Shown here in pieces: positions 1 through 64,000 of a stretch of 64,000 bases of DNA (positions are counted from its first letter, which is position 1; every line of letters starts with the position of its first letter). Origin of the DNA: Catajapyx aquilonaris (taxonomy: Eukaryota); contig JYFJ02001846.1 of the NCBI GenBank assembly GCA_000934665.2, positions 1-64,000 of the forward strand, given 5' to 3'. The translations under genes were made by a program, and so were the position numbers. The notes beneath the pieces were generated by a model that worked only from the letters and a program-made list of their open reading frames with translations, was not told where the DNA came from and did not search any database.

Positions 1-757
1 CCCTGTCCACACGGGCAGAGAGCCGCGTCCCCAGCATCGTCCTTCAACCGCCGGAAACGGACCAGGTAAGCTCGGAAGGGCCCGTGACCGGAAACCAGTG
101 CCTACTATACGTGCAGGTCAGTCCAGTGAACAAGACCATCCTGATCATTCTTATTGCAGAACCGGAGAGCTAGGTGGGCTACAGCTGTCAGAAGACAATC
201 CAGTTCATGACGGTGCAACGAATCAGGGGTCAATTATCCAGTCACTGCTGTTGGGCAGCGCCTGCCAGAGGTACAACTACCTCACCAGACAGCCGCTCCT
301 CTTGAGCAACGATTACCAGTGAGTTTTACTTTTGGAGTCCCTTACCCAACTATTAATATTCCGCAATCCTTCTCTCCTACTCACGTGACCCACTCCCACC
401 GCAGATGAGGAAGCTTGCCGGATGGGCGGCATTATCACACAACTGAAGTTCCACGTGCCAGAAGCCTGAGCCCTAAGTGTCCAACGAGCCCTGGGTGTCC
501 AGCAGGCCAAGGTGCAACGGGAGTTTTGTCTCATTTTGAACGTAAACGGCGAAAAATGAGTGTGAATCTACGATCAACAAACATTGTTGTGGGAAAGGAA
601 GTGAACCCGGGTGAGATTGTTCCAGAAGTGATGGACCATGATGATGACACTTCTGGTGGTGACGACGGAGTTGGTGAGGCTTCTGGTGGTCAGCTAGCCC
701 ACCAGCGGACAGGTCCAAGGAAGCAGGTACAAAGCACCAACACTTTGTGATCAAGCT

Positions 758-1558
758 TTGGACGTAATGTCAGCAACATTGACTGGTAAGGCGTTTTTGG
801 CTAGTTTGGCAAACAAAAAGACAACAGCCGGTAAGTGGGATGCATTACTTACAGCAAGGGATGAGGCACTCAGGTGTATGTTTGTTAATGCACGTGCAAA
901 TGGATGTGAGCCACCTAGCGCAGTGTTGTTGCGAACACAGTTCTTGGGGCCGGAAGCCGCAGAAGACGGGTGTCCAGTCCGCCCTGGTGGGCCATACGTT
1001 TGTGGAGAGAGACTACCCGTTCACCCGGACGGCGGTGGCCCGGTTTATCGGCAAGGATCTCCCTTGCTCCCCCCCCCCNCCCCCAAAGAAGGTACCCAGC
1101 CGGCGGGAACGAGCTACCGGCCCGCGGAAGAGGAGGAGGAGGTCGACGCTGGACCTAGCCCACTTCTTGTCCCGGTGGGGCCGGAGGAGCCCCTGGTGCA
1201 TAATTTGGCACCGGGGGCTTATCTGAAGTGGAGGAAGACGCAGCAGTTCGCAGCCAGGAAGAGGATGGAAGAAGAGAGGAGCCTGGAGGAGCAAGAGGAA
1301 CAGAAGGCATCTCTTGCCTTGTTGGGCATCCCCACAGGAGGATCGGACATCACCCCGGACATGCTGTTCGGCCAGGTGACTAGCGTGGCGTTACAGCTCA
1401 GGATGGAGGTGCACCGGCTGCGGGAGTTGACTGAGGGTAGGAAGCAGCCACCGCCTACTCCGGGCCGGTTCTTGGAAGAGGTCCGGAGGAACGGACTGGA
1501 AGAGGAGGACCGGATGGATGAGCTGGAAGAGGAGGACATCCTCAGTGACGTGCAGTGA
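758..1558 (+). CDS. Unassigned 266-aa ORF (Pro-rich middle, acidic/coiled-coil C-terminus); probably element-derived, possibly a chimera of two fragments
   Basis: Long open frame in a GC-rich block with an overlapping +strand ORF (840-1226); no recognisable domain. Confidence 0.25.
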   Translation: MDVMSATLTGKAFLASLANKKTTAGKWDALLTARDEALRCMFVNARANGCEPPSAVLLRTQFLGPEAAEDGCPVRPGGPYVCGERLPVHPDGGGPVYRQGSPLLPPPXPKEGTQPAGTSYRPAEEEEEVDAGPSPLLVPVGPEEPLVHNLAPGAYLKWRKTQQFAARKRMEEERSLEEQEEQKASLALLGIPTGGSDITPDMLFGQVTSVALQLRMEVHRLRELTEGRKQPPPTPGRFLEEVRRNGLEEEDRMDELEEEDILSDVQ

Positions 1559-2334
1559 ACTGTGTGGCGTTTCAGGAAAAAAAAAAAAACGAAAAGGAAA
1601 ACCAATGGGGGGACGGGCCGGTGGCGCTTGTAGTGCCGTGTTTTTATCTCATGCTTGAGTGTCCAAAAAGTGTTTTTCGGACTTGTATTGGTAGGGGGGA
1701 TTATCAGGATGGGGGGCTCATAAGAAAGTGGATGTGGCGCCGCGGCGGTTGGCTGCGTGCGCAGGGCCTTCCCCCCATCCTGATGGTTCTCCTCCCCCAG
1801 GAGCTGTTGTATCCTCACCAGGAGGAAAAAGGGGAGTTGTCGGCCGGGCTCGGAGGGAGCCGGTCGGATGTATTTTGTGGAGCATGCCAGCTGCACTTGT
1901 TGTGGAAAATATACTGTGGTCCCTTAATCTGGATCTGTTTTAGTAGATAGAACCCTTTTACAGGAGCTAGCCGGCCAGGCCCATGCAATGGGTCCGATAA
2001 AGACGATGTTGATGATCTCTTTGATCATCAAGAGGATGTAGGGAATGATGTCATTAATAATTTGAATGAAGTAGTACCACATGTTGACCAAGTACTGGGA
2101 AGAAACATGCGTGCTCAATTGATGGGCGAATTGTGGAACAGGAGGCGAGGGTAATAAAAATACATTATCCTTGTTGAGCAGAAAGTTAACTCCAGAAGCC
2201 CATGATCTAGCTCAAGTTGTTTCAATATTTAAGGCATGTTGAGCAGGCCCACAGGGATCTTGTGGTTGGGGTAGCCGCTCGCGGACCCTGAACCAATCCG
2301 AACCAACACCAGCTCCTTCTACAGCACCACATAA

Positions 2335-2852
2335 AGGCCCGTTTACACGATGACTTTCCTAACGTTTGTACTTTACGCGACTTTCCTAACCGTTCCTAAC
2401 GCAAGTCCCTACCCTCCACACGACCACTTTGATAACGTTCGTACCGTGGTTCGTACTTATGGAAGTGGGCCGTTAGTAGCCAAGCTGCAATTCCGCCGAC
2501 AGGCAAAGATGGAGGCCGCCGACGAAGATGAGTTGCTGCTGCAAATGCAACAGATCGTCCTCCTGATGATGGTCAACGCCCAACTCCGTTTGGCTAGACG
2601 CAGAGAGAAGCGTCGACCACGGAGGTGGTAGGTGAAGGAGATTTACATCGATCGTCAGAAGGAAGGCGATTTCCACACCCTCTTGGTCAAGATGAGGCGT
2701 TGCGGGGATCGAGAGTCTTTTAAAACCTACACAAGGCTGAGCCCGGAGCAGTTTGACGACCTCGTCAGACGTGTGGAGCCTCTCATTTCCAAGGAGACGA
2801 CAGTGATGAGTAGGCCGATTTCAGCAGCGGAGAGGTTGGCGGTCACACTCAG
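2335..2852 (+). mobile_element. PIF/Harbinger transposon 5' end with pseudogenised transposase exon 1
   Basis: TAA then AGGCCCGTTTACAC terminus at 2335; ATG 2509 ...RRPRRW*VKEIYIDRQKEGDFHTL...FKTYTRLSPEQFDDLVRRVEPLISKETTVMSRPISAAERLAVTLR then GT donor at 2853; internal TAG. Confidence 0.85.
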
Positions 2853-4249
2853 GTATAGTAACCAATATGCAATGCACCCGCAGCGTGGAAATATATTTAT
2901 CATCATAAATTAATGCATGCAATGAAAACACTAGCCACTAGGCCACATAAAGAAGGAGTCACTGCAGTTACAACCTTGTATAAAAGTGGGATTTAGGCTG
3001 TGTGCGGCATATTGCCCTTGGAAACGGAACAGTTGGTGAAGTGTGAAGAAGAAAATGGACTTAGAAGTGAAAGTATTGGCCGAAAATTCACGACCTAAAC
3101 CTCGACGTGTCAAGCTGAAGGCTCCTGACGTGCCAGCCAGCCATGGTTGAGACCAGAAGCGGGCGTGTTGTCCGACCAAGACAGATATTAAACTTGTAAA
3201 CCCTAATTCAAATACCATTAACCGGGGATGGTTTCCTGGATTTAAGGTAGTGTACAACAGGAGGCAACACATTCTCAACTTTGCTACCAGTTTTATCAGC
3301 ATGAATGAATATGGAGTAGTTTTCCATACTGGCCAAATAAACCTAATCTAGACTTTGAGTTAGGCCCACTCGAAATAAGGATGGCCATCTCGGTCTACAT
3401 TTGTACAGCCAGGAACAATTCTAATGCATGAGGTCCTTTGTGTGCAGTTACAGGACGGATAGTGATGGACCCCCACCTAAGAAGAAGAGGAAGAAGCTCC
3501 TAAGAGGAACTGTGCTGGAAAGGATACATGAGGCGAATGTCAAAATGATGACCAATCAAATGAAGCAAACGGAACGACACCATGCGGCCAACCAGAAAAT
3601 TATGGGGCCAACTTGTTGATGTCTTATCCCAACTCGTGCCCGCTACTAGGAAGGACCCATAAAGTATACTGTTTGTTTAGGTGAATCAAATGAAACTCGT
3701 TTGGGGCGACTGGAGAGGATACTGCTGAATGCAGGGACTTTTGATTTTTTTACCACAGCAAGTTAGTATAAATACCTCCTAAATGCATGAGTAAGAGTCT
3801 GCACCAGCAGCCTATCAGAGATGGCGTGCGCTGTTTGGAGAGTGCCCAAGCGGGATCAGCGCTTCAATTTCTGACTCTTTGCATTCAATTGCATATTTGC
3901 ACAGAAATTCTCTTCATTCGTTCATTTACTTTTGTTAACACTTGTTATAATGTCTACTAGGGCCTTTGCGTCATGGTTGCCATGGAACAGCCCAGGAAAA
4001 TGCCTCATATTAACATTTTCATTTCAGAAACAACTTCCCAGCCATTTATCGCCTGACCTCTTTCCCTCATTGGGTACAAAAGTTGCTGGGAGTAGGGACT
4101 CCTCACCTGAGGGATAAGCTATGTGGCAATCTGACTAAGCCTAATGTACGTATACATTGCACTGTTCACTGGCAGAGTGCCAAGGATTTTTGTCATTGAA
4201 TTCTAACACTGCGGTTCGATATTTCAAGGCTACCTGGATCAAGAGATTG

Positions 4250-5636
4250 GCGGACAAATTAAAAAAATTTAGATCAAGAGATGGAGATTTGACCAGCAAC
4301 AATGAAGTTGCTGCCATGAAAAAGAAGTAGGGGGGAAAAAGGCCAAGCCTATTGAGTCAATTGTGGGAAATGAATATATCTCTTACATTCCTATCAGTCA
4401 GACATTAGGATCTGTACTGGCAAAAAAACAGATGTTCTTGGCCACATTCTAAAGCCTAAGGAGAGTGCTATCACACTGAGTGACTACAAGGATGGAAGTT
4501 TATACCAAAAGAGTGAGACATATCGGAGTGATTCTCCGTGCATAACTTTGCAGCTCTACACGGATGAATATAGCCAACCCCGTTGGTCCCAAGAGAGAAA
4601 GAAAAAAAAACACAAACTAACAGGTGTTTACTTCACTACTGGCAACCTTCCTCCAAAATACAGATCAAAACTGAAGTACATTTTCTTGGCCCTGCCAGAG
4701 TGCTTTTCAAAAACATATGAAGTGATAGGATCAGCTTCTCAGAAATGGTGCCTTTTTTCTGTTGCTTCCTTTCTTGTGCCCACTTAGTTCCTGCAAAGAA
4801 TTGGACAATGTGTATTCATTGGCCAGGGATATGTTGTGTTACATACTAAAGTGGACCCAAACTGCCTGGCATATTTGGACATGCCCATCTCAAACTTTCT
4901 GAAGGCTGTGCGTGACACACTCCCAACATTTCGCCTCACATCCAAGTTCCACCATCTAATCCACTACCCTAGAGCATTGATGATGTATGGCCCCTTGAAA
5001 CACCAGTGGTGCATGCGCTTTGAAGGAAAGCACCAGTATTTTAAGTCACTCCCCCAGCATTTGAATAATTTCATCAAACTCCCAAAACGTTTGGCCACAA
5101 GGCATCAGATGCTGCAATGTTAATCAGTTGAGTTCTGATGAATTTCTGGGTGAGGAATTGCAACTGCCATCAACAGGAAAACATGTACAGATATCATCAC
5201 TTCCCCTCTATTACCCCTGAAAGTCTCTACAGAGTCACATGGGAGTCACAGGCACCTGAGCCTCCAGCTCCAGCTGTACCCCCAGTTGCAGTTCCACCTC
5301 CACCCCCAGCTGCAGATCCAGCACCACCCCCACAGGCACCCCCACAACCTCCAGCAGCAGAGGGGCCGGTGAGTAAACATGAATTAACACAACCTTGGTT
5401 GCTCCCACGTGATCGTTTATGTAAACATGTTCCCTCAGTACAGGGTGCCCGTAAAGTCTACCGCCCTTAAAATTTCGCACATAGCTGCAACATCTTCCTG
5501 TCACATTGATTTACTTGGCCAACTTTTGAAAACCACAAAAATCAATAAGGGATACAACTGTTATGAAGTGTCAGACATGGGCACAATGTCAATTCACCCA
5601 GGCACTGAAATGGACCAAACTTCCCTCTCACTATGA
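4250..5636 (+). pseudogene. CACTA/EnSpm-like transposase remnant, interrupted by a Pro-rich exon fragment (~5242-5375)
   Basis: LQLYTDE...KKHKLTGVYFTTGNLPPKYRSKLKYIFL and TSKFHHLIHYPRALMMYGPLKHQWCMRFEGKHQYFK...LATRHQ motifs; frameshifts and deletions. Confidence 0.85.
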
Positions 5637-6099
5637 CATCACAAGAACTTCACCATTATAGCATTCTGGTTGTTGGTGTTAGACATGGTGGTTCGAAACC
5701 ATCGATGTTTGCCAGTGAAGTACCACAACTATGACGAGTTTGTGGAGGTGATGACCTTCGCAATTGAAAATGCACCGTGCTTTGGCATGATATGATCCCC
5801 AAAGGAGGCATCATCATATCTTATTAATAAAGAAGAAAGTTTCCACATTTAAAAAAATATTTGTCGTGTTTCAAAATTTGTGGCAACTGTCATCATTTGA
5901 CTTGTAATTGGTATTGTCATCAACATTCATATAATAAAGTTTTCATATCAGTACATCTAACAGTTGAAGTGCTATATAGCCTTGGAACTTTAGCACACCC
6001 TCCTGAAAAATCATGTTCGATTGTGATCCGCCCTTCTTCCCGGGACCCACTCATTTCAGTGCTGCGACTGATGCTGCCAATGAGCCGGTTTTGGAAGCC

Positions 6100-6990
6100 C
6101 TGGCCACGACGGTGCAGCAAGTTAGTGGCACCAGAGTGGTCGTAAACAGGAGCCAGATGTTACAAAGCTATTATGGACAGCTTCGGGCAGGAGCGGTTGG
6201 ACCCTGAGAAACTAATTTATGTAATATTTGCAGGTCACCAACGTTGGCCGATGTGGTCGAGTTCATTGAGAAGGTATTGTACGGGTATAATATCATTACA
6301 CTTTGTCCTTGACATATGTAGGCTGAATTTAATTTTTGTAAAATTGCTCATATATGTATCAAAATAATGTGCTCAAAGGTCATTGGGCCTGGATTTATAT
6401 TGTTCAAGACATCACATCTCTTTCAGTTATCAGGGGTTAATACCGAAGATGAGTACCAGGCAATGGTCCAAAGTCAAGAGGGTGTCAGACAACTGGAGGA
6501 GTCCGGGTGCCTATCGCCTACAAACTTGGGTACTCGGGGCCTATTGGTGCAAGACATCATTAACTTCCAGGCATGTGCAAGGACTAGCACTGTCCTGAAG
6601 CAGTAAGTGGTGATGCACAGATAGTACAATATAAGCAAGTGCTGCGGGGAATTTCAAAATGGGGAGAAATTATATGGTGCAAGTCTTAAGTGAACGGCCC
6701 CATGTTCGCCGTTGGATTCAGCATGATGCTATACTGTCCTATCAGCATTTATTGCAGAACTATAATTTCATTATGGGTCACCTTTCAGACTGACACAGGG
6801 TTTGGAAACCCTTGGCCTACTAGACATGACGCAGAAGAATTCTGTGACTTTCCAACCGATCACAGCAGACCGATTGATGAGATTATTTCAACCAGTGAGA
6901 TCGGAGATTGGGAGCAATGAGTTCAACAACGAAAATACTCTTGCGCACTGGTATAAGTTCCTAGACACCGTGGAACCGACTGACTGTGAG
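6100..6990 (+). pseudogene. HECT (G2E3-like) domain fragments with introns, of the kind carried by animal CACTA elements
   Basis: VVVNRSQM...DPEKLIYVIFAG, GLETLGLLD, LFQPVRSEIGSNEFNNENTLAHWYKFL segments separated by GT-AG introns; adjacent to the EnSpm remnant. Confidence 0.45.
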
Positions 6991-7279
6991 TGGCAGATGA
7001 CCGAAGCTCAACCACCCAAGACTCGAACAAAAAAAAAGAAGCGTGTAATTTTCTGGAAGTGAGGGGATGGCAGACACTCCCATCGTAAATGCACGCCGAC
7101 GTCTGAACTTTGAGAGTACTAATGACATCCAGGCAGCAGTTGTAGTTGCAGAGGAGGAGACGAGAATCCAAGAACGGGCCGGACGGAGAAGATGAGTGAG
7201 AATGTCCTTCACACCCGGACCTTCCTGGGGGTGGAATCACGATTTACACTGCCCTTGCACCTGATTTAAGCAGCGTATC

Positions 7280-7575
7280 TCCGGAGGTTGCTTGCCTATG
7301 GAGCAATTTCTCAAGTCACACAGAGACCACTGCACTGCAAACTGCGAAGGTCCAGCTGGTGGAATGGAGCCTAGGGGTATGGTCAAAATATTTGGTCGCC
7401 CAGAAGAACAATACGAGGTACAGTATAACTCATACATAGGTGACGGTGATACTACAACAGTTGGAGCGTTAAAAGCCTCCAATCCTTACACTGGTATTGT
7501 CATCAAGAAAATAGAATGTACAGGCCATGTTCAAAAGAGAATGGGAGGGCGGCATATAAAACTGAAGAAGCAGTT
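7280..7575 (+). pseudogene. Mutator-like DDE transposase core fragment (Kolobok-type elements)
   Basis: HCTANCEGPAGGMEPRGMVKIFGR...YNSYIGDGDTTT...NPY...KKIECTGHVQKRMG. Confidence 0.8.
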
Positions 7576-7729
7576 AGAGCAGAACTCTTGCAAACATTGT
7601 GGACACCACCAACACTGCAATTGGATACACAGAACCTGAGATACACGCTGAGTTGTAGGGAGCTGTTTGTGAAACTCCTTCATTTTCAACGACGCCTCAG
7701 CCTGTGACCTTTGATCCCGAGGTTAATCG

Positions 7730-7957
7730 ACAAATTCACTCAGTCTTCATGAAGAGAGAAACCACCAAATTCATTCATATATAAAAAAAATTGAAGGTGT
7801 TTTTGTTGCCTGATTTGCCATGGAATTACTCAGCAGTCAAAACAGTGAACAAGTCAAGAGTGGTTCTCACTCAAATAGACTGCGTTGCATTCCAAGTGGG
7901 GAAAAAGAGTGAATCACTCACATAGAGCGGAAAACCACTCAAATTTTTTTTAGAGCG
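7730..7957. mobile_element. Probable CACTA-type right terminus with CACTCA subterminal repeats
   Basis: Ends AAATTTTTTTTAGAGCG (rc CGCTCTAAAAAAAA, close to CACTCTAAAA); several CACTCA motifs upstream. Confidence 0.4.
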
Positions 7958-8189
7958 TAGTGCCTTTAAAATGTTTACATATTCACAGTGTGTAATACTG
8001 ATATGGGTTATCTACTTGTTCTGAAGTTGTGCCCATAGGCTTTAATTTGAGACTATTAGGAGCTGTGTGAAGGACAAAGGATATTTATTGCCTAAAACGG
8101 TGCTCATGACTTAATGTTTTCAATGTGCAGAAAATCGACATGAACTTTTGAAGGCATCCGTTGTTCTTCCAATGGGACAAAGTTTGTGT

Positions 8190-8330
8190 GGTGTATTTCA
8201 TTTACGTGTTCTTGTATCTGAGACGCCCAAGTACGAGTATAAGCACAACATCCTTATGGCTGATCTGAACGGGAACGACAAACAAACCTATGCAGCCTGC
8301 GATAGGATGTGCTCTTAAGGTGCTCTTATG
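8190..8330 (+). pseudogene. Possible P-element/THAP9-like transposase fragment
   Basis: HLRVLVSETPKYEYKHNILMADLNGNDKQTYAAC resembles the D-L-x-x-x-D-K-Q-N region. Confidence 0.35.
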
Positions 8331-8689
8331 CTCTGAAGACTTAAAATATTTGAGTAAAAATTTCACTCAAACAAAACCTATTTATTAACTAAGCTTCTCA
8401 GAGAGTATACGAACAAGTGTGTAACCATTACAACACTCCGTTTAGTAGAGAAAAGCAAGGGACTTGCCAGTAACAATAATATAGCCTACGTAGATTGTTA
8501 TATGTCTCCTTGAGACTAGCTAAATACCAAAATGCAGCGACACAATGGTGGAACAGGTACTCGTACAATACTGTACACTGAACATATAATAACAGAATAG
8601 AAAGATCACGTGACAATATCCTCATTCTCTCCCACACTTATTGTAACGCATTTGTAATTAGTAAGCCAACCTTATTTGTAGCCTACTTA

Positions 8690-8752
8690 ACAGACCTCGG
8701 TTATAACTGGTTTCTGCGGTCCCTTGAAATCTGTTATATCCGGATTCACCTG
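8690..8752. mobile_element. pogo/Tigger-like MITE terminus
   Basis: ...GTTATATCCGGATTCACCTG followed by TA; internal GTTATAAC repeats. Confidence 0.55.
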
Positions 8753-8854
8753 TATGTAGATAAAATGCATCAACAAAATGATCAGTAATGTGTCCTCTCT
8801 ATAGTGTATCTCCAGACAGTCATTCAGTTGACAAGGTGGTAATCAGAGAGGGTG

Positions 8855-9210
8855 AGATATTACTCTAGCCATCATTCTGCCACTCACAGTCAGTCGGTTT
8901 CTACAAACCGAAAGCATCAACTTAAGTGAAGCTCTGGCATCGACCGTGGACGTGCAGCAGATGTGCAGCCAAGCCAAGGAAGTGTTTGAAAGCATCTTCA
9001 CACAAGTGGAAAGGTGCTGCAAAGATCTCGGCGTTGTCAAGAGCATTCCACGGCGAATAGCACATCAAACCCAACGATGCAACATTCAGTCTCTCCACAA
9101 GAGTATTACCGATTAGCTGTTTTTATTCATTTTCTGGACAATATCATAAGCCAAGTGAACGAGAGATTCCTCAAACACAAAGATATTCTTCAAAGCTTCA
9201 CGTGTTCCTG
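8855..9210 (+). pseudogene. hAT (ZMYM1/THAP12-like) transposase fragment
   Basis: LPLTVSRFLQTESINLSEA...EVFESIF and EYYRLAVFIHFLDNIISQVNERF. Confidence 0.75.
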
Positions 9211-9481
9211 TTATAAGTCCGAAAGAGGGTGCCGGACAAGAAGTGGACTGCGGGTCGGTGGGGACGTAACTCTGGCATGCGGACCATCCGTGGGCGCCGT
9301 GGTGTGACCGGCCACTCATGGCGGAGCTGGGGCCCAGCAAGGTACCGAATATCGGCTCCACGCGTCCTTTGCCGGCGCTGAGAGTGAATTGGACCCCGCC
9401 ATCGGGTTACGACTTGGAAGGTGCGAAGAACCCGACGGCCCCGGAGGTGGTCGTCTCGCCCCCCGCTGCTGTTGCCCAGCC

Positions 9482-9660
9482 TGATGATTTTCACAAGCTA
9501 AGTGGTGATGGACAGGGGAAATATCTGTATGCTTGCATGGAAATGGTGCAGCCTGGACGTAGATCTACTACCTCTGTATCACGTCGCCAAAAGACATTCC
9601 TGTACAGTGTGGTGCTAGATGGGAGAAGACAAGCAGTGTTTCTTAAATCACTGTGTGACG
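9482..9660 (+). pseudogene. Sola1 transposase N-terminal fragment
   Basis: FHKLSGDGQGKYLYACMEMVQPGRR...SRRQKTFLYSVVLDGRRQAVFLKSL; truncated by the Harbinger insertion at TTA 9661. Confidence 0.6.
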
Positions 9661-9663
9661 TTA

Positions 9664-11341
9664 AGGTCCATTCTCATATCTGCGAACAGTCGACCTCTCG
9701 CGCTCCTCATCCTACAAGTGCTTGCCCTCCTAGTAGAGGAAAAGCAGCTGTTGGAACAGGCTAAGGAGCGTAGGAAGAAGAGGTTTTGGGTCTATGAACT
9801 CTGGCAGACAAGGAAGCAATCGGGGCAATTCCACAACCATGTAAGTACATAATCATACTTCATAACACCACACACTCAGTGAATGTATGCGGTCGTCCCT
9901 TTTAGATGGAGATCATGAGGAAAACAAGTGCTGGACCTGAATACTTCAGAAGATTTTTGCGAATGCCACCCGAGTTATTCGACTTTCTGACCAACTTGGT
10001 CCATGACAAGCTGATGAAATATCCAAGGAACAGAGAGCCTCTCAGCCCAGGCCACAGATTGGCCATAACCCTGAGGTAATTACTATAGGCATCATGTATT
10101 ATGATTACATTTTACCCAATTTAGAGATTTTAAAATGTGTTATTTTAACGTTACAATTTAGATTCCTTGCTACTGGTGGTAGTTTTACCACCCTTGCATT
10201 TGCATTTTGTGTGGGCATAACCACAGTATACAATGTCATAAAGGAGACATGCAAGGCATTGTGGGCCTTGCTGCAACCCCTCTACCTCCCAGTAAGTTGA
10301 CATTCAATGCATTGCTTATTTATACACTCTCACTGATAGCAATAATGTGAATCGCTTGCATTGCGTAGCAGCTAACCAAAGAAGACTGGGCCGATGCTGC
10401 TACGGATTTTTGTGACAGATGGCAATTTCCACTCTGCTGTGGGGCTGTCGATGGGAAGCACGTGGTCCTGGAACAGCCCCGGAACTACACAGTTAGTGAT
10501 ATTACTAGTGTTAATTTTTACTTACACTCTGATTCATGTGCTCAATGTGGTCATTATTTTATTCCAGAAAACAGACTCCATTGTTTTGATGGACATCGTG
10601 GACGCAAATTATAAATTTATGATAGTGGACATTGGCAACTACGGTTGCCGATCGGATGGAGCGGTGTTCAAGACGTCACCTCTGGGCCAGAAGTTGGAAG
10701 ATGGGAGTCTGGAACTACCAGAAATGGCGGTGCTGCCAAGAACAAGCACCAAGCTCCCCCATGTGCTTGTCGGAGACGCCGCATTCCAGCTGAAGCCAAA
10801 CTTTATGCGGCCTTTTCCCGACAGTGACAGCACAACATCCGCAGAGCGGTTGTTCAATTATCGTCTAACGACTCTAAGCAGAGCAAGGTATGATTTGCCA
10901 CACCCCTAACCTTACTCCCTGCTGTTGTGGCACATACCTACTATCACTAAGGTATATGTAGCCATTCAATTGCTATCTTCCAATAGGCGATGCAGTGAAA
11001 ACGCTTTCAGCATCGCTGCGCAACAGTGGAGGGTGTTCAGGAAGCCTATTTCTCTGGCCCCCAAGAATGCAGATTTGGTGATAGGGGCATGTGTTGTTTC
11101 GCACAACTTCCTACTGACGGAGGAAAGTCTGCCTAGAAGGGCCAAGTATTACTGCCCAAGTGGCTTTGCCGACTCAGTGGGTCCCGATGGCGCATTGATC
11201 GAAGGACAGTGGCGGACTGCGGGAGCACAAGATTCAAGCACCACTATCTTCCGCAGCATGATGCCAAGCCATGCAAAAAAAAAAAAACTACACTTCAGCT
11301 GCACGAGGTCTCTGCTCGAGTGTATTGATGTGCAGGAGTAA
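9664..11341 (+). mobile_element. PIF/Harbinger element with near-complete six-exon DDE transposase gene
   Basis: TTA|AGGTCCATTCTCATA terminus. Exons ~9690-9840, 9906-10075, 10162-10291, 10369/72-10491, 10568-10887, 10987-11341 splice in phase through GT-AG introns. Motifs RFWV, RLAITLRFLATG, GAVDGKH, RSDGAVF, VGDAAF, FNYRL..SRARRCSENAF, HNFL. Confidence 0.9.
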
Positions 11342-12371
11342 AATAATGAAGGTGAATGTGAGGTTACTGTGTTTGTATTTGTACATTAGGATGATGTTTA
11401 AAACATTCCACAGGTGTTGACAGTCTGTTTATGGAAAAAGGTTGTATCATCATCATGATGATCCAACATTATTCCATTGTGAGGATCATATTTAAGTAAT
11501 AACTAACTAAATAATGTAAGTATGAAACAGGAAAATTGATTAATGTAATCCTTTGTTCAAACAAATTCGGAAAATAAATTTACAGTTCCCTCAGAACAGC
11601 AACCCACCAGATGACACAGCTGAGCAAGACAGCGACGACGATAGCACTGGAATAAGTGTCTGAAAAGTTAGGAGGACCTCAGCATTGTAGCGCAATCCCT
11701 GTGACTGCACCACACGCAGTTACAACCACTGCAGCACAAGTTGATTCCTCTTCTCAAGCATCTGCACCTTTGCAAGATATATCTCAAAACTCCAATTCCA
11801 TTTACACCGAAAGTACCCCACAATACAGATATTGATGTAGTATTTTTCAAAGTAGGAACTTATCATTTGAGATGCTCAGATTTTAAAACACTATAATCAC
11901 GAAGAAACAACATGATATGGTAGTAATATTATATATGAGGAGGAAGTTGCATTCTGCAGTGGACGGTGTCCTCCGTCATTATGTGCTTCACCGGCTTGTA
12001 CTTGAGACTTGCGATCAGGAGACTGCGTCTCCTTCAGCAATCGAAACTGCTCGCAAACTGCCTGCTTCTCCATTGCTGTCCACTGCAGTACACTCACTGG
12101 TAGTGCAAGAAAGGCTGCCTCATAATCTTCAGGGAACGTGCCTCCTCAACCTCAAGACCTCGGCCGCCATCGACATCGACTGCGGGCATACTGGAGATCC
12201 GATGTACTCCGACGACCCCCTGACACCCGAGCGTCCCGTGTCCCATGTTGGGAGGCGCGGGCCAGGACGTCCCAAGAAAAAGCATCGTGACCGCCCTAAG
12301 ACCTCTGCAAAATCGGTCAAGGAGCAGGCGGCTGACGCTAGGCGCCGCTATCATGAAAACAATCCTGACCC

Positions 12372-12660
12372 GGTGATCATTGGATTCTTTTCCTTTGCAT
12401 ATCTAAGGCAACACCCCCTACATTTGAGTTTTATGATCCAATGGGACCTCAACGACCTACTACGCAAATTCAGGTCCTGAAGAACAAGTTGATTCAGGCA
12501 TCGAAATATATTCCGGAATTTGCATCTATCGATTTCACTAATGTAGATCACAACCGACGGAATCAATAGATGGACTGTGGCCCACTTGTGTGTCATTATG
12601 CGGAAAGTGTAATTAGTGGTTCTGAAGCTAATTTTTCTCCTGCTTTTTGTAGACATATTT
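12372..12660 (+). pseudogene. Ulp1/C48-type cysteine protease domain remnant (transposon accessory)
   Basis: One frame reads GDHWILFLCISKATPPTFEFYDPMG...NRRNQ*MDCGPLVCHYAE: H-D-C triad order with one internal stop. Confidence 0.7.
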
Positions 12661-13084
12661 CTGATTCCTTCAGCCAGAATTATTGTTCAAATACTGTGCA
12701 GGCAAGTGTGGTACCAAAACCAGCATCTGTGGTAACTGCAGAAGTCCAAGGCGACACACTTATTCCCTTGATGGCTTATAATAGTTGGCTGGCTACAGGA
12801 CAATGGGTTCATAGTCGTTCCCAGATTATGTTACCTAATGTTCATTCATTTTTTCTACAAACACATGTGGAAGGAAAACTTGTTGCTAGGCAGTAAAGCA
12901 GTGGCCGTCCCATGCCTCCTACCTTATGCAGGGGGGGAAAAATCATGCCGCTGGTACAACAAGATTTTTTTCCAGAGAAAACAGTTGTTGCGTCTTGTCG
13001 TACGGGAACAGCGCAGCGTCCAGACATGGCCCAGGTACAATAACAGTACTCGCAAGGCCTAGAACTTTGAATCTATTTTTTTCA

Positions 13085-13300
13085 AACGCTAAAAGAAAAT
13101 ACCATTGTGGCCAAATAATAGATGGTCAGTGGATTTGTGGCGGCATACTAAGGAGTGACCCAAAAGGGGTGTTTATGACGGAGGTTGAGAATCAATAGTG
13201 AAATTTATCAGTCATTCTGAACAAGAAGGATCTTGGGTGTTTGGTGGTGGAAATAATGTGCTAGGACAGGCTAGTTCTTGCCCATTGGTGGAGAGAAAAC
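13085..13300 (+). pseudogene. Merlin/ISXO2-like transposase fragments (two adjacent pieces)
   Basis: KRKYHCGQIIDGQWICGGILR...FMTEVEN and EQEGSWVFGG...PLVERK. Confidence 0.7.
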
Positions 13301-16300
13301 TGAAACGTGATGACCACAAAAAGAGAACGGGGAGACATGGTGGGGGGAACTTGGCCAAGCCTTTTGTGACTGGACTTCTTGTGTGAACTGTAGGTAGGCT
13401 AGGTCATGTTGGTACAGCAAAGTCAGGAGTGACCTTTCACTGTAAGATCGAAGCAGTTTCCATTTGGGTAATTGTTCCGAGGCAATTGCACAACAATGAC
13501 TGTGCACTGATACAGGCTGCCCTGATCTACAGTACGACAATACAGCGAACATGTCTGGGCGATATAAGGGGATGCAGCAAAAATTATAGAAGTATGTATG
13601 TTTGCCTTGTGCCCACACCTTTAAATCTGGTAGGCCAAAGTGCAGTTGATGCAATTAATTAATTTCTTCTGTACCATACAATGTTGTTGTATTGTATACC
13701 TTTTTTTTCAGCATCAACCAGCCGCGCAGCCGGCGGAAAATTATGGAGGTCTGTCTGAATGCCAAAATGTGGACATGGTGTAACTCCAAAACCAGTTTTT
13801 TTTTTTTTAATCATATTTTCCCCCACTGAACCTTGATAGGTATATTAACATTATTTAGAAAATGATTTATTTCATTTACATGTAAGACAATGAGTCCGGG
13901 TTGGAAGAGGATAAACGCTTCAAATTATTAGGAATAAATCATTACCATTTCCCTATCCACAAGTGACCAAGTTTCATCAGACATAAATGATACAGAAATA
14001 GTTCATTATTCTACCTCAAACCAAGTGCTACTATATGCAAAGGGGGAGAAGACGCATCAGTCAACCAAGAAAGCACCTCTTTACCTCCAAAAGTAGCAAT
14101 GTTGGGCAACGACTGCTAAGGAGTACAACGCCATAGGAAGATACCCGTGCAGCAAATGGCAGCAGCTGCAGCAGTGTTTCCAGGTAAATATGTTATCAAA
14201 CATGGCAAGACAATCACCTATGGAGCATCACAGTCTCAGTTGCAAGAATTGGCTGAAAAACTGGCCTCCATGAGGAATGACGAGGTGCCAGAAGTTGACC
14301 GTAATGATTCCACGATCGTCACCTTCGGTATGCTTTGATATGAAAAGCATTGGTAGGCCATGAAGATGGTGGTGGAAGGGATGTAGCAGGTGGGGCATGG
14401 AACCACAGAAGGGGATTTGATTTGGTGACCTTTTACAGAGGCTCATGGTTGGCCCTTAAAAGGGCCGTTTGTTTAGGCTCTGAAAAGGACCTGGTTGTCC
14501 AGTGTGCTGCGGAGCTCAGAAGTCTGTCTTCTCCAGATGAAGCCTGCTGATCGAGTGGCTTGCCTGCACCTTGGGTGCCGCTTTTTATGGGCAAGGCGCA
14601 GACCTGGTGGATATCCGGCGAGAGTGGCTCGAATCTGGCCTTGAAGTTTTTTTTTAGGCAGGAAAGGAGCCGGGGAAAGGTATGATTAGGCTGCCGATGA
14701 GATTCAGGGGAAGTTTGGCGGTGAGATGATGCCGGCCAGGCAGGGCTTGCCTGGCTTTATCAGTTGCATTCCTTTACTTGACCCAATCTTCACTGAACTT
14801 GGGACTGCACAACAGGGCCCAACCCTAACTGGCATTCCTTCAAAGACTGTCCCTTCTCCTTGCAAGTACAAGTTCCTCTCAAATGAAGGTCATCCCAGAG
14901 GTCTTCTTCCCCCCTGCCACCCTATCCATTGTCCCCGCCAGCATCCCGCAAGGGATCTCTTGATGGTTAGGGGATTGATGCCCATCCCAACCCTTTGCCC
15001 CTGAAGACCTCCTTGACCCCCACAATGTCCTTCCTGCCCAAACTCCTCTCCAAACGGTTTTTAAAATGTGGCTGAAATCATGAGGGGTTGGTTGATGGCT
15101 TCAGCAAAATGTGAACACTTGGGCGCTTGTCGTGATGTCCTAATTCTTGCACAGGAACCACTACTTTCAGGTGTTGCTGGAGTGCAGTATGCAGAGGGCA
15201 CCAAAGTAAAGAAACAGGTGGTAACCCTGTGCTGAGGTCTTGCAAGTCCCCATTCCCACCAGAAATCTTGTTGACCACCAACTCTTGCCTAGCTTCAATG
15301 TCTGACGCATAACAACACTTGGTAGCCCAGCGGTTATGAAGTATTCCAGGGTGGTTGCTGTTCCATGAAGCCAGACGACACAAAGTCAACCCCAGCAGCT
15401 TTGATGATAGTGGCAACGGTGCAGGCAGCTTCATGCTCCTTCACACCACCAGGGCCTTTCATCCTCTTTAAGTCCACAGGTTGGTCACAATGGATCCACA
15501 GGCTTCCCAGGTACAGAATGGAGTCCTTACTTGCTTCAATAAACCTGAAAGAGAGATCCAGCACTTAGTACACAGCAACAACAGGCATCAACTAACAGAA
15601 ATTTGCTGAAGACCTTATAATGTGCAGTACATTTTTTGAAAAATAATTAAGCTTTTCATTCCCAATGGCCCAAGTGACTAGCAACTGCCATATGACAAAT
15701 GTCCACACAAATGCACTGTAACTTCAGTCCAAACTTGGCAACCTCATCCAAGAAAACAATAGACGGAGGCAGTGATTCACATAGTAGTTTCTTGCATATT
15801 GGAGGGAATGGCAGGAAACACCCAGGATTTAAACTGTGGCTTCACAAAATGAGGTCTAATTCAATGATTAGCACCTACATGGAAAATATGTGAGCTGCAT
15901 GTTATCAATAAGGAAAAAAAATTAATTTCACTAATGCAGACCAGCTTATTTGACCTTGCATTAATTTTCCTGCAAATATATTATTAAGCAATATTAAATC
16001 TTTCATTAAGTTTTGCATTTAGAATTATTAGCAAGTTATTACAGTAAAACTTTATTAATAAAATTATTGCTAACAAACTAACAAAAACCACAGCAGCAAC
16101 AACGGCAATAATACATGTAGTCCTTGATATTTTGGTAATATTTATGATGTACCATACTCAATATTAAGCTGCACGGTAATAAAAATACAGTACAGCATGC
16201 GTTGAAATAACAGCACCCTGATTACACCGTTTGAAGTAAAAAAAAGTATCATACCAATTCGCCCGCCATACAAAGTCACCCGCAGTGCATATTGCCATAC

Positions 16301-16491
16301 AGTAGCTACATTCAGTTTCAGCTATAGGCCTACCAATAATAACTTGCAAGGGGGAAAGTTTGAACGGTGGGCGATAATAATTCATCGGGCGAATGTGCAT
16401 CAGGCGAAATGTTATGGAACTGTAAAGAACATGTCTCCTTTTGTTTTCGGAGTCGCTGATTTAGATTTTTAGATACTTTTAACCTAGCCTG

Positions 16492-18164
16492 CAGGGTGTA
16501 CCAAAAATGCACCATGGAATTGAAGTACTGTAGAGAAGACAGGTGAAAATAATATTTCCGTGTTTTTGCAGTCGCTGATTTTGATTTTTAGGTTATTTTC
16601 AACCAAGACCTACATCCTGTTCCATAAACACCATCAAATTGACGAGTTCGTAGAATAAATAGTAGACATAGGCTATAATTAGTTGGGAAATAATGTTTCT
16701 GCACAATATTGCAATTGGTGATGTAAATTATGGGATTATTTCTAATGTCGGAAATCAAAACTTGAGGACAAACACTCATTCTGAAAAGGGTGGTAGTTAA
16801 TTATTGGCCATTGAAATTTTACAACATGTACTGAACCTCCCTGGTATGGACCTCTATAGGTGTTTTAATTTTCAAAATTGCATCGAGCAGTAGTGCTGCT
16901 CAATGATTTTTTAGTCACCATACACCCTGAAGGTCAACCTGGCAGCAATTTCATGGTTCACTGTTGATTACTGTAGTTGTTTTTGCAGACTAGGTTTTAT
17001 CACAAGAGTAGCGTAGCTGAAAATAAAGCGATTAAACATTCCCTCAAAATTGTAAATCATTACTAGTTACAGCAAATATTTAATTTGTCTTTTAACTCTC
17101 TCAATTAACCCTAATTAGACTGGTGGTTTTTCGCGTTTTTGCAAGCATCTGCAAAAAATTCGCTTGCTTTTTCACTTGGGAGGACGAGACTTGAATACAC
17201 TAGCGAATAAGTTTGTTTAGTGTCCAGGCTTGATCCTGAGGCCATCTATGTGACCCTCCTCTCATACCATACGCAGTGGAAATTCTTAAATGCCCAACAA
17301 GGTGGCACTGGGGGTATGTTTCGTGCCTACTCCAATTTTGTGTCGCTCGGCCTGCTTGACAAAGAGTATAGCGGTATGTAGCCTTGGCAGCGCTGAACAA
17401 AGCAGTACATAATTACATAGCATGAATTACGTCACAGGCCTTCCAGGCGAGCTGGTGTGATAAACACACACACCTTCCCCACTGGAAACCACCCTTGCGC
17501 CACAGCTGTTCAAAACCCCCGCGGGGCATGTGCCCCTCCATCCTGACGAAGGCCGGCCGGGAGTTGCGCAGTGGCCCACCAGCAGCTAATTGGCATTTAC
17601 GAACATTATTTATTTATTTTAAAGCTATTGAATTATCGTTTGCACTAATTTTATGGTAGAATCTCTTGAGGTTTGGGGGCAACTATGCATGCCAAAAATT
17701 TGCCGCCAAGGTCGGAATTTTCTTTTCTTTTTTGAAGTTTTGCTTTCATCCGCCCCAAAAAGATGATTTCATTCAAGTTAATCGGGTTAATAAGGTCTAT
17801 TTATGCAAGATTTTGCAGTCCAAAACTAGCGAGTTTTTACGCAAGAGAAAATTTTAAAAGCCACAAGAAACCACGTTACATAGTGGGAAAACGCTAGCTT
17901 TTGCCAGCAGAATTTTTTAAAGCCATCGTATCAGCTCTTAGTCTTATTAGGGGTAATTAAAATTATTTGCAATTATTTATGCCATTTATTCTGCAAACTC
18001 TTAAATTCAATAGCGTTTTAGGTACACTCTAAGTCTTGGTGCAAAATAACACAAAAATCAAAATCAGCGACTCTGCGAAAACACCAAGAAATATTATTTT
18101 TACCTACTGATAATGCTTATTCTACAAGTTCTTCTATTCCATGGTGAATTTTTGTTACACCCTG
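16492..18164. mobile_element. Non-autonomous Tc1/mariner-type element (or two opposed ends of one family) with ~120-bp CAGGGTG TIRs
   Basis: CAGGGTGTACCAAAAATGCACCATGGAAT...GTCGCTGATTTTGATTTTT at 16492 matches the reverse complement of ~18030-18164, which ends TACACCCTG|TA; no transposase inside; a partial extra copy lies at ~16442-16472. Confidence 0.7.
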
Positions 18165-18333
18165 TAGACAATGAAAACATAAGACAAAAAGTTTTTTCTT
18201 TTTACTTGTACAGTTTAATTGAAGCACTATTATTTCTGATCCCCCACCCCAATATTGAACTATACCATGCGGGCTGGTCCCAAAAAGTCAGCTTGAATAA
18301 ATATCGCGGTAGGAATCGTGAGAAAATCAGATG

Positions 18334-18575
18334 GACACAAATTCGGCGGAAGGCTGAGCGGGCGGCAAGAGTGCGTTTGGGGGCGTGGTTTCGGGCGCGG
18401 AACTGAGCGGTGGCAATCGCACAAGTCCATCCAGGTGAACTTGAGCGGTTCCCACCGCACGACTTTCCGCCCGCAGCGCCACCGCTTGAATTTGTGAATT
18501 GCCACCACTCACATTCCGTGCCCCAATCGCACATGTTCCGACCGCTCAACCTTCCGCCGAATTTGTGTCGAGGCC
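18334..18575. mobile_element. Harbinger/Tourist-like MITE
   Basis: 27/28-bp inverted repeat (18334-18361 vs 18542-18569); right end ...GTGTCGAGGCC|TTA; related copy at 60726-60811. Confidence 0.75.
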
Positions 18576-18579
18576 TTAA

Positions 18580-18690
18580 GGCCGGGCACAAATCACGCAA
18601 ATTTGGTGCGACGTTGCATCGACTGGTTGCATAAACACGCTGCGCACGCCGTTTCCGTCAGCTTCCATGCAACGTCGCATGGATGTCGCA
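18580..18690. mobile_element. Left end of a second Harbinger-like MITE abutting the first
   Basis: TAA|GGCCGGGCACAAAT terminus; internal IR GCGACGTTGCA/TGCAACGTCGC. Confidence 0.5.
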
Positions 18691-19284
18691 CTTTTCAAAC
18701 ACTACTTGAAAACTCCCCCAACCAATTCATGAGCTGTTCGACTTCAATGCGCAGGCCCAATCCAGTGGACTGGGGCAGACAGGGGCACCAGCGCTAAAAC
18801 TGCTATGAGAATGTGCTGGTGGCGGCACGGTAACTACAGCTCTGTCGCCGCCACCCACTTCCCATCGGCTGAATCCGACTCAACACCCTTGATGCTACCA
18901 TTGCAGCCATGCCGCACTAACTGCTCATGAAGTGAGCCAATGAGTGTCGCAGAGAAACCTTCCGCTTGCTCATAAGTTGTTGATTAAAATTAATATAAAG
19001 CTGCGCAACCTCACCTGTTCTGGGGGCAATGGAAAGGGGGCCGGCCCGTGGCGTGGCCAGGGTCTGTCTGGGGTCATCCGGCCGGTGATGCTCTTCCGCA
19101 CCGTCCTCCTCCCTGCTTCGTGCTGGGGCCTGCCCAGGGGCGTCCCCCTGCCCGTCCCCCGGTCTGCTGCGTACGGGCTGTGACCACGGGCGTGCCCCGG
19201 GCAGGAGAGAGACTCGACATCCGCATCTTCCTTCTTGTTCGATCGGAAGGAGAATAGGTGGGTGGGGAGCAGTGGGAGGGAGGG

Positions 19285-19398
19285 AAGGCGTCGATTAATC
19301 GATACTGAAGCCAGAGTATCGATACGCGCATGTGGGCCATAAGAGGCTATGGAGGAAACACGATGTATCGCCCGCATCGATGTATCGGACAGTACCTA
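19285..19398. mobile_element. hAT-like MITE right end
   Basis: Clustered ATCGAT/TATCG subterminal motifs ending CAGTACCTA (rc TAGGTACTG). Confidence 0.45.
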
Positions 19399-20001
19399 TG
19401 GCTATGGAAGAAGGGTTTGGTCGCTCCTACACGATGGTGGACGCCATCTTTGGTCCAATATTTTCCCACCTACTATTCACAAGATTCTATTGCACGGAGC
19501 TTCCATTATTCAAGCCTCACCAGTGCCAGTCGGCATGATGGCTGAAGAGGAGGCAAAACACAAGGACAATAAGTTTACCAGAGTCTTTCACACGAGAAAA
19601 AAATGTCTAGGGAGGAAGGCATGGAATACTTGCTGCATATGTGGATCTGCAGTCTATAGACATGGCAAACAACTTCACTCAATTTGAGTCCTTATAGTCA
19701 TACAGAACACGCAAAAGAGCGACTATCTGACGCCCACAATCAGAACACTCGACTGGATCTAATAATTCGACTGAAACTATTAGTGTCCGCTTTTCCCCAT
19801 CCAGTCGATATCACCTGGACATATGCACGAGTTATTCCTGCAGAGATGCAGAGAACAATATGACAGTGTTCTTGGAGTCAACATTGCTACTACATCTGAC
19901 ACCCTTCACAAACCCAGTAGATACTCTCCAAGGGGATAACACAGCACTGTGATTGTAGTACAGCTGTTTGGTATCACTCTGAAGGCCGCACACACACATA
20001 T

Positions 20002-20390
20002 TGTAACAGTATTACCCGTCACAGTATTGAGCTGTTTCTGGAACACCCCCTATTTGACCAAACTTACATCCTACCCACAGTGCACCACTCCCCGTACTGA
20101 TCCTTTCTCCGACCCATTATAATTCAACCCACACTCCTTGCCTAGTACATGCCTAATACCCACAATGCATCACCCCTTTTCTGCCCACTATAAAAACCCG
20201 TCACCCGTTTTGCTCGAGGCCAGTTCCTGGGACAATATCCCGGGGACTGGTCACTCCCTTCTCCCATCCTTCTGATATTCCTACTTCTCCCTACCCCCCA
20301 TTTTTTTGTACCTCTGAGTTACGGTAAAATAAACACCATTCATTTAAGCGAAACCCACGTTTGTTCGTCTTTGTGTCCATCCCTGTCACA
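20002..20390 (+). repeat. 5' LTR (389 bp)
   Basis: TGTAAC...GTCACA; TATAAAAA 20189-20196; AATAAA 20328-20333. Confidence 0.97.
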
Positions 20391-20393
20391 AAG

Positions 20394-20411
20394 TGGTGTC
20401 AGAAGTGGGAT
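20394..20411 (+). promoter_or_regulatory. Primer-binding site for tRNA-Leu
   Basis: TGGTGTCAGAAGTGGGAT, complementary to the ...ATCCCACTTCTGACACCA 3' end of metazoan tRNA-Leu(CAA/CAG); starts 3 nt after the LTR. Confidence 0.9.
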
Positions 20412-20631
20412 ATTCGCAGAATGTGTGTGACCGTAGACAAGTACACTTCTCCGCCGCCGTCTGGAGACTTACTGTGCCTACGAGGGCACGTGCGGACAGC
20501 TGCTCGTCCTGAGCCTGGGTCCATTTGGAACGCAGTGTTTTGCGTACCTGGTCCACTGATCGGATATACCGACGGAGACCGTAATCGACGCCCTACTATT
20601 GGCGTCACCTGTTCATCGTACGTACGATGCG

Positions 20632-20829
20632 ATGGCTTTTGGCATCGTGAACCCTACACGTTTGCCTAGTTTCATCCTTTCCCCATCTTTCCCTCGGTTA
20701 TGGGCTAAAGAAGTGTACTTACCCATGACCGGACGGATATATCCCATCCGTCCCTTTTTTTTCCCTTCCTACTGGTGGATTCCCCAGAACGGAGTCCCCA
20801 GAACCCCTCCCCTTCCTGTGTGTACATGA
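20632..20829 (+). CDS. LTR-element small ORF B (65 aa, Pro/aromatic-rich)
   Basis: ATG 20632; its TGA overlaps the next ATG (ATGA 20826-20829). Confidence 0.3.
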   Translation: MAFGIVNPTRLPSFILSPSFPRLWAKEVYLPMTGRIYPIRPFFFPSYWWIPQNGVPRTPPLPVCT

Positions 20830-21095
20830 AGCAGTCCTACGTCTACGAGAAGCCCACATACGACGTAAATTACTACGAGCAGCCCTTCTCAGATCTGAAA
20901 CTGTTCGAATGTGGCCCGACCAAACACGAGAATCGTATAACAGCTGTGTGCATTCCATGTGTCGGAAGAAGGGCTTGCCTGCCTGGTACATGGAGGAGGA
21001 GCGTAGGTGTGTGTAGTTGTCGTGGTGTGTACGCTCCAAGGACATGTCGCCAAATGCATCGCAACCCCATGACGTCAAGTGGGGCAAGCGAGTAA
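20826..21095 (+). CDS. LTR-element small ORF C (89 aa, Tyr-rich then Cys-rich)
   Basis: MKQSYVYEKPTYDVNYYEQP...CIPC...CSC...C; its TAA overlaps the next ATG (TAATG 21093-21097). Confidence 0.35.
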   Translation: MKQSYVYEKPTYDVNYYEQPFSDLKLFECGPTKHENRITAVCIPCVGRRACLPGTWRRSVGVCSCRGVYAPRTCRQMHRNPMTSSGASE

Positions 21096-21229
21096 TGGAG
21101 GGTGACGATGACCGGATGACAGCCAGACCATTGGAGTGTCACCATGTCCTGGTAGCAGTACAAGAGAAAGGAGACGTGAGAGTCTGCATAGGCCCTCATT
21201 ATTGCCCCGTCCCCTATACTCCGTGGTGA
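21095..21229 (+). CDS. LTR-element small ORF D (44 aa, Cys/His-containing)
   Basis: MEGDDDRMTARPLECHH...CIGPHYCPVPYTPW; starts within TAATG. Confidence 0.3.
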   Translation: MEGDDDRMTARPLECHHVLVAVQEKGDVRVCIGPHYCPVPYTPW

Positions 21230-21504
21230 CCCATTCAGGTGCGTTTGTCGTAGAAATGAACAGCGCAATCAAGGGCCTGAATGGCATGGACCACTAAAAA
21301 ACCTCTGAAAGGTGTCCCTGCACTTGAGGCAAGTTGAGTAAGGAGATTTCACGCATAATGTGATATGGGGCCTTTCCATTTGGACACCCGAGACTATAGG
21401 TGTGGGTGTGTGTCACTATTGAACTGATAAACTTTTGCTTTATAAGGACGTGCTATGTTGTGTGGAGTACCCATTCGCCAGCAGCCCACCACCAAGAAAC
21501 CACC

Positions 21505-22089
21505 ATGGCCTATCCACACGGAACCACCGGGATGCTGCGCGCATCAGCAACAACCACGGTGTCCATATACGGCCGTGATTGGACAGCCCTACTGGATAGC
21601 GGTGCGGTTTCATCGTCAGTCGACAGGAGGGTAGTAGACAGCATTCCAATGAACCTGCGACCCTTTCTCCGTGCTGACAACCGGACCCGTTTGATCATGC
21701 CGGATGGACGCTTGGTGTGGCCTGATGGACGAATGATGCTGCCTGTGGGGTTTGGACCTTGCGTTTTCCAGATTGACCTCTTTGTTGTGGAGACCTCCTC
21801 AGTACCAGTCGTGGTAGGAGGCGATTTTCAAGAAGAATGGGAGTGTCAGCTCGATTGGAGCCGCCACCTGTTTTCTGGGATTGCCCCAGTGGACCCCTTC
21901 GGTGGACCCGATCAACCTCGACGGGGATTTGCTGTTCCGTTTATAGCCTTCGCAAACCTCCCGAGGGGAAGGCCGCCTATACCAGCCCTGCCAGGAGCCT
22001 CACGCGCCCGCCGGAGCCACTCCGCACCTCCCCCACAACCTGATGTCATCGAGGTCAGCTCGTCGGATGGCGACGAGGAACCCTTTTGA
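21505..22089 (+). CDS. Stand-alone retropepsin-type aspartic protease (194 aa)
   Basis: ACCACCATGG Kozak context; ALLDSGAVSS active site; VVVGGDF motif; intact frame; C-terminal VIEVSSSDGDEE. Confidence 0.85.
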   Translation: MAYPHGTTGMLRASATTTVSIYGRDWTALLDSGAVSSSVDRRVVDSIPMNLRPFLRADNRTRLIMPDGRLVWPDGRMMLPVGFGPCVFQIDLFVVETSSVPVVVGGDFQEEWECQLDWSRHLFSGIAPVDPFGGPDQPRRGFAVPFIAFANLPRGRPPIPALPGASRARRSHSAPPPQPDVIEVSSSDGDEEPF

Positions 22090-22448
22090 CTCCTCTGCAC
22101 ATGTGACAACTAAGTGACTCACATACAAAGAAGAAATACACCCGTGGTGGGAATGTAATTTATGTTTTCATGATTGTGATCTGTAGTGTGCGTCGTCTGT
22201 GAACATTACCGGGCGCACCTACTGATGACGTCGTGTGTTTCCTGACGTCCACCCAACCACCAAAGTTAATTTTTTATTTATTTCCCCCTCGTTGACTGTG
22301 AACTGTGCCGGACGAGGCGTCAGACTGTTATATCATTCTCTCTTTTTTTCCCATTTTGTTTTATGTTCAGTTGAAGTATGTCGCGATACAATGATATGGT
22401 GTTAGTTCTGGACCCCATCACACCCTCTTGTTCTGTGGGCCAGTATCT

Positions 22449-22461
22449 GGATGGTGGGGTG
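22449..22461 (+). promoter_or_regulatory. Polypurine tract
   Basis: GGATGGTGGGGTG immediately before the 3' LTR. Confidence 0.7.
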
Positions 22462-22851
22462 TGTAACAGTATTACCCGTCACAGTATTGAGCTGTTTCTG
22501 GAACACCCCCTATTTGACCAAACTTACATCCTACCCACAGTGCACCACTCCCCGTACTGATCCTTTCTCCGACCCATTATAATTCAACCCACACTCCTTG
22601 CCTAGTACATGCCTAATACCCACAATGCATCACCCCTTTTCTGCCCACTATAAAAACCCGTCACCCGTTTCGCTCGTGGCCAGTTCCTGGGACAATATCC
22701 CGGGGACTGGTCACTCCCTTCTCCCATCCTTCTGATATTCCTACTTCTCCCTACCCCCCATTTTTTTTGTACCTCTGAGTTACGGTAAAATAAACACCAT
22801 TCATTTAAGCGAAACCCACGTTTGTTCGTCTTTGTGTCCATCCCTGTCACA
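22462..22851 (+). repeat. 3' LTR (390 bp)
   Basis: Near-identical direct repeat of 20002-20390. Confidence 0.97.
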
Positions 22852-24569
22852 ATATGTTAGGTAATTTCCATAAGTTTCCACGAATAAACCTGCAGACATA
22901 CCGGTATTATGAAAAAAAAATTACGTTTCAGAGCCATGGTCCAAATATTTGTGCCTGGTCGACACGTACAGTTCGGGTAGACATACGGATAAGATTTCGT
23001 TTCCAAATCATTATATTATTCATATTATACTGTACTTCTAATGTATAGAGAGCACGCCCAGTGCATGCCGTCCGATGATATTATATGTCATACGACTGGC
23101 CTATTCTAATTAGTAAGTATTCTAAGACCATTACAAATTTATCCCATGATCAGGGACATGCTATATTATTAGCCTTTCTGATTTCTAGCTGAAATCCTAA
23201 TTGATAACATAATTATGAACTGCTGGTATGAATCCCGAACAAACTAGCACACCATGCGCCAAGCTGTTGCTATTTTATTAAAATATATTATGCAATCTAC
23301 GGTAACAACAAGTAGTATCGGACACATTTCACGTGTTCAACAACAACACTGTGAGACTGCTCATGTCAAAAATCAACAAGCTAACGATTGGCTGACAATG
23401 CACAAAAAATGGCCCACCATTTCTGTCCGGTGGTGGTTACACAAATGCACACCACCAACAAGGGTACCAGCATGTCACATCCCCCCCAGCCTAAAAATCA
23501 CCGGACGTTGATCAACCAATCAGGACGACACTGCAATGAAATTGACGTCATGCACGTACCATTCACACATTATTATTTATCATTAGCACGGAGCCAATAT
23601 TTCATGCAATGAACGTGATTATCCCAATACAGGGGTTAGAAACATCAGGAGGAGAGGGGCTGAAATAACATCCTGGCGGAGAGTACTTGCATTTATTTAC
23701 CATCTAACCATGGATATCTTGGATGCCATCTTCACTGAAAATATCTCGTGCGACGCCACAAAAATTGTTCTTCGAGACATGTCATCGCCCGTAATCTGTG
23801 TAATTCGGCAACAGGTGACCACAGGCACCACCACAATTATTGAAGGACTCAAGCGTGGACAAACGACAACATCCTGCGACCCTGCATGAAACGGCTAAAA
23901 TCTTGCTGCATGACTTTCGAATAAGGTCACTGGATGGGCACAACAACTGCGTATAACTCAATAAAATTAATATTGAGTGGCCACTTCCATTTTGGTGAGG
24001 TTTCTCCCTCACTCTGATGACGGAAGTGATTAAACTATGACCCCTCGACATTCAGTACATTTGAAGATTGAAGGAAGGCAGGATAAGTCAGAAATAATCA
24101 CTGCAACCAACAACGGAAATAACAGTGAGCACATTCTCAAGACAACTATTCCTATATAGGCAGTGTATTTTGAATTTCAAGCAACTATCACCATAACTAG
24201 TTCCGCCTCTATCGAACCCAATACAACATTCCCTCAGGAATTTATTTACTTACACATAACACTTTAGACGACAATAGCTTTCAATGGCAATGTTATCCTC
24301 ACAAGTCACAACCAGGTCTTTACTGACATTCTCATTAGCTCGTATGAACATGACAAATCACCTGAAAAAGTGTTTAAGAAAATCCACTACCGAAAAACTA
24401 TTATATATCGCGACGTGTTGCAGCTTTTAACCACAATATTCTTGTTAACTTGTTGTGCACATCTGTTAAAAATGATGTCCACCCTGTCTGTTCGGCTGGA
24501 CAGCCTCTTCGTAATTTGCATACTCTGTAAACCTTTTCTTAAAACTGTATACTAATTGTGCCATATGGC

Positions 24570-24725
24570 GCACTAGCGCGTCCTTCTGCAGCCACGATCC
24601 ATATAGGGACATGGGTCTACTGGTGTCGGTGCAAACCATACGGAGAAGGCTGCATGAAGCAAGACATCTTCCTCGCACGGCCGCCCAGAAACCTCTGTTG
24701 ACAGTGGCTAAACAAGTGTGACAAT
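24570..24725 (+). pseudogene. Tc1-like transposase HTH fragment
   Basis: GLLVSVQTIRRRLHEARHLPRTAAQKPLLT. Confidence 0.7.
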
Positions 24726-24904
24726 GCTCCCGATACTCTCTCAAAAGGGGAAAACGGATGATAAATTTATTACTGGAATAAAACATGAATCAGGCAACCT
24801 GACATTTACCAATATCGACTATACAGGTGTAGAAGACGCCCAATATTTAGAACACGGCCTGCAACTGTTCAATGTTTAGTCCACTAGTGAAACGTGAATC
24901 CAGG

Positions 24905-25580
24905 AGCGAGGACAGACTCGTTCGCATGGCGGATGGAACTATACGTTACAGTGAATACACAGTGAAAGTGCCCAAATTAGTGTTGGGGGAGTTCCAGCGT
25001 GAGGTGATTATGTGCTACGATCGACTTGGCCGAATATCATGTAGTTTTAGGCATGTCTTGGTTGAGGGAGTACAATCCCCGTATTGATCGGAACCTACCG
25101 GAAGTGGCCGTTCAAATGTCATCGACTTGGGTCAATTTGCCTGTAGCCTCCTTTCCCTTATCAGTCAAGGACTTGCTTATTTCATACCCATCAGGCCCTT
25201 CGTTCTCCTGACCTATATAAGCATCCCCCTGATTATCCTCGAGGCCTTTTGGTCCTCCTCACGTAGAGAAGCCACTGGCCCGGCCGTTAGGCTCCCCTCT
25301 CTGGGGATACCTACGGTCGTCCTAAACCTTACCACCTATCCCTTTTGCTTCCCTACCGTCCTTCTGTTCACAGTACTACTCAGGATTATCTGTCATCTGT
25401 ACTCATACTCATTCTGTCAATAAATCCAGAGGAAAAACGGACCCACAGTGTTTATGTGCATTCGTACCTGTCACACTAGACAAGGGGTTCATTCGTCCCA
25501 GCACTTCGCCTTTTGGCTCCCCAGTTTTGTTCGTGAAGAAGAACCATGAACTTAGGATGTGTGCCGACTATCGTGCTGTA
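24905..25580 (+). pseudogene. Ty3/gypsy pol remnant (protease C-terminus plus RT start) split by an LTR fragment
   Basis: VRMADGT...YHVVLGMSWLREYNPRID before ~25140; [34 protein letters not shown] from 25476. Confidence 0.85.
25142..25475 (+). repeat. Truncated solo LTR
   Basis: TATATAAG ~25214, AATAAA ~25419 and terminal TGTCACA, the same layout as the 20002 LTR; no TSD found. Confidence 0.6.
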
Positions 25581-26980
25581 TTATGTCACACAGCTGTAAG
25601 CACCTCCAGTGGCCATCAGACAGGCAGCTTATCAAGCAGGACATCTGCAAAAGTGGTCAAATACTGTTTGGAAACGTGTACCAGCAGACAATATCATTGG
25701 CTCAACAATGACCATTTGTCCAGAATAGTCAAACATGTATTTATTTTAAATTACCACGTTATGAGTGGGGAGATTCGAGAATTAAAAAATGATGTAAAAG
25801 GTGATTGCACTCTGACTACCACAAAACCCACCATAAGAAGGCAGAGAAGGCCTGTCCCTCCATGACAGAGATTCGCAATCTTTTTCGGGTCGCGGCCCCC
25901 CTTTTATGAACGTCGAGTATATACAAGGTAGGCGATAAGATAAATGATCAAGAAGGCCCATAGTTGGATATGCACTCTTATATTTCAAGATGGGGAAGAA
26001 TTATTGTAAAGTTGCTCTTACCTCCATCCCAATTACTTGATTTTGTAATTACCTTAACATTTGCCATCCTCCTTTTCTTCAGCAGGCAACCACTTTGTAC
26101 ACAGAGTAACAATAATTATGTTCACGCTCATATTTGATATCTTGTCAAATTTGCTAATAGACAACAAACTCTTTCAAGAACTTTCAATACCAACTTTCTA
26201 TTGGCAATGCAGACACCATGATTCACTTGAACCAAAGGTACTTGTATACGAGGTGGGAGCTGGCCGTTGTTGCAAATAAATAAGCTGACATTTGGAGGAG
26301 TCATAAGAGAAGGAGGTACACTCTATTCATGACAGTACAGTGTAGACTACATAGTTTGAACTCGGATTTCCTTGTCATTCCTTGTTCGTTAGAATAGAAG
26401 AATGAAGAAGCATGCCACCGATGCTCTCACTCCAACTCCAGAATGACCGTCATATTATCATATATTAAACATCACTTGCACATAATTACACAAACAAACT
26501 AATCTTGGCACCATCCTCATTGACATCAAACTGACACGGGACAGTACCCGGGTGATAATGACGGATCTCGATGAAACTTAATGATAATGCAGGACAATAT
26601 GATACGAAAGGAAGAAAGAAGGAGAAAGGGTTTGGTCCATATTTTGAGACCCCAAACCAGGAGATAAAGAATAAACCTTAGGTACAACATATGGAAGACT
26701 ATAAAACCCAACCCAGACAGCCAGAAAAGTGGGTTAGTCCAGTTGAGTCTGGAGAAGCAGAACCAGAGAAAGTAGTGGAGACCATCAGATAGTGGGCCAA
26801 GTTGGGGCCAGAACACTCCGGTCAGATATAGCTAGTGCATAGAATGACTGCTACTGAATCAGATGATACCAGCGGTTAATCATAGTACGATTTTCATTAT
26901 TAGACAAACACATTTGCTATACCAGGAAACTGCGGAAAGAGAATACTGTTCCATAATACGTATATAATAATATACGTATA

Positions 26981-27437
26981 ATGATGCATAAATGTGCACT
27001 ATGTAGTGCAGTGTTACTGTCAAAAGACACAGAAGCTAGGGAAGATCACCATATTTTTATGAAGGAAAAGAAGGTATACGACTATCTTCGTAGCAGGACA
27101 GACAGTGAATTTGGATCATTTTTCGTGCCCTCTGCAGATATGTTTGCTTTTGTAAAGTTTTGTAATGCCCTTGTTTCGTTTCCTGCAATCCAACATCCAC
27201 ATTGAAGGGTTGGTTTCAGCTGCTGAGAGGTATATCCTTGATTCTATTAAAGTGCGTGAGCTAAAAAAAAAATCATGGAGACCACTGCTGCAATCTTTCC
27301 AAGATTATTCTTCAGCATTACCTGAAAATGCGTGTGCATTACTTTCTTAGATTTAGAATGAATGAAGTGAAGGAGTTATGCCATGTAGGACATACTACGA
27401 ATGCTAGCAGAAAATGGAAGGTGGTTCTCCACAAATA
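26981..27437 (+). pseudogene. P-element-like transposase C-terminal fragment
   Basis: KCALCSAVLL...FMKEK...GSFFVPSADMFAFV...HYLKMRVHYFLR...SRKWKVVLH*. Confidence 0.55.
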
Positions 27438-27519
27438 ATCATGTTCATACATCATATTATGTACCTGATGTGTCATCTGTGTGTTCCAAAGGGAATAATA
27501 TGAATATAGCCTATGTGTA

Positions 27520-27770
27520 GGCCTAATATGTGTAATAATACAAGTTATGTAATATGTATGCAAGTTATGTAATATGCACCAGTACATGAGTTGTGCCATA
27601 TGTGTATACAGAGGCCGTGTAATGTGTGCATAAGTTGTGTAATGTGTGCAGTACAAAAGTTGAGCAGTGCAATATGTACAGTACAAGTTGTGTAATATGT
27701 AGGTATGTGTGTGCTTATATGTATAATGAATAATATTATGTATGTATAACATGTAATATAATATGCGATA
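27520..27770. repeat. Degenerate ~20-bp minisatellite (consensus close to TACAAGTTGTGTAATATG)
   Basis: Repeated AAGTTATGTAATATG / AAGTTGTGTAATGTG units. Confidence 0.7.
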
Positions 27771-28019
27771 TTTATCCTATGTCTTCATTCTGTGTTTTGT
27801 CTTCATTTTTTTTTAAATCGGCGGGCGTATGTATGACGTATTTCCAACCTCTGGGGCTTTTATTGCCATATTTCCGGCACTACCTCGATCTACCGTATTG
27901 TACAATAGGCCTACAGTTTGGGCATGCTGTTCAACCGATCAACCGACAACTGATTCCAAGTTTCCGAGTATTCCACGGCCCTTCCAGTTTCCCGCTTCCA
28001 TCTTCCACAGTATTTTTTA

Positions 28020-28143
28020 GCCGGCATTGGTGGACTAGTGGTTAGCACGCTCGCCTCTAGACCCAATGTTGTGGGTTCGAAACCGAATATACAGACAGAA
28101 CTCATCAACAGGTTAGAACATACTGTATGATGATGATGATGAT
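28020..28143 (+). mobile_element. tRNA-derived SINE remnant with (TGA)n tail
   Basis: A-box-like TGGACTAGTGG, B-box GGTTCGAAACC, ending (ATG)5; no clean TSD. Confidence 0.55.
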
Positions 28144-29924
28144 TCCAATAATGTATTGCATGAATCGACTGAATCTGCCAAGGATCAGTTGTAATGTGCG
28201 TTGCAGTTGAGTGTAGAATGGCGTAGTAACCTATGCTAAACAATACAAACCTACCTTTAAAAAAGCCCCAACGCAAGCAGCGAACAAAATTGGGCCCAAA
28301 ATAGTAAAATTCTTGAACAATATTTTCCGATTGGATGATGCAATTACATAGCTCGTCCTGCACCACATAGGCTAGGCATAATTACAGTGATTCAGCGAAA
28401 TTATGTATTGATCAACCACACTGATTCATGTGAACTCATGAGATACTTCACATTTGTCGTCCCTCCTGTTCCTGGCGTGAGGAGGTGCTTCTTACTGTGA
28501 ACTCCATGAAAAAGAAGAGGAACCGGTTATACTGATGTGGACGTGGGGAAACTGAACCACCTTGTCCATTGGTCAGATATGAAGAGGTGCATTTGAGTCA
28601 TCATGAACCACAGAGTGAATTTGTGGCCATAGGGCATGTTTTCTAGTGCCAGGTTCATTGACTCACCCTCGTCCACCACCCAGTGCTCAAATTCAACTGA
28701 GGTGAGGATGATAAAAAGCAATATTATAACGAGAAGAGGGGCTTCATCCACTGCGGAGAAGGGCTTTCATCACCAAAATGCATTCCATCTATTCACTAAG
28801 TTACGAAGCTAGCACAACATCATTACACGTCTGGATAAAACAGAAGGGAAAAACCCCAGTTAGATGAATCAATCGAGTCCAGCGCCGCGGAGAAGGGCAA
28901 GAGCAGGATAAAGCAGAGTACCATACAAGAAGTCACACCTACCAGTATGATACATCAAGGAGTTGTTACTGTCCGCGTGTTTCACTTGTGAACACTGGAC
29001 ACAATGAACTAAAATAGAGAAGGGCTCACCGATAATTCGTAATAATCAAATCGAGTGCCCATGCAAGGGGGTCAGGACTAGTGCGTCTCTGGTGCTAAAC
29101 AGCTGACATAGCTTAAGAATAATTATTATTGCGCATTATTTTCTAGATATGGTGTAGCTGATTACTCATGGTACAGTATATCAGTTTTGAACGACTTTTG
29201 CCTCGTAATTATTAATATAGAATTATGACTCAAGTGATTTCTTGAAGCAGTCAACTTCGTTTTCTCTCTCCATATCACAACCACTTATATGAAAGGAAGA
29301 TTTCATTGACATATATACGACCCGAAAAACAAATGCAATTTTTGAAAATGGTTGATTGGGTAACATGCAGTTTCGGTGCAATCACAAGTTCAGGGGATAA
29401 CCAGACGGTTGTCAAAAAGGAAACGTCTTGACCTCCCTCATTTTACCGATACAAGCAGTCAGATCAACGGACCCAAACAATGACAACACTACACGGCATT
29501 GATGAACGCAAGAATGAGTTTGTCATCAAGCCACCTCAACAACCGATGAAAGAGGATGACGCCCGTGTGCTTTGTTGCTGTAACGTACTTCCAATAGACA
29601 TACTACAGAAAATGAATTCAGTGATTCAATCAAGTAATAATAATATCAAGTAAGAATAATACAAGTAATAACGCGCCGGATTCAAATGCACTCGTGAGGT
29701 GTCAGAATTCAATATGAAAGGTTAACCCACAAAAATTGACTGATATTGGTTGTCGCGGAGGTCCCCGTACTTTTATCGGAGATCGAACAGCTCCTGCATG
29801 GTGTAGCTCCACCTGTGCGAAGAGAGTCCGGGAAGTCGCTTTCTGAACGAAAATGGACGAAACCAATGCACTACAACATCAACCACCAACAGCTCAAACT
29901 CGTCTAACGCCAGGGCATATTAAG

Positions 29925-30420
29925 TTCCAGCCTTTTGTGACTTTAGTAGGGCATAATGCCTTTTCATTTGACCTCCCTCGGATATTAAAGGCTTTACAGG
30001 AAAATGGATTGTTAGATCGCTTTGTGAGGGTTGTCAGGGGTGTAGCCGACTATCTCTTCCTGTAATGAGGGCGCTACATAAGAAGGATAACAGCAAGTAT
30101 GAGAAAGAGCCTACTTACAAGCTCTTGCAGCGAAGATGTGGACGGGTACCATCCAAGCACAGCACATGATGCAATTACTGATGTGTTGGCTCTACAAAGT
30201 GTTTGTGAAGTGTTAGATATTAGTGATACATTATGGAAGAATTGTGAACCATTTTCTGAGTGTGCCGGAAGGCAGCATGTGAAAGCTGCAAATGCGAGAA
30301 TTTTAATGGGCCTTTCACCGCTCTACGGCTGCATTTCAAAGGGTATGCTGGTGCAGGAATGACGATGGACAGCCTTCGAGATGTGTTTAATCATGGAGGT
30401 GTGGAAGGCATTGGGGACAA
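29925..30420 (+). pseudogene. DEDDh 3'-5' exonuclease plus C-terminal helical region (transposon-associated)
   Basis: TLVGHNAFSFDLPRIL (ExoII) and AHDAITDVLAL (ExoIII); frameshifted. Confidence 0.7.
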
Positions 30421-32454
30421 TTTAAATACCATCATTTTCTTTTCAGAATTACTCTCTATACATTATTCCTCATATTTTCATCATTTTATTTTAAAGGTCT
30501 TAGATATCTCAGATGCTTTCCAGGAAAGTTTCAATTCCCCATAAGCCTCAATGTTAATTGGAATCTTCCGAGTCACCCTGTTAGCTAATTTGCATGGGAA
30601 GGGGTAGTTTTTTCGGTGCCATTGGGAATAAAACCTCTTAAACTATGACGTGTGTAACTTTCATAGAATTGTTAACATTTTTTGATCAAACTTTATAAAT
30701 ATTGGAGAGGCAACAGCTGCGAATTATTCTGCAACATGCAGATTCCAGACCATCTAAATATGCTCGAAGTCAAATGAATTTTGGACACAGACCACGACGA
30801 ACCTGACACGGAAAATCTTTTCGGGCAGGACAGCTAGACCTAGCCTTACTTTCCAGCAGACTCATCAATATGACTGAAAATCATGAAATGTATGATTATT
30901 CATGTGACCACCAAATGTCTTTGCAGACACAATTCATAGCTTTTTTTTTCTGCAGGAGAGAAGGGCAGTGTAGGTTTCTGGACTGGGGCAAGCAACATGC
31001 GACACACGTGGTTACTCAAAATGGAAATCAGGGCACATACTGAGAATGGCACATGTAAGGAATGTTAGTTGTAAGTGGACGAGAGCCGGAACTGGGTAAA
31101 AAAAATTCCAACAATTTAGACATCTCATAATTATGGACTTTGGCCTTGGGGTTCAACGAGGAGCCAGACATCGCAAGGGTCCCTACGACGGCATATTATG
31201 TGATCTAGACAAGAGAACATACAGTATTGAATTTGTTAAGGGGGGAACGACCAACCCAGCCTTGCGGCCCCCCGGCTCTAAAAAAAGAATTCCACACTGG
31301 AGAGAACAACATATTGTGAAAACTAGCTGACCCATCACATTTATAGACACATATGGAAATAGACTGTTATGCATTTATTTTACATCTCAGAAGAGGTCAT
31401 CCACGCTTAGAAGGATGCCTCACCACTGCATAAACCATCCATCACCTGAATAAAATGACATAGAATGACAAGAGTGATGCGTACTTTGTTGCTGTCAGAG
31501 AGGACCAACACTTTTTATTTTGAAAAGCAGACGAAAAATGCATCCCATCTGAGGAAAAATTAATAAAAATGCTCTTGTTGACAGGAGGTGGAGAAATGCA
31601 GCCGTCTGTTCCTGAAAATTCCTGAAATATTACATAACATTGAAAACAAAACCAGCCACAAGGCAATAATAAGACAAAATCCCCACGTAATTATATAAGA
31701 GTACAGGGCCCCTTAAAAAATAAGGCGGGAACCTCGATCCCGTCCGTGCAATAGTTCATCGCAAAAGGTATGCTTGTAATTATTTTATCAAAAGGATGGC
31801 CCCTCCGAGGTGACAAAGGCCCTCATCCTCTACACAGCCTCCAAGTAGATTCATCACCATCTTCATTTTCAAGAGGATAGCCGTTACTTAATGTAAAGTA
31901 TAATTTCATTATAACCTGAAAAACAAGTCAGCCTTGCTAGGGAGATACCACTAAAAGACATTGACCAACGCCCCTGTCAGAAGTGCCTTCCTAGATCAGA
32001 TGAGTGCACCTTCTCTACTTCCAGCTTCTAACTTTAATCAAGATTTTATGTGACAGTCTCGAGTAAATGTCCAATTATTTTGTGGCAGTAAGCAAATTTT
32101 CCTGACATTACGACACTTCATGGGGCCAACGGATAGTGAAGTCAGTACACAGCTGGTGACTAGCTTGTAGCGGCACAGTTTCTCTGGCACATTTATGCCC
32201 CCCCCCCNCCCCCCCCCCCATATCATTTGAAACTCTGCATTAGCCTGAACAAGTCATAACTTGCATGTAAGGAAGCCTGAAATCATCAGAAGAACTGACC
32301 CAATCCCTGAAAGAACAAGGTATTGCGGAGGAAGTGGTCGCGAAGCTCCAAGGTTCGAGATGACAGTGGAGAGGGCTATTCTCCATTGTGACATTGACGC
32401 ATGTTTACTGCATGAAACCATTAATTAAGCATCACACACCAATAAAGCAGCTCA

Positions 32455-32610
32455 CGCCACTTGATGTGGAAGATGTTCCTCAGCACTACCGCTTGCCAAA
32501 GGAGGCGGTGATGGGATTCTGCACAGATTTCTCAGCCGGCCTGGAGCCTTAAAAAACTGCGTCCACAGCCCTAACTGTACAACAGGATTGAGAGGTTAGC
32601 ACCGCAGTGT
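32455..32610 (+). pseudogene. HARBI1-like transposase N-terminal fragment
   Basis: QHYRLPKEAVMGFCTDFSAGLEP*KTASTALTVQQ. Confidence 0.45.
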
Positions 32611-33380
32611 TTGGTCGTACTGTGCGCACTGGTGTAATATTTCTGGAGGACGATGATGGTGAAGAGTATGAGGGCACTATGTAAAAGAGATGGGTTGGAT
32701 AAAGTAGTCAAGGCACAATCCGTGTACTTGCATGTGTATGTTACTGTACATGTACGACATGGTCTAGTCCACGTCATCAAATTTTTATTTAATTATAAAT
32801 AACACCATTAAATGTTGTACACCCCATAGTGTAGCATTTTCAGAAAAAGTCTGCGAGCCATACACATTTCAAATTCCGTGTTAGATTTTTTTGTGATTAA
32901 TTGTGTTATTGTCTTCGGGTTTGTGTGGCCCCTCAGGTTCATGATTTAAATTAATGTCCTGCTAAACAGCATAATTATACACGTTGTCGCAGCAATTTTC
33001 ACCAGACCACACGGACATTCACTGTCCACGTGTAATCATATTTATGTCAATTGTTAATATTTATTGTCAAATCAATTTCTACTTTAGTGTCCGCCACTTC
33101 ATTATTGGTGGTACGCTTCATTATTATTTATGCTAAAGTCCACATAATCTTAACGGTGATTTTTTATAACATTTTGTTTATTACCCCACCACTCCATTTT
33201 TGGGGGGTGGACGAACGACACTGGTGTTGGGAAAGTACAATGCAATTAACCTAGAATGACAAATGACTTCTGGAAGAGCGACGGAGACCACTCCTGTCTC
33301 GACAGCCCACCACCGACAGCGACTGTCGAAGGCAAAGCAAGGGGCAAGTCTTCCTTTCTCTGTCTTCATCCACATAGAGA

Positions 33381-33437
33381 GCCGCAGACCGACCCTGGAA
33401 TAAATAAACGCCTACAAACAAACAAACAAACAAACAA
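33381..33437 (+). mobile_element. 57-bp 5'-truncated retroposon 3' tail
   Basis: AATAAA plus (ACAA)n tail, flanked by 14-bp TSD CATCCACATAGAGA (33367-33380, 33438-33451). Confidence 0.85.
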
Positions 33438-34034
33438 CATCCACATAGAGAAGCATAATTATGCTCTTGGTCGCTCGTAAAGACTTACAAAATGCTGAAT
33501 GACAACATGCTAGGGAAATCCGTATTGGTAGAGAGAGCTTCCCAATATAAAAATATTCTGTTATGGCGTATGTACGCAAAATCCTACAAGAAATGATGGG
33601 TTTATACTGCCATACATTAATTTCATTTCGTATGCAGAGAGACGTGCATACGAAATGCAACTAACATAATTATTCAAAACTGGTTTCTGTTACATACCGT
33701 ATACGTGCCTTGTTTTAATGTGGATGTGTCAGTGGGATTCTGCTAAGATAAAGGAGGGAAGTATACCACATCTTACTTTCAACAAAAGCAGGCCCAGCTC
33801 ACTGAAGCCACTGACCACACGTGGTACTGGAGAGAAATGAAAGTGACACCAAAGTCACCCACTACACAAGACAACTAGTTCTATGTAAAGTAACCAAATT
33901 AACATCCCTCCAGCCACTGATTAGATCATTAGAACGTGAATACTTGGACAGCAATACTGATGTCTCTACCATGGCCAACATTAACTTTTTTTTAAAAGAT
34001 TTCAATTATTGAGAACATTCCATATCAAAGGCAA

Positions 34035-34260
34035 TCCCTATTAATAAAGGAGAAAGTTTGTACATATGTATTAATGTTAATGTATTAATGTATGTATGTC
34101 ACGCCTAATTAAGCCACTTCCCGGGCACGGAGAGCGTTAAAATTTCGCACAGACATGTCTTACATATCACTGACCCCGAGAAAAGTCCCAAACCCGCACT
34201 TTTTTTGAGTCTAAGGGGGGTTTTCAGCAGATTAAGCAATTGCCTAGCAACTCTGGCTAT
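34035..34260 (+). mobile_element. Non-autonomous Helitron 5' end (Lep1-like layout)
   Basis: A|TCCCTATTAATAAAGGAGAAAGTTTGT followed by (TGTA)n microsatellite, CACGC, AAAATTTCGCACA. Confidence 0.5.
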
Positions 34261-35303
34261 CAACAAGCCCAAAAGGAAGGATTTTCACTTACTAAAATAA
34301 TCAATATTCTATTATCCATAAAGAAGAAGAAAAAAGGTTGCTATAGAAATGGATAAAGATCAACAATATTCCCGAACAATCGCATCGGAATGTGCAGATC
34401 AGTCAGTCTCCATCTCCCATCCACTCTCCTTCACCCTCCCTCCCTCCCTCCTGCTCCGTACCTCCTCCTCTTCCCTCAGACGATCAGCACTGTGCGTGCG
34501 CTGACATGCCCCCAGAGTACCCTTCAATTGCATAAGGCGTTCCATTTTCCAACAATCAAACAATCGAGACTCGACCCCCGTTGCCAAGGCATCAGCCTTC
34601 GAGAGAAAAGAATCAACAACCAGTTCCAAATAAACAACAGTTCGTCTCCAACAGTGCTTGGGGTCAGACCACTCTCTCGAAAGCTCCTCCTTAGTCAGTG
34701 CTCAGGTATACAGGCATTCTACAATAATCAACATTGCATATTCAACAATGAAAACAATAGAACATTGGGCAGGTTGGCAAGAATAATACAGATAATGCTG
34801 AAGGTATATCAGTGACTGCGTATAAAATTGGTATCACAATGCCCTGCACACTTGCAAACTGTCACAGATAGGTCATCAGTGCTTGGCTGTGGAAGAAAAA
34901 TATGTTGTCGTACTGAAGCATCAAACATTTTAATATATGTGATTCCAATCACTCTATCACTCATCCTCAAAATTTGCACACTTTATTCAGAATAACCCTG
35001 TGTAGCAGAAATGTAACTGTGGCATTCCGGTGGTTATGCTTCTTTTTCCCTGTCATCGAAGGTTTTGGATGTACATAGTGTTATGAGGTCCCATTGGGAG
35101 ATTAAAAAATGTTCGGAGATTTCCTTAAAACTATTTTTATTACAGTGTGTTAACGTACCTACCCAGGTATCCCCACGAAAACAAGATCTCCTCGCAGAAG
35201 CTGCCTTGGCTGCCACACTAATGTAATGTTTGGATGCGACTGTACCTTTTCCCGGTAGTAAAAAAAAACTCCAGAAGATTCACATGGTAAACTGAGCATA
35301 CTC

Positions 35304-35442
35304 ACATGTGAATGAAGCAAGCGAAGGATTATCGTGTAGAATGTCGATGAATGTATATGTAATCATGTGAGGAAGGAGGAGGGTCGGCCAAGCGGCATTA
35401 GCTGCAGGCCGACAGTCTAAATAAAGCACAAAACAAACAAAC
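35304..35442 (+). mobile_element. 139-bp 5'-truncated retroposon 3' end
   Basis: Stem-loop GTCGGCC..GGCCGAC, AATAAA, (ACAA)n tail; 15-bp TSD AAACTGAGCATACTC (35289-35303, 35443-35457). Confidence 0.85.
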
Positions 35443-36029
35443 AAACTGAGCATACTCTTCGGTGTTGCCACTCCTGAACTTGCCTTAATGATGGCTTAAT
35501 GTAGAGAGTGACACCCATAAGACATGGTTAAATATGAAATCGTTCAACAAGCATATAATTCGACGCAGTGTCATTCATCCATGGGACATACGTACATGTG
35601 CACCCAATTTCACCACAGTTGGCACGGAAGGACGGACAGTCTATATGACATGGAATGACACTCAACTTTTTCTGTGCTCAGTTGCTGCTCTCTTAAGACC
35701 TCTTTTCTCCCAATTGCAGAGCCCTTTCTCTATCATTCCCTGGTTTAAGGTTTATTAGGAAGGAGCTAGAGCAACTATGTCCGACTTGGATGGCCCTGCC
35801 CGGAGGGTAACTTTACATCTGCATTCAAAATACAGAGTCTACTGCAGAAAGTCAGTCTTGTGTCACTATCACACCTAAATTAGGCACTCTTCACCAATTT
35901 GAAAGTTCGTGTGAAATTTCGACAAAACAACATCCAAGAACTGTTGAAGAACATGGTAAGTTTGTGACCTAGGTAAATACAGCATTATTTGTGGTTTATT
36001 TTACTGAATTTTCAATATGGGTAATACAG

Positions 36030-36090
36030 GTAGCCTCAGGGACAAATGGTGGCTCCCCAACATTGTCGGTGCAGTTGATGGAACGCACAG
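36030..36090 (+). pseudogene. Harbinger transposase catalytic fragment
   Basis: LPNIVGAVDGTH after an AG acceptor. Confidence 0.55.
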
Positions 36091-36874
36091 AGGCACTTCC
36101 CTATAACGGCCTCTGTGCTCTGAAACATGCTTGCAAGAACACGACACGATGAACAGAACTAGACCTCTTGGATACATCCGATGTTCTCAACAAGTTCGGG
36201 AAGAACTGTTAATTACTCCCTCTTTCTTACATTAAATATGAAGCAGACGCTCTCCCCGCTGCTGACTTTATTCATAATTTGACCATCCTTCCACAGATAC
36301 CATGGATCAACATGGCGGCATCATTATTCAACTCCTTCATCATCATGTTTCTAAAACTGGAAATTACATTCACACAACCTGAGATAATGAAGTATATTAG
36401 CCCTCAGAAAGTACTGAACTAAAAACACCAGGAAAATGAAAAACTATGCAGACACAACTAACCCCACAGCCCACAGTTTAATAACCATGCACATCGACTG
36501 CTTTGTCACAACTTTTACAATATATTGTGGAAATTATTGTGTGGTCCACATTATGGAGAGTCGTAGGAAAAACTGACCCACTGTTGCCATCAACCACTTC
36601 AAGGACCTCCAGCGACCGGCATACGTGTCACAATTCTGAAACATCATCGCAGCAACTTCACGACACCCTTCACAAACCCAGTAACCCGTCGAATAAAAAG
36701 AAGTATGCGAAGAGGGGATGAAAAATGATGCCCGTTATAGTACCAAAGCCAACCATAGCTGAACCATTGCATGTGCCACTCATCATTTTACCAAAAACGG
36801 CATAACGCGGTGGTTCAACGGGAGAGGGAAGCTGCAAAGCGTAAGTACTCCATCATTGGGGACAACACTCCTTT

Positions 36875-37210
36875 CTCATTGTCAACTGCGCCCAGACCTT
36901 GTACTGGCACAGGGTGACACGACGATAATCATTGACGTTATCATTCCTTTGAAGATCATAGCCAGCTGGACGAGGCCAGGAGAAACAGACACGAAATATG
37001 TCGACCTTGCGGGGAAAAGACCCGATTCAGGATGGTTCTGGTGGAAGCTATCGTGGTGGGATCTCTCAGTTGTTGTGACCCAATGACCGCATAATCCAAT
37101 TGTGGCAGGACGTAATTATTTACGATTGATAAGCAAACATTATGTCTCAGATGTTATTACGTGGTCCAGAACAGTTTATACATTACCCATTTAACGGGTA
37201 TACAGTATAA
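36875..37210 (+). pseudogene. Restriction-like-endonuclease non-LTR retrotransposon C-terminus (NeSL/Utopia-like)
   Basis: QLRPDLVL...IIIDVIIP, KYVDL, VEAIVVGSL, YLRLISKHYVSDVITWSRTVY. Confidence 0.7.
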
Positions 37211-38415
37211 CAGATGTAAACCCCCAAAATTGGTTTGTTATTTTGCATATATTCCCGTGTGGGATGGTTTTTGAATTCATTTTTGTATTATGAACTATCT
37301 GAATGCGCCCTAATGCGACTCATTCTCAGCAGCATCTCACTCGATTCAAGCAAAGATGATGGTTGATTACCAGATACTAGTACTGGTATATCAGGAATAT
37401 TCACACTCCAAGAAGAATGCAAACCACCCAAGAGGAAACGCTACCATCCTTATTTTGACGACCTACTGAAAGATTACGAAGCAAAACAACATTCGACCTC
37501 CCATTACATCATTATCAGGAGTCCTTCATTGCAATGTGGGTTAGTCGATTGGTCAACATGTACTCCCTGCTAGGCGGTGCCTACTCTGCTTAAGGGAAGA
37601 GAAAACGATAGAGTGATGGCCCACTGCGCCTCGGTCCTTTAAGAAATAGGCCGTGTAAGTGCCATAACATGAAGGTGGTGCTGCTTCATAAAATACAGAC
37701 GCACACAGTCATTTTACACTGGAGGCAAAACTAAGATGACCGAGATGAAGGACATAATACCACGTCCTGAAATTAAACGAGCAAATGTTATCTGCTTCTG
37801 TACATATTTATTAGCAACATCTTTTATGTACTCCACTTCCGTAGGTATTGCGATAACGACATCCAGCCATTTGATGACGTGCATTCCTGCTACCGAGCAC
37901 TGACACATCCATAACAATAAGCGAATCACACAAGCCAGCTACTATCTAATTCATAACATTGCAATCATTGTTGGAGGATATAATCACATTTTCAATCCTT
38001 CCTGCTCCTCACTAATGACACCCATAAAGAGGGTCGGATTCCAAACAAAACGGTTCGGACAAGGCAGAGTGTCATACAAGAAAACGGCCTCCGTACATCC
38101 CAGCAGATACGATATCACGACGCGACGCGACGTTGCCCAAGCGACTAAGCATTATGAAGCTCCCAGAATGATCCAATCGACTGACTGGAATAGACTAGTA
38201 ATAATAATTATTAAATCGAGTGGACCTACAAGGAATAAGATATTTTACGTTGGACTCTTCCATACATTTCTGGAAAATGCTGATGCCTTCTAAATACTGT
38301 ATCCGAAATGAAGCTGACATGTTACAACATTCTCTCCTTTAGCTGACAATCGTTTTCAATGACAATGTTAGCCTAATAACCAGGTCCTTCCTGCAACTCT
38401 CACTAACTCGCATGA

Positions 38416-38829
38416 ACAATTCAAGGAAATACTGGATAAAGGGATACACACTTGTACTGGACAATGAGATTAACTGCACCTTATGTAATGAGCCTGTCAA
38501 ATTAGATTTATACCACCTCTTGTATCATTGTAGATTTTTTGCGGAGAGTAGAGAAGAGTACATATATGACATGCCAAAATTTCATCCCAATAAGATTTTC
38601 TTTTTATTTCGACATATATACAAGGAGGATGCACTTAAATTATATAATTTTTTCAAAGCTATAGTAAGGAAATTGGCTTTCTGTGATATAATATTATAGG
38701 ATTATATATTAAGATTGTATCACTGTTATTGACATTACGGCAGATGTTGGCGAGTCCCCCCCCCCCCCCCAAGTTGAACACTGTTTGTAGGGGAGGGGTA
38801 TTCACAATAAATTAAAATAAAATTAAAAT
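38416..38829 (+). mobile_element. 5'-truncated LINE (C-terminal CCHC-like domain plus 3' UTR), related to the LINE at 61207
   Basis: CTLCNEPVKLDLYHLLYHCRFF; AT-rich tail; 12-bp TSD TAACTCGCATGA (38404-38415, 38830-38841). Confidence 0.85.
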
Positions 38830-39011
38830 TAACTCGCATGACGAATCAGCCGAAAAAGTGTCGAAGAAATTGCACTCCCTGAGATGTACGATATGTCGCG
38901 ACGTTGCACAAGCATTTCACGTGTTCAAAATGGCTCGACACAATACACTACAATAGACTAACAGGAGAACTCATCGACATGTCTAGATTCCAATTTATTG
39001 TATTCAGACTG

Positions 39012-39266
39012 CATCTGCAAGTGATCAATTGAAGGGTGTGGTGGGAAAAGGTGGCAACCCTAAGTTTTGTAATTTTTTGACCTAAATACCTAGCAATGGT
39101 ATACTTCAAGTTCACGTATCATGCACGATATGGTCACACGGACTAGATAAAAACCCTCATTCTCTATGATTGGTTACCAGACTGCAAACTTCAATTCGCT
39201 CTCCTGAAAAAATTCACTTTTGTGTACCTTTTTCCACCACACCCCTCAATTGATCACTTGCATATG
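39012..39266. mobile_element. MITE with ~41-bp inverted termini
   Basis: CATCTGCAAGTGATCAATTGAAGGGTGTGGTGGGAAAAGGT vs the reverse complement of 39226-39266, 3 mismatches. Confidence 0.8.
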
Positions 39267-39629
39267 GTGATTTACCACCGTCACCAACATCATCGGGCTC
39301 ATCACCATCTCCTGGCTCACTACCACCCGCTCTCGACAATGTTTGAACTCTTTAAATGGCTTGCCATTAGTTAAAATCACTTGAATGATTGTTTTCTTAT
39401 CTTCTTTGCAATCTTGCAATAAACAATGTTTGAACTCTGAAATGGTCATTTTCTCATCTTCCAGCAGGCTTGGGTCAGCAGTACTTGAGGTTGCTGTTGG
39501 GTTGTTGTCGTGTGCAGTAGTCGGTAGAAAGCCATGGCCAGTACTTTGGCCACAAGTGACACAGGTGATCCTGATCCACCGCCTCATTCCTGCCCTACCC
39601 CAATAAGCCTGTCTGCAATTTGTTTTGCG

Positions 39630-39756
39630 CGGGAAATGGTTCCGAGTCACTTCTCGTGATGGCGACAGAATTTCTGTCCAGTGTGCAAATTGTCCCGGCA
39701 AGAAAATTCTGTCTGGTTGCGTCCCCTCGACAGGAAACTTTAGAAGATATTTGCAA
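39630..39756 (+). pseudogene. BED zinc-finger exon of a hAT transposase
   Basis: KWFRVTSRDGDRISVQCANCPGKKILSGCVPSTGNFRRYLQ then GT donor. Confidence 0.6.
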
Positions 39757-40769
39757 GTAAATAGCCTACACATTGGTTTAATATTTATAGACATTTTAAT
39801 AGGGAATATAATTATTAGCCTGAGCGGTTATATTTATATGACAAGGAGATAAAACTTAGCTACTTAGGCCTATTTCTCAATATCTATGCATAGCCATGCT
39901 GTTGCATAATTTTAAAAAAAACATCAATAATATAACAGGCTAGACTTGCTACGGAAATGCTTCCAGATCTTCCTCTATATCTGATACGGTATTTAATATA
40001 TGATATGATTGATATGTATAATTGTAGTGCTCCCCTCAGTAATGTATTTGGTCTGGGGAGTGAAATTAAATAAAATTAATTCAAAAAAATGGCAAAGCAG
40101 ATTTTTACCAGCAAGGGGTTTTAGAATTAACGCACACCCACTGGTGTTTGTTAAGATGTTAACCACGTTACATGCATCTAGCTCACTGCACAGTGTGACA
40201 GACGGACAGTAAGAAGGCCTGAAACGAACGTGTAGGTTATCCATACACACCTAGCCCAAAAGTTTAAGGACATCAAGAGTCAAAGATTGAATAACAGGGG
40301 CACAGCTACCACTTCGACACCATTTTCTACGCGTAACGACGTATTGGTGTCTGACAAACATGTTCAGTGCCACATGAATGTGTCAACGTGCATATGCCAA
40401 GATGATGCTTCCTTCAGTATGCCTCCGATCGTGAAATCTGTGACAGAAATTGTTAGGGAATACCCGAGCGTAAGTTATATAAACAGTTAATGTTGTTAAA
40501 CTTTCTAAAAGACCAGTGTAGGCCTTTTGATTATCTTTTTCTTATCTATGCTATGTGTGACCGTACGAGTTTTGTCCCATCAGACTGTTACACCCAAGAT
40601 CTAGAATACTCGAAAGGTCAGCCATAGCGCAGCTCGGGCCTGTGCTCCTCTCACATTCCCGGTGAATTAAACGTCACGCGGTGACCCGGTTCTGGGTTCT
40701 CCTACATTCCCAAATATACTTGGTTCTTCTTTTGTCCGCGAATGCTGCCTGATAATGTTTTAGCAGACA

Positions 40770-41410
40770 TAAGCCCCCTGAACGAAATTTTGAGTAAAAC
40801 AGACGGTGGGGATTTAGCAATAGCTTTCAGATTCAGTGAACACTTGCTGACGGTACGGAGTACTGAAAGGCAGAGAGTGAAATGTGCTGTCAAACTGCTA
40901 TTCGAGAGTGTGTCCAAAGCTGTCAATATTTTTTTGGTAACAAAAACGGCCTACATTTTTTTGGCTGCATATGGCAAATGGGAAGTGGCCACGCACGAGC
41001 ACACCCAACTGCCGTGGACTTCAAACACAGAGTAAAACTGTTCATACTTGGTAGGCAAACCTCACTTGTTTCTAATAAATTCAATTCGAGCGCATAAGAT
41101 GACATGCCAGGAGTGTATAACGAGTGGTGGGTGTCCTTTGAAGGAAGCGTCTCCAGAACCAGAAGTTCCGAATATCCCTGACTGAAGTAGCTGCCTTTCT
41201 GGTGAAATTTGTGCGTCCGTTGCATATGATAGTGGGAGGGAAAAGGAAGTGACAAAAAACACACTGTACCTTGTTAATGAGGCAGAAGGGCTAGCTTACC
41301 TAGGAGGAGCTAATTTAAAACCAAGTATCCAGAACTGGGATTTGTATGCCAGGCAGGAGACATAATGTCATGGATATCGTATAAGAGTTATGGGGGGCTA
41401 CGAAAGCCCA
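40770..41410 (+). pseudogene. P-element transposase remnant
   Basis: DLAIAFRFSEHLLTVRSTERQRVKCAVKLL..SVSKAV; later EGLAYLGG and WISYKSYGGLRKP. Confidence 0.75.
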
Positions 41411-43884
41411 CGTGCGAATTTATTGCACGAAAATTAAGCGAATAAAAGCCTAGATTTGTTTCGCATGGAATATTTTCACCCAAATAGGTATGGCATAAGA
41501 TATCGGGACCTTTACGCGTATGGATTGGTTAACCTTCTTTTTTACCCGCAGCTTTGGACAGTATACACTGGAACCTGCGCTGATAAGGCGCATGCCATGG
41601 AAATATATCGCTCTCGTTTCACATCGGAGCCCCATTAAATGTGGACTCCTGTGAAGTTAGTGGCAGCAGAATCGGATTAGCTGAGCTACAGGTTGCTTTT
41701 TCTCCAGTCCAGAAACTTAATTTTCTCACTGCTGATTATGTCCCAGACGTAAGAGGTAAAGAGTGCAGGTGGAGAAACTCACACCAGCAAGCCCGATTTG
41801 TTTGGTGCCCTGGAATAAGCAAGGAGATAGGTGAAAAGGGAACGACAAACAGCTGCTGAAGTACGAATGTCCCATACAGCATATGAAATCCCAGAAGTGC
41901 TTGGTTTTCAACATGGCCAATCAACGAGTCTCAAAACTCGCCTTAGAGAAGGGAATTTCTCAGTGTGGGAATTGCAACCACTCGCAACGCCAAATTTGGT
42001 ACAAACTTAAAAATCCGATATCGACCCCAGAGACGTGAAGACGCCTGACGCCTGACTCACATGTTCCTATCAGTTATTTGTCCCCAAAATCAAAAGTTAT
42101 CCGCCGACGTAACTACACAATGACCCATGTAAGGCTAATTTTAAGGGAGTGTAGGGGCATTCCCCTGGATTTCTATAAACACACCCACAAACTTCTTCAT
42201 TCATAGATATAGGTAACCTGCTTGTTGTTGTCGACAACATATTAGCGTAGTGGTACGATTACGTCATCTTTGCGTCCTTTTCTTGCTTCAGATCGTTACC
42301 GACATGGCATGGAAGTCGCAGGTCGTCGAGGGTACATTCGCCAAAGCAACAAGGGACCTTCACTTGATCGAGGAGTTCACGAATGTGCACCTGTTACACT
42401 TTCGAAATGTGCTTTTGTGGAAACTAATTAAAGGACGAATTAACGAATTTTTGAGGGCCCGCGGAGAACGGCTTGGTCGATGAGGTGCAAGGGTGCGTCC
42501 GTATTGCATATTCAGTGTCTGTCGTTCAATATGTTGGGTCTCCCTTCATAGGGGATTCCAGTACATTGATAGCGAGTGATTTGAGTTACGCCTTAATATG
42601 TAAAATAGACTGGGTTGCAACTATGGCCATATTAGAAAGAAACAAAAGAAACCTATGAAGAAGTCTGAAGATTTTTCAAATTTACCAATACACCTTCTGG
42701 AAAATTCGCCATGGCCACTCCGTTGCAAATAATTATTGGGCCGCAATTTCTTTTGTCAGGCCTGGAGGACATGACAATGGACTCGTTTTATTTTCACTTC
42801 CAGGCCAGCATGGACCTACTGAAGGAGGGACAGTTTACATGTCAATCGTGTCCAGATTTGGTACTAGTGAACAGATTAGAATGAATGTAGCACCATTTCA
42901 CACATGGAAACATCAAGATTGATACGAGGGTGGAGGAAATAACAGGGGAAGCCCCAGAAGTCGAAAAGCAGGTGAAAATATTTGTCTTGCACACCACATG
43001 GAGTCTCGCGCAAACGCACCAACAAGGGTTCAATTCAACAGAGAATGTGGTCAAGGCGGGGGAGGCGATTCTGAAGGTCCTGTCCAAAAATGGCTTCTCA
43101 CACGGTGTTCAAAAACTGGCAGAAATGGTGGTAAGTGTATTCAAGCGGGGGGCGACTACTTTGAAAAAGACCACCAAAATTATCACCCGACAGAATAAAA
43201 TTTGCTCACAAAAAAATCAGCGCCATTCTTTATTGAACCGCCTCGTATTATATATTCAACAAATCAAATTCTTAAAAATGAACTAGACGGACACCTGTAG
43301 TATGTCTTTCCTGGGAAATTCACTTTTAGTGACATAGTCTGGCTTTTTTTTTTTAAAAAAAAAAACCCTAATTTCCCCGTCTGTAGGCGTGATCCCATAA
43401 GCTTTGCGTTGAGAGCGTTGGATACTAAACCATGAGAGAGATTTGATATTCCCATTCGCCGACATATTCAAAAAGGAAAATCACCCAACCACCACCAACC
43501 ATAACCTCGTGGAAAAAGTCATACCAGATTGTAAAAGAGCGTCTACAGGAAGGCTTCAAGGGCGATCGCACAGATGGCGCTTGGGTGGGGGACGTGTCTG
43601 TAGTTCGCTCTCCTCTGGGATGCTTATCCGTCGGCACAGAAATCGTAGTATCGTTATATATATATAATACTCTAGAAGCGACGCGCGGCGAGAGGCACGT
43701 AAATAGGGCGGCCATGACAGTAAGGTCATCCGTCATGGCGGCTGCCTTGCCTGGAATGTAGATTCACGCCGCATAATCAGCTGTTTGAGTGTTTGTGTCG
43801 GCTGTCGACTGTCATAGGCATTGTGTTGCAGCATTGAGGTGCCGTACTGGCTACCGCTGGCACTACCACGACTTAGACTTAGCT

Positions 43885-44150
43885 ATGGTACGCGCCTGCG
43901 CTGCATTTGGGTGCAACAACCGCGATACCTTAGGTAACAAGCAGCGGGGCATTACTTTTCATATGTAAGTACAGTATAGAAATGTGGGTTTTAAAAAAGC
44001 CATGCTCTCTGCACTTTTAATTACTATGTGCAAAATCTGACGACACGCTGACTATCATCACTCTGCATTACTTTTGTACAGGTTTCCAAAAGATGTCCCT
44101 GGGAGACGGGATATTCGTAAATTGTGGCTCCACAATGTTCGCCGAGTGGA
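43885..44150 (+). pseudogene. THAP-domain exons (transposon N-terminus)
   Basis: MVRACAAFGCNNR...GITFH, an intron, then RFPKD. Confidence 0.8.
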
Positions 44151-44162
44151 AAGTGGCAGTAA

Positions 44163-44520
44163 ATCCGAATACAACAAGCCTCCAGGCCATCTTCAAGCAG
44201 CTTGTCGTTGGTAAGTGACACACAGATTTATTCACACTATAATAGAACTATAGTAGAATTTGACGAACTCCGATGAAGCAGATGCGTATGATTTTTTGGG
44301 GCAACAGGTACCTGCCCTACTCCGGCAGCTACCAGCCGATGACAGCCTGGACGTCCAGGATGACATTTTGAGACTCATCAACCACAGGAGGAGACTGCTA
44401 AAAAGGCCCACTACCCCAGGCAGCGAGGGCAGCATCGCCAGCCTTCGCCGCGAGTGTACCACACAGACCCTACCCTCCACTGATGTGTTGAGCATGGCAT
44501 GTGCGGATTTGTTTGGGTGA
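44163..44520 (+). pseudogene. C-terminal (BESS-like) part of a Harbinger MADF accessory gene
   Basis: DAYDFLGQQVPALLRQLPADDSLDVQDDILRLI; the first 30 bp match 56381-56411. Confidence 0.55.
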
Positions 44521-44769
44521 CAATAAAACGCAGTGGACATGAACATGAATGTATCTTGGTGAAATGAGCCATTATAGCAAACCCCTTTTGTTTTGGTTGG
44601 GTAACATGCACTCTTATTTTAGGAAAGGATTTCCGGCTAGTTGGACTTTTATATGAGGCTGAACACATTTTGGAAAATGGATTACAGTGAACGACAGGTT
44701 TTCATTCGCCGGTGCATTAACAAACTTCCCCAAAAAGAGGTGTAGGTATTCCGGATGAACTGGCAGTAG

Positions 44770-44900
44770 AAGGCTTTTCAAGTATGCTCCAGTTAATGCG
44801 TGTGACGTTGAAAGTTCATTTTCTGCATACCAAGATATATTACAAGCGTCGCAGACTAACGAACGAAAATATGGAACACCTGCTCGTTTGCTACTGTTCT
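44770..44900 (+). pseudogene. hAT (CGGBP/hAT19-like) dimerisation-domain fragment
   Basis: FKYAPVNACDVESSFSAY...RRRLTNENMEHLLVCYC. Confidence 0.7.
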
Positions 44901-45049
44901 GAAAAGTTCCATAGCCAAGAGCAGGCTGTAATACTGTACAGGAATGAAAATAAATTAGAACCAGCTTTGATTTAGAGTGCCTACTTAAGAGCCTATCTTG
45001 ACTGTTTTCAGGGTCTAAAACCTATTTTATGGTTTTTAGAACCCGGAAA

Positions 45050-45285
45050 TCCGTTCTCTATTCATGTGCTATTGGCTTTCCTGCAAATCGAGACATTGTT
45101 GGATACTGAAAAATATCATTTTATCAATGAACAAATTCAGCACACATGTGCTAAGTACGCAGAATTGAATGCTGCAGCTATGATCGCCGAAATAATTCGC
45201 CTTCGACGCCACATTGCCTTGTATAAGGAAGTCAATCCCAATGACCAGATTGATCACTGGACAGCTTTAGACTTGCATCGATGGG
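45050..45285 (+). pseudogene. hAT transposase C-terminal fragment
   Basis: AFLQIETLL...KYAELNAAAMIAEIIRLRRH. Confidence 0.4.
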
Positions 45286-45349
45286 GTACAAGTGGAATTG
45301 AATTTGGAAGATGTGGAAGAATGGAAGGAGAAAGTGGCCAGGGTTAGTT

Positions 45350-46060
45350 GGGCGTATGCCCAGAAAGACATCTTTAATTGTGATGAAACTGGATTTTTTT
45401 AAAAAAAAAGATGTATGCCAAGCAAAACTCTGGCATTGAAGAATGATGTTTGCACAGGCGGTAAGCTGTCAAAGGAGCGCCTCACTGTGCTGTTCTGCTG
45501 CTCACTGACGGGAGAAAAAGAAAAACCTGTGGTCATTGGCAAAGCCAACGGCCAAGATGTTTCAAGAAGCTGAATTTGGCTGATCTCCCAGTGGCGTGGT
45601 GGGCAAACAAAAAGGCTTGGATGACAGCAGAAATAATGGAAAACTGGCTACGCAGTTTCAATAACAAGATGAAGAGGATTTAATTTACTATAATGTTGGC
45701 AGATGGCAGGGCAGCTCTATTCAATCTTAGGAAGTTTATAACTAATATGAATAATACGAGTATAATAATCCTGCTGCTGGACAACGCCACATGCCATCCT
45801 AAAATCACCCTGAGCAACGTGCAGATACTTTTTCTACCACCAAACACAACCAGCAAAACTCAACCCCTTGATCAAGGAATTATTCTTTCATTCATTCAAA
45901 GTGTACTATCGGGGAAAGCTGCTGCGGGATATTATTTCTCGCATGGGTTCTTGCAACAATGTCACCGACATTTCTAGGCCATCAACGTGCTGGATGCCAT
46001 TTGGTACATTGACGCAGCAAGTGAAAGTGGACACCATAAAAAATTGTTTCCGAAAAGCAG
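45350..46060 (+). pseudogene. pogo/Tigger DDE transposase remnant
   Basis: IFNCDETG, GGKLSKERLTVLFC, NKKAWMT, ILLLLDNATCHP, FLPPNTTSKTQPLDQGII; frameshifts and a ~85-bp insertion. Confidence 0.92.
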
Positions 46061-46264
46061 GTGAGACGGCCTGATATGGCTGGCACGGGCGAGGTCACCG
46101 ATGGCAACGAGTGCACAGAAGATTCATCGACCTTGGGCTACGTTCAGGTGGATGAAAATCTCTCAACTTGTGGGGGGTTGGAAGTGTTTAATCGGCCAAT
46201 AGTTAGTGAAGACAGTGGTGAAGATGCATGCCAAACATTTATTGATAATGGACTGGATGCAACA

Positions 46265-46612
46265 GATCGGGTATTTCTACTCAAGGTCATAACTTACAGA
46301 AGCACAGACTATAGGGTAGGATGTTTCATTTGCACAAAGTCAGGAAGGAACACTGACACTGGCTATCCCTGTTTTGAGGAGATTGTCCAAATTGTGGTAG
46401 TTCAAGATGGTACTACTTTTTTGGTGACAAAACCATGGGATTCCATTTATTTACATCCTTACTACCCCTCCTACCATATAGTCCCACATCCTAACTGTGA
46501 TCAGATTTCACTAGTCAACCCAGAGTCGCTTGCTGACCACCATCCACTTGATGCATGGACTGATTACCATCAGAAGAAATTCATCAGCACCAGATACGTC
46601 ATACTTGATTAA
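46265..46612 (+). pseudogene. CACTA/EnSpm transposase C-terminal domain
   Basis: YRSTDYRVGCFIC...PCFEEIVQIVV...YYPSYHI...LADHHPLDAW...ISTRY. Confidence 0.65.
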
Positions 46613-47011
46613 TATGGTAAGGCCGCTATATGGGGGAAAAAACCTGCTTCCATGAGGGACCAAATACAACAGGCCTTAATGAATAGGCTCTAAGAGCTCC
46701 ATTACATGATACTAAAGCAGTATTTCTATCTTATGCATCTACGAGATAAGCCTACACGTTACAAGTACAGTACATGTCTAGACGGTTGCTCCGCTGAACT
46801 GAGGGTAAATAGTTGCACTGCAGAACTTATTCTGCTGTCTTCCATGAAGCGCATTTTTCAAGGTACTAAGTAACACAGCTTTAAGACTCCAGTTAGTTGC
46901 ACATCCAGAAAACTAATGGTTCTGGATGCGGTGCATAATGTAAACAGTCAACTTATTACGAATATTGTGAATTTTGTTGTGGTTAATGTTAACTACGTTT
47001 ATACTTTCAGA

Positions 47012-47165
47012 GGAAAAAATTAATGGGGATGGATTTTTAAGCCTCACGGAAATGGATTTCAAAGAAATGGGGTTAAAAATCGGGCAACGAAAAGACCTAC
47101 AGGCCTTCATAAATTCAGCCCTGTCAGTAGCTCCAAGTTGCTCTTCATCTGCACAGGTTTCTGAG
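47012..47165 (+). pseudogene. SAM-domain exon (EnSpm accessory gene)
   Basis: EEKINGDGFLSLTEMDFKEMGLKIGQRKDL between AG and GT splice sites. Confidence 0.6.
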
Positions 47166-47205
47166 GTAATAATTATGTTCATGTGAAATGAGATCCTTTA
47201 ATGGA

Positions 47206-47507
47206 ACCGAAGCAGTAGTGGTGTAATGGTATGGTGTCCGACTGCTTATCGGGAGGTCCTGGGTTCGAATCCCGGAGGCCGGCGACCCGGATCATGGTTT
47301 TCTGTGGTTTCCCATGGTCATCGCAGGATAATTCCGGGGTCGTTACCGTAATTATAGGCCACAGCCGCTTCCTTCCTTACCTATCCTTGCCTCAATTCCG
47401 ATGAAAAAGTATAGTAAAAATGGAAGGAGTTCCAGACAAAAAAAAGGGAGAAATCCCCCCCTAATAAAGCCTAAAGGGCTGATAATGGGGTATCAATTAT
47501 CAATTAT
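47206..47507 (+). mobile_element. Full-length tRNA-derived SINE
   Basis: A box TGGTGTAATGG (47219), B box GGTTCGAATCC (47262), GGTTTTCTGTGGTTTCCC...GGCCACAGCCGCTTCCTT core, (TATCAAT)2 tail; 13-bp TSD ATCCTTTAATGGA (47193-47205, 47508-47520). Confidence 0.92.
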
Positions 47508-49819
47508 ATCCTTTAATGGATGATTGCTTAACCACTGGAGGTTCTGCACTTTCATTTGAATTGTAATAATTGCAGGATCCCCCTCCAGGCCCAAAGGAGG
47601 CACACAATAAAGAACACACCATCATCCAGGAAAAAGGGACAGTCCGATCAGCACTTACTTGGGAGGTAAATTCCGAACAGAAACTACATACCTCCTGTGT
47701 GCAGTACTGAATTCTAGCAGCGGTGTTTAGGCCATGAAGACGAAATATTAACTTTTGTGTTTCATATTACAGGATTTTCAGATTGAGGACATACTGATGA
47801 ATCATGTGGATGGCAAAATTATTCTTGATTATTCTTGAACCTCGTCCATTCCGTACCAGCATACATTTTATGCAAAAGGTAGTATGTCCTCCCTTGGTAT
47901 TTACGATGAACTAGGTGAGCTGCATTGTCGCTATTTGGTTGCTCAATTTGACTTCCCCTCTCAGCTGATGGTTTGGGTTGTGAAACAAGAGCGAGTTATC
48001 TCGATCATGCATTGTTTGTTGTATAATAATCAGAAAATAGTAGCAAGGTCGGGGAATAATTGTTGCAGCTATTGTGACGACCTTTATGAGTATTTTGTGT
48101 GCTCCATAATAACGTAAGTGTCCGAGTACAGCGTGTCTAATGGCAACCCAATTTAAGTGTGTGCCTATTCTGAGAAGTCATTTTCTTGAATCTGAAAATT
48201 TCCTCCAATTATTTTGAGGTATTTTTTTTCTTTTTTTTTTTTTGGGGGGGGGGGGGGTGTCCATATCCCATTGTCACATGTGAATGCGGCAGCAATCAAT
48301 TTGAACCTCACTTGACATTACTGTCAATCCCACTCCTGATGTCTCTTTACGTTACCAGTGATTGTAATCCTGTCAAACCAATGAAGCTATTGATTCACTT
48401 GCACACTTCTGATTCATATGGATTGTTCTCACCATTATGCAGAGAAATTGTGTTGCACTGAGGTTTCAAATGTAGTTAAATTTCCTCTCGCGGTCATGAC
48501 GGCCTGCTGATGTTTGATAATTCAGTCATTATGGCGCAATAATATTTAAAATAATTAACATGCTCTCTCTAACAGTGCATAAGTTTGATCTTGAAGATGC
48601 ACGACGTATTAAAGCAAGAGACTGTATACTGATCGATGAAACACTTCAATTGTCTGGTGGTCATGGAGGATCACATTTTTTGCTGTGTGATTAGTGTTGG
48701 TGTGTTATTGACTTGGTTCAGACATTTTGTTGTCGTAGAATTTTCACAATTTATTGACATTTTTTCCCTTCAATTATTATCATACGTGGATTCATTATTC
48801 TCATTGGTAGATTTTTTTTTTTTTTGTCCTGCCTGAGCCTGAAAGCCACCAATATTTCGGGTGAATAATAATGCCTCCATGGTGTGCAGTTATCCCGATG
48901 TTTCTTTTCAGTGCATCACTTCGCTTAAGTATGAATCAGAGTGATTAGGTCATAACCTCGTGTAATGAATCCACAACTACTGTTTTCCACTAAAGCCACT
49001 GGTACAGGATGGATCAAGGGTTGGATAAAACCTAATGAACTATAGGTAGTGAGTTGATCCAGCTCTTTTTTGTCTGATAAGAATCATAGCGTTTGTACAC
49101 TGTCATGGTTGACCTTTATTTGGATGCAACCCAGGATGTATGGCCATTGTGAAATGTTTTCCCCAGCTCAAGACAGGACGAGAGGGTACACTTGGCCATG
49201 TAAGTAAAAATATTTCTCTACAAGAAGTCCTGACTCACATTTGCCTAGTCTTCAGATGTTTAATAGTTCTTAATGCAACACAGATTACCTGCAATTGAAT
49301 CTTTTGCCCTGTTACTCATAGAAAATTCCACAATGAATTTATTAATTTATATCCAGTGTTTAAAAAGTGCTTCACTACAGCAAAATTAATTAAATATTGC
49401 TGCAGTTGTTATTATGTGACAGCCTGTATGCGATCATTAGTTTTCAGCAAACATAACTTGCAGCCTATGCTGGCTACAAAATTTGCATTACATTGGAATA
49501 CTTTGCTAAGAACATAGGCCTACTGTTCTCATTCATGTTATTTCGCACAGGAACACTTCTATAATAGATAAAGTGGACAAGGTTTCATAGAGTACGGCTG
49601 AAAACAGCAAGAGCACCTTTGTCCCCAGCAAAGAAAAAAAACAAAAAGCACAACACCAAGCGTACCGGTAATGTAAATATTACTCAAGACTCCGAAGATG
49701 CAGATGATGCTTTAATGGAGGCATCACTGGAACACACTGACTGAAATGGTAGGTTATATAGCATGGTGCCAATAAGAAAGTTGGGTACTGGTTGTTGCAA
49801 TCATTAATGGCATATAGAC

Positions 49820-50232
49820 GGGGAGCAAAATCTGAAAAGGTGCCGAAGGTCCTTGGAAAGCAGTTGGGTGTAACTTTACACAAATGTGGTTTACTGCTCA
49901 AGACAGAGCTGCCTATTTTTGGAGCTTCTCCAGACGGAATTACCAGCGAATTCATTGTAGAAGTGAAGTGTCCTTCCATTGAGGAAACATACAAGAGATA
50001 CTTCACCAGCCAGGGGTCACCAACCCCAAATGTTTATGCACAAATGCAACTTCAAATGCATATGGCAGGGAAGAAGAAGGGCGTGTTTTGTGTTGCAAAT
50101 GCAGATTTTAAAACGTCAAAAAACATCACCCAAATCTTGGTGGACTACGATGATGATCACGCAATGGTACTTATAACTAGTGCAACTTTGTTCTGGAAAA
50201 CTTACATTTTTCCAATGATGATACAACCATAA
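49820..50232 (+). pseudogene. YqaJ/lambda-exonuclease-like PD-(D/E)XK domain of an ISL2EU-type transposon
   Basis: CGLLLKTELPIFGASPDGITSEFIVEVKCP...YAQMQLQM...GVFCV. Confidence 0.85.
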
Positions 50233-50339
50233 AATGTGCCTCCAACATTTCAAGTCAAGTTATATGTTGCGATATGTTATATGTTGGTGATCTAAGACTA
50301 TTGCACCACTATTGCACTACTTCACTAGGGGACCTTGCA

Positions 50340-50640
50340 TATTGATGAGACCTCCTGCTATAGCCTATTCACAGCATGGCACCAAGTGACAGTCAATACA
50401 AGAATAGGGGACCAGCATGTTAACTCCCTGAAGCGCCTGACGACTCTTTCAATATGGACTCGCAAGCTGGCAACCCGCCTGCACAACCTTGCTTCTGCCT
50501 TGCTCATCTTCTCCCCTGGTACTACACTTGGAGGACGAGCACGTGAACACCCCTTGGCATGTAACAGGCCCCCCACATGCTTGAATCCTCTGTCAGCCAT
50601 AACAACTGATCCAGGGGTCAGACAATCCAAGTACCCACAA
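50340..50640 (-). pseudogene. ISL2EU/IS4EU DDE transposase C-terminus, convergent with the YqaJ gene
   Basis: VMADRGFKH...RPPS...RRVASLRVHIERVVRRFRE. Confidence 0.85.
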
Positions 50641-50917
50641 ATTTGGTTGGCAGGTCGGTTCGCCCCGGGGCGACCTAACCGCCCTCCAAACCGAGCTCTG
50701 GACCGGACACTTACTCAAACGCACACGCAGGCATCAGGAATAGCTTACAACAACGAACAAATTTACGACCCTGCCGGGGCACATTCTATAACATCATTTT
50801 CGGGTTCATTTCACTTCGCGTGACGTCAACATTTTCGAGACAAACAGTGACGTCACCATTTCCCTTCGAAAAAACCCTAATTACTCCGGAACTGAAACTG
50901 ATTTCTTAAAACGGAAT

Positions 50918-50950
50918 CCTATCCTAACCTAACCTAACTAAACCTAACCA
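50918..50950. repeat. Short degenerate (CCTAA)n array
   Basis: CCTATCCTAACCTAACCTAACTAAACCTAACC; reverse complement of arthropod TTAGG. Confidence 0.6.
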
Positions 50951-51364
50951 ACCACCCGCCTTACAGAGTCATGCCTGCTCCTCACAGCTCTTGCACATTA
51001 GCTTGTTGAGGATCCCCCATCCCACCCGCAGAGCAGAGAAGCGGATCTCCGAGCTCGAGTCGGCGCCTTTTCCAGACCACCAGAGGCCTGTTAAGCAGCA
51101 CCCCCCCCCGGATGGTTCCTGTTAAGACCTCCACTCCAGCCACTTCCGTCCCTGAGAAGAAGCCAAGGAGGAGGGGCTGCCGGGCTGGTAAAAAATACAG
51201 GAAGAACCAGGCCGACAAAGATGCCAGCCAAGCCAGACGGGCGCAAGAACTTTTCCCCAAAGAGGCCCAAAGGGAGGTGTTCAACCGCCAATACAACAAG
51301 CGCCTTGCCATCAAGCAAGAAGCGGATGTTCGGCTCCAATACCAACTGTGCCGCGGCGGGGGAG

Positions 51365-52075
51365 AGCATCCAACAATTGCAAGAAGACTTACGGAATTGG
51401 CCCAGCCACGTTTTTGGCAACCACGCCAAATGCAGAGATTCATATTGCAAGAGGAAAGACTTGGGAGAGGAGAATTATGTACAGGAAGTGAAGAAGGCCG
51501 GGGTGTACCAAGAGGTCATGGCTCTGGTGAATTCCTTGGTGAGTAAAGCTGGTCGTCTGCTCCCCAACAACACCAGCAACAGCGCTGAGCACTTCATGAG
51601 TTTGGTTGCCAAGTACGTTGGAGAGAAGAGGATAAATTACAGGCGCAAAGGGGGATACACAAGAAGGTGCATGGGTGCAGGAATGGCCCTCTCAAGTGGA
51701 CCATCTTGGCATTTGTCTCCTCTCCGGCGTGCGCTACAACGTAAGTCTCGGGGTCTTCACCAAACGCCTGATGCAGAGACGTGAGAAGAGGAGAGGTTCC
51801 ACCGCCAAGTCCCGACGGAAGGTGCCATTTCTTCCCAGAGACAAAACCAAGACAGCAACGAGGCCACAAGAAACTCTGCGTGATTATGGCAAATCTGCTG
51901 CAGAGCCGGACTTTACACAAGAAGAAATGGAGATTGGCTGTCGGGCAAAACTGGTCGAGCTCCAAGTAAGTGAAGAAGATCAAGCAGACATCGAGAAATC
52001 AACACGGCTACAAAGTCAGTCCCACGTATGGGGCACTCACCGTCGTCCTCGCTTGACGGCGTCAAACTTCGGAGA
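51365..52075 (+). pseudogene. Mutator-like transposase C-terminus fused to a YqaJ N-terminus
   Basis: DLRNWPSHVFGNHAKC..YC, NTSNSAEHFMSLVAK..GEKRINY, DYG..A.EPD, IEKSTRLQSQSHVW..HRR.RLTASNFG. Confidence 0.75.
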
Positions 52076-52089
52076 GGGTCCAAATTGAA

Positions 52090-53557
52090 ACTAATTATTG
52101 TCACTATTTTGTGTCGATATGTTCTTGTCAAAAAATATGGACTGAGTGTGATTCTTAAGCCACTGATAGAAGAGATCAAAGAATTGAAAGACACAGGTGT
52201 CAATATTTGTCTGGGAAGTGAAATTAGAACATTCAAGGGCACTGTGATTAGCATCCTTGCTGACAACCTCGGGCACATACTATTGGTGGTTATGTGGCAA
52301 ATTTCAGCTCATCTTTAAGAGTGTGCAGATTTTGTATGATTACCAATGAAGAAGCAAGGGTATGTGTAGATAATCAGGAATGACAACTTAGAGGCAGAGA
52401 TTTATATGAGGAACATATGCAGTCGGTAGAGGATGATGAAACATTGAGCAGTGTTTACGGATTAAAAAGTAGATCTGCTTTCAGCCAGCTGGCCCACGCT
52501 CACATTACTGAACTTCTTCCTCCAGATGTACTCCATGACCTCATGGAAGGCGTTATCCCTGCAGTAGTAACTTTGATGTTAAAAGTGGGTCATGACAAAA
52601 AAATACTTACTCTACAAGTCGTGAACAACATATTTGAGTGCTTCCCTTTTAAAGGCACAGATGGACGATCCAGACCAAAACCCATGTTGAGTTATACTGC
52701 CTTCAGACAAACACGTAGTCAAGCTTGGTGCGTCATCAGATTCTTTCCCCTGCTCTTTGGTGAGTTTGTGCCACAACAAGAACCAATGTGGGAAGTGATA
52801 CTTTCTCTTCATAATCTAGAAACTTACTGCATGGCTCCATGCCTCACTCCTGCAATGGCCAATAACCTAGCCGTAGTGATTCGGGAATTTCTGGAGAGGT
52901 ACAAAGATATTTCTGGCTCTCGAATGACTCATAAATTTCACTACTTGTTACATTACCCTTCAATTATTAAAAAAATCGGTCCAGTAGTCACATGTAGCAC
53001 AATACGATATGAGGCAAAACATGGTGAACTTAAGGAATGGGCCCACAGGACAAAAAATAGGAAAAACATTTCACTGACACTTGCTAAACGTCACCAGAAC
53101 CATCAGCAGTATTTGTGGGCATCAAAGTTGCTGCAATCAGTTGGGAGATATGAAAAGGATTTAAAAAAAGACTGTCAGCAATTTGAAACATGTATGTGTA
53201 CAACAAAAGTTGCAGGAGTCTGGGTGCAGTAGGAATGATGAGATAACAATTTGCTCTCATATTGATTTTTGTGGGACAGAGTATCGATGTGGCATGGTTG
53301 TCATTGCAAAGGTTACTGATTACGAACCGTAATTTCACTCGATTCTTAACATCTACAGCATCAAGGAAGAAGTTGTCTTTTTGCTACATGAAAGGCAGGG
53401 CCATTATGACCGCCACTTTGCTGCTCATGTTTTGGAAGAAACGAATGCTCGCTCAGCAGTACATGTCAGTGAATTGAGGACTTTCTTGCCACTTAATGTG
53501 TACACAGTGAATGGAAAACAATGTGTCGTTCTAAAAGTAATGTATCCAATCCATTAA
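52090..53557 (+). pseudogene. CACTA/EnSpm transposase, long remnant
   Basis: ILADNLGH, VCRFC, PPDVLHDLMEGV, THKFHYLLHYP..I..IGP..STIRYEAKH, LAKRHQ; frameshifts and stops. Confidence 0.9.
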
Positions 53558-54520
53558 CCCTTAACTAGTATCATGGGGTCTTTTTTGACCGCAAGCTTAC
53601 GAGAATATTAACAGTGTCAAGTTATATCCTGGAATGGACCTTATCGGAGCTACCTTCATCGCTTCCATTTGGGAGGAGATCATGTGGGGGATGCATCAGA
53701 AGACAACGGAGATGGTGGGGATCACATAATAGATGATAACCAGAATGATTCTGATGATGCGCGGTGCCAGTGTGGAGACGGAGTTCAGACTGCAGCTCAT
53801 ATCATCTGGAGCTGCAATATCCCAGAAATAGCAGCTGCCCGGGGAGAGCTTCGCCGGACATCTGTTTCTAGAGGATTAGGATGGCCCTGTTCGAAGAGGG
53901 CTCTGGTGGAAGATTTGCTGCCTGAGTTCAATCGTTTCTCTCTGGCAGTGGACCGAAAATTGTCACCTCAATGCAGGAAGAGGCTGGAGTAAGCTACGGG
54001 AGGTGTCGTCTGATGCCAACCCAAAGAAGTAGAGGAAGAAGAGTACGCTATACGGGGTAGACCAGATCTAATCCAGAGAAGAAAGACACGCGAATAATTT
54101 TGAGTGTGCATAATGTGAATTGGAATATTGCTAATTTGACTATTTATTGAATAAAGCATGGTGATGGGTGCAGGGCCTGTCTAGGCTAGTCACCTTAAAC
54201 CTCTCGACAGTGTCAAGTTACTCATTAATTAAAAGCCAAATGCCTTTGTGTATACCTCAAACGTATCTTTGCCAAGGGGGTAACCACTCGACTGAAAAGT
54301 GTACACTGGAGTACCAAATTCAAGGAGTACCCCGGAGTATACCAAGGAGTACCACTCGCAGGTGTACACCGGAGTACCGAAGTGGTCACCCCCTTGATCT
54401 TTGCCTATGTGGTCTTTGAAAATGGAAAAATTTAAAAAAAAATCTGGGCCATCAAAAAACAGCTGTAAGCACGGTGGGTGCATCAGGGGTCAATAAAGAC
54501 CCCATGATACTAGTTACGTT
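53558..54520. mobile_element. piggyBac-like non-autonomous element
   Basis: TTAA|CCCTTAACTAGTATCATGGGGTCTTTTTTGACC vs reverse complement of 54488-54520 (29/33), followed by TGAA; GGAGTACC subterminal repeats at 54300-54380. Confidence 0.75.
53615..54155 (+). pseudogene. R1-like LINE C-terminus and 3' UTR inside the piggyBac-like element
   Basis: GPYRSYLHRFHL...CQCGDGVQTAAHIIWSC; AATAAA ~54150. Confidence 0.65.
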
Positions 54521-55399
54521 TGAATTCCTCATTACTCTTGCATTCATGTCTTCAAATGAGCATCTTCTAGTCTTTCATTCTTAAGATCATTGCATCTTCC
54601 TCTGTTCACTTTTGAATTTGCAACTTCAGATTGCCCATAACAGATACCATGCCCACACCAAACCACACACCAACACCCACACACACACACACACCCATGT
54701 GAATGACCTATAACGTCCATCTCAACACAGACAGGGTAGGTGAACGTCTACTCTAAATTGTATGTGTATTGTTATTTCCTTGAAAAAATTGCCCAATTTA
54801 ATTGCAAGAACTAATGTAGTTTACAATAATGTTTTCCAGCGACTGCCATGTAACATGCGGGGCGAAAAAGAAAGTTATTCGCACTGCCACCCGAAACGTC
54901 AGGGACATCTCCCTATCAATTAAAAATGCCTTCTCGGTAAGTGAAATGCATGAATACATCATAATATAATCTGGACAGCCATTACTGGCTCCATTTGTGA
55001 CATTGATTTGAAATAATTATATTCACATGATAATTATGTGCTCCTGTTATTGTACTACAGCTCGCATGTCTTCCTCAAGTACAAGTGTTTCATGAAAAGT
55101 ATGGAGATTGGGTGGATGTAGAGGAAGGAGAGGAGGTTCCTCCTACAGCCAGGAAACTACTTGTAGTTGAAGACGAGTATGAATGAAGGGAATGTTATCA
55201 TGATAATAATGCATGATAGTAAATACTTTTGCAATTCGACAAGGACACTATATGACATTCTCATCCATTTCAGGACATCAGAAAATGCAACAGTAATGGA
55301 GCCGGCATTTTCGGACACAACGTTAGTATATTTTATATAATGCTTTGTTGCAATTTTCAATTGAATTATTAACTAATTATATCTAACACGAAGCTGCTA

Positions 55400-55530
55400 G
55401 ATGTATACTTGTACTTCCCAATACCAGGGCATAGTTTCATGCCAATTGATCGAGCATTCGCCAAGATTGAAAAATGCAGAAGGAAGAAAGACAATGCCAC
55501 AGTACCATCCACATGGATTCAAACTAGGGG
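55400..55530 (+). pseudogene. Sola1 transposase catalytic fragment
   Basis: YFPIPGHSFMPIDRAFAKIEKCRRKK. Confidence 0.75.
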
Positions 55531-55539
55531 TGCAATGGC

Positions 55540-55850
55540 AGAGTGGCTGTGTCTTCAATAATATAACATTACTCCAGGCTTTGAAAAGTGGGACACTAAA
55601 CGTTCCCAGCAATCATCCCAATTACATGATCGGCGACGCTGCATTCCCAATGAAGCCGTACCTTATGAAGCCATATGGTGGGGCAAACTGGCAGCTGTAC
55701 GAGGAGGAGAAGATATTTAATTACAGGTTAATCACGGGCGAGAAATGTTGTCGAAAATGCGTTCGGCATACTGGCGGCACGCTGCCGAGTTCTGCTGACT
55801 TCCATCCGAACAAAGGTGGAGACAACATATCTCATTGTACAAGCATGCTG
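55540..55850 (+). pseudogene. Harbinger transposase C-terminal fragment
   Basis: MIGDAAFPMKPYLMKPY...KIFNYRL, frameshift, SRARNVVENAFGILAAR. Confidence 0.88.
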
Positions 55851-56093
55851 AAGGAGTTCCTCCAAATACTACAGCCTTCAGAAGGGAAAGTATTCAGTTC
55901 AGTGTACTTTCTTCACCAGAAATCTCATTGTCCTCAATGTCCCTGAAGTCTGCTACAAAGCTCATCCTATTGGTTTTGGAATTTTGCTTTTAAAGTGCTG
56001 GGGCACTGAGGAGTTGGCTTGAGAATCGGTCTAGTCAGTCAGTTTCGGTCGGGCTACAAGTGCGAAGTGTGGGAACGTGTCACGGTTGTAGCA

Positions 56094-56411
56094 ATGGCAG
56101 CGTCGAAAGAGGACACTTATAGATTTGTGGAGCTGTACCAGCTCCACACTTGCTTGTGGGCAGTGACCAGCGAGGATTACCGCAATAGGTTAAAGCGTGA
56201 CGCCGCGGACCAGGCCATCGGAGAGAGCATACAGATGACAATACCAGCGGTCAAGAAAAAAATCCAAAGCCTGAGGACAACATACTCCCAAGAGAGAAAG
56301 AAGCCAGCTGTCCATCTGGACCAGGGACGGAGGATGTGTATGAACCTACCATCCAGTGGTACAATCTAATGGATTCATTTATCCGAATACAAACAAGCCT
56401 CCAGGCCATCT
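56094..56411 (+). pseudogene. MADF-domain (Harbinger accessory) gene, N-terminal part
   Basis: FVELYQLHTCLWAVTSEDYRNRLKRDAA...VKKKIQSLRTTYSQERKK..SGPGTEDVYEPTIQWY. Confidence 0.85.
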
Positions 56412-56464
56412 AAAAAAGAATACAAGGAAAAAGTCCTTGACGTCAAAGGCGTAAAAATGCTAAC

Positions 56465-56792
56465 CCAGAAGAAACTCTTTCAAGAGTTTGCAGTGAAAAT
56501 ATGTGAGAGGTTTTCTACCAGCTACACTTCGCAGCAGGTTGGCGTTGCTGAGACCAAGTGTGGAAGTAAACTTGAGTCCTTTTAGCTGACATAGGACTAA
56601 TCAGATGTTACTGACTGCATCACTCAATCTCCTCTGTTGATAGCATGTTGCAACAATACATGATGATGACTAAGAGTTCTCCTTCTGTCACAGGTCCTGA
56701 ATAAGTGGAAAATCATGGTGAGGGCCTACGAAAAGGCTGAAAAGCACAACTCACAGACTGGGAGGGACAGGGTGGAGTGCGAATTTGAACAG
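56465..56792 (+). pseudogene. Myb/SANT-like accessory gene exons
   Basis: KKLFQEFA...YTSQQ, an intron, VLNKWKIMVRAYEKAEKHNSQTGRDRVECEF. Confidence 0.6.
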
Positions 56793-58552
56793 TGAGTAAG
56801 CTCATACATGCTAGACCAATACCACATTCCCAAGGATGCTGTAAATTCACCTGGCCACAATCATTAATAAGTATATTAACATTTAAATGGTCCTGTTGCA
56901 ATGTTTGCCCAGTGGAAAATTTGGCAATGACGAAGGTGAGTTGCAGAATAATTGAACTTGTCATGACCTTTTAGGGAACTCCTGGCTAAGGAGCCCACAA
57001 CAAGCCCTGTCCTCATGGGCCCAGGTCAAGTTGAAGGTAGGGATAAAAGGTTAGCAATGAGACAGTTCCTGCTCCACAACACTCCAACACTCCCAACACT
57101 CGTTCCTATAGGTCTTCTTTTGTTTGCTCCAAGTCCCTCCCGGCACAGGTTATGTACGTGCGTCAAAGGGCACTTGAAGCTAGCGAAAGTGGGCCCAAAG
57201 GAAAATGGGGATGAGTAGTTTTTCACTGGCATGGCAGAACACCGGTCTGATTGCTACATGACCATCTGCACTCGCTGTCTTTCATCAATCTCCACAGGCC
57301 ACATGCTGCCTTGTGGCTGATGTGCAAATGTCGAGTGCATATAGGGGGTGTGGCTAATGAAGTAACGCACACTTGCTTACTAGGTATTGCAGCAATTTTG
57401 CAATACAGCTTTCAGATATCAGTTCAAATTACGCCTAATGTGCGCTAATGCTGTAGTGTAAATGTTTTGTGCAATGCAAGGGTTATGTTAGAACACACCA
57501 TTAATGATAAATTTAATTACGGCCATAAGACATTGGAACTTAATTTTTCAAACACCCACACTTGACCTTCGTCTCTTGCAGGTTGTGAGTGAGTCTCGTG
57601 AGCACCCAGTAAACGTGCTGATTGTAGAGGTATGAGGTTACATTTCAATTACTTCCGTCAATGTTGAAACCTGTCTGAAGAACGTCAACCACCCTTAATT
57701 ATTCTCATTGGATCAGTCACTTTAATAGTCCAGTGGTTTTAGCACAGTGCAGATATTAAGTGGGCGAAAAATTAGTCGGCAGCTGGGTGGAAGTTATTTG
57801 TTCTGTTGGTGCAAATTTCAGGATTCGGACCATGAACTGGAGGTGCCTCATGTCCCAGATGTCACACCTCAAACATCCAAGACCCCTGATCCATGGACTG
57901 GGAGAAGGCGCCCAGCTAAACCATGTCAAGCCACAAAGCGGCAAGCAGCTTCCGCTTTTCTGCATCTGACATGGACTGACATGGACGAGCGGCTAATAAA
58001 AGAGGAGGAAGAGGTGTCAAGGCAGCGACGGGAGCTACATCAAATGAAAATGGCAGTGCAAGCTAGAAAACTGAAATATTTCCGTAATAAAAAGTAGTTG
58101 AAAAATTTAGTTCCCACAGTGTTTACCAAACAGTGCGGTTACTTGAATCCCTTCCTGCACAATAAATTTGTTTAAAATATGTTTTTAAATGTCTGTGTGA
58201 GTGACGCCAGGTTTGTGTAGCTAGATGCATGTGGGAAGGGAACGTCCTAAGATGACATTTGATATGCTCCGCCCTGGCCTGGGCTTCCACTGACTCCTAT
58301 GGTCAGTGCTAGGAAACCCTTCTCCACTCCAACCTGTTCTATACCCACATGTGTGGCCTCATCGATACTCTTTGAGTCCTTAATGGACGCTGTACCGGGC
58401 GGTGCAGACACTCGGCTGGTCCAGTCAACTTCATAGGGACGACGGGCTTAGGTGGCAGCAGAGTCGAAATTGCTCCTACCGACCGAGTCGGCAAACACTA
58501 CCGGGATTCTTCTGCAGACGAAAAGTGTCAGCTAGCCTATTCATCATGGGGG

Positions 58553-58774
58553 ATGGGGGATGCTGTGCAGATCCATTTACGATGCGGATTTAAGCCCATG
58601 GATGGTGTATCCCGGTACTTTCGACCTGCTACTCTGAAGAAAGGCTTGAGCTTGAAGTCTGCAGGCCACATTGAGGATGTGACACAAGTGATTCGGGGCC
58701 ATGGCGGAGAAGTTACTGGAAAATGTGTTCCCCAAATGAGGGTTCAGGCGGCACGCTATGACGTGAACTTGGAG
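58553..58774 (+). pseudogene. First exon of an ISL2EU-type YqaJ/SWIM gene
   Basis: LKKGLSLKSAGHIEDV...VTGKCVPQMR...YDVNLE then GT donor. Confidence 0.55.
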
Positions 58775-59168
58775 GTAGGCCATAATAAATGAACCTCTCT
58801 AACCTTCTAAAATTCTGAAAGCCCATTACTCTATGCATGTTAAAATGAGATGTAATTGAAGGGCTTGGTGCAAGAAGGGGATAAATCCAATTTTGGTTGG
58901 AAGGACTTTATTGGCCGCTCGGATAGGGGGAAAAAAAGGCCGATCGCTTGGTGCAAGAATGGGAGTCATCCGGCTGGAAACGAGCATGTCATAAAGGCTG
59001 TGGATATATACCCCAGCTCCCTTTGGTAGTAAGAAGGGGGCAGATCCGGGATGTACCCCTTTCTTGCGCCCGAAAGTTTCAGCATTGCAGTTATTTGCTG
59101 CCTGGGCACCGCGGTCCCCTTGCCCCTGGTCGCAAAAGCCAAACATGGATGCCAATAAAGGCGTGCAG

Positions 59169-59550
59169 ATGGACGAGTTGCGAGATTTGTCTGATTCGGG
59201 GAGTGACTACGTGCCTTCCGGAGATGACAGTGACAGTGAGGAGTCGTCTGATGAGGAGCCATCTGCAGAGGAGCCATCAGGGTCTGGTGACACTGGTGCC
59301 CAGCATGTATATGAAAAACGTCGGACAAGGAACCCAGGGAAGTGGCAGAGGTCCTTGCGGAAAACGAAACTCGCCAAAGGGGAGGCTCATATTAACTCCG
59401 CCAGTGTTGCAGTGGAGGCCAGGAAGCCTGCCACACAGTGCGAGTATAAGAAACAGTGCTTGTCGGCTTTGACGGATGACCTAAAACAGTTGATACTCGC
59501 ATCGTTCAACTCCATTGGTGACTTTCACAAGCAGAACATATATCTCAAAA
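59169..59550 (+). pseudogene. Sola1 transposase N-terminus
   Basis: SDSGSDYVPS acidic tract; KRRTRNPGKWQRSLRKTKLAKGEAHI...QCEYKKQC...ILASFNSIGDFHKQNIYL. Confidence 0.75.
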
Positions 59551-59639
59551 CGGCCCGATGTGTAATAAAATTTACTACAGAGAAACTACTGGGTGCTGAA
59601 GCTGTTGCGAAGGGCCTGCAAAAGATGGTTCGTAATTTC

Positions 59640-60175
59640 GCTATCAACCCTTGGGGCAAGGTTCGGGGTAAGACTTGGGCTTCTAGTCGATGTTGTAAAA
59701 CAAGGCGGAGGTACAGTAATACTAACGACGGAAATACCGCTACGAGGTTTTTCGCCAACAGCTCCAAGTCTGCATCGATTACGGGGATTGACGAGTACAT
59801 TGTGCAGAAACTGGGAACAATATTGAAGGCTGTCTCAAGTGGGTATCCCATTGACGCCAGTAAATTCAAGGACTACTGCCTCGAGACAGCAAATTTATTG
59901 GTGAAAGCATACCCCTGGTATCCTACGCCAGTATATAGGCTGTATATAGGCTCCTTTTACACGGGCCTCAGATTATTGCCATGTCCGGCCTGCCAGTTGG
60001 TCTGCTGTCAGAGGAACCTCAGGAGGCCAGAAATAAGGACTACAGATACATCAGGGAGCATCACACACGAAAGACGTCAAGGGTTGGCACAAATGAAGAC
60101 GACCTGAAAATCCTTCTTGTGTCTTCCGACCCTATCATTTCATTGACAAGGACAATGCCTCCAAAGAAGAGATGG
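59640..60175 (+). pseudogene. Transib (RAG1-core-like) transposase remnant
   Basis: LGLLVDVVKQGGG, TNDGNTATRFF...ITGIDE...YPWY, LPVGLLSEEPQEARNKDYRYIREHHTRKTSR..TNED..LLVSSDPIIS; frameshifts. Confidence 0.9.
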
Positions 60176-60499
60176 ATGCCGCTAGATATCATCTGGCTCA
60201 GTTGTTACATAGTTCAATATGGCTGATGGCTGTAATGAACATAAGTTAGGTCAATGCAGATCAAGCAGTACTTCATGTGGCCCTTCACCCGCCAGTCGTC
60301 ACGACGCCCATTGCCGAGCGACACCATTCCAGGGCATCATTATAATCCACCTTGAGAAACATTTTCAACCAAAACCAATTGTCTATTTCATTGACTCGTG
60401 GCAATCTCCTGCAGGAAACGTTTTCCCCTTACCCATCTTGGGGGCTGCTCTGGCTTCGACGCCATCTTGGATCCCTGACGGTCGACTGTAGCAGTGGGT

Positions 60500-60614
60500 A
60501 TACGAGATAGAATAGGGCACCTGGATCGGCGCGCAATAAGCCACCAAAAAAAAAATCAGCTTAAAGAGAAATTTCTTGTAACTGAAAGGACTAATATATT
60601 TGAAACACACCCTG
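60500..60614. mobile_element. Tc1/mariner-type terminus
   Basis: ...TTTGAAACACACCCTG|TA (rc CAGGGTGTGTTTCAAA). Confidence 0.45.
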
Positions 60615-60725
60615 TATATCAGTCGTGATTTTAAGAAAATTTTTGGACATTTTGCATTATGAACTGACTATATGGGGTTTCACTTTTTAAAACCTGGCTA
60701 AAGGTAGGGAAACATTATCACCAAC

Positions 60726-60811
60726 TGGATGGACTTCGCGGGTTGCCACTGCTCAAGTTCCACACCCCCAAACGCACCCTCTCAGCCTTCCGCCGAATTT
60801 GTGAGCGGGGC
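60726..60811. mobile_element. Fragment of the Harbinger MITE family seen at 18334
   Basis: Reverse complement CACAAATTCGGCGGAAGGCTGAG..GTGCGTTTGGGGG..GTGGCAA..AAGTCCATC aligns with ~18336-18431. Confidence 0.8.
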
Positions 60812-61206
60812 AAGAAACGGAAGCACTCTGACGATTCCATTGCCACCAGTGGAGGCAACATGAAGAAGCCCCGCCATGAGAAGGTAAATGATCCCAATTG
60901 GAAATATAGTGCCATTTTTAAAGGAGCTTGTTTTCACTAGATTCTTCTGATCTCAACGAGTCTTAATAGCCTTCAATACTGACAAGGGACCTTTCCTGGG
61001 TGATAATACAATGTAATGAATATAAATGATGGATTCTACTTTCTTCTATTGAGGTTTGACAGTACCATTGACTCCTGATGTAACAGCCGCATCTTTAACA
61101 TACACGAGGTAGAGTTGATTATTTCACGATGTCGATGATGCCGAAACTTCCACTATTTTACGAGAAAGACTACAGGCCTTACCTTGCAGCTACACTCTGA
61201 ACCATG

Positions 61207-62791
61207 GAAACTATACGCCGCCTTCCTTGACTTATCAAAAGCCTTTGACACGGTGAACCACGAGAAATTATGGGCAACAATGCAAATGAGCCGTATAAGC
61301 ACTCAATTTATTGCGATTGTGCGTGACATTTACAATAAGTTCCGCATCACTCCAGGCTTAGGCGAACCGGACATACATTTACATGTGGGGAATGGAGTAC
61401 TGCAGGGGGAGGTTCTTTCGCCTGTACTGTTTAATATCTATATAGCAGGCCTCGGGAGAGTTCTAACTGAATCTGGAGCTCATGGTGTGAATTTTGGAGC
61501 GAATCAGGCAGATGTACACTATTTAACCTATGCTGACGATATAGTTTTAATGGCAAGCAATCCACTACACTTGAAAAAGGCATTAGAGACCACTGTAACT
61601 TTCTTTTCCAACATGCACCTGACACTGAATATCAACAAAACCAAAGTGATGGTTTTTAGAAGAGCGGGTCGGCTACCACGAGGTCTGGTGTTCAAGGTGG
61701 CTGATCAACCACTTGAAATTGTTCCCCATTACAAATATTTAGGGGTGATTTTCTCCTCGTCGGGTAAATTTGTTAAGATGGCTGAATCTACAAAGTCCAG
61801 AGCGATAGCAACAATTAATGCTCTTTGGCCTACCTTATTAGACTACGGATACGTGACATTATGTTAGCAAAGAAGCTGTATGTGAGCCACGTTATTCCCA
61901 TTGCACAATACGCTTTTCCAACCTGGGGTACTCGGTACATGGACATTATGGAACAAATTCAGAACTCCTTTATAAAAAAGTTTTTGAGTCTTCCTAAAAG
62001 AACGGCGGGCTTTTTTATTCGGTTGGAAACTGGTATCCCACACTTGGGAATAACGTTGACAAGGCAGGTGATTAAGTTCAATCAGAAGCTTGTAAATCCA
62101 CACATTAACAAACTCCTGGTTGCAGCGTATGGATGCGCGAAGGTACAATCAGTTCAAGGGTCTGTCTCAATTGATTGGTGCAGGGATGTCAATAAGCTGC
62201 TACCCCCAGGTATCTATACTCAAATGCTCAACTCCAACCCGAGTGAGGCGCTCACCTACTTGACAGAGTTCTACGCTAAGCAAGACGAGGAACTTTTGGC
62301 CAATTCTATTTCCTATGCCCCATACTATGCAGCCAAATCTTTAAACCAACCGGAAGTGTATTGGTCTTACAATCTCCCACTAAACCCGCTGCGTACATGG
62401 ATTCGATTGCGTGGTTTACCTAAGGTTCTTTGGTTTCAAAACTATAAGTTTTCATTTGACGGTGGACCATGTGTGTGGTGTAACACGACCTCTGAATCTG
62501 ACCTTTTTCATTTACTTTTTGACTGTCCTTTTTTTGTACTCCCCGCTCTCAATACCTGGTAGATCTGCCCCGCATGCCGCCAGACGGCTTGGCTTTTGTT
62601 TTTAACAACCCTCCCAAAAAACCGATAATGGATGTGCACTATTTTTTTGTGATTGTCTTAAAAAATGTATATAATGGCTGAATAATTGGTTGTCAAAAAA
62701 AGGGAAGTGTATGTAATGACTTGGTTGCGGTGTCCCCCATAAAGGGTTAATCTTACCCTAAAGCCGGGGTACAAATAAATAAATAAATAAA
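61207..62791 (+). mobile_element. 5'-truncated LINE (RTE-X or L2/Crack/Daphne-type RT), frameshifted
   Basis: AAFLDLSKAFDTV, GVLQGEVLSPVLFNIYI, YADD, KTKVMVF, YKYLG, C-terminal CVWC..DLFHLLFDC; (TAAA)n tail; 16-bp TSD TACACTCTGAACCATG (61191-61206, 62792-62807). Confidence 0.93.
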
Positions 62792-63199
62792 TACACTCTG
62801 AACCATGAATCTTGTCATGTAAGGTAGAGGTACAAGAGTAATGAACATTGTTAAAATAAAAAATTAGAAATAATTCACTCACTTTCTTCTACACTATCCA
62901 CCATCTTGTATCCAACATGTTACTTTTTAAATTTCAGATCTCGGATGTGGATTGTGCTATTTATTATGCTCAACCGAGCTCAATCTCATGACCAGGAACA
63001 CCCCCATTTAAAATAGGTATCAAATTGATTAATTTAGGTTGGTGTGTCCGCCATATTGAAAACTGAAATTTTATCCAGATCTTCAGTATTCATCCGACAA
63101 AGTAATTTCACGAGGTGTTAAAGCCAGCTTCTTTATTAAGTAACCTAAGCACATAAATTCCATTCGAATAAGAAAATTTAGGATAGTCTCTTCACAATG

Positions 63200-63350
63200 G
63201 AAGACTTGAAATTCGACAGCGTGTAACGAACATACACAATCATGTTGCCCATTCGTAGTTTCTGTTGTAATAAGTTCTGCTTTCAGGATTTTGTAAGTTT
63301 TCCCTAAACCAATTACAGCACGCTCAATGTGGATACGCTTGGACGCCAGG
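63200..63350 (-). pseudogene. ISL2EU-type DDE transposase C-terminal fragment
   Basis: Minus strand LASKRIHIERAVIGLGKTYKILKAEL. Confidence 0.7.
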
Positions 63351-64000
63351 TCTGTTCATGCCTTCAAGTGCAAGTGGGGCAAATTACAGGTATAATCCAT
63401 CCCAGAGCCTGAACTATACCACAAGGTGACAAATCAGTGAAGAAGAGATCCTTGGGCTACACAAGAAGGGAGGAAGAGAGTTATTTTCACCGAGTGACGG
63501 TTGCTTCCTTGTGTGAGGTGGTAGTTCTGTCACTTCGTCTACACTTAACTCATTCACCTCCTGAAGGAGCGATGTTGCGGGTGCAACAAAAAACCCTTTA
63601 AATAACTGACATTTCGCGCCAGGAATTCCATGTGCCCTAAGAGCTTGTTCATATTCAGTCGTAGGAGCTGCTGCCCTATTATTTAGAGCCTACGCTTTTA
63701 AAATCTCAGCAGCTCCCTTCCGCCAACAACAAACTTACTTCAATACTCTGACAGTTGAGAGAATCCACTGCTACAAGCACCATGGGTGAGAGGACCAGAT
63801 AATGGCGACCAGGGAGGTACAAGAAACTAATGGTGCAGCACTGTCTTTTCTGGACTACACCTAGTCATTGCCGCAATTATCAGGCAAAGCAGAAGGACTT
63901 TTTATCGCCGTTTACGACATTGACTTCTCAGTATTTTCAAAGAGATATCCACGTAATAGCACAATGTTACTTCCATAATAATCGATTTATGAATTTCACA

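Follow-up and report, generated by a model that had tools for sequence, protein, structure and literature searches.

The window, by which we mean the whole 64-kb stretch of DNA that was analysed, is made up of transposon remnants (Table 1), most of them old and riddled with stops. We searched Pfam with stop-to-stop ORFs of at least 50 aa from both strands (584 of 588 ORFs; the four containing N were dropped), taking E ≤ 0.01 as the threshold for a TE-family match. Thirteen plus-strand ORFs, at eight loci, carried such matches, as against one ORF on the minus strand. No viral domain was detected among the 584 ORFs, no TE match among the 277 ORFs of 40–49 aa (118 plus, 159 minus), and no host-gene domain in either size class on either strand.

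Table 1. Features of the window, with their strand and the evidence for each.
Position	Strand	Feature	Evidence or remark
1–64000	sense strands on +	whole window, mosaic of decayed, unrelated transposon fragments	bias extends to both window ends
2335–2910	+	presumed PIF/Harbinger-like N-terminal region	translation by eye only
4731–5120	+	large transposase C-terminal piece, KDZ/Plavaka-like	same family as 52384–53229
7265–7636	+	Mutator-like transposase fragment	Pfam PF20700, E = 3.5e-21; read-through 8.9e-20
10376–11338	+	PIF/Harbinger-type DDE domain, two ORFs	Pfam DDE_Tnp_4, E = 2e-9, 2.2e-3
16442–18167	orientation unreadable	non-coding element, ~180-bp inverted repeats, 75% identity	blastn self-match
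19343–19684	+	unclassified protein family copy	also at 59939–60223
20002–22852	+ by eye	young short LTR element	391-bp LTRs, 99% identical; ATAT at both flanks
24515–24718	+	Tc1/mariner-type HTH fragment	Pfam HTH_Tnp_Tc3_2, E = 5.9e-5
25326–25862	+	Ty3/gypsy-type pol fragment, reverse transcriptase start	PDB phmmer
28025–28280	+	tRNA-derived SINE head	box-B match at 28074; classified by eye
38343–38696	+	LINE ORF2-like protein, C-terminal end	tblastn pair
45403–46609	+	pogo/Tigger-type DDE_1 transposase remnant in three frames, then 190-aa ORF	Pfam DDE_1
47210–47450	+	tRNA-derived SINE	box-B match at 47262; sequence read by eye
49762–50229	+	YqaJ-type exonuclease-domain ORF	Pfam YqaJ, E = 6.2e-7
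50361–50714	-	PIF/ISL2EU-type DDE, sole minus-strand transposase fragment found	Pfam DDE_Tnp_4
51010–53229	+	long ORFs (178–282 aa), large KDZ/Plavaka-like transposase	weak Pfam Plavaka
53612–53989	+	presumed LINE-like C-terminal zinc-knuckle piece	translation by eye only
54270–54400	orientation unreadable	short palindromic MITE-like repeat, high copy	sequence read
55373–56366	+	second PIF/Harbinger-type element: DDE fragment, then MADF/Myb-like ORF	Pfam
58927–60223	+	longest ORF in window (370 aa) and frameshifted continuation, unclassified family	second copy 19343–19684
61139–62669	+	LINE reverse transcriptase and C-terminal region	Pfam RVT_1 (61139–61864), E = 3.9e-25

Among the DNA-transposon pieces, tblastn paired 4731–5108 with 52843–53097 (E = 6e-10 and 1.4e-8) and the PIF/Harbinger pieces at 10652–10885 and 55539–55748 (E = 1.5e-9), in both cases directly and in plus frames. 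The Tc1/mariner-type HTH match scored 23.7 bits, under the curated cut-off of 31.5, and the Plavaka match at 52384–53229 (E = 5.7e-3) also fell under its cut-off; a word-index search in 'longer' mode with the KDZ/Plavaka-like ORFs of 51010–53229 returned no relatives. DDE_1 matches in the pogo/Tigger remnant (45403–45974) had E values of 2.5e-3, 1.6e-9 and 2.6e-10, and the second PIF/Harbinger-type element matched DDE_Tnp_4 (1.9e-4, under cut-off), DUF7869 (4.8e-3) and MADF (3e-14). The piece at 2335–2910, which we take from its motif to be PIF/Harbinger-like, gave no Pfam family in read-through translation and no match in the word-index search. The inverted repeats of the non-coding element lie at 17984–18167 and 16660–16489 (blastn self-comparison), and the MITE-like repeat has a word depth of 62–270 in the low-coverage, DNA-like contigs of run X1.

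The sequence-only reading had placed the young LTR element on the plus strand, and our own reading by eye agrees: its ends are TG..CA, a TGG-type primer site follows the left LTR, a purine tract precedes the right LTR, and TATA and AATAAA motifs lie in the plus sense. Its internal 229-aa plus-strand ORF had no match in Pfam or PDB. The Ty3/gypsy-type fragment matched Ty3 reverse transcriptase (4ol8, E = 9e-4) and Ty3 Gag-Pol (7q5b, E = 2.6e-3) by phmmer in PDB, and nothing in Pfam by ORF scan or read-through. Both SINEs had likewise been assigned to the plus strand, and by eye their tRNA-type heads (~28025 and 47210) do face that way; the second has a word depth of ~450–1600 in the same low-coverage contigs, that is, a very high copy number in the species. 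By tblastn, 38433–38543 pairs directly with the C terminus of the ORF at 61819–62559 (E = 1e-3). Read-through of 38343–38696 gave no Pfam family, nor did that of 53612–53989, which we presume from its motif to be a LINE-like zinc-knuckle piece. The unclassified family is represented by 19475–19600 and 59939–60223 (48% identity, E = 1e-9, direct; tblastn), and the region of the 370-aa ORF found no relatives by word index.

The minus-strand DDE_Tnp_4 match (E = 3.2e-7, 30.5 bits) was over cut-off; two such ISL2EU genes had been claimed, and we found one. Its ORF converges on the plus-strand YqaJ ORF, with their ends 130 bp apart, an arrangement that fits a single two-gene ISL2EU element and supports the origin proposed for it. 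ISL2EU elements are described, in the excerpt available, as having exactly a YqaJ and a DDE ORF (PMC4482050), and the YqaJ ORF is probably the second gene of such an element.

Recognisable TE pieces face the plus strand far above chance. The window-wide tally of oriented loci, part of it called by eye, was 16 plus versus 1 minus (p = 2.7e-4 against 50:50, the yardstick that the sequence-only reading had named). The extreme co-orientation that it reported thus stands as a bias, but its size, 45 pieces against 2, was not reproduced; nor could we recover the ~45 pieces from more than 15 superfamilies, 16 plus loci being supportable, some by eye only. Pfam alone gave 8 plus and 1 minus loci (p = 0.039). 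Set against an assumed bias of 70%, the 16/17 tally had P = 0.019; an assumed 80% was not rejected (P = 0.12). ORFs of at least 150 aa numbered 19 on the plus strand, where 150 strand-aware Markov simulations gave 2.3 ± 1.5 (maximum 8), and 5 on the minus strand, about the random level of 2.75 ± 1.7. ORFs of at least 60 aa held 19358 residues on plus and 14995 on minus (simulated, ~14000 per strand), a difference reached in none of 200 simulations. All four significant protein-level homologous pairs within the window (tblastn) were direct and in plus frames. AT skew was above zero in 50 of 64 1-kb bins (p = 7e-6) and GC skew was ~0. AATAAA occurred 48 times on minus and 54 times on plus; from base skew alone, a plus-to-minus ratio of 1.43 would be expected (p = 0.23). 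All three box-B pattern matches lay on plus, although at least three matches also arose in 10 of 100 shuffles. The co-oriented DNA transposons comprise Mutator, two PIF/Harbinger, pogo, Tc1 and KDZ-like pieces, and the retroelements face the same way. Self-comparison of the window returned the LTR pair, one TIR pair, a few short matches and nothing else; as judged at this level, no TE piece is a copy of another.

Our tentative proposal places the window within a piRNA precursor locus of the one-strand, flamenco type, with transcription from the minus strand; we regard this reading as quite possible while short of probable. The anatomical part of the flamenco-type cluster suggested earlier is what we observe, namely a mosaic of unrelated TE fragments facing nearly all one way, and from it we infer transcription, its direction, piRNA production and a selective cause. 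A long RNA polymerase II transcript would run along the minus strand, right to left in window coordinates, from a start at or beyond the right window edge, and would be antisense to nearly every TE remnant because nearly all sense strands lie on plus. Its processing would directly yield piRNAs antisense to DNA transposons, LINEs, SINEs and LTR elements, with no ping-pong amplification involved. The functional hallmarks predicted for such a locus are minus-strand transcription and plentiful small RNAs of 24–31 nt from one strand. Selection would maintain the co-orientation, with antisense insertions contributing useful guides and sense insertions being lost because the polyadenylation and splice signals they carry would end up in the precursor. 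This proposal is favoured by a bias that spans cut-and-paste DNA transposons and retroelements, by the plus orientation of the youngest insertion (the LTR element with 99% identical LTRs), by the membership of the sole minus piece in a convergent two-gene element and by the absence of any host-gene domain in 64 kb. Against it, AATAAA is not depleted on the minus strand; transcripts of such old, stop-riddled fragments would be poor guides against active elements; only 2 of ~17 oriented loci are LTR-type, unlike the Gypsy-only bias in Drosophila; and the count is partly by eye and subject to the blindness of Pfam. If the proposal is correct, the co-orientation would be unusually complete for a one-strand piRNA locus, DNA transposons included.

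The bias itself could be a detection artefact, with minus-strand fragments similarly numerous and missed. The first reading was confined to the plus strand, and word-index searches and Atlas look-ups found no match even for plus-strand ORFs. Moreover, several plus pieces readable by eye were missed by Pfam, including in read-through, so similar minus pieces would be missed too; many fragments on either strand are invisible to it, and the silence of Pfam on the minus strand is weak evidence. We nevertheless consider an artefact very improbable. The strand-neutral automated tests (Pfam on 584 ORFs, ORF counts against simulation, pair orientation) all favour plus, and minus-strand ORFs of at least 150 aa stand at random expectation (5 versus 2.75). 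Read-through of all three minus-strand frames in the ten 2-kb bins where minus ORFs exceeded plus ORFs gave 24 translations and no family, and a search of 1.84 billion proteins with the longest minus-strand ORF outside GC-rich DNA (193 aa) returned no relatives at E ≤ 0.001. A real bias could also have a cause unrelated to transcription, such as insertion or retention that depends on orientation through replication or chromatin, descent of a large ancient block, or chance in one of the many windows scanned. Some selection effect is certain, since a genome scan covers many windows and reports extremes, and the Pfam-only loci reach just p = 0.039. Still, we think such a cause unlikely: the pieces represent unrelated superfamilies that insert by different mechanisms, and they are not mutual copies, which makes a shared insertion preference unlikely, the ORF-length asymmetry appeared in 0 of 200 simulations, and the full 16/17 tally gives p = 2.7e-4. 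In animal genomes, we are not aware of any effect of replication on orientation that is this large.

The layout could equally reflect a very long intron or lncRNA gene on the minus strand, shaped by purifying selection and having no piRNA function: sense insertions would end or mis-splice the host transcript and be removed, antisense insertions would accumulate, and the same layout is predicted. In human introns, T exceeds A on the non-template strand, and T exceeds A on the minus strand in 50 of our 64 bins, the expected sign, although the sense strands of the TEs are themselves A-rich and confound this point. Transcription-coupled asymmetry also produces an excess of G over C on the non-template strand, whereas the predicted G > C on minus is not seen, GC skew being ~0. 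The absence of exon-like host domains in 64 kb fits an intron as well as an intergenic cluster, but flanking exons are not visible within the window either. That TEs in introns tend to lie antisense is well documented (PMC3088655, PMC1794541, PMC3517506), and a bias of 80% is compatible with the tally (P = 0.12); the 16/17 bias, however, covers DNA transposons and SINEs, whereas the intron literature, in the excerpts available, stresses LINEs and LTR elements. On balance, we judge an intron or lncRNA origin somewhat unlikely.

The comparisons that follow draw on excerpts of the cited papers. Within introns, TEs share an orientation with respect to a long polymerase II transcript, since those inserted in the sense direction harm it (PMC3088655, PMC1794541). 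In mammalian introns the antisense bias is described above all for LINEs and LTR elements and peaks close to exons, in a study that left DNA transposons out (Zhang, Romanish and Mager 2011, PMC3088655); in our window the bias is equally strong in DNA transposons and retroelements, and it extends over 64 kb in which no exon is visible. Mosquito core piRNA clusters form by transcriptional read-through (bioRxiv 10.1101/2022.08.22.504762), and such an origin would account for the lack of a promoter inside the window. Their inserted endogenous viral elements are antisense, as the foreign sequences here would be, but these clusters are defined by small RNAs and chromatin and are rich in viral fragments, whereas Pfam detected no viral domain in the window.

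One-strand clusters of Trichoplusia ni resemble the window in mixed TE content and in size (one spans 77 kb). Insertions there lie preferentially opposite the precursor transcript, from which the authors infer selection for antisense insertions (Fu et al. 2018, PMC5844692). The bias in these validated clusters, whose piRNA production was measured where ours is a locus known from sequence alone, is much milder than 16/17 loci: overall, the antisense share is 57.1% by insertions and 79.7% by TE nucleotides, and in the 77-kb cluster it is 67.6% by insertions (PMC5844692). The flamenco and flam-like clusters of Drosophila are, like the window, long tracts of TE fragments in predominantly one orientation (van Lopik et al. 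2023, PMC10643416). They span 227–1085 kb, as against the 64 kb seen here, and their strand bias is carried by Gypsy elements only (PMC10643416), whereas 2 of ~17 loci in the window are LTR-type and DNA transposons, LINEs and SINEs are biased too. Transcription, piRNAs, soma-specific expression and synteny have been shown for the flam-like clusters, while the window is known from its nucleotides only. TE strand bias alone nonetheless sufficed to locate Drosophila one-strand clusters from sequence, and small-RNA data then confirmed them (PMC10643416).

We scanned all stop-to-stop ORFs of at least 50 aa (310 on the + strand and 278 on the − strand; four containing N were dropped, leaving 584) against Pfam at a threshold of E ≤ 0.01. 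Transposon families were matched by 13 ORFs at eight loci on + versus a single ORF on −, and when only matches above the Pfam curated cut-offs were retained, the count was seven ORFs at six loci versus one. ORFs of 40–49 aa gave no transposon match in Pfam (0 of 277; 118 on +, 159 on −) and two noise matches, one on each strand. Weak matches to non-transposon families in three more + ORFs (Herpes_glycoH_C and LUC7; SpoIIP; SAM_1) were treated as noise. A herpesvirus-like element, whose only sign was a single weak sub-threshold Pfam match at 26957–27202, was rejected.

The − DDE ORF and the + YqaJ ORF converge, with their ends 130 bp apart. According to PMC4482050, ISL2EU elements encode a DDE/HTH/THAP transposase and, in another ORF, a YqaJ exonuclease domain; taken with the convergent arrangement, this gene content is consistent with one ISL2EU-type element of ambiguous overall orientation. 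We saw no statement in that paper on how the two genes lie relative to each other. The sequence-only reading had recognized two − pieces, both of them DDE genes from ISL2EU elements whose two genes converge; we found one such gene, and the arrangement of YqaJ on + and DDE on − agrees with its description as part of a convergent two-gene element.

ORF length gave the same direction. ORFs of at least 60 aa contained 19,358 residues on + and 14,995 on −. Under a null model consisting of a strand-specific second-order Markov chain fitted per 4-kb block, simulated sequences contained ∼14,000 residues per strand, and the observed difference between strands was reached in 0 of 200 simulations. There were 19 ORFs of at least 150 aa on + versus 2.3 ± 1.5 expected (maximum of 8 in 150 simulations) and five on − versus 2.75 ± 1.7 expected; at 200 aa or longer, there were seven on + versus 0.23 expected and one on − versus 0.33 expected. 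Long open frames beyond expectation thus lie essentially only on +. When 21 ORFs of the window were compared with the window itself by tblastn, all four significant non-self pairs were direct and in + frames.

Other pieces were oriented by inspection. The LTR element at 20002–22852 has, by eye, TG..CA ends with ATAT on each flank, a TGG-type primer site directly after the left LTR, a purine tract ahead of the right one, and a TATA and an AATAAA in + sense, which place its sense strand on +. Its interior of ∼2.07 kb contains one 229-aa ORF without a Pfam or PDB match, and the element has the look of a recent, non-autonomous insertion. The heads of two tRNA-derived SINEs (∼28025 and ∼47210) also run left to right on + by eye; the box-B pattern matched three times, always on +, a total that is not significant (at least three in 10 of 100 shuffles). 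From sequence motifs, we also classified by eye three + pieces that no tool supported: 2335–2910, which we take to be a Harbinger-like N terminus; 8990–9304, presumably a hAT-like C terminus; and 53612–53989, which we assume to be a LINE-like C terminus.

Features located in the window, with strand and evidence
Feature	Position	Strand	Evidence
Mutator-like transposase	7265–7636	+	Pfam E 3.5e-21
DDE_Tnp_4	10376–11338	+	Pfam 2e-9 and 2e-3
Tc3-type HTH	24515–24718	+	Pfam 6e-5, under cut-off
DDE_1, three adjoining ORFs	45403–45974	+	Pfam, to 2.6e-10
YqaJ	49762–50229	+	Pfam 6e-7
Plavaka, weak	52384–53229	+	Pfam 6e-3, under cut-off
DUF7869 + DDE_Tnp_4 + MADF	55373–56366	+	Pfam, MADF 3e-14
RVT_1	61139–61864	+	Pfam 4e-25
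DDE_Tnp_4	50361–50714	−	Pfam 3e-7, over cut-off; sole − match
Ty3/gypsy RT fragment	25326–25862	+	PDB 4ol8 E 9e-4; 7q5b 2.6e-3
LTR element	20002–22852	+	LTRs 20002–20391 / 22462–22852, 391 bp, 99% identity
LINE-like C terminus	38343–38696	+	By eye; tblastn pair member
Pair	10652–10885 with 55539–55748	+	tblastn 1.5e-9
Pair	4731–5108 with 52843–53097	+	tblastn 6e-10
Pair	19475–19600 with 59939–60223	+	tblastn 1e-9
Pair	38433–38543 with C terminus of 61819–62559	+	tblastn 1e-3
Non-coding element, 1.7 kb	16442–18167	.	∼180-bp inverted repeats, 75% identity; short direct repeats inside
Long − ORF	1222–1923	−	Faces long + ORF, GC-rich DNA
Long − ORF	18205–18657	−	Overlaps + ORFs, ∼50% G+C stretch, no Pfam match
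Long − ORF	27914–28381	−	SINE overlap
Long − ORF	39249–39827	−	0 relatives at E ≤ 0.001 among 1.84 billion proteins
Long − ORF	50985–51515	−	Faces long + ORF, GC-rich DNA

With both strands treated alike, Pfam matches, ORF lengths, and pairs thus agree on a + co-orientation of TE remnants. The tally is 16 loci on + (the eight Pfam loci, the gypsy RT fragment, four more pair members, the LTR element, and the two SINEs) versus one on −, for a two-sided binomial p of 2.7e-4 against 50:50; the chance of at least 16 of 17 would be 0.019 if the true bias were 70% and 0.12 if it were 80%, and the Pfam loci taken by themselves (8 versus 1) give p = 0.039. The co-orientation claimed from the sequence alone is upheld, at smaller numbers: that reading had counted ∼45 + pieces against two − pieces, from more than 15 superfamilies, and we could reproduce neither the counts nor the number of superfamilies.

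We attempted to break the bias where it was locally reversed. ORFs on − exceeded those on + in 10 of 32 two-kb bins (12001–18000, 26001–30000, 32001–34000, 36001–38000, 40001–42000, 44001–46000, and 58001–60000), and the three − frames of these bins, translated with X at stops and searched in Pfam, yielded no family in 24 translations. As a control, 21 read-through translations on +, spanning pieces that had been classified by eye (2335–2910, 8990–9304, 38343–38696, 53612–53989, and 25000–25862), re-found only the Tc3-type HTH and Mutator matches and nothing new. Pfam is blind to many such fragments, so its silence on − is weak evidence. Other protein searches on + were also negative: a word-index search gave no match for 58995–60104 among proteins of near lengths, or for 52384–53229 and 2632–2910 among longer ones; the Atlas yielded no usable match for 58995–60104 or 1082–1555; and a PDB sequence search returned nothing for 21400–22086, 8990–9304, or 61819–62559.

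Several pieces merit description in their own right. The regions 58927–60223 and 19343–19684 are diverged copies of one unclassified protein family (48% identity over 44 aa), the former containing the window's longest ORF (370 aa); word-index and Atlas searches found no relatives, and the family may represent an undescribed transposase or accessory protein. The non-coding element at 16442–18167 is probably an old non-autonomous DNA transposon. A 286-aa, acidic-rich + ORF at 698–1555, where the window is richest in G+C (55%), is broken by N at 1078, has no Pfam or Atlas match, and could be either a host exon or the structural protein of an element. A single public sequencing run matched the window; compared over 36001–56000, its contigs were short, with a depth of 2–4 and 0–2 differences, and very deep over two repeats; these are low-coverage, DNA-like data, informative on neither strand nor expression. 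Their very high depth over the SINE at 47210–47450 (∼450–1600) and a palindromic MITE-like repeat at 54270–54400 (62–270) places both among the commonest repeats of the species.

The window as a whole (G+C 44%, CpG observed/expected 0.63) is eukaryotic and evidently animal DNA, with at least 17 oriented TE loci, one TIR element, and one MITE within 64 kb, and the + bias extends to both of its ends. No host-gene protein domain was found on either strand by Pfam in ORFs of at least 40 aa, no Rfam match at gathering thresholds, no tRNA gene by ARAGORN, and, from CpG observed/expected, no CpG island at the right end. Few repeats within the window emerged when it was compared with itself (seed extension, sensitive blastn, and tblastx): one LTR pair, one inverted-repeat pair, and a few short matches. 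The TE pieces are therefore neither mutual copies nor products of duplication inside the window, and a segmental duplication or a single composite element was rejected as the cause of co-orientation.

Base composition is also asymmetric. On +, A outnumbers T in 50 of the 64 1-kb bins (mean AT skew +0.045; sign test p = 7e-6), and GC skew is ∼0; the excess of A could come from A-rich sense strands of co-oriented elements, from transcription-linked mutation bias, or from both. Dividing AT skew by ORF cover was confounded and discarded, as ORF selection alone alters base composition. Homopolymer runs of at least 8 numbered 18 for A and 13 for T, none of the long T-runs inspected being assignable to a retroposon tail, and the AATAAA counts, 54 on + and 48 on −, did not differ significantly from the base-skew ratio (p = 0.23).

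Unrelated elements with differing insertion mechanisms share no insertion orientation, so a bias across them suggests that selection has acted with respect to a long transcript. Two settings are known to give such selection, a one-strand piRNA precursor locus and a long intron, and in both the transcribed strand would be −. We tentatively favor the piRNA precursor locus, a reading with a real but less than even chance of being correct. The window is a tens-of-kb tract of fragmented TEs from many families, as in known clusters, with their strong co-orientation (Pfam 13 versus 1; ORFs of at least 150 aa 19 versus 5; loci 16 versus 1). We prefer this reading because the bias is more complete than in the literature's ordinary cases of either setting, because cut-and-paste DNA transposons and SINEs are biased besides LINEs and LTR elements, because the youngest insertion, the LTR element, also obeys it, and because 64 kb pass without a visible exon. 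Counted against it are the old age of most fragments, the lack of a clear AATAAA depletion on −, and the lack of the Gypsy specificity that marks true flam-like loci. A long intron or lncRNA on −, purged of sense insertions, is a less probable account; in introns, sense insertions are reported to be lost as they terminate or mis-splice the host transcript (PMC3088655). Such a bias would lie mainly in LINE and LTR elements with strong termination or splice signals, whereas here DNA transposons share it: Mutator, PIF/Harbinger (two copies), pogo, Tc1, and KDZ-like fragments are on + too. An intron would imply unusually strong orientation selection on DNA transposons within a host gene, a finding of narrower interest. 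Either way, a strand-bias scan of raw sequence can nominate such loci.

A stronger form of the piRNA reading, which we consider rather unlikely, is that the window is a master locus with an antisense order as complete as that of flamenco for every TE class at once: LINEs, SINEs, LTR elements, and cut-and-paste DNA transposons from five or more superfamilies. Orientation would then be under selection for DNA transposons as well, pointing to a primary piRNA pathway, independent of ping-pong, that keeps them in check; to our knowledge, this is not known for flamenco-type loci. If small RNAs confirm a piRNA locus, near-complete antisense order would not be peculiar to Gypsy control in Drosophila follicle cells and would be what selection on one-strand piRNA precursors generally produces, DNA transposons included, and the species would gain a candidate master locus of TE control that is defined by sequence.

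The anatomy of the window is verified, and one-strand clusters with antisense transposons are already known from flies, moths, and mosquitoes (PMC10643416; PMC5844692; 10.1101/2022.08.22.504762). In Drosophila, new clusters were located by their strand bias, with subsequent confirmation from small-RNA data (PMC10643416). In the ovary of Trichoplusia ni, PMC5844692 reports 286 of 348 piRNA loci as one-strand, with antisense orientation accounting for 57.1% of insertions and 79.7% of transposon nucleotides in such loci and for 67.6% of insertions in a 77-kb example, which its authors interpret as selection for antisense insertions. In the flam-like loci of Drosophila, it is specifically Gypsy/ERV-type LTR elements that are enriched and strand-biased, whereas the only LTR-type pieces in the window are the Ty3/gypsy RT fragment and one short LTR element, and DNA transposons and LINEs make up the majority of the oriented loci. 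What would be unusual here, if confirmed, is the completeness of the ordering and its reach to DNA transposons.

Follow-up and report, generated by a model that had tools for sequence, protein, structure and literature searches.

Small LTR elements built around a lone protease-fold gene as probable Ty3/Gypsy satellites in Catajapyx aquilonaris

The genome of Catajapyx aquilonaris holds small LTR retrotransposons built around a stand-alone open reading frame (ORF) with the fold of a retropepsin, and one of them lies in the window, the 64,000-nt stretch of contig JYFJ02001846.1 (assembly GCA_000934665.2) analysed here. Our preferred reading, to which we give a probability of about 0.65, is that they are an old, still mobile group of one-gene, non-autonomous Ty3/Gypsy satellites whose protein has a binding-type role. 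That they form a satellite class, in structure, mobilisation, expression and selection on the protein fold, we regard as very probable.

Results

The element in the window spans 2,850 bp (20002-22851, all its features on the forward strand) and has a 2,071-bp interior. Its 5' LTR (389 bp, 20002-20390) and 3' LTR (390 bp, 22462-22851) both have TG...CA termini and are 99.2% identical, and ATAT stands at either end as a target site duplication (TSD; 19998-20001 and 22852-22855). An 18-nt primer binding site (PBS) for tRNA-Leu(CAG), TGGTGTCAGAAGTGGGAT, lies 3 nt past the 5' LTR (20394-20411), and a polypurine tract (PPT) with the GGGGTG end of relatives and helpers precedes the 3' LTR (22449-22461). 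The original prediction, made from the letters of the window, had named these same signals. Its three LTR differences in about 390 positions are two substitutions and one indel, its perfect ATAT TSD and tRNA-Leu PBS were recovered, and its polypurine tract is present but imperfect, with 10 purines in 13 positions. Two LTRs, PBS, PPT and TSD are the cis features expected of a non-autonomous LTR retrotransposon. The tRNA 3' end complementary to the PBS occurs 11 times in the genome, and ARAGORN called tRNA-Leu(CAG) at one of three scanned loci that carry it. Read from their consensus, TATAAAAA (20189-20196) and AATAAA (20328-20333) are the probable promoter and polyadenylation signals of the 5' LTR; AATAAA is also found in the 3' LTR (22789-22794).

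A paralogue of the flanks on C1108 (92-98% identical) has an empty insertion site with a single ATAT, so the boundaries of the element are exact and the TSD arose with the insertion. The element sits inside a repeat of roughly 2 kb, to which the C1108 paralogue is 83-98% identical by segment (window positions 19638-24895 compared), and the window copy of this repeat carries about 370 extra bases at 22893-23260 that are absent from C1108. Contigs of three runs of one sample also have an empty site; we claim no insertion polymorphism because the C1108 paralogue can account for them. Sequencing run X5, of a kind not stated, covers the element only at the PBS region and at a host-repeat fragment described below. 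Elsewhere in the window, two overlapping ORFs (61139-62562) read as non-LTR reverse transcriptase-like.

The ORF at 21505-22089 encodes 194 aa, has the start context ACCACCATGG and ends in its own TGA stop. It contains the catalytic motif D31-S-G (21595-21603) and the group-specific residues P101, G125 and F142. An AlphaFold2 model of the protein (pLDDT 81.6) has two extra strands at residues 139-152 and a low-confidence tail, and matches the retropepsin domains of Ddi1 (best E 2e-7) and retroviral proteases; with the family profile, chains of Ddi1 and of ASPRV1 score E 1e-6 to 1e-7. Both the fold and, in the window copy, the D-S/T-G motif are those of the retropepsins (clan AA), in agreement with the earlier description of a retropepsin with its own Kozak ATG and stop as the sole recognisable product. 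As D-S-G is retained, the protein could be a working protease. Pfam matches the ORF only weakly (gag-asp_proteas, E 0.15), so domain-based annotation would miss these elements, and they may be overlooked in other genomes.

The element's own subfamily is low-copy, yet it comprises several separate insertions. A DNA search of the genome returned several solo or partial LTRs and, on C5665, a 5'-truncated copy (94% identical) whose ORF is intact. Among eight other LTR loci examined, two have 4-bp TSDs of their own (CTGG and ATTC) and six are cut off or diverged at one end. Inverted-repeat arms at about 1020-1090 and 3290-3370 of C5665 (L002) bracket the truncated sister, which looks as if it had inserted in a MITE-like element and then been partly deleted. 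On C3985 (L033), overlapping ORFs of 282 and 339 aa near a solo LTR (7053-8134, minus strand) give the impression, and only that, of a partial RNA-virus capsid gene.

At the protein level the genome yielded 96 matches, the majority of them within short open frames; 70 loci were analysed and about 26 matches fell outside the set. Two divergent queries recovered largely the same loci. From the 70 came 34 stand-alone ORFs (145-259 aa, 31 with a Met start as read) and 20 pol proteases; the tree omits the remaining 16, which are broken, partial or unrelated. An LTR pair, 95-100% identical, surrounds the stand-alone ORF in 16 elements, while 19 of the 34 ORFs were counted without two flanking LTRs demonstrated. 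Perfect 4-bp TSDs flank 12 of the 14 elements tested (2.2-3.7 kb), a test that left out C3118 and C3881, with their truncated or recombined 5' LTRs; the size range of the group is 1,926-3,994 bp. On C487 (L088) a stretch of 8 kb contains a pair of protease ORFs and a pair of PBSs, as nested elements would. A 7tm_7 chemoreceptor adjoins one relative and points to an arthropod host.

Gag, reverse transcriptase (RT), RNase H (RH) and integrase (IN) gave no match in any of the 16 interiors in six frames, where a full pol query matched the protease (PR) region only, and a gag profile from co-resident elements reached a best E of 0.24 over the 96 frames. The predicted lack of these four products is thus a property of all 16 interiors, and the upstream ORFs give no sign of a frameshifted gag. 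Nor does the element align as a gag-pol element with an internal deletion: comparison of its interior with 20 gag-pol loci found no similarity at the DNA level (best E 0.2), no interior collinear with a full-length parent was found in the assembled sequence, those loci included, and the element is one of a group of 16. Its protease is 30-38% identical to gag-pol proteases. Interiors of non-sister elements share little at the DNA level besides the PBS.

Outside this genome, two word-index searches found no relatives. With the profile, 4,914 proteins scored E <= 0.001; among the best 150 of these the match is confined to the core in nearly every case, and no protein of up to 260 aa has the SIM-like tail described below. 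An Atlas comparison gave generic retropepsin clusters only. The group with its specific extension is known from one genome, other eukaryote genomes being outside the scope of the search.

In the protease tree, which is midpoint-rooted only and has long branches and some open nodes, one branch (98/95) separates the 34 stand-alone from the 20 pol proteases. G125 is found in 100% of the former and 0% of the latter, and F142 in 97% and 6%. The structural residues D107, D117, P73 and G75 are kept. At the catalytic site, ten of the 34 have D-S/T-G, five have the Asp only and 19 are without Asp; eight of the ten D-S/T-G proteases cluster together, with loose support, and branch away from the majority of the Asp-less proteases.

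Selection on the protease was measured by dN/dS (Nei-Gojobori) in 15 pairs, not all of them independent. The ratio is 0.12-0.27 in 11 pairs (p < 1e-6); one of the other four is saturated and three close pairs give 0.32-0.76, the window element's among them. That pair, a single one at 94% identity, has a ratio of 0.76 (0.42 in the core) that is not significant (p 0.39 and 0.17). The dN/dS check proposed in the original prediction therefore has a clear outcome for the group and not for the element's own pair. As judged by these ratios, the fold is under purifying selection across the group, with significance absent in the window subfamily. Four independent Asp-less pairs, which occur in young elements with TSDs, have ratios of 0.21-0.25. 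Such conservation, in a protease free of frame-breaking indels, argues that cutting is not selected in most lineages, and on this comparison the catalytic Asp is dispensable there.

The region upstream of the protease behaves differently. Between sister elements it has accumulated 106 indels, 88 of them frame-breaking (four pairs), compared with two indels in the protease, neither frame-breaking (three pairs), so the protease is the one conserved gene. The idea that the element keeps its own proteins, in the plural, finds no support in these frames. The short ORFs of the window leader (61-89 aa from ATG; 20412-21438) have no Pfam or gag match and, judging from relatives, are probably not genes, sister copies covering few of them. 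The leader of C5090 (L093) has a 330-aa ORF before the protease, which is 236 aa and frameshifted in the sister C5763.

Within the window leader, 20826-20885 is a sense-strand match (83% over 66 columns, E 7e-12) to a family of host repeat proteins. These are Tyr/Glu/Gln/Lys-repeat proteins (SYGYEQPKYEK-type) with a hydrophobic N-terminus, encoded by intact-looking multigene copies on C504, C637, C1036, C2453, C2733, C2897, C4033, C4617, C6728 and others (L138-L149); the one protein tested had no Pfam match. The family is very deep in run X5. It is matched by 10 of 47 leaders, all in sense and four at E <= 1e-10, versus none of 23 gag-pol or other long-ORF regions, and shuffled leaders gave at most one match (E >= 0.007). 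The weaker matches may reflect just a TACGAG motif. The host repeats are rich in TAC-GAG codons, which makes co-packaging followed by template switching a plausible route of capture. TACGA itself occurs 70 times in the helper 5' untranslated regions (UTRs), in 14 of 14, versus 5.5 in shuffled sequence, and 88 times in 21 small-element leaders versus 24.5; the window leader holds TACGA motifs like the helper repeats.

A putative internal TATA-like box, TTTATAAG (21439-21446, score 7.8), lies 66 nt ahead of the protease ATG, and no ATG intervenes between the likely start site, near 21470, and 21505. With a weight matrix approximated from the consensus and applied 40-140 nt before the ATG, 27 of 31 elements reached a score of at least 6, against 38 of 212 control windows taken upstream (p 4e-14) and one of 20 gag-pol loci; for a score of at least 8 the counts are 19, 20 and 0. 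A separate short protease mRNA would fit this box. Splice acceptors ahead of the ATG are not significant (median 1.15 versus 0.16, p 0.063), and a spliced protease mRNA was therefore dropped in favour of the internal promoter.

SUMO-interacting motifs (SIMs) combine a hydrophobic core with an acidic/Ser stretch. A C-terminal tail of this type, with a hydrophobic core and then Ser/Asp/Glu, is present in 13 of the 34 proteins (shuffled mean 0.15, maximum 2 in 1000) by a strict pattern that was defined after the data were seen and that 21 do not have. With 5 changes on the tree the pattern is clustered, and the 13 cases cannot be counted as independent. In the window protein, VIEV followed by Ser/Asp/Glu (22045-22080) fits the consensus and lies in the low-confidence, disordered region of the model. 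Among the 34 protease rows, only the element's subfamily combines D-S-G with such a tail. The tail, the putative internal promoter, the loss of the catalytic Asp in most relatives and the captured host fragment go beyond the original prediction. Basic NLS-like patches are a marginal signal: 4 of 30 tails have them, against 1.9 after shuffling, and 45 of 1000 shuffles score at least that many. A scan of 10 helper loci found a SIM-like stretch in C5362 only: VLII with an Asp run, in a long tail past the integrase (L111, 1481-2683, minus strand).

The co-resident tRNA-Leu Gypsy elements encode gag and PR-RT-RH-IN and have the same PBS as the small elements. C5362, C8822, C8786 and C9450/C8367 are 5.9-6.6 kb where both LTRs are seen, their gag and pol lie in different, overlapping frames, and their named RT/RH matches are 38-57% identical. 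The U5 end and PBS of the window element (20366-20411) are common to the gag-pol family C9450/C8367/C4250; 44-45 of 45-46 nt are identical in C9450/C8367. The original prediction of an autonomous partner sharing LTR ends and PBS, with the element as satellite of a tRNA-Leu-primed Gypsy helper, finds its counterpart here, and the common U5 end, PBS and TSD length would fit mobilisation in trans.

Grouped by eye, the U5 ends of C839, C1407, C2093, C3359, C1072, C1105 and C2236 are of the C9450/C8367 type, those of C5090 and C5763 of the C5362/C8822 type, that of C3881 of the C5082 type, and those of C2226, C2191 and C487 of the C4844/C986/C4271 type. Three different U5 types occur within the well-supported protease clade C2236/C3118/C3881, which suggests that small elements exchange LTR ends between helper families. 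C1297 (L123), a gag-pol relative of 5,933 bp whose two LTRs are identical, has a different PBS, TGGTGGCAGCGGTGGGAT; primer switching has therefore occurred in the helper clade.

Discussion

The life cycle that we propose starts from what the anatomy shows: with its LTRs, PBS and PPT in place, the element inserts whole and makes a 4-bp TSD. RNA from the 5' LTR would be packaged, reverse-transcribed and integrated by Gag and Pol of the tRNA-Leu Gypsy helpers, and the TACGA repeats that small elements and helper 5' UTRs have in common may, at a guess, be a packaging or enhancer signal. The conserved TATA box suggests that the protease would be translated from a separate short mRNA that ends within the 3' LTR. 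With its fold under purifying selection and its catalytic Asp dispensable in most lineages, the protein would be an accessory factor that raises transposition in the cells that express it. Because this mRNA would be distinct from the genomic RNA, we expect the protein to act in trans, and with catalysis dispensable, binding is its likely role. Selection on the protease is most simply explained by this raised transposition.

What the protein binds is a matter for more tentative judgement. In Drosophila the piRNA pathway is coupled to heterochromatin through contacts between SUMO and SIMs, according to the part of that work seen (10.1101/2021.07.27.453956), and SUMO-marked host silencing or chromatin factors, reached through the SIM-like tail, are our leading though tentative candidate; more speculatively, the protein might there be a decoy, or a cutter in Asp-retaining copies such as the window element. 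Pairing with the helper protease in Gag-Pol, which would tune particle maturation, is possible and comes next in our ranking. Some other role is doubtful, and a supply of proteolysis to the helper is unlikely. It is likewise speculative, if possible, that the whole is a satellite class with a helper-derived, separately transcribed, often catalytically dead protein that engages SUMO-dependent silencing, switches helpers via LTR ends and picks up host mRNA.

Other explanations start from the protease as an enzyme. The satellite might be a trans source of active protease for helper Gag when the separately framed Pol protease is limiting, with the Asp-less relatives a later offshoot. The different frames of helper gag and pol would suit this, as would the window copy and nine others that keep D-S/T-G, eight of them loosely grouped apart from most Asp-less proteases. 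However, 24 of the 34 catalytic sites are non-canonical, the Asp-less pairs in young elements are as conserved as described above, and the window protease is just 30-38% identical to any helper protease, which together make the idea unlikely. Retropepsins are dimers that need both Asp residues. An Asp-less protease might hence poison helper protease dimers and be kept by host selection as a form of restriction, and the retention of D107, D117, P73 and G75 would agree with it. But the gene is carried by young insertions, low in copy number and spread over many sites whose TSDs differ, for which dN/dS is most simply read as selection during transposition, and complete inhibition of the protease would stop the satellite from copying itself; we think host-side restriction quite improbable.

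Two further explanations give the protein little weight. A main role for the RNA itself, in which captured pieces of host genes would give rise to small RNAs or to host mimicry and the protease would come second, would account for sense-strand host matches in 10 of 47 leaders and in none of the 23 long-ORF regions, yet the other 37 leaders do without such a fragment although all carry the protease ORF, leaders are indel-rich, and the weaker matches may be TACGAG motifs; we consider it very improbable. Chance internal deletion of a gag-pol element, with the protease ORF a neutral remnant, draws on the subfamily itself, in which a single full copy is accompanied only by a 5'-truncated one (94%) and by solo LTRs, and whose one pair gives no significant selection. 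It is largely refuted by the absence of DNA similarity to the 20 gag-pol loci, the clustering of the stand-alone proteases, their own ATG, stop and TATA box, and purifying selection across the group, and we give it almost no credence.

On the favoured reading, of satellites with a binding protein, the group would imply that the retropepsin fold has a use, so far unrecognised, that needs no catalysis and from which a transposon profits in trans. A whole radiation would have kept the protease alone, under its own predicted promoter and at a dN/dS of about 0.2, while mostly discarding catalysis. Its natural active and dead variants, with and without the tail, offer a test set for anti-silencing or helper-tuning factors in animal retrotransposons; C487, for instance, has D-S-G and no tail, and C1407 and C1072 have the tail and no Asp.

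We found no description of a protease-only LTR element in the literature searched; Repbase, most subscription journals and supplements were outside its scope, and prior naming is possible. As predicted, the element fits neither the non-coding (TRIM/LARD) nor the gag-centred (TR-GAG) class, having a coding ORF and no gag. In the parts of the sources seen, TR-GAG, GAG/PROT and gag-protease-only ATHILA elements are, like the window element, non-autonomous and helper-dependent with intact LTR, PBS and PPT; they also are without RT, RH and IN and may retain the protease, but they keep gag, and the ATHILA forms are internal deletions of gag-pol of about 3 kb (10.64898/2026.03.01.708851; 10.64898/2026.03.20.713144). 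In the window group, by contrast, no gag ORF is retained (profile best E 0.24; Pfam blank), ATG, stop and TATA-like box are the protease's own, and the Asp is often lost.

TRIMs and LARDs are likewise short and non-autonomous, and animal Helenus elements have 4-bp TSDs and some a tRNA-Leu PBS; they are described as non-coding in the part of the paper seen, whose main text does not contain the word protease (PMC10886601). By size, TRIMs are under about 1 kb and LARDs over 4 kb, as given in the part seen of another source (10.64898/2026.03.01.708851). The window group is 1.9-4.0 kb and has a gene under purifying selection; the window element itself has 2,850 bp and a 194-aa ORF whose relatives give dN/dS of 0.12-0.27.

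The co-resident tRNA-Leu Gypsy elements share the PBS, TGT...ACA termini, a PPT ending in GGTG/GAGG, a TACGA-rich leader, a homologous protease and the 4-bp TSD (C5362, C1297), and differ by gag and PR-RT-RH-IN and a length of 5.9-6.6 kb. Ddi1/DDI2 and ASPRV1, the best structural and profile matches, are also stand-alone retropepsin folds, in Ddi1 coupled with ubiquitin-binding modules, but they are host genes at 15-20% identity, and the element proteins stand nearer to the pol proteases of Gypsy elements (30-38%). BARE-2 keeps the remainder of pol. Like the window group it lacks functional gag and is a parasite of an autonomous partner, according to the part of the source seen (10.64898/2026.03.01.708851). 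The window group, in contrast to BARE-2, has kept the protease alone.
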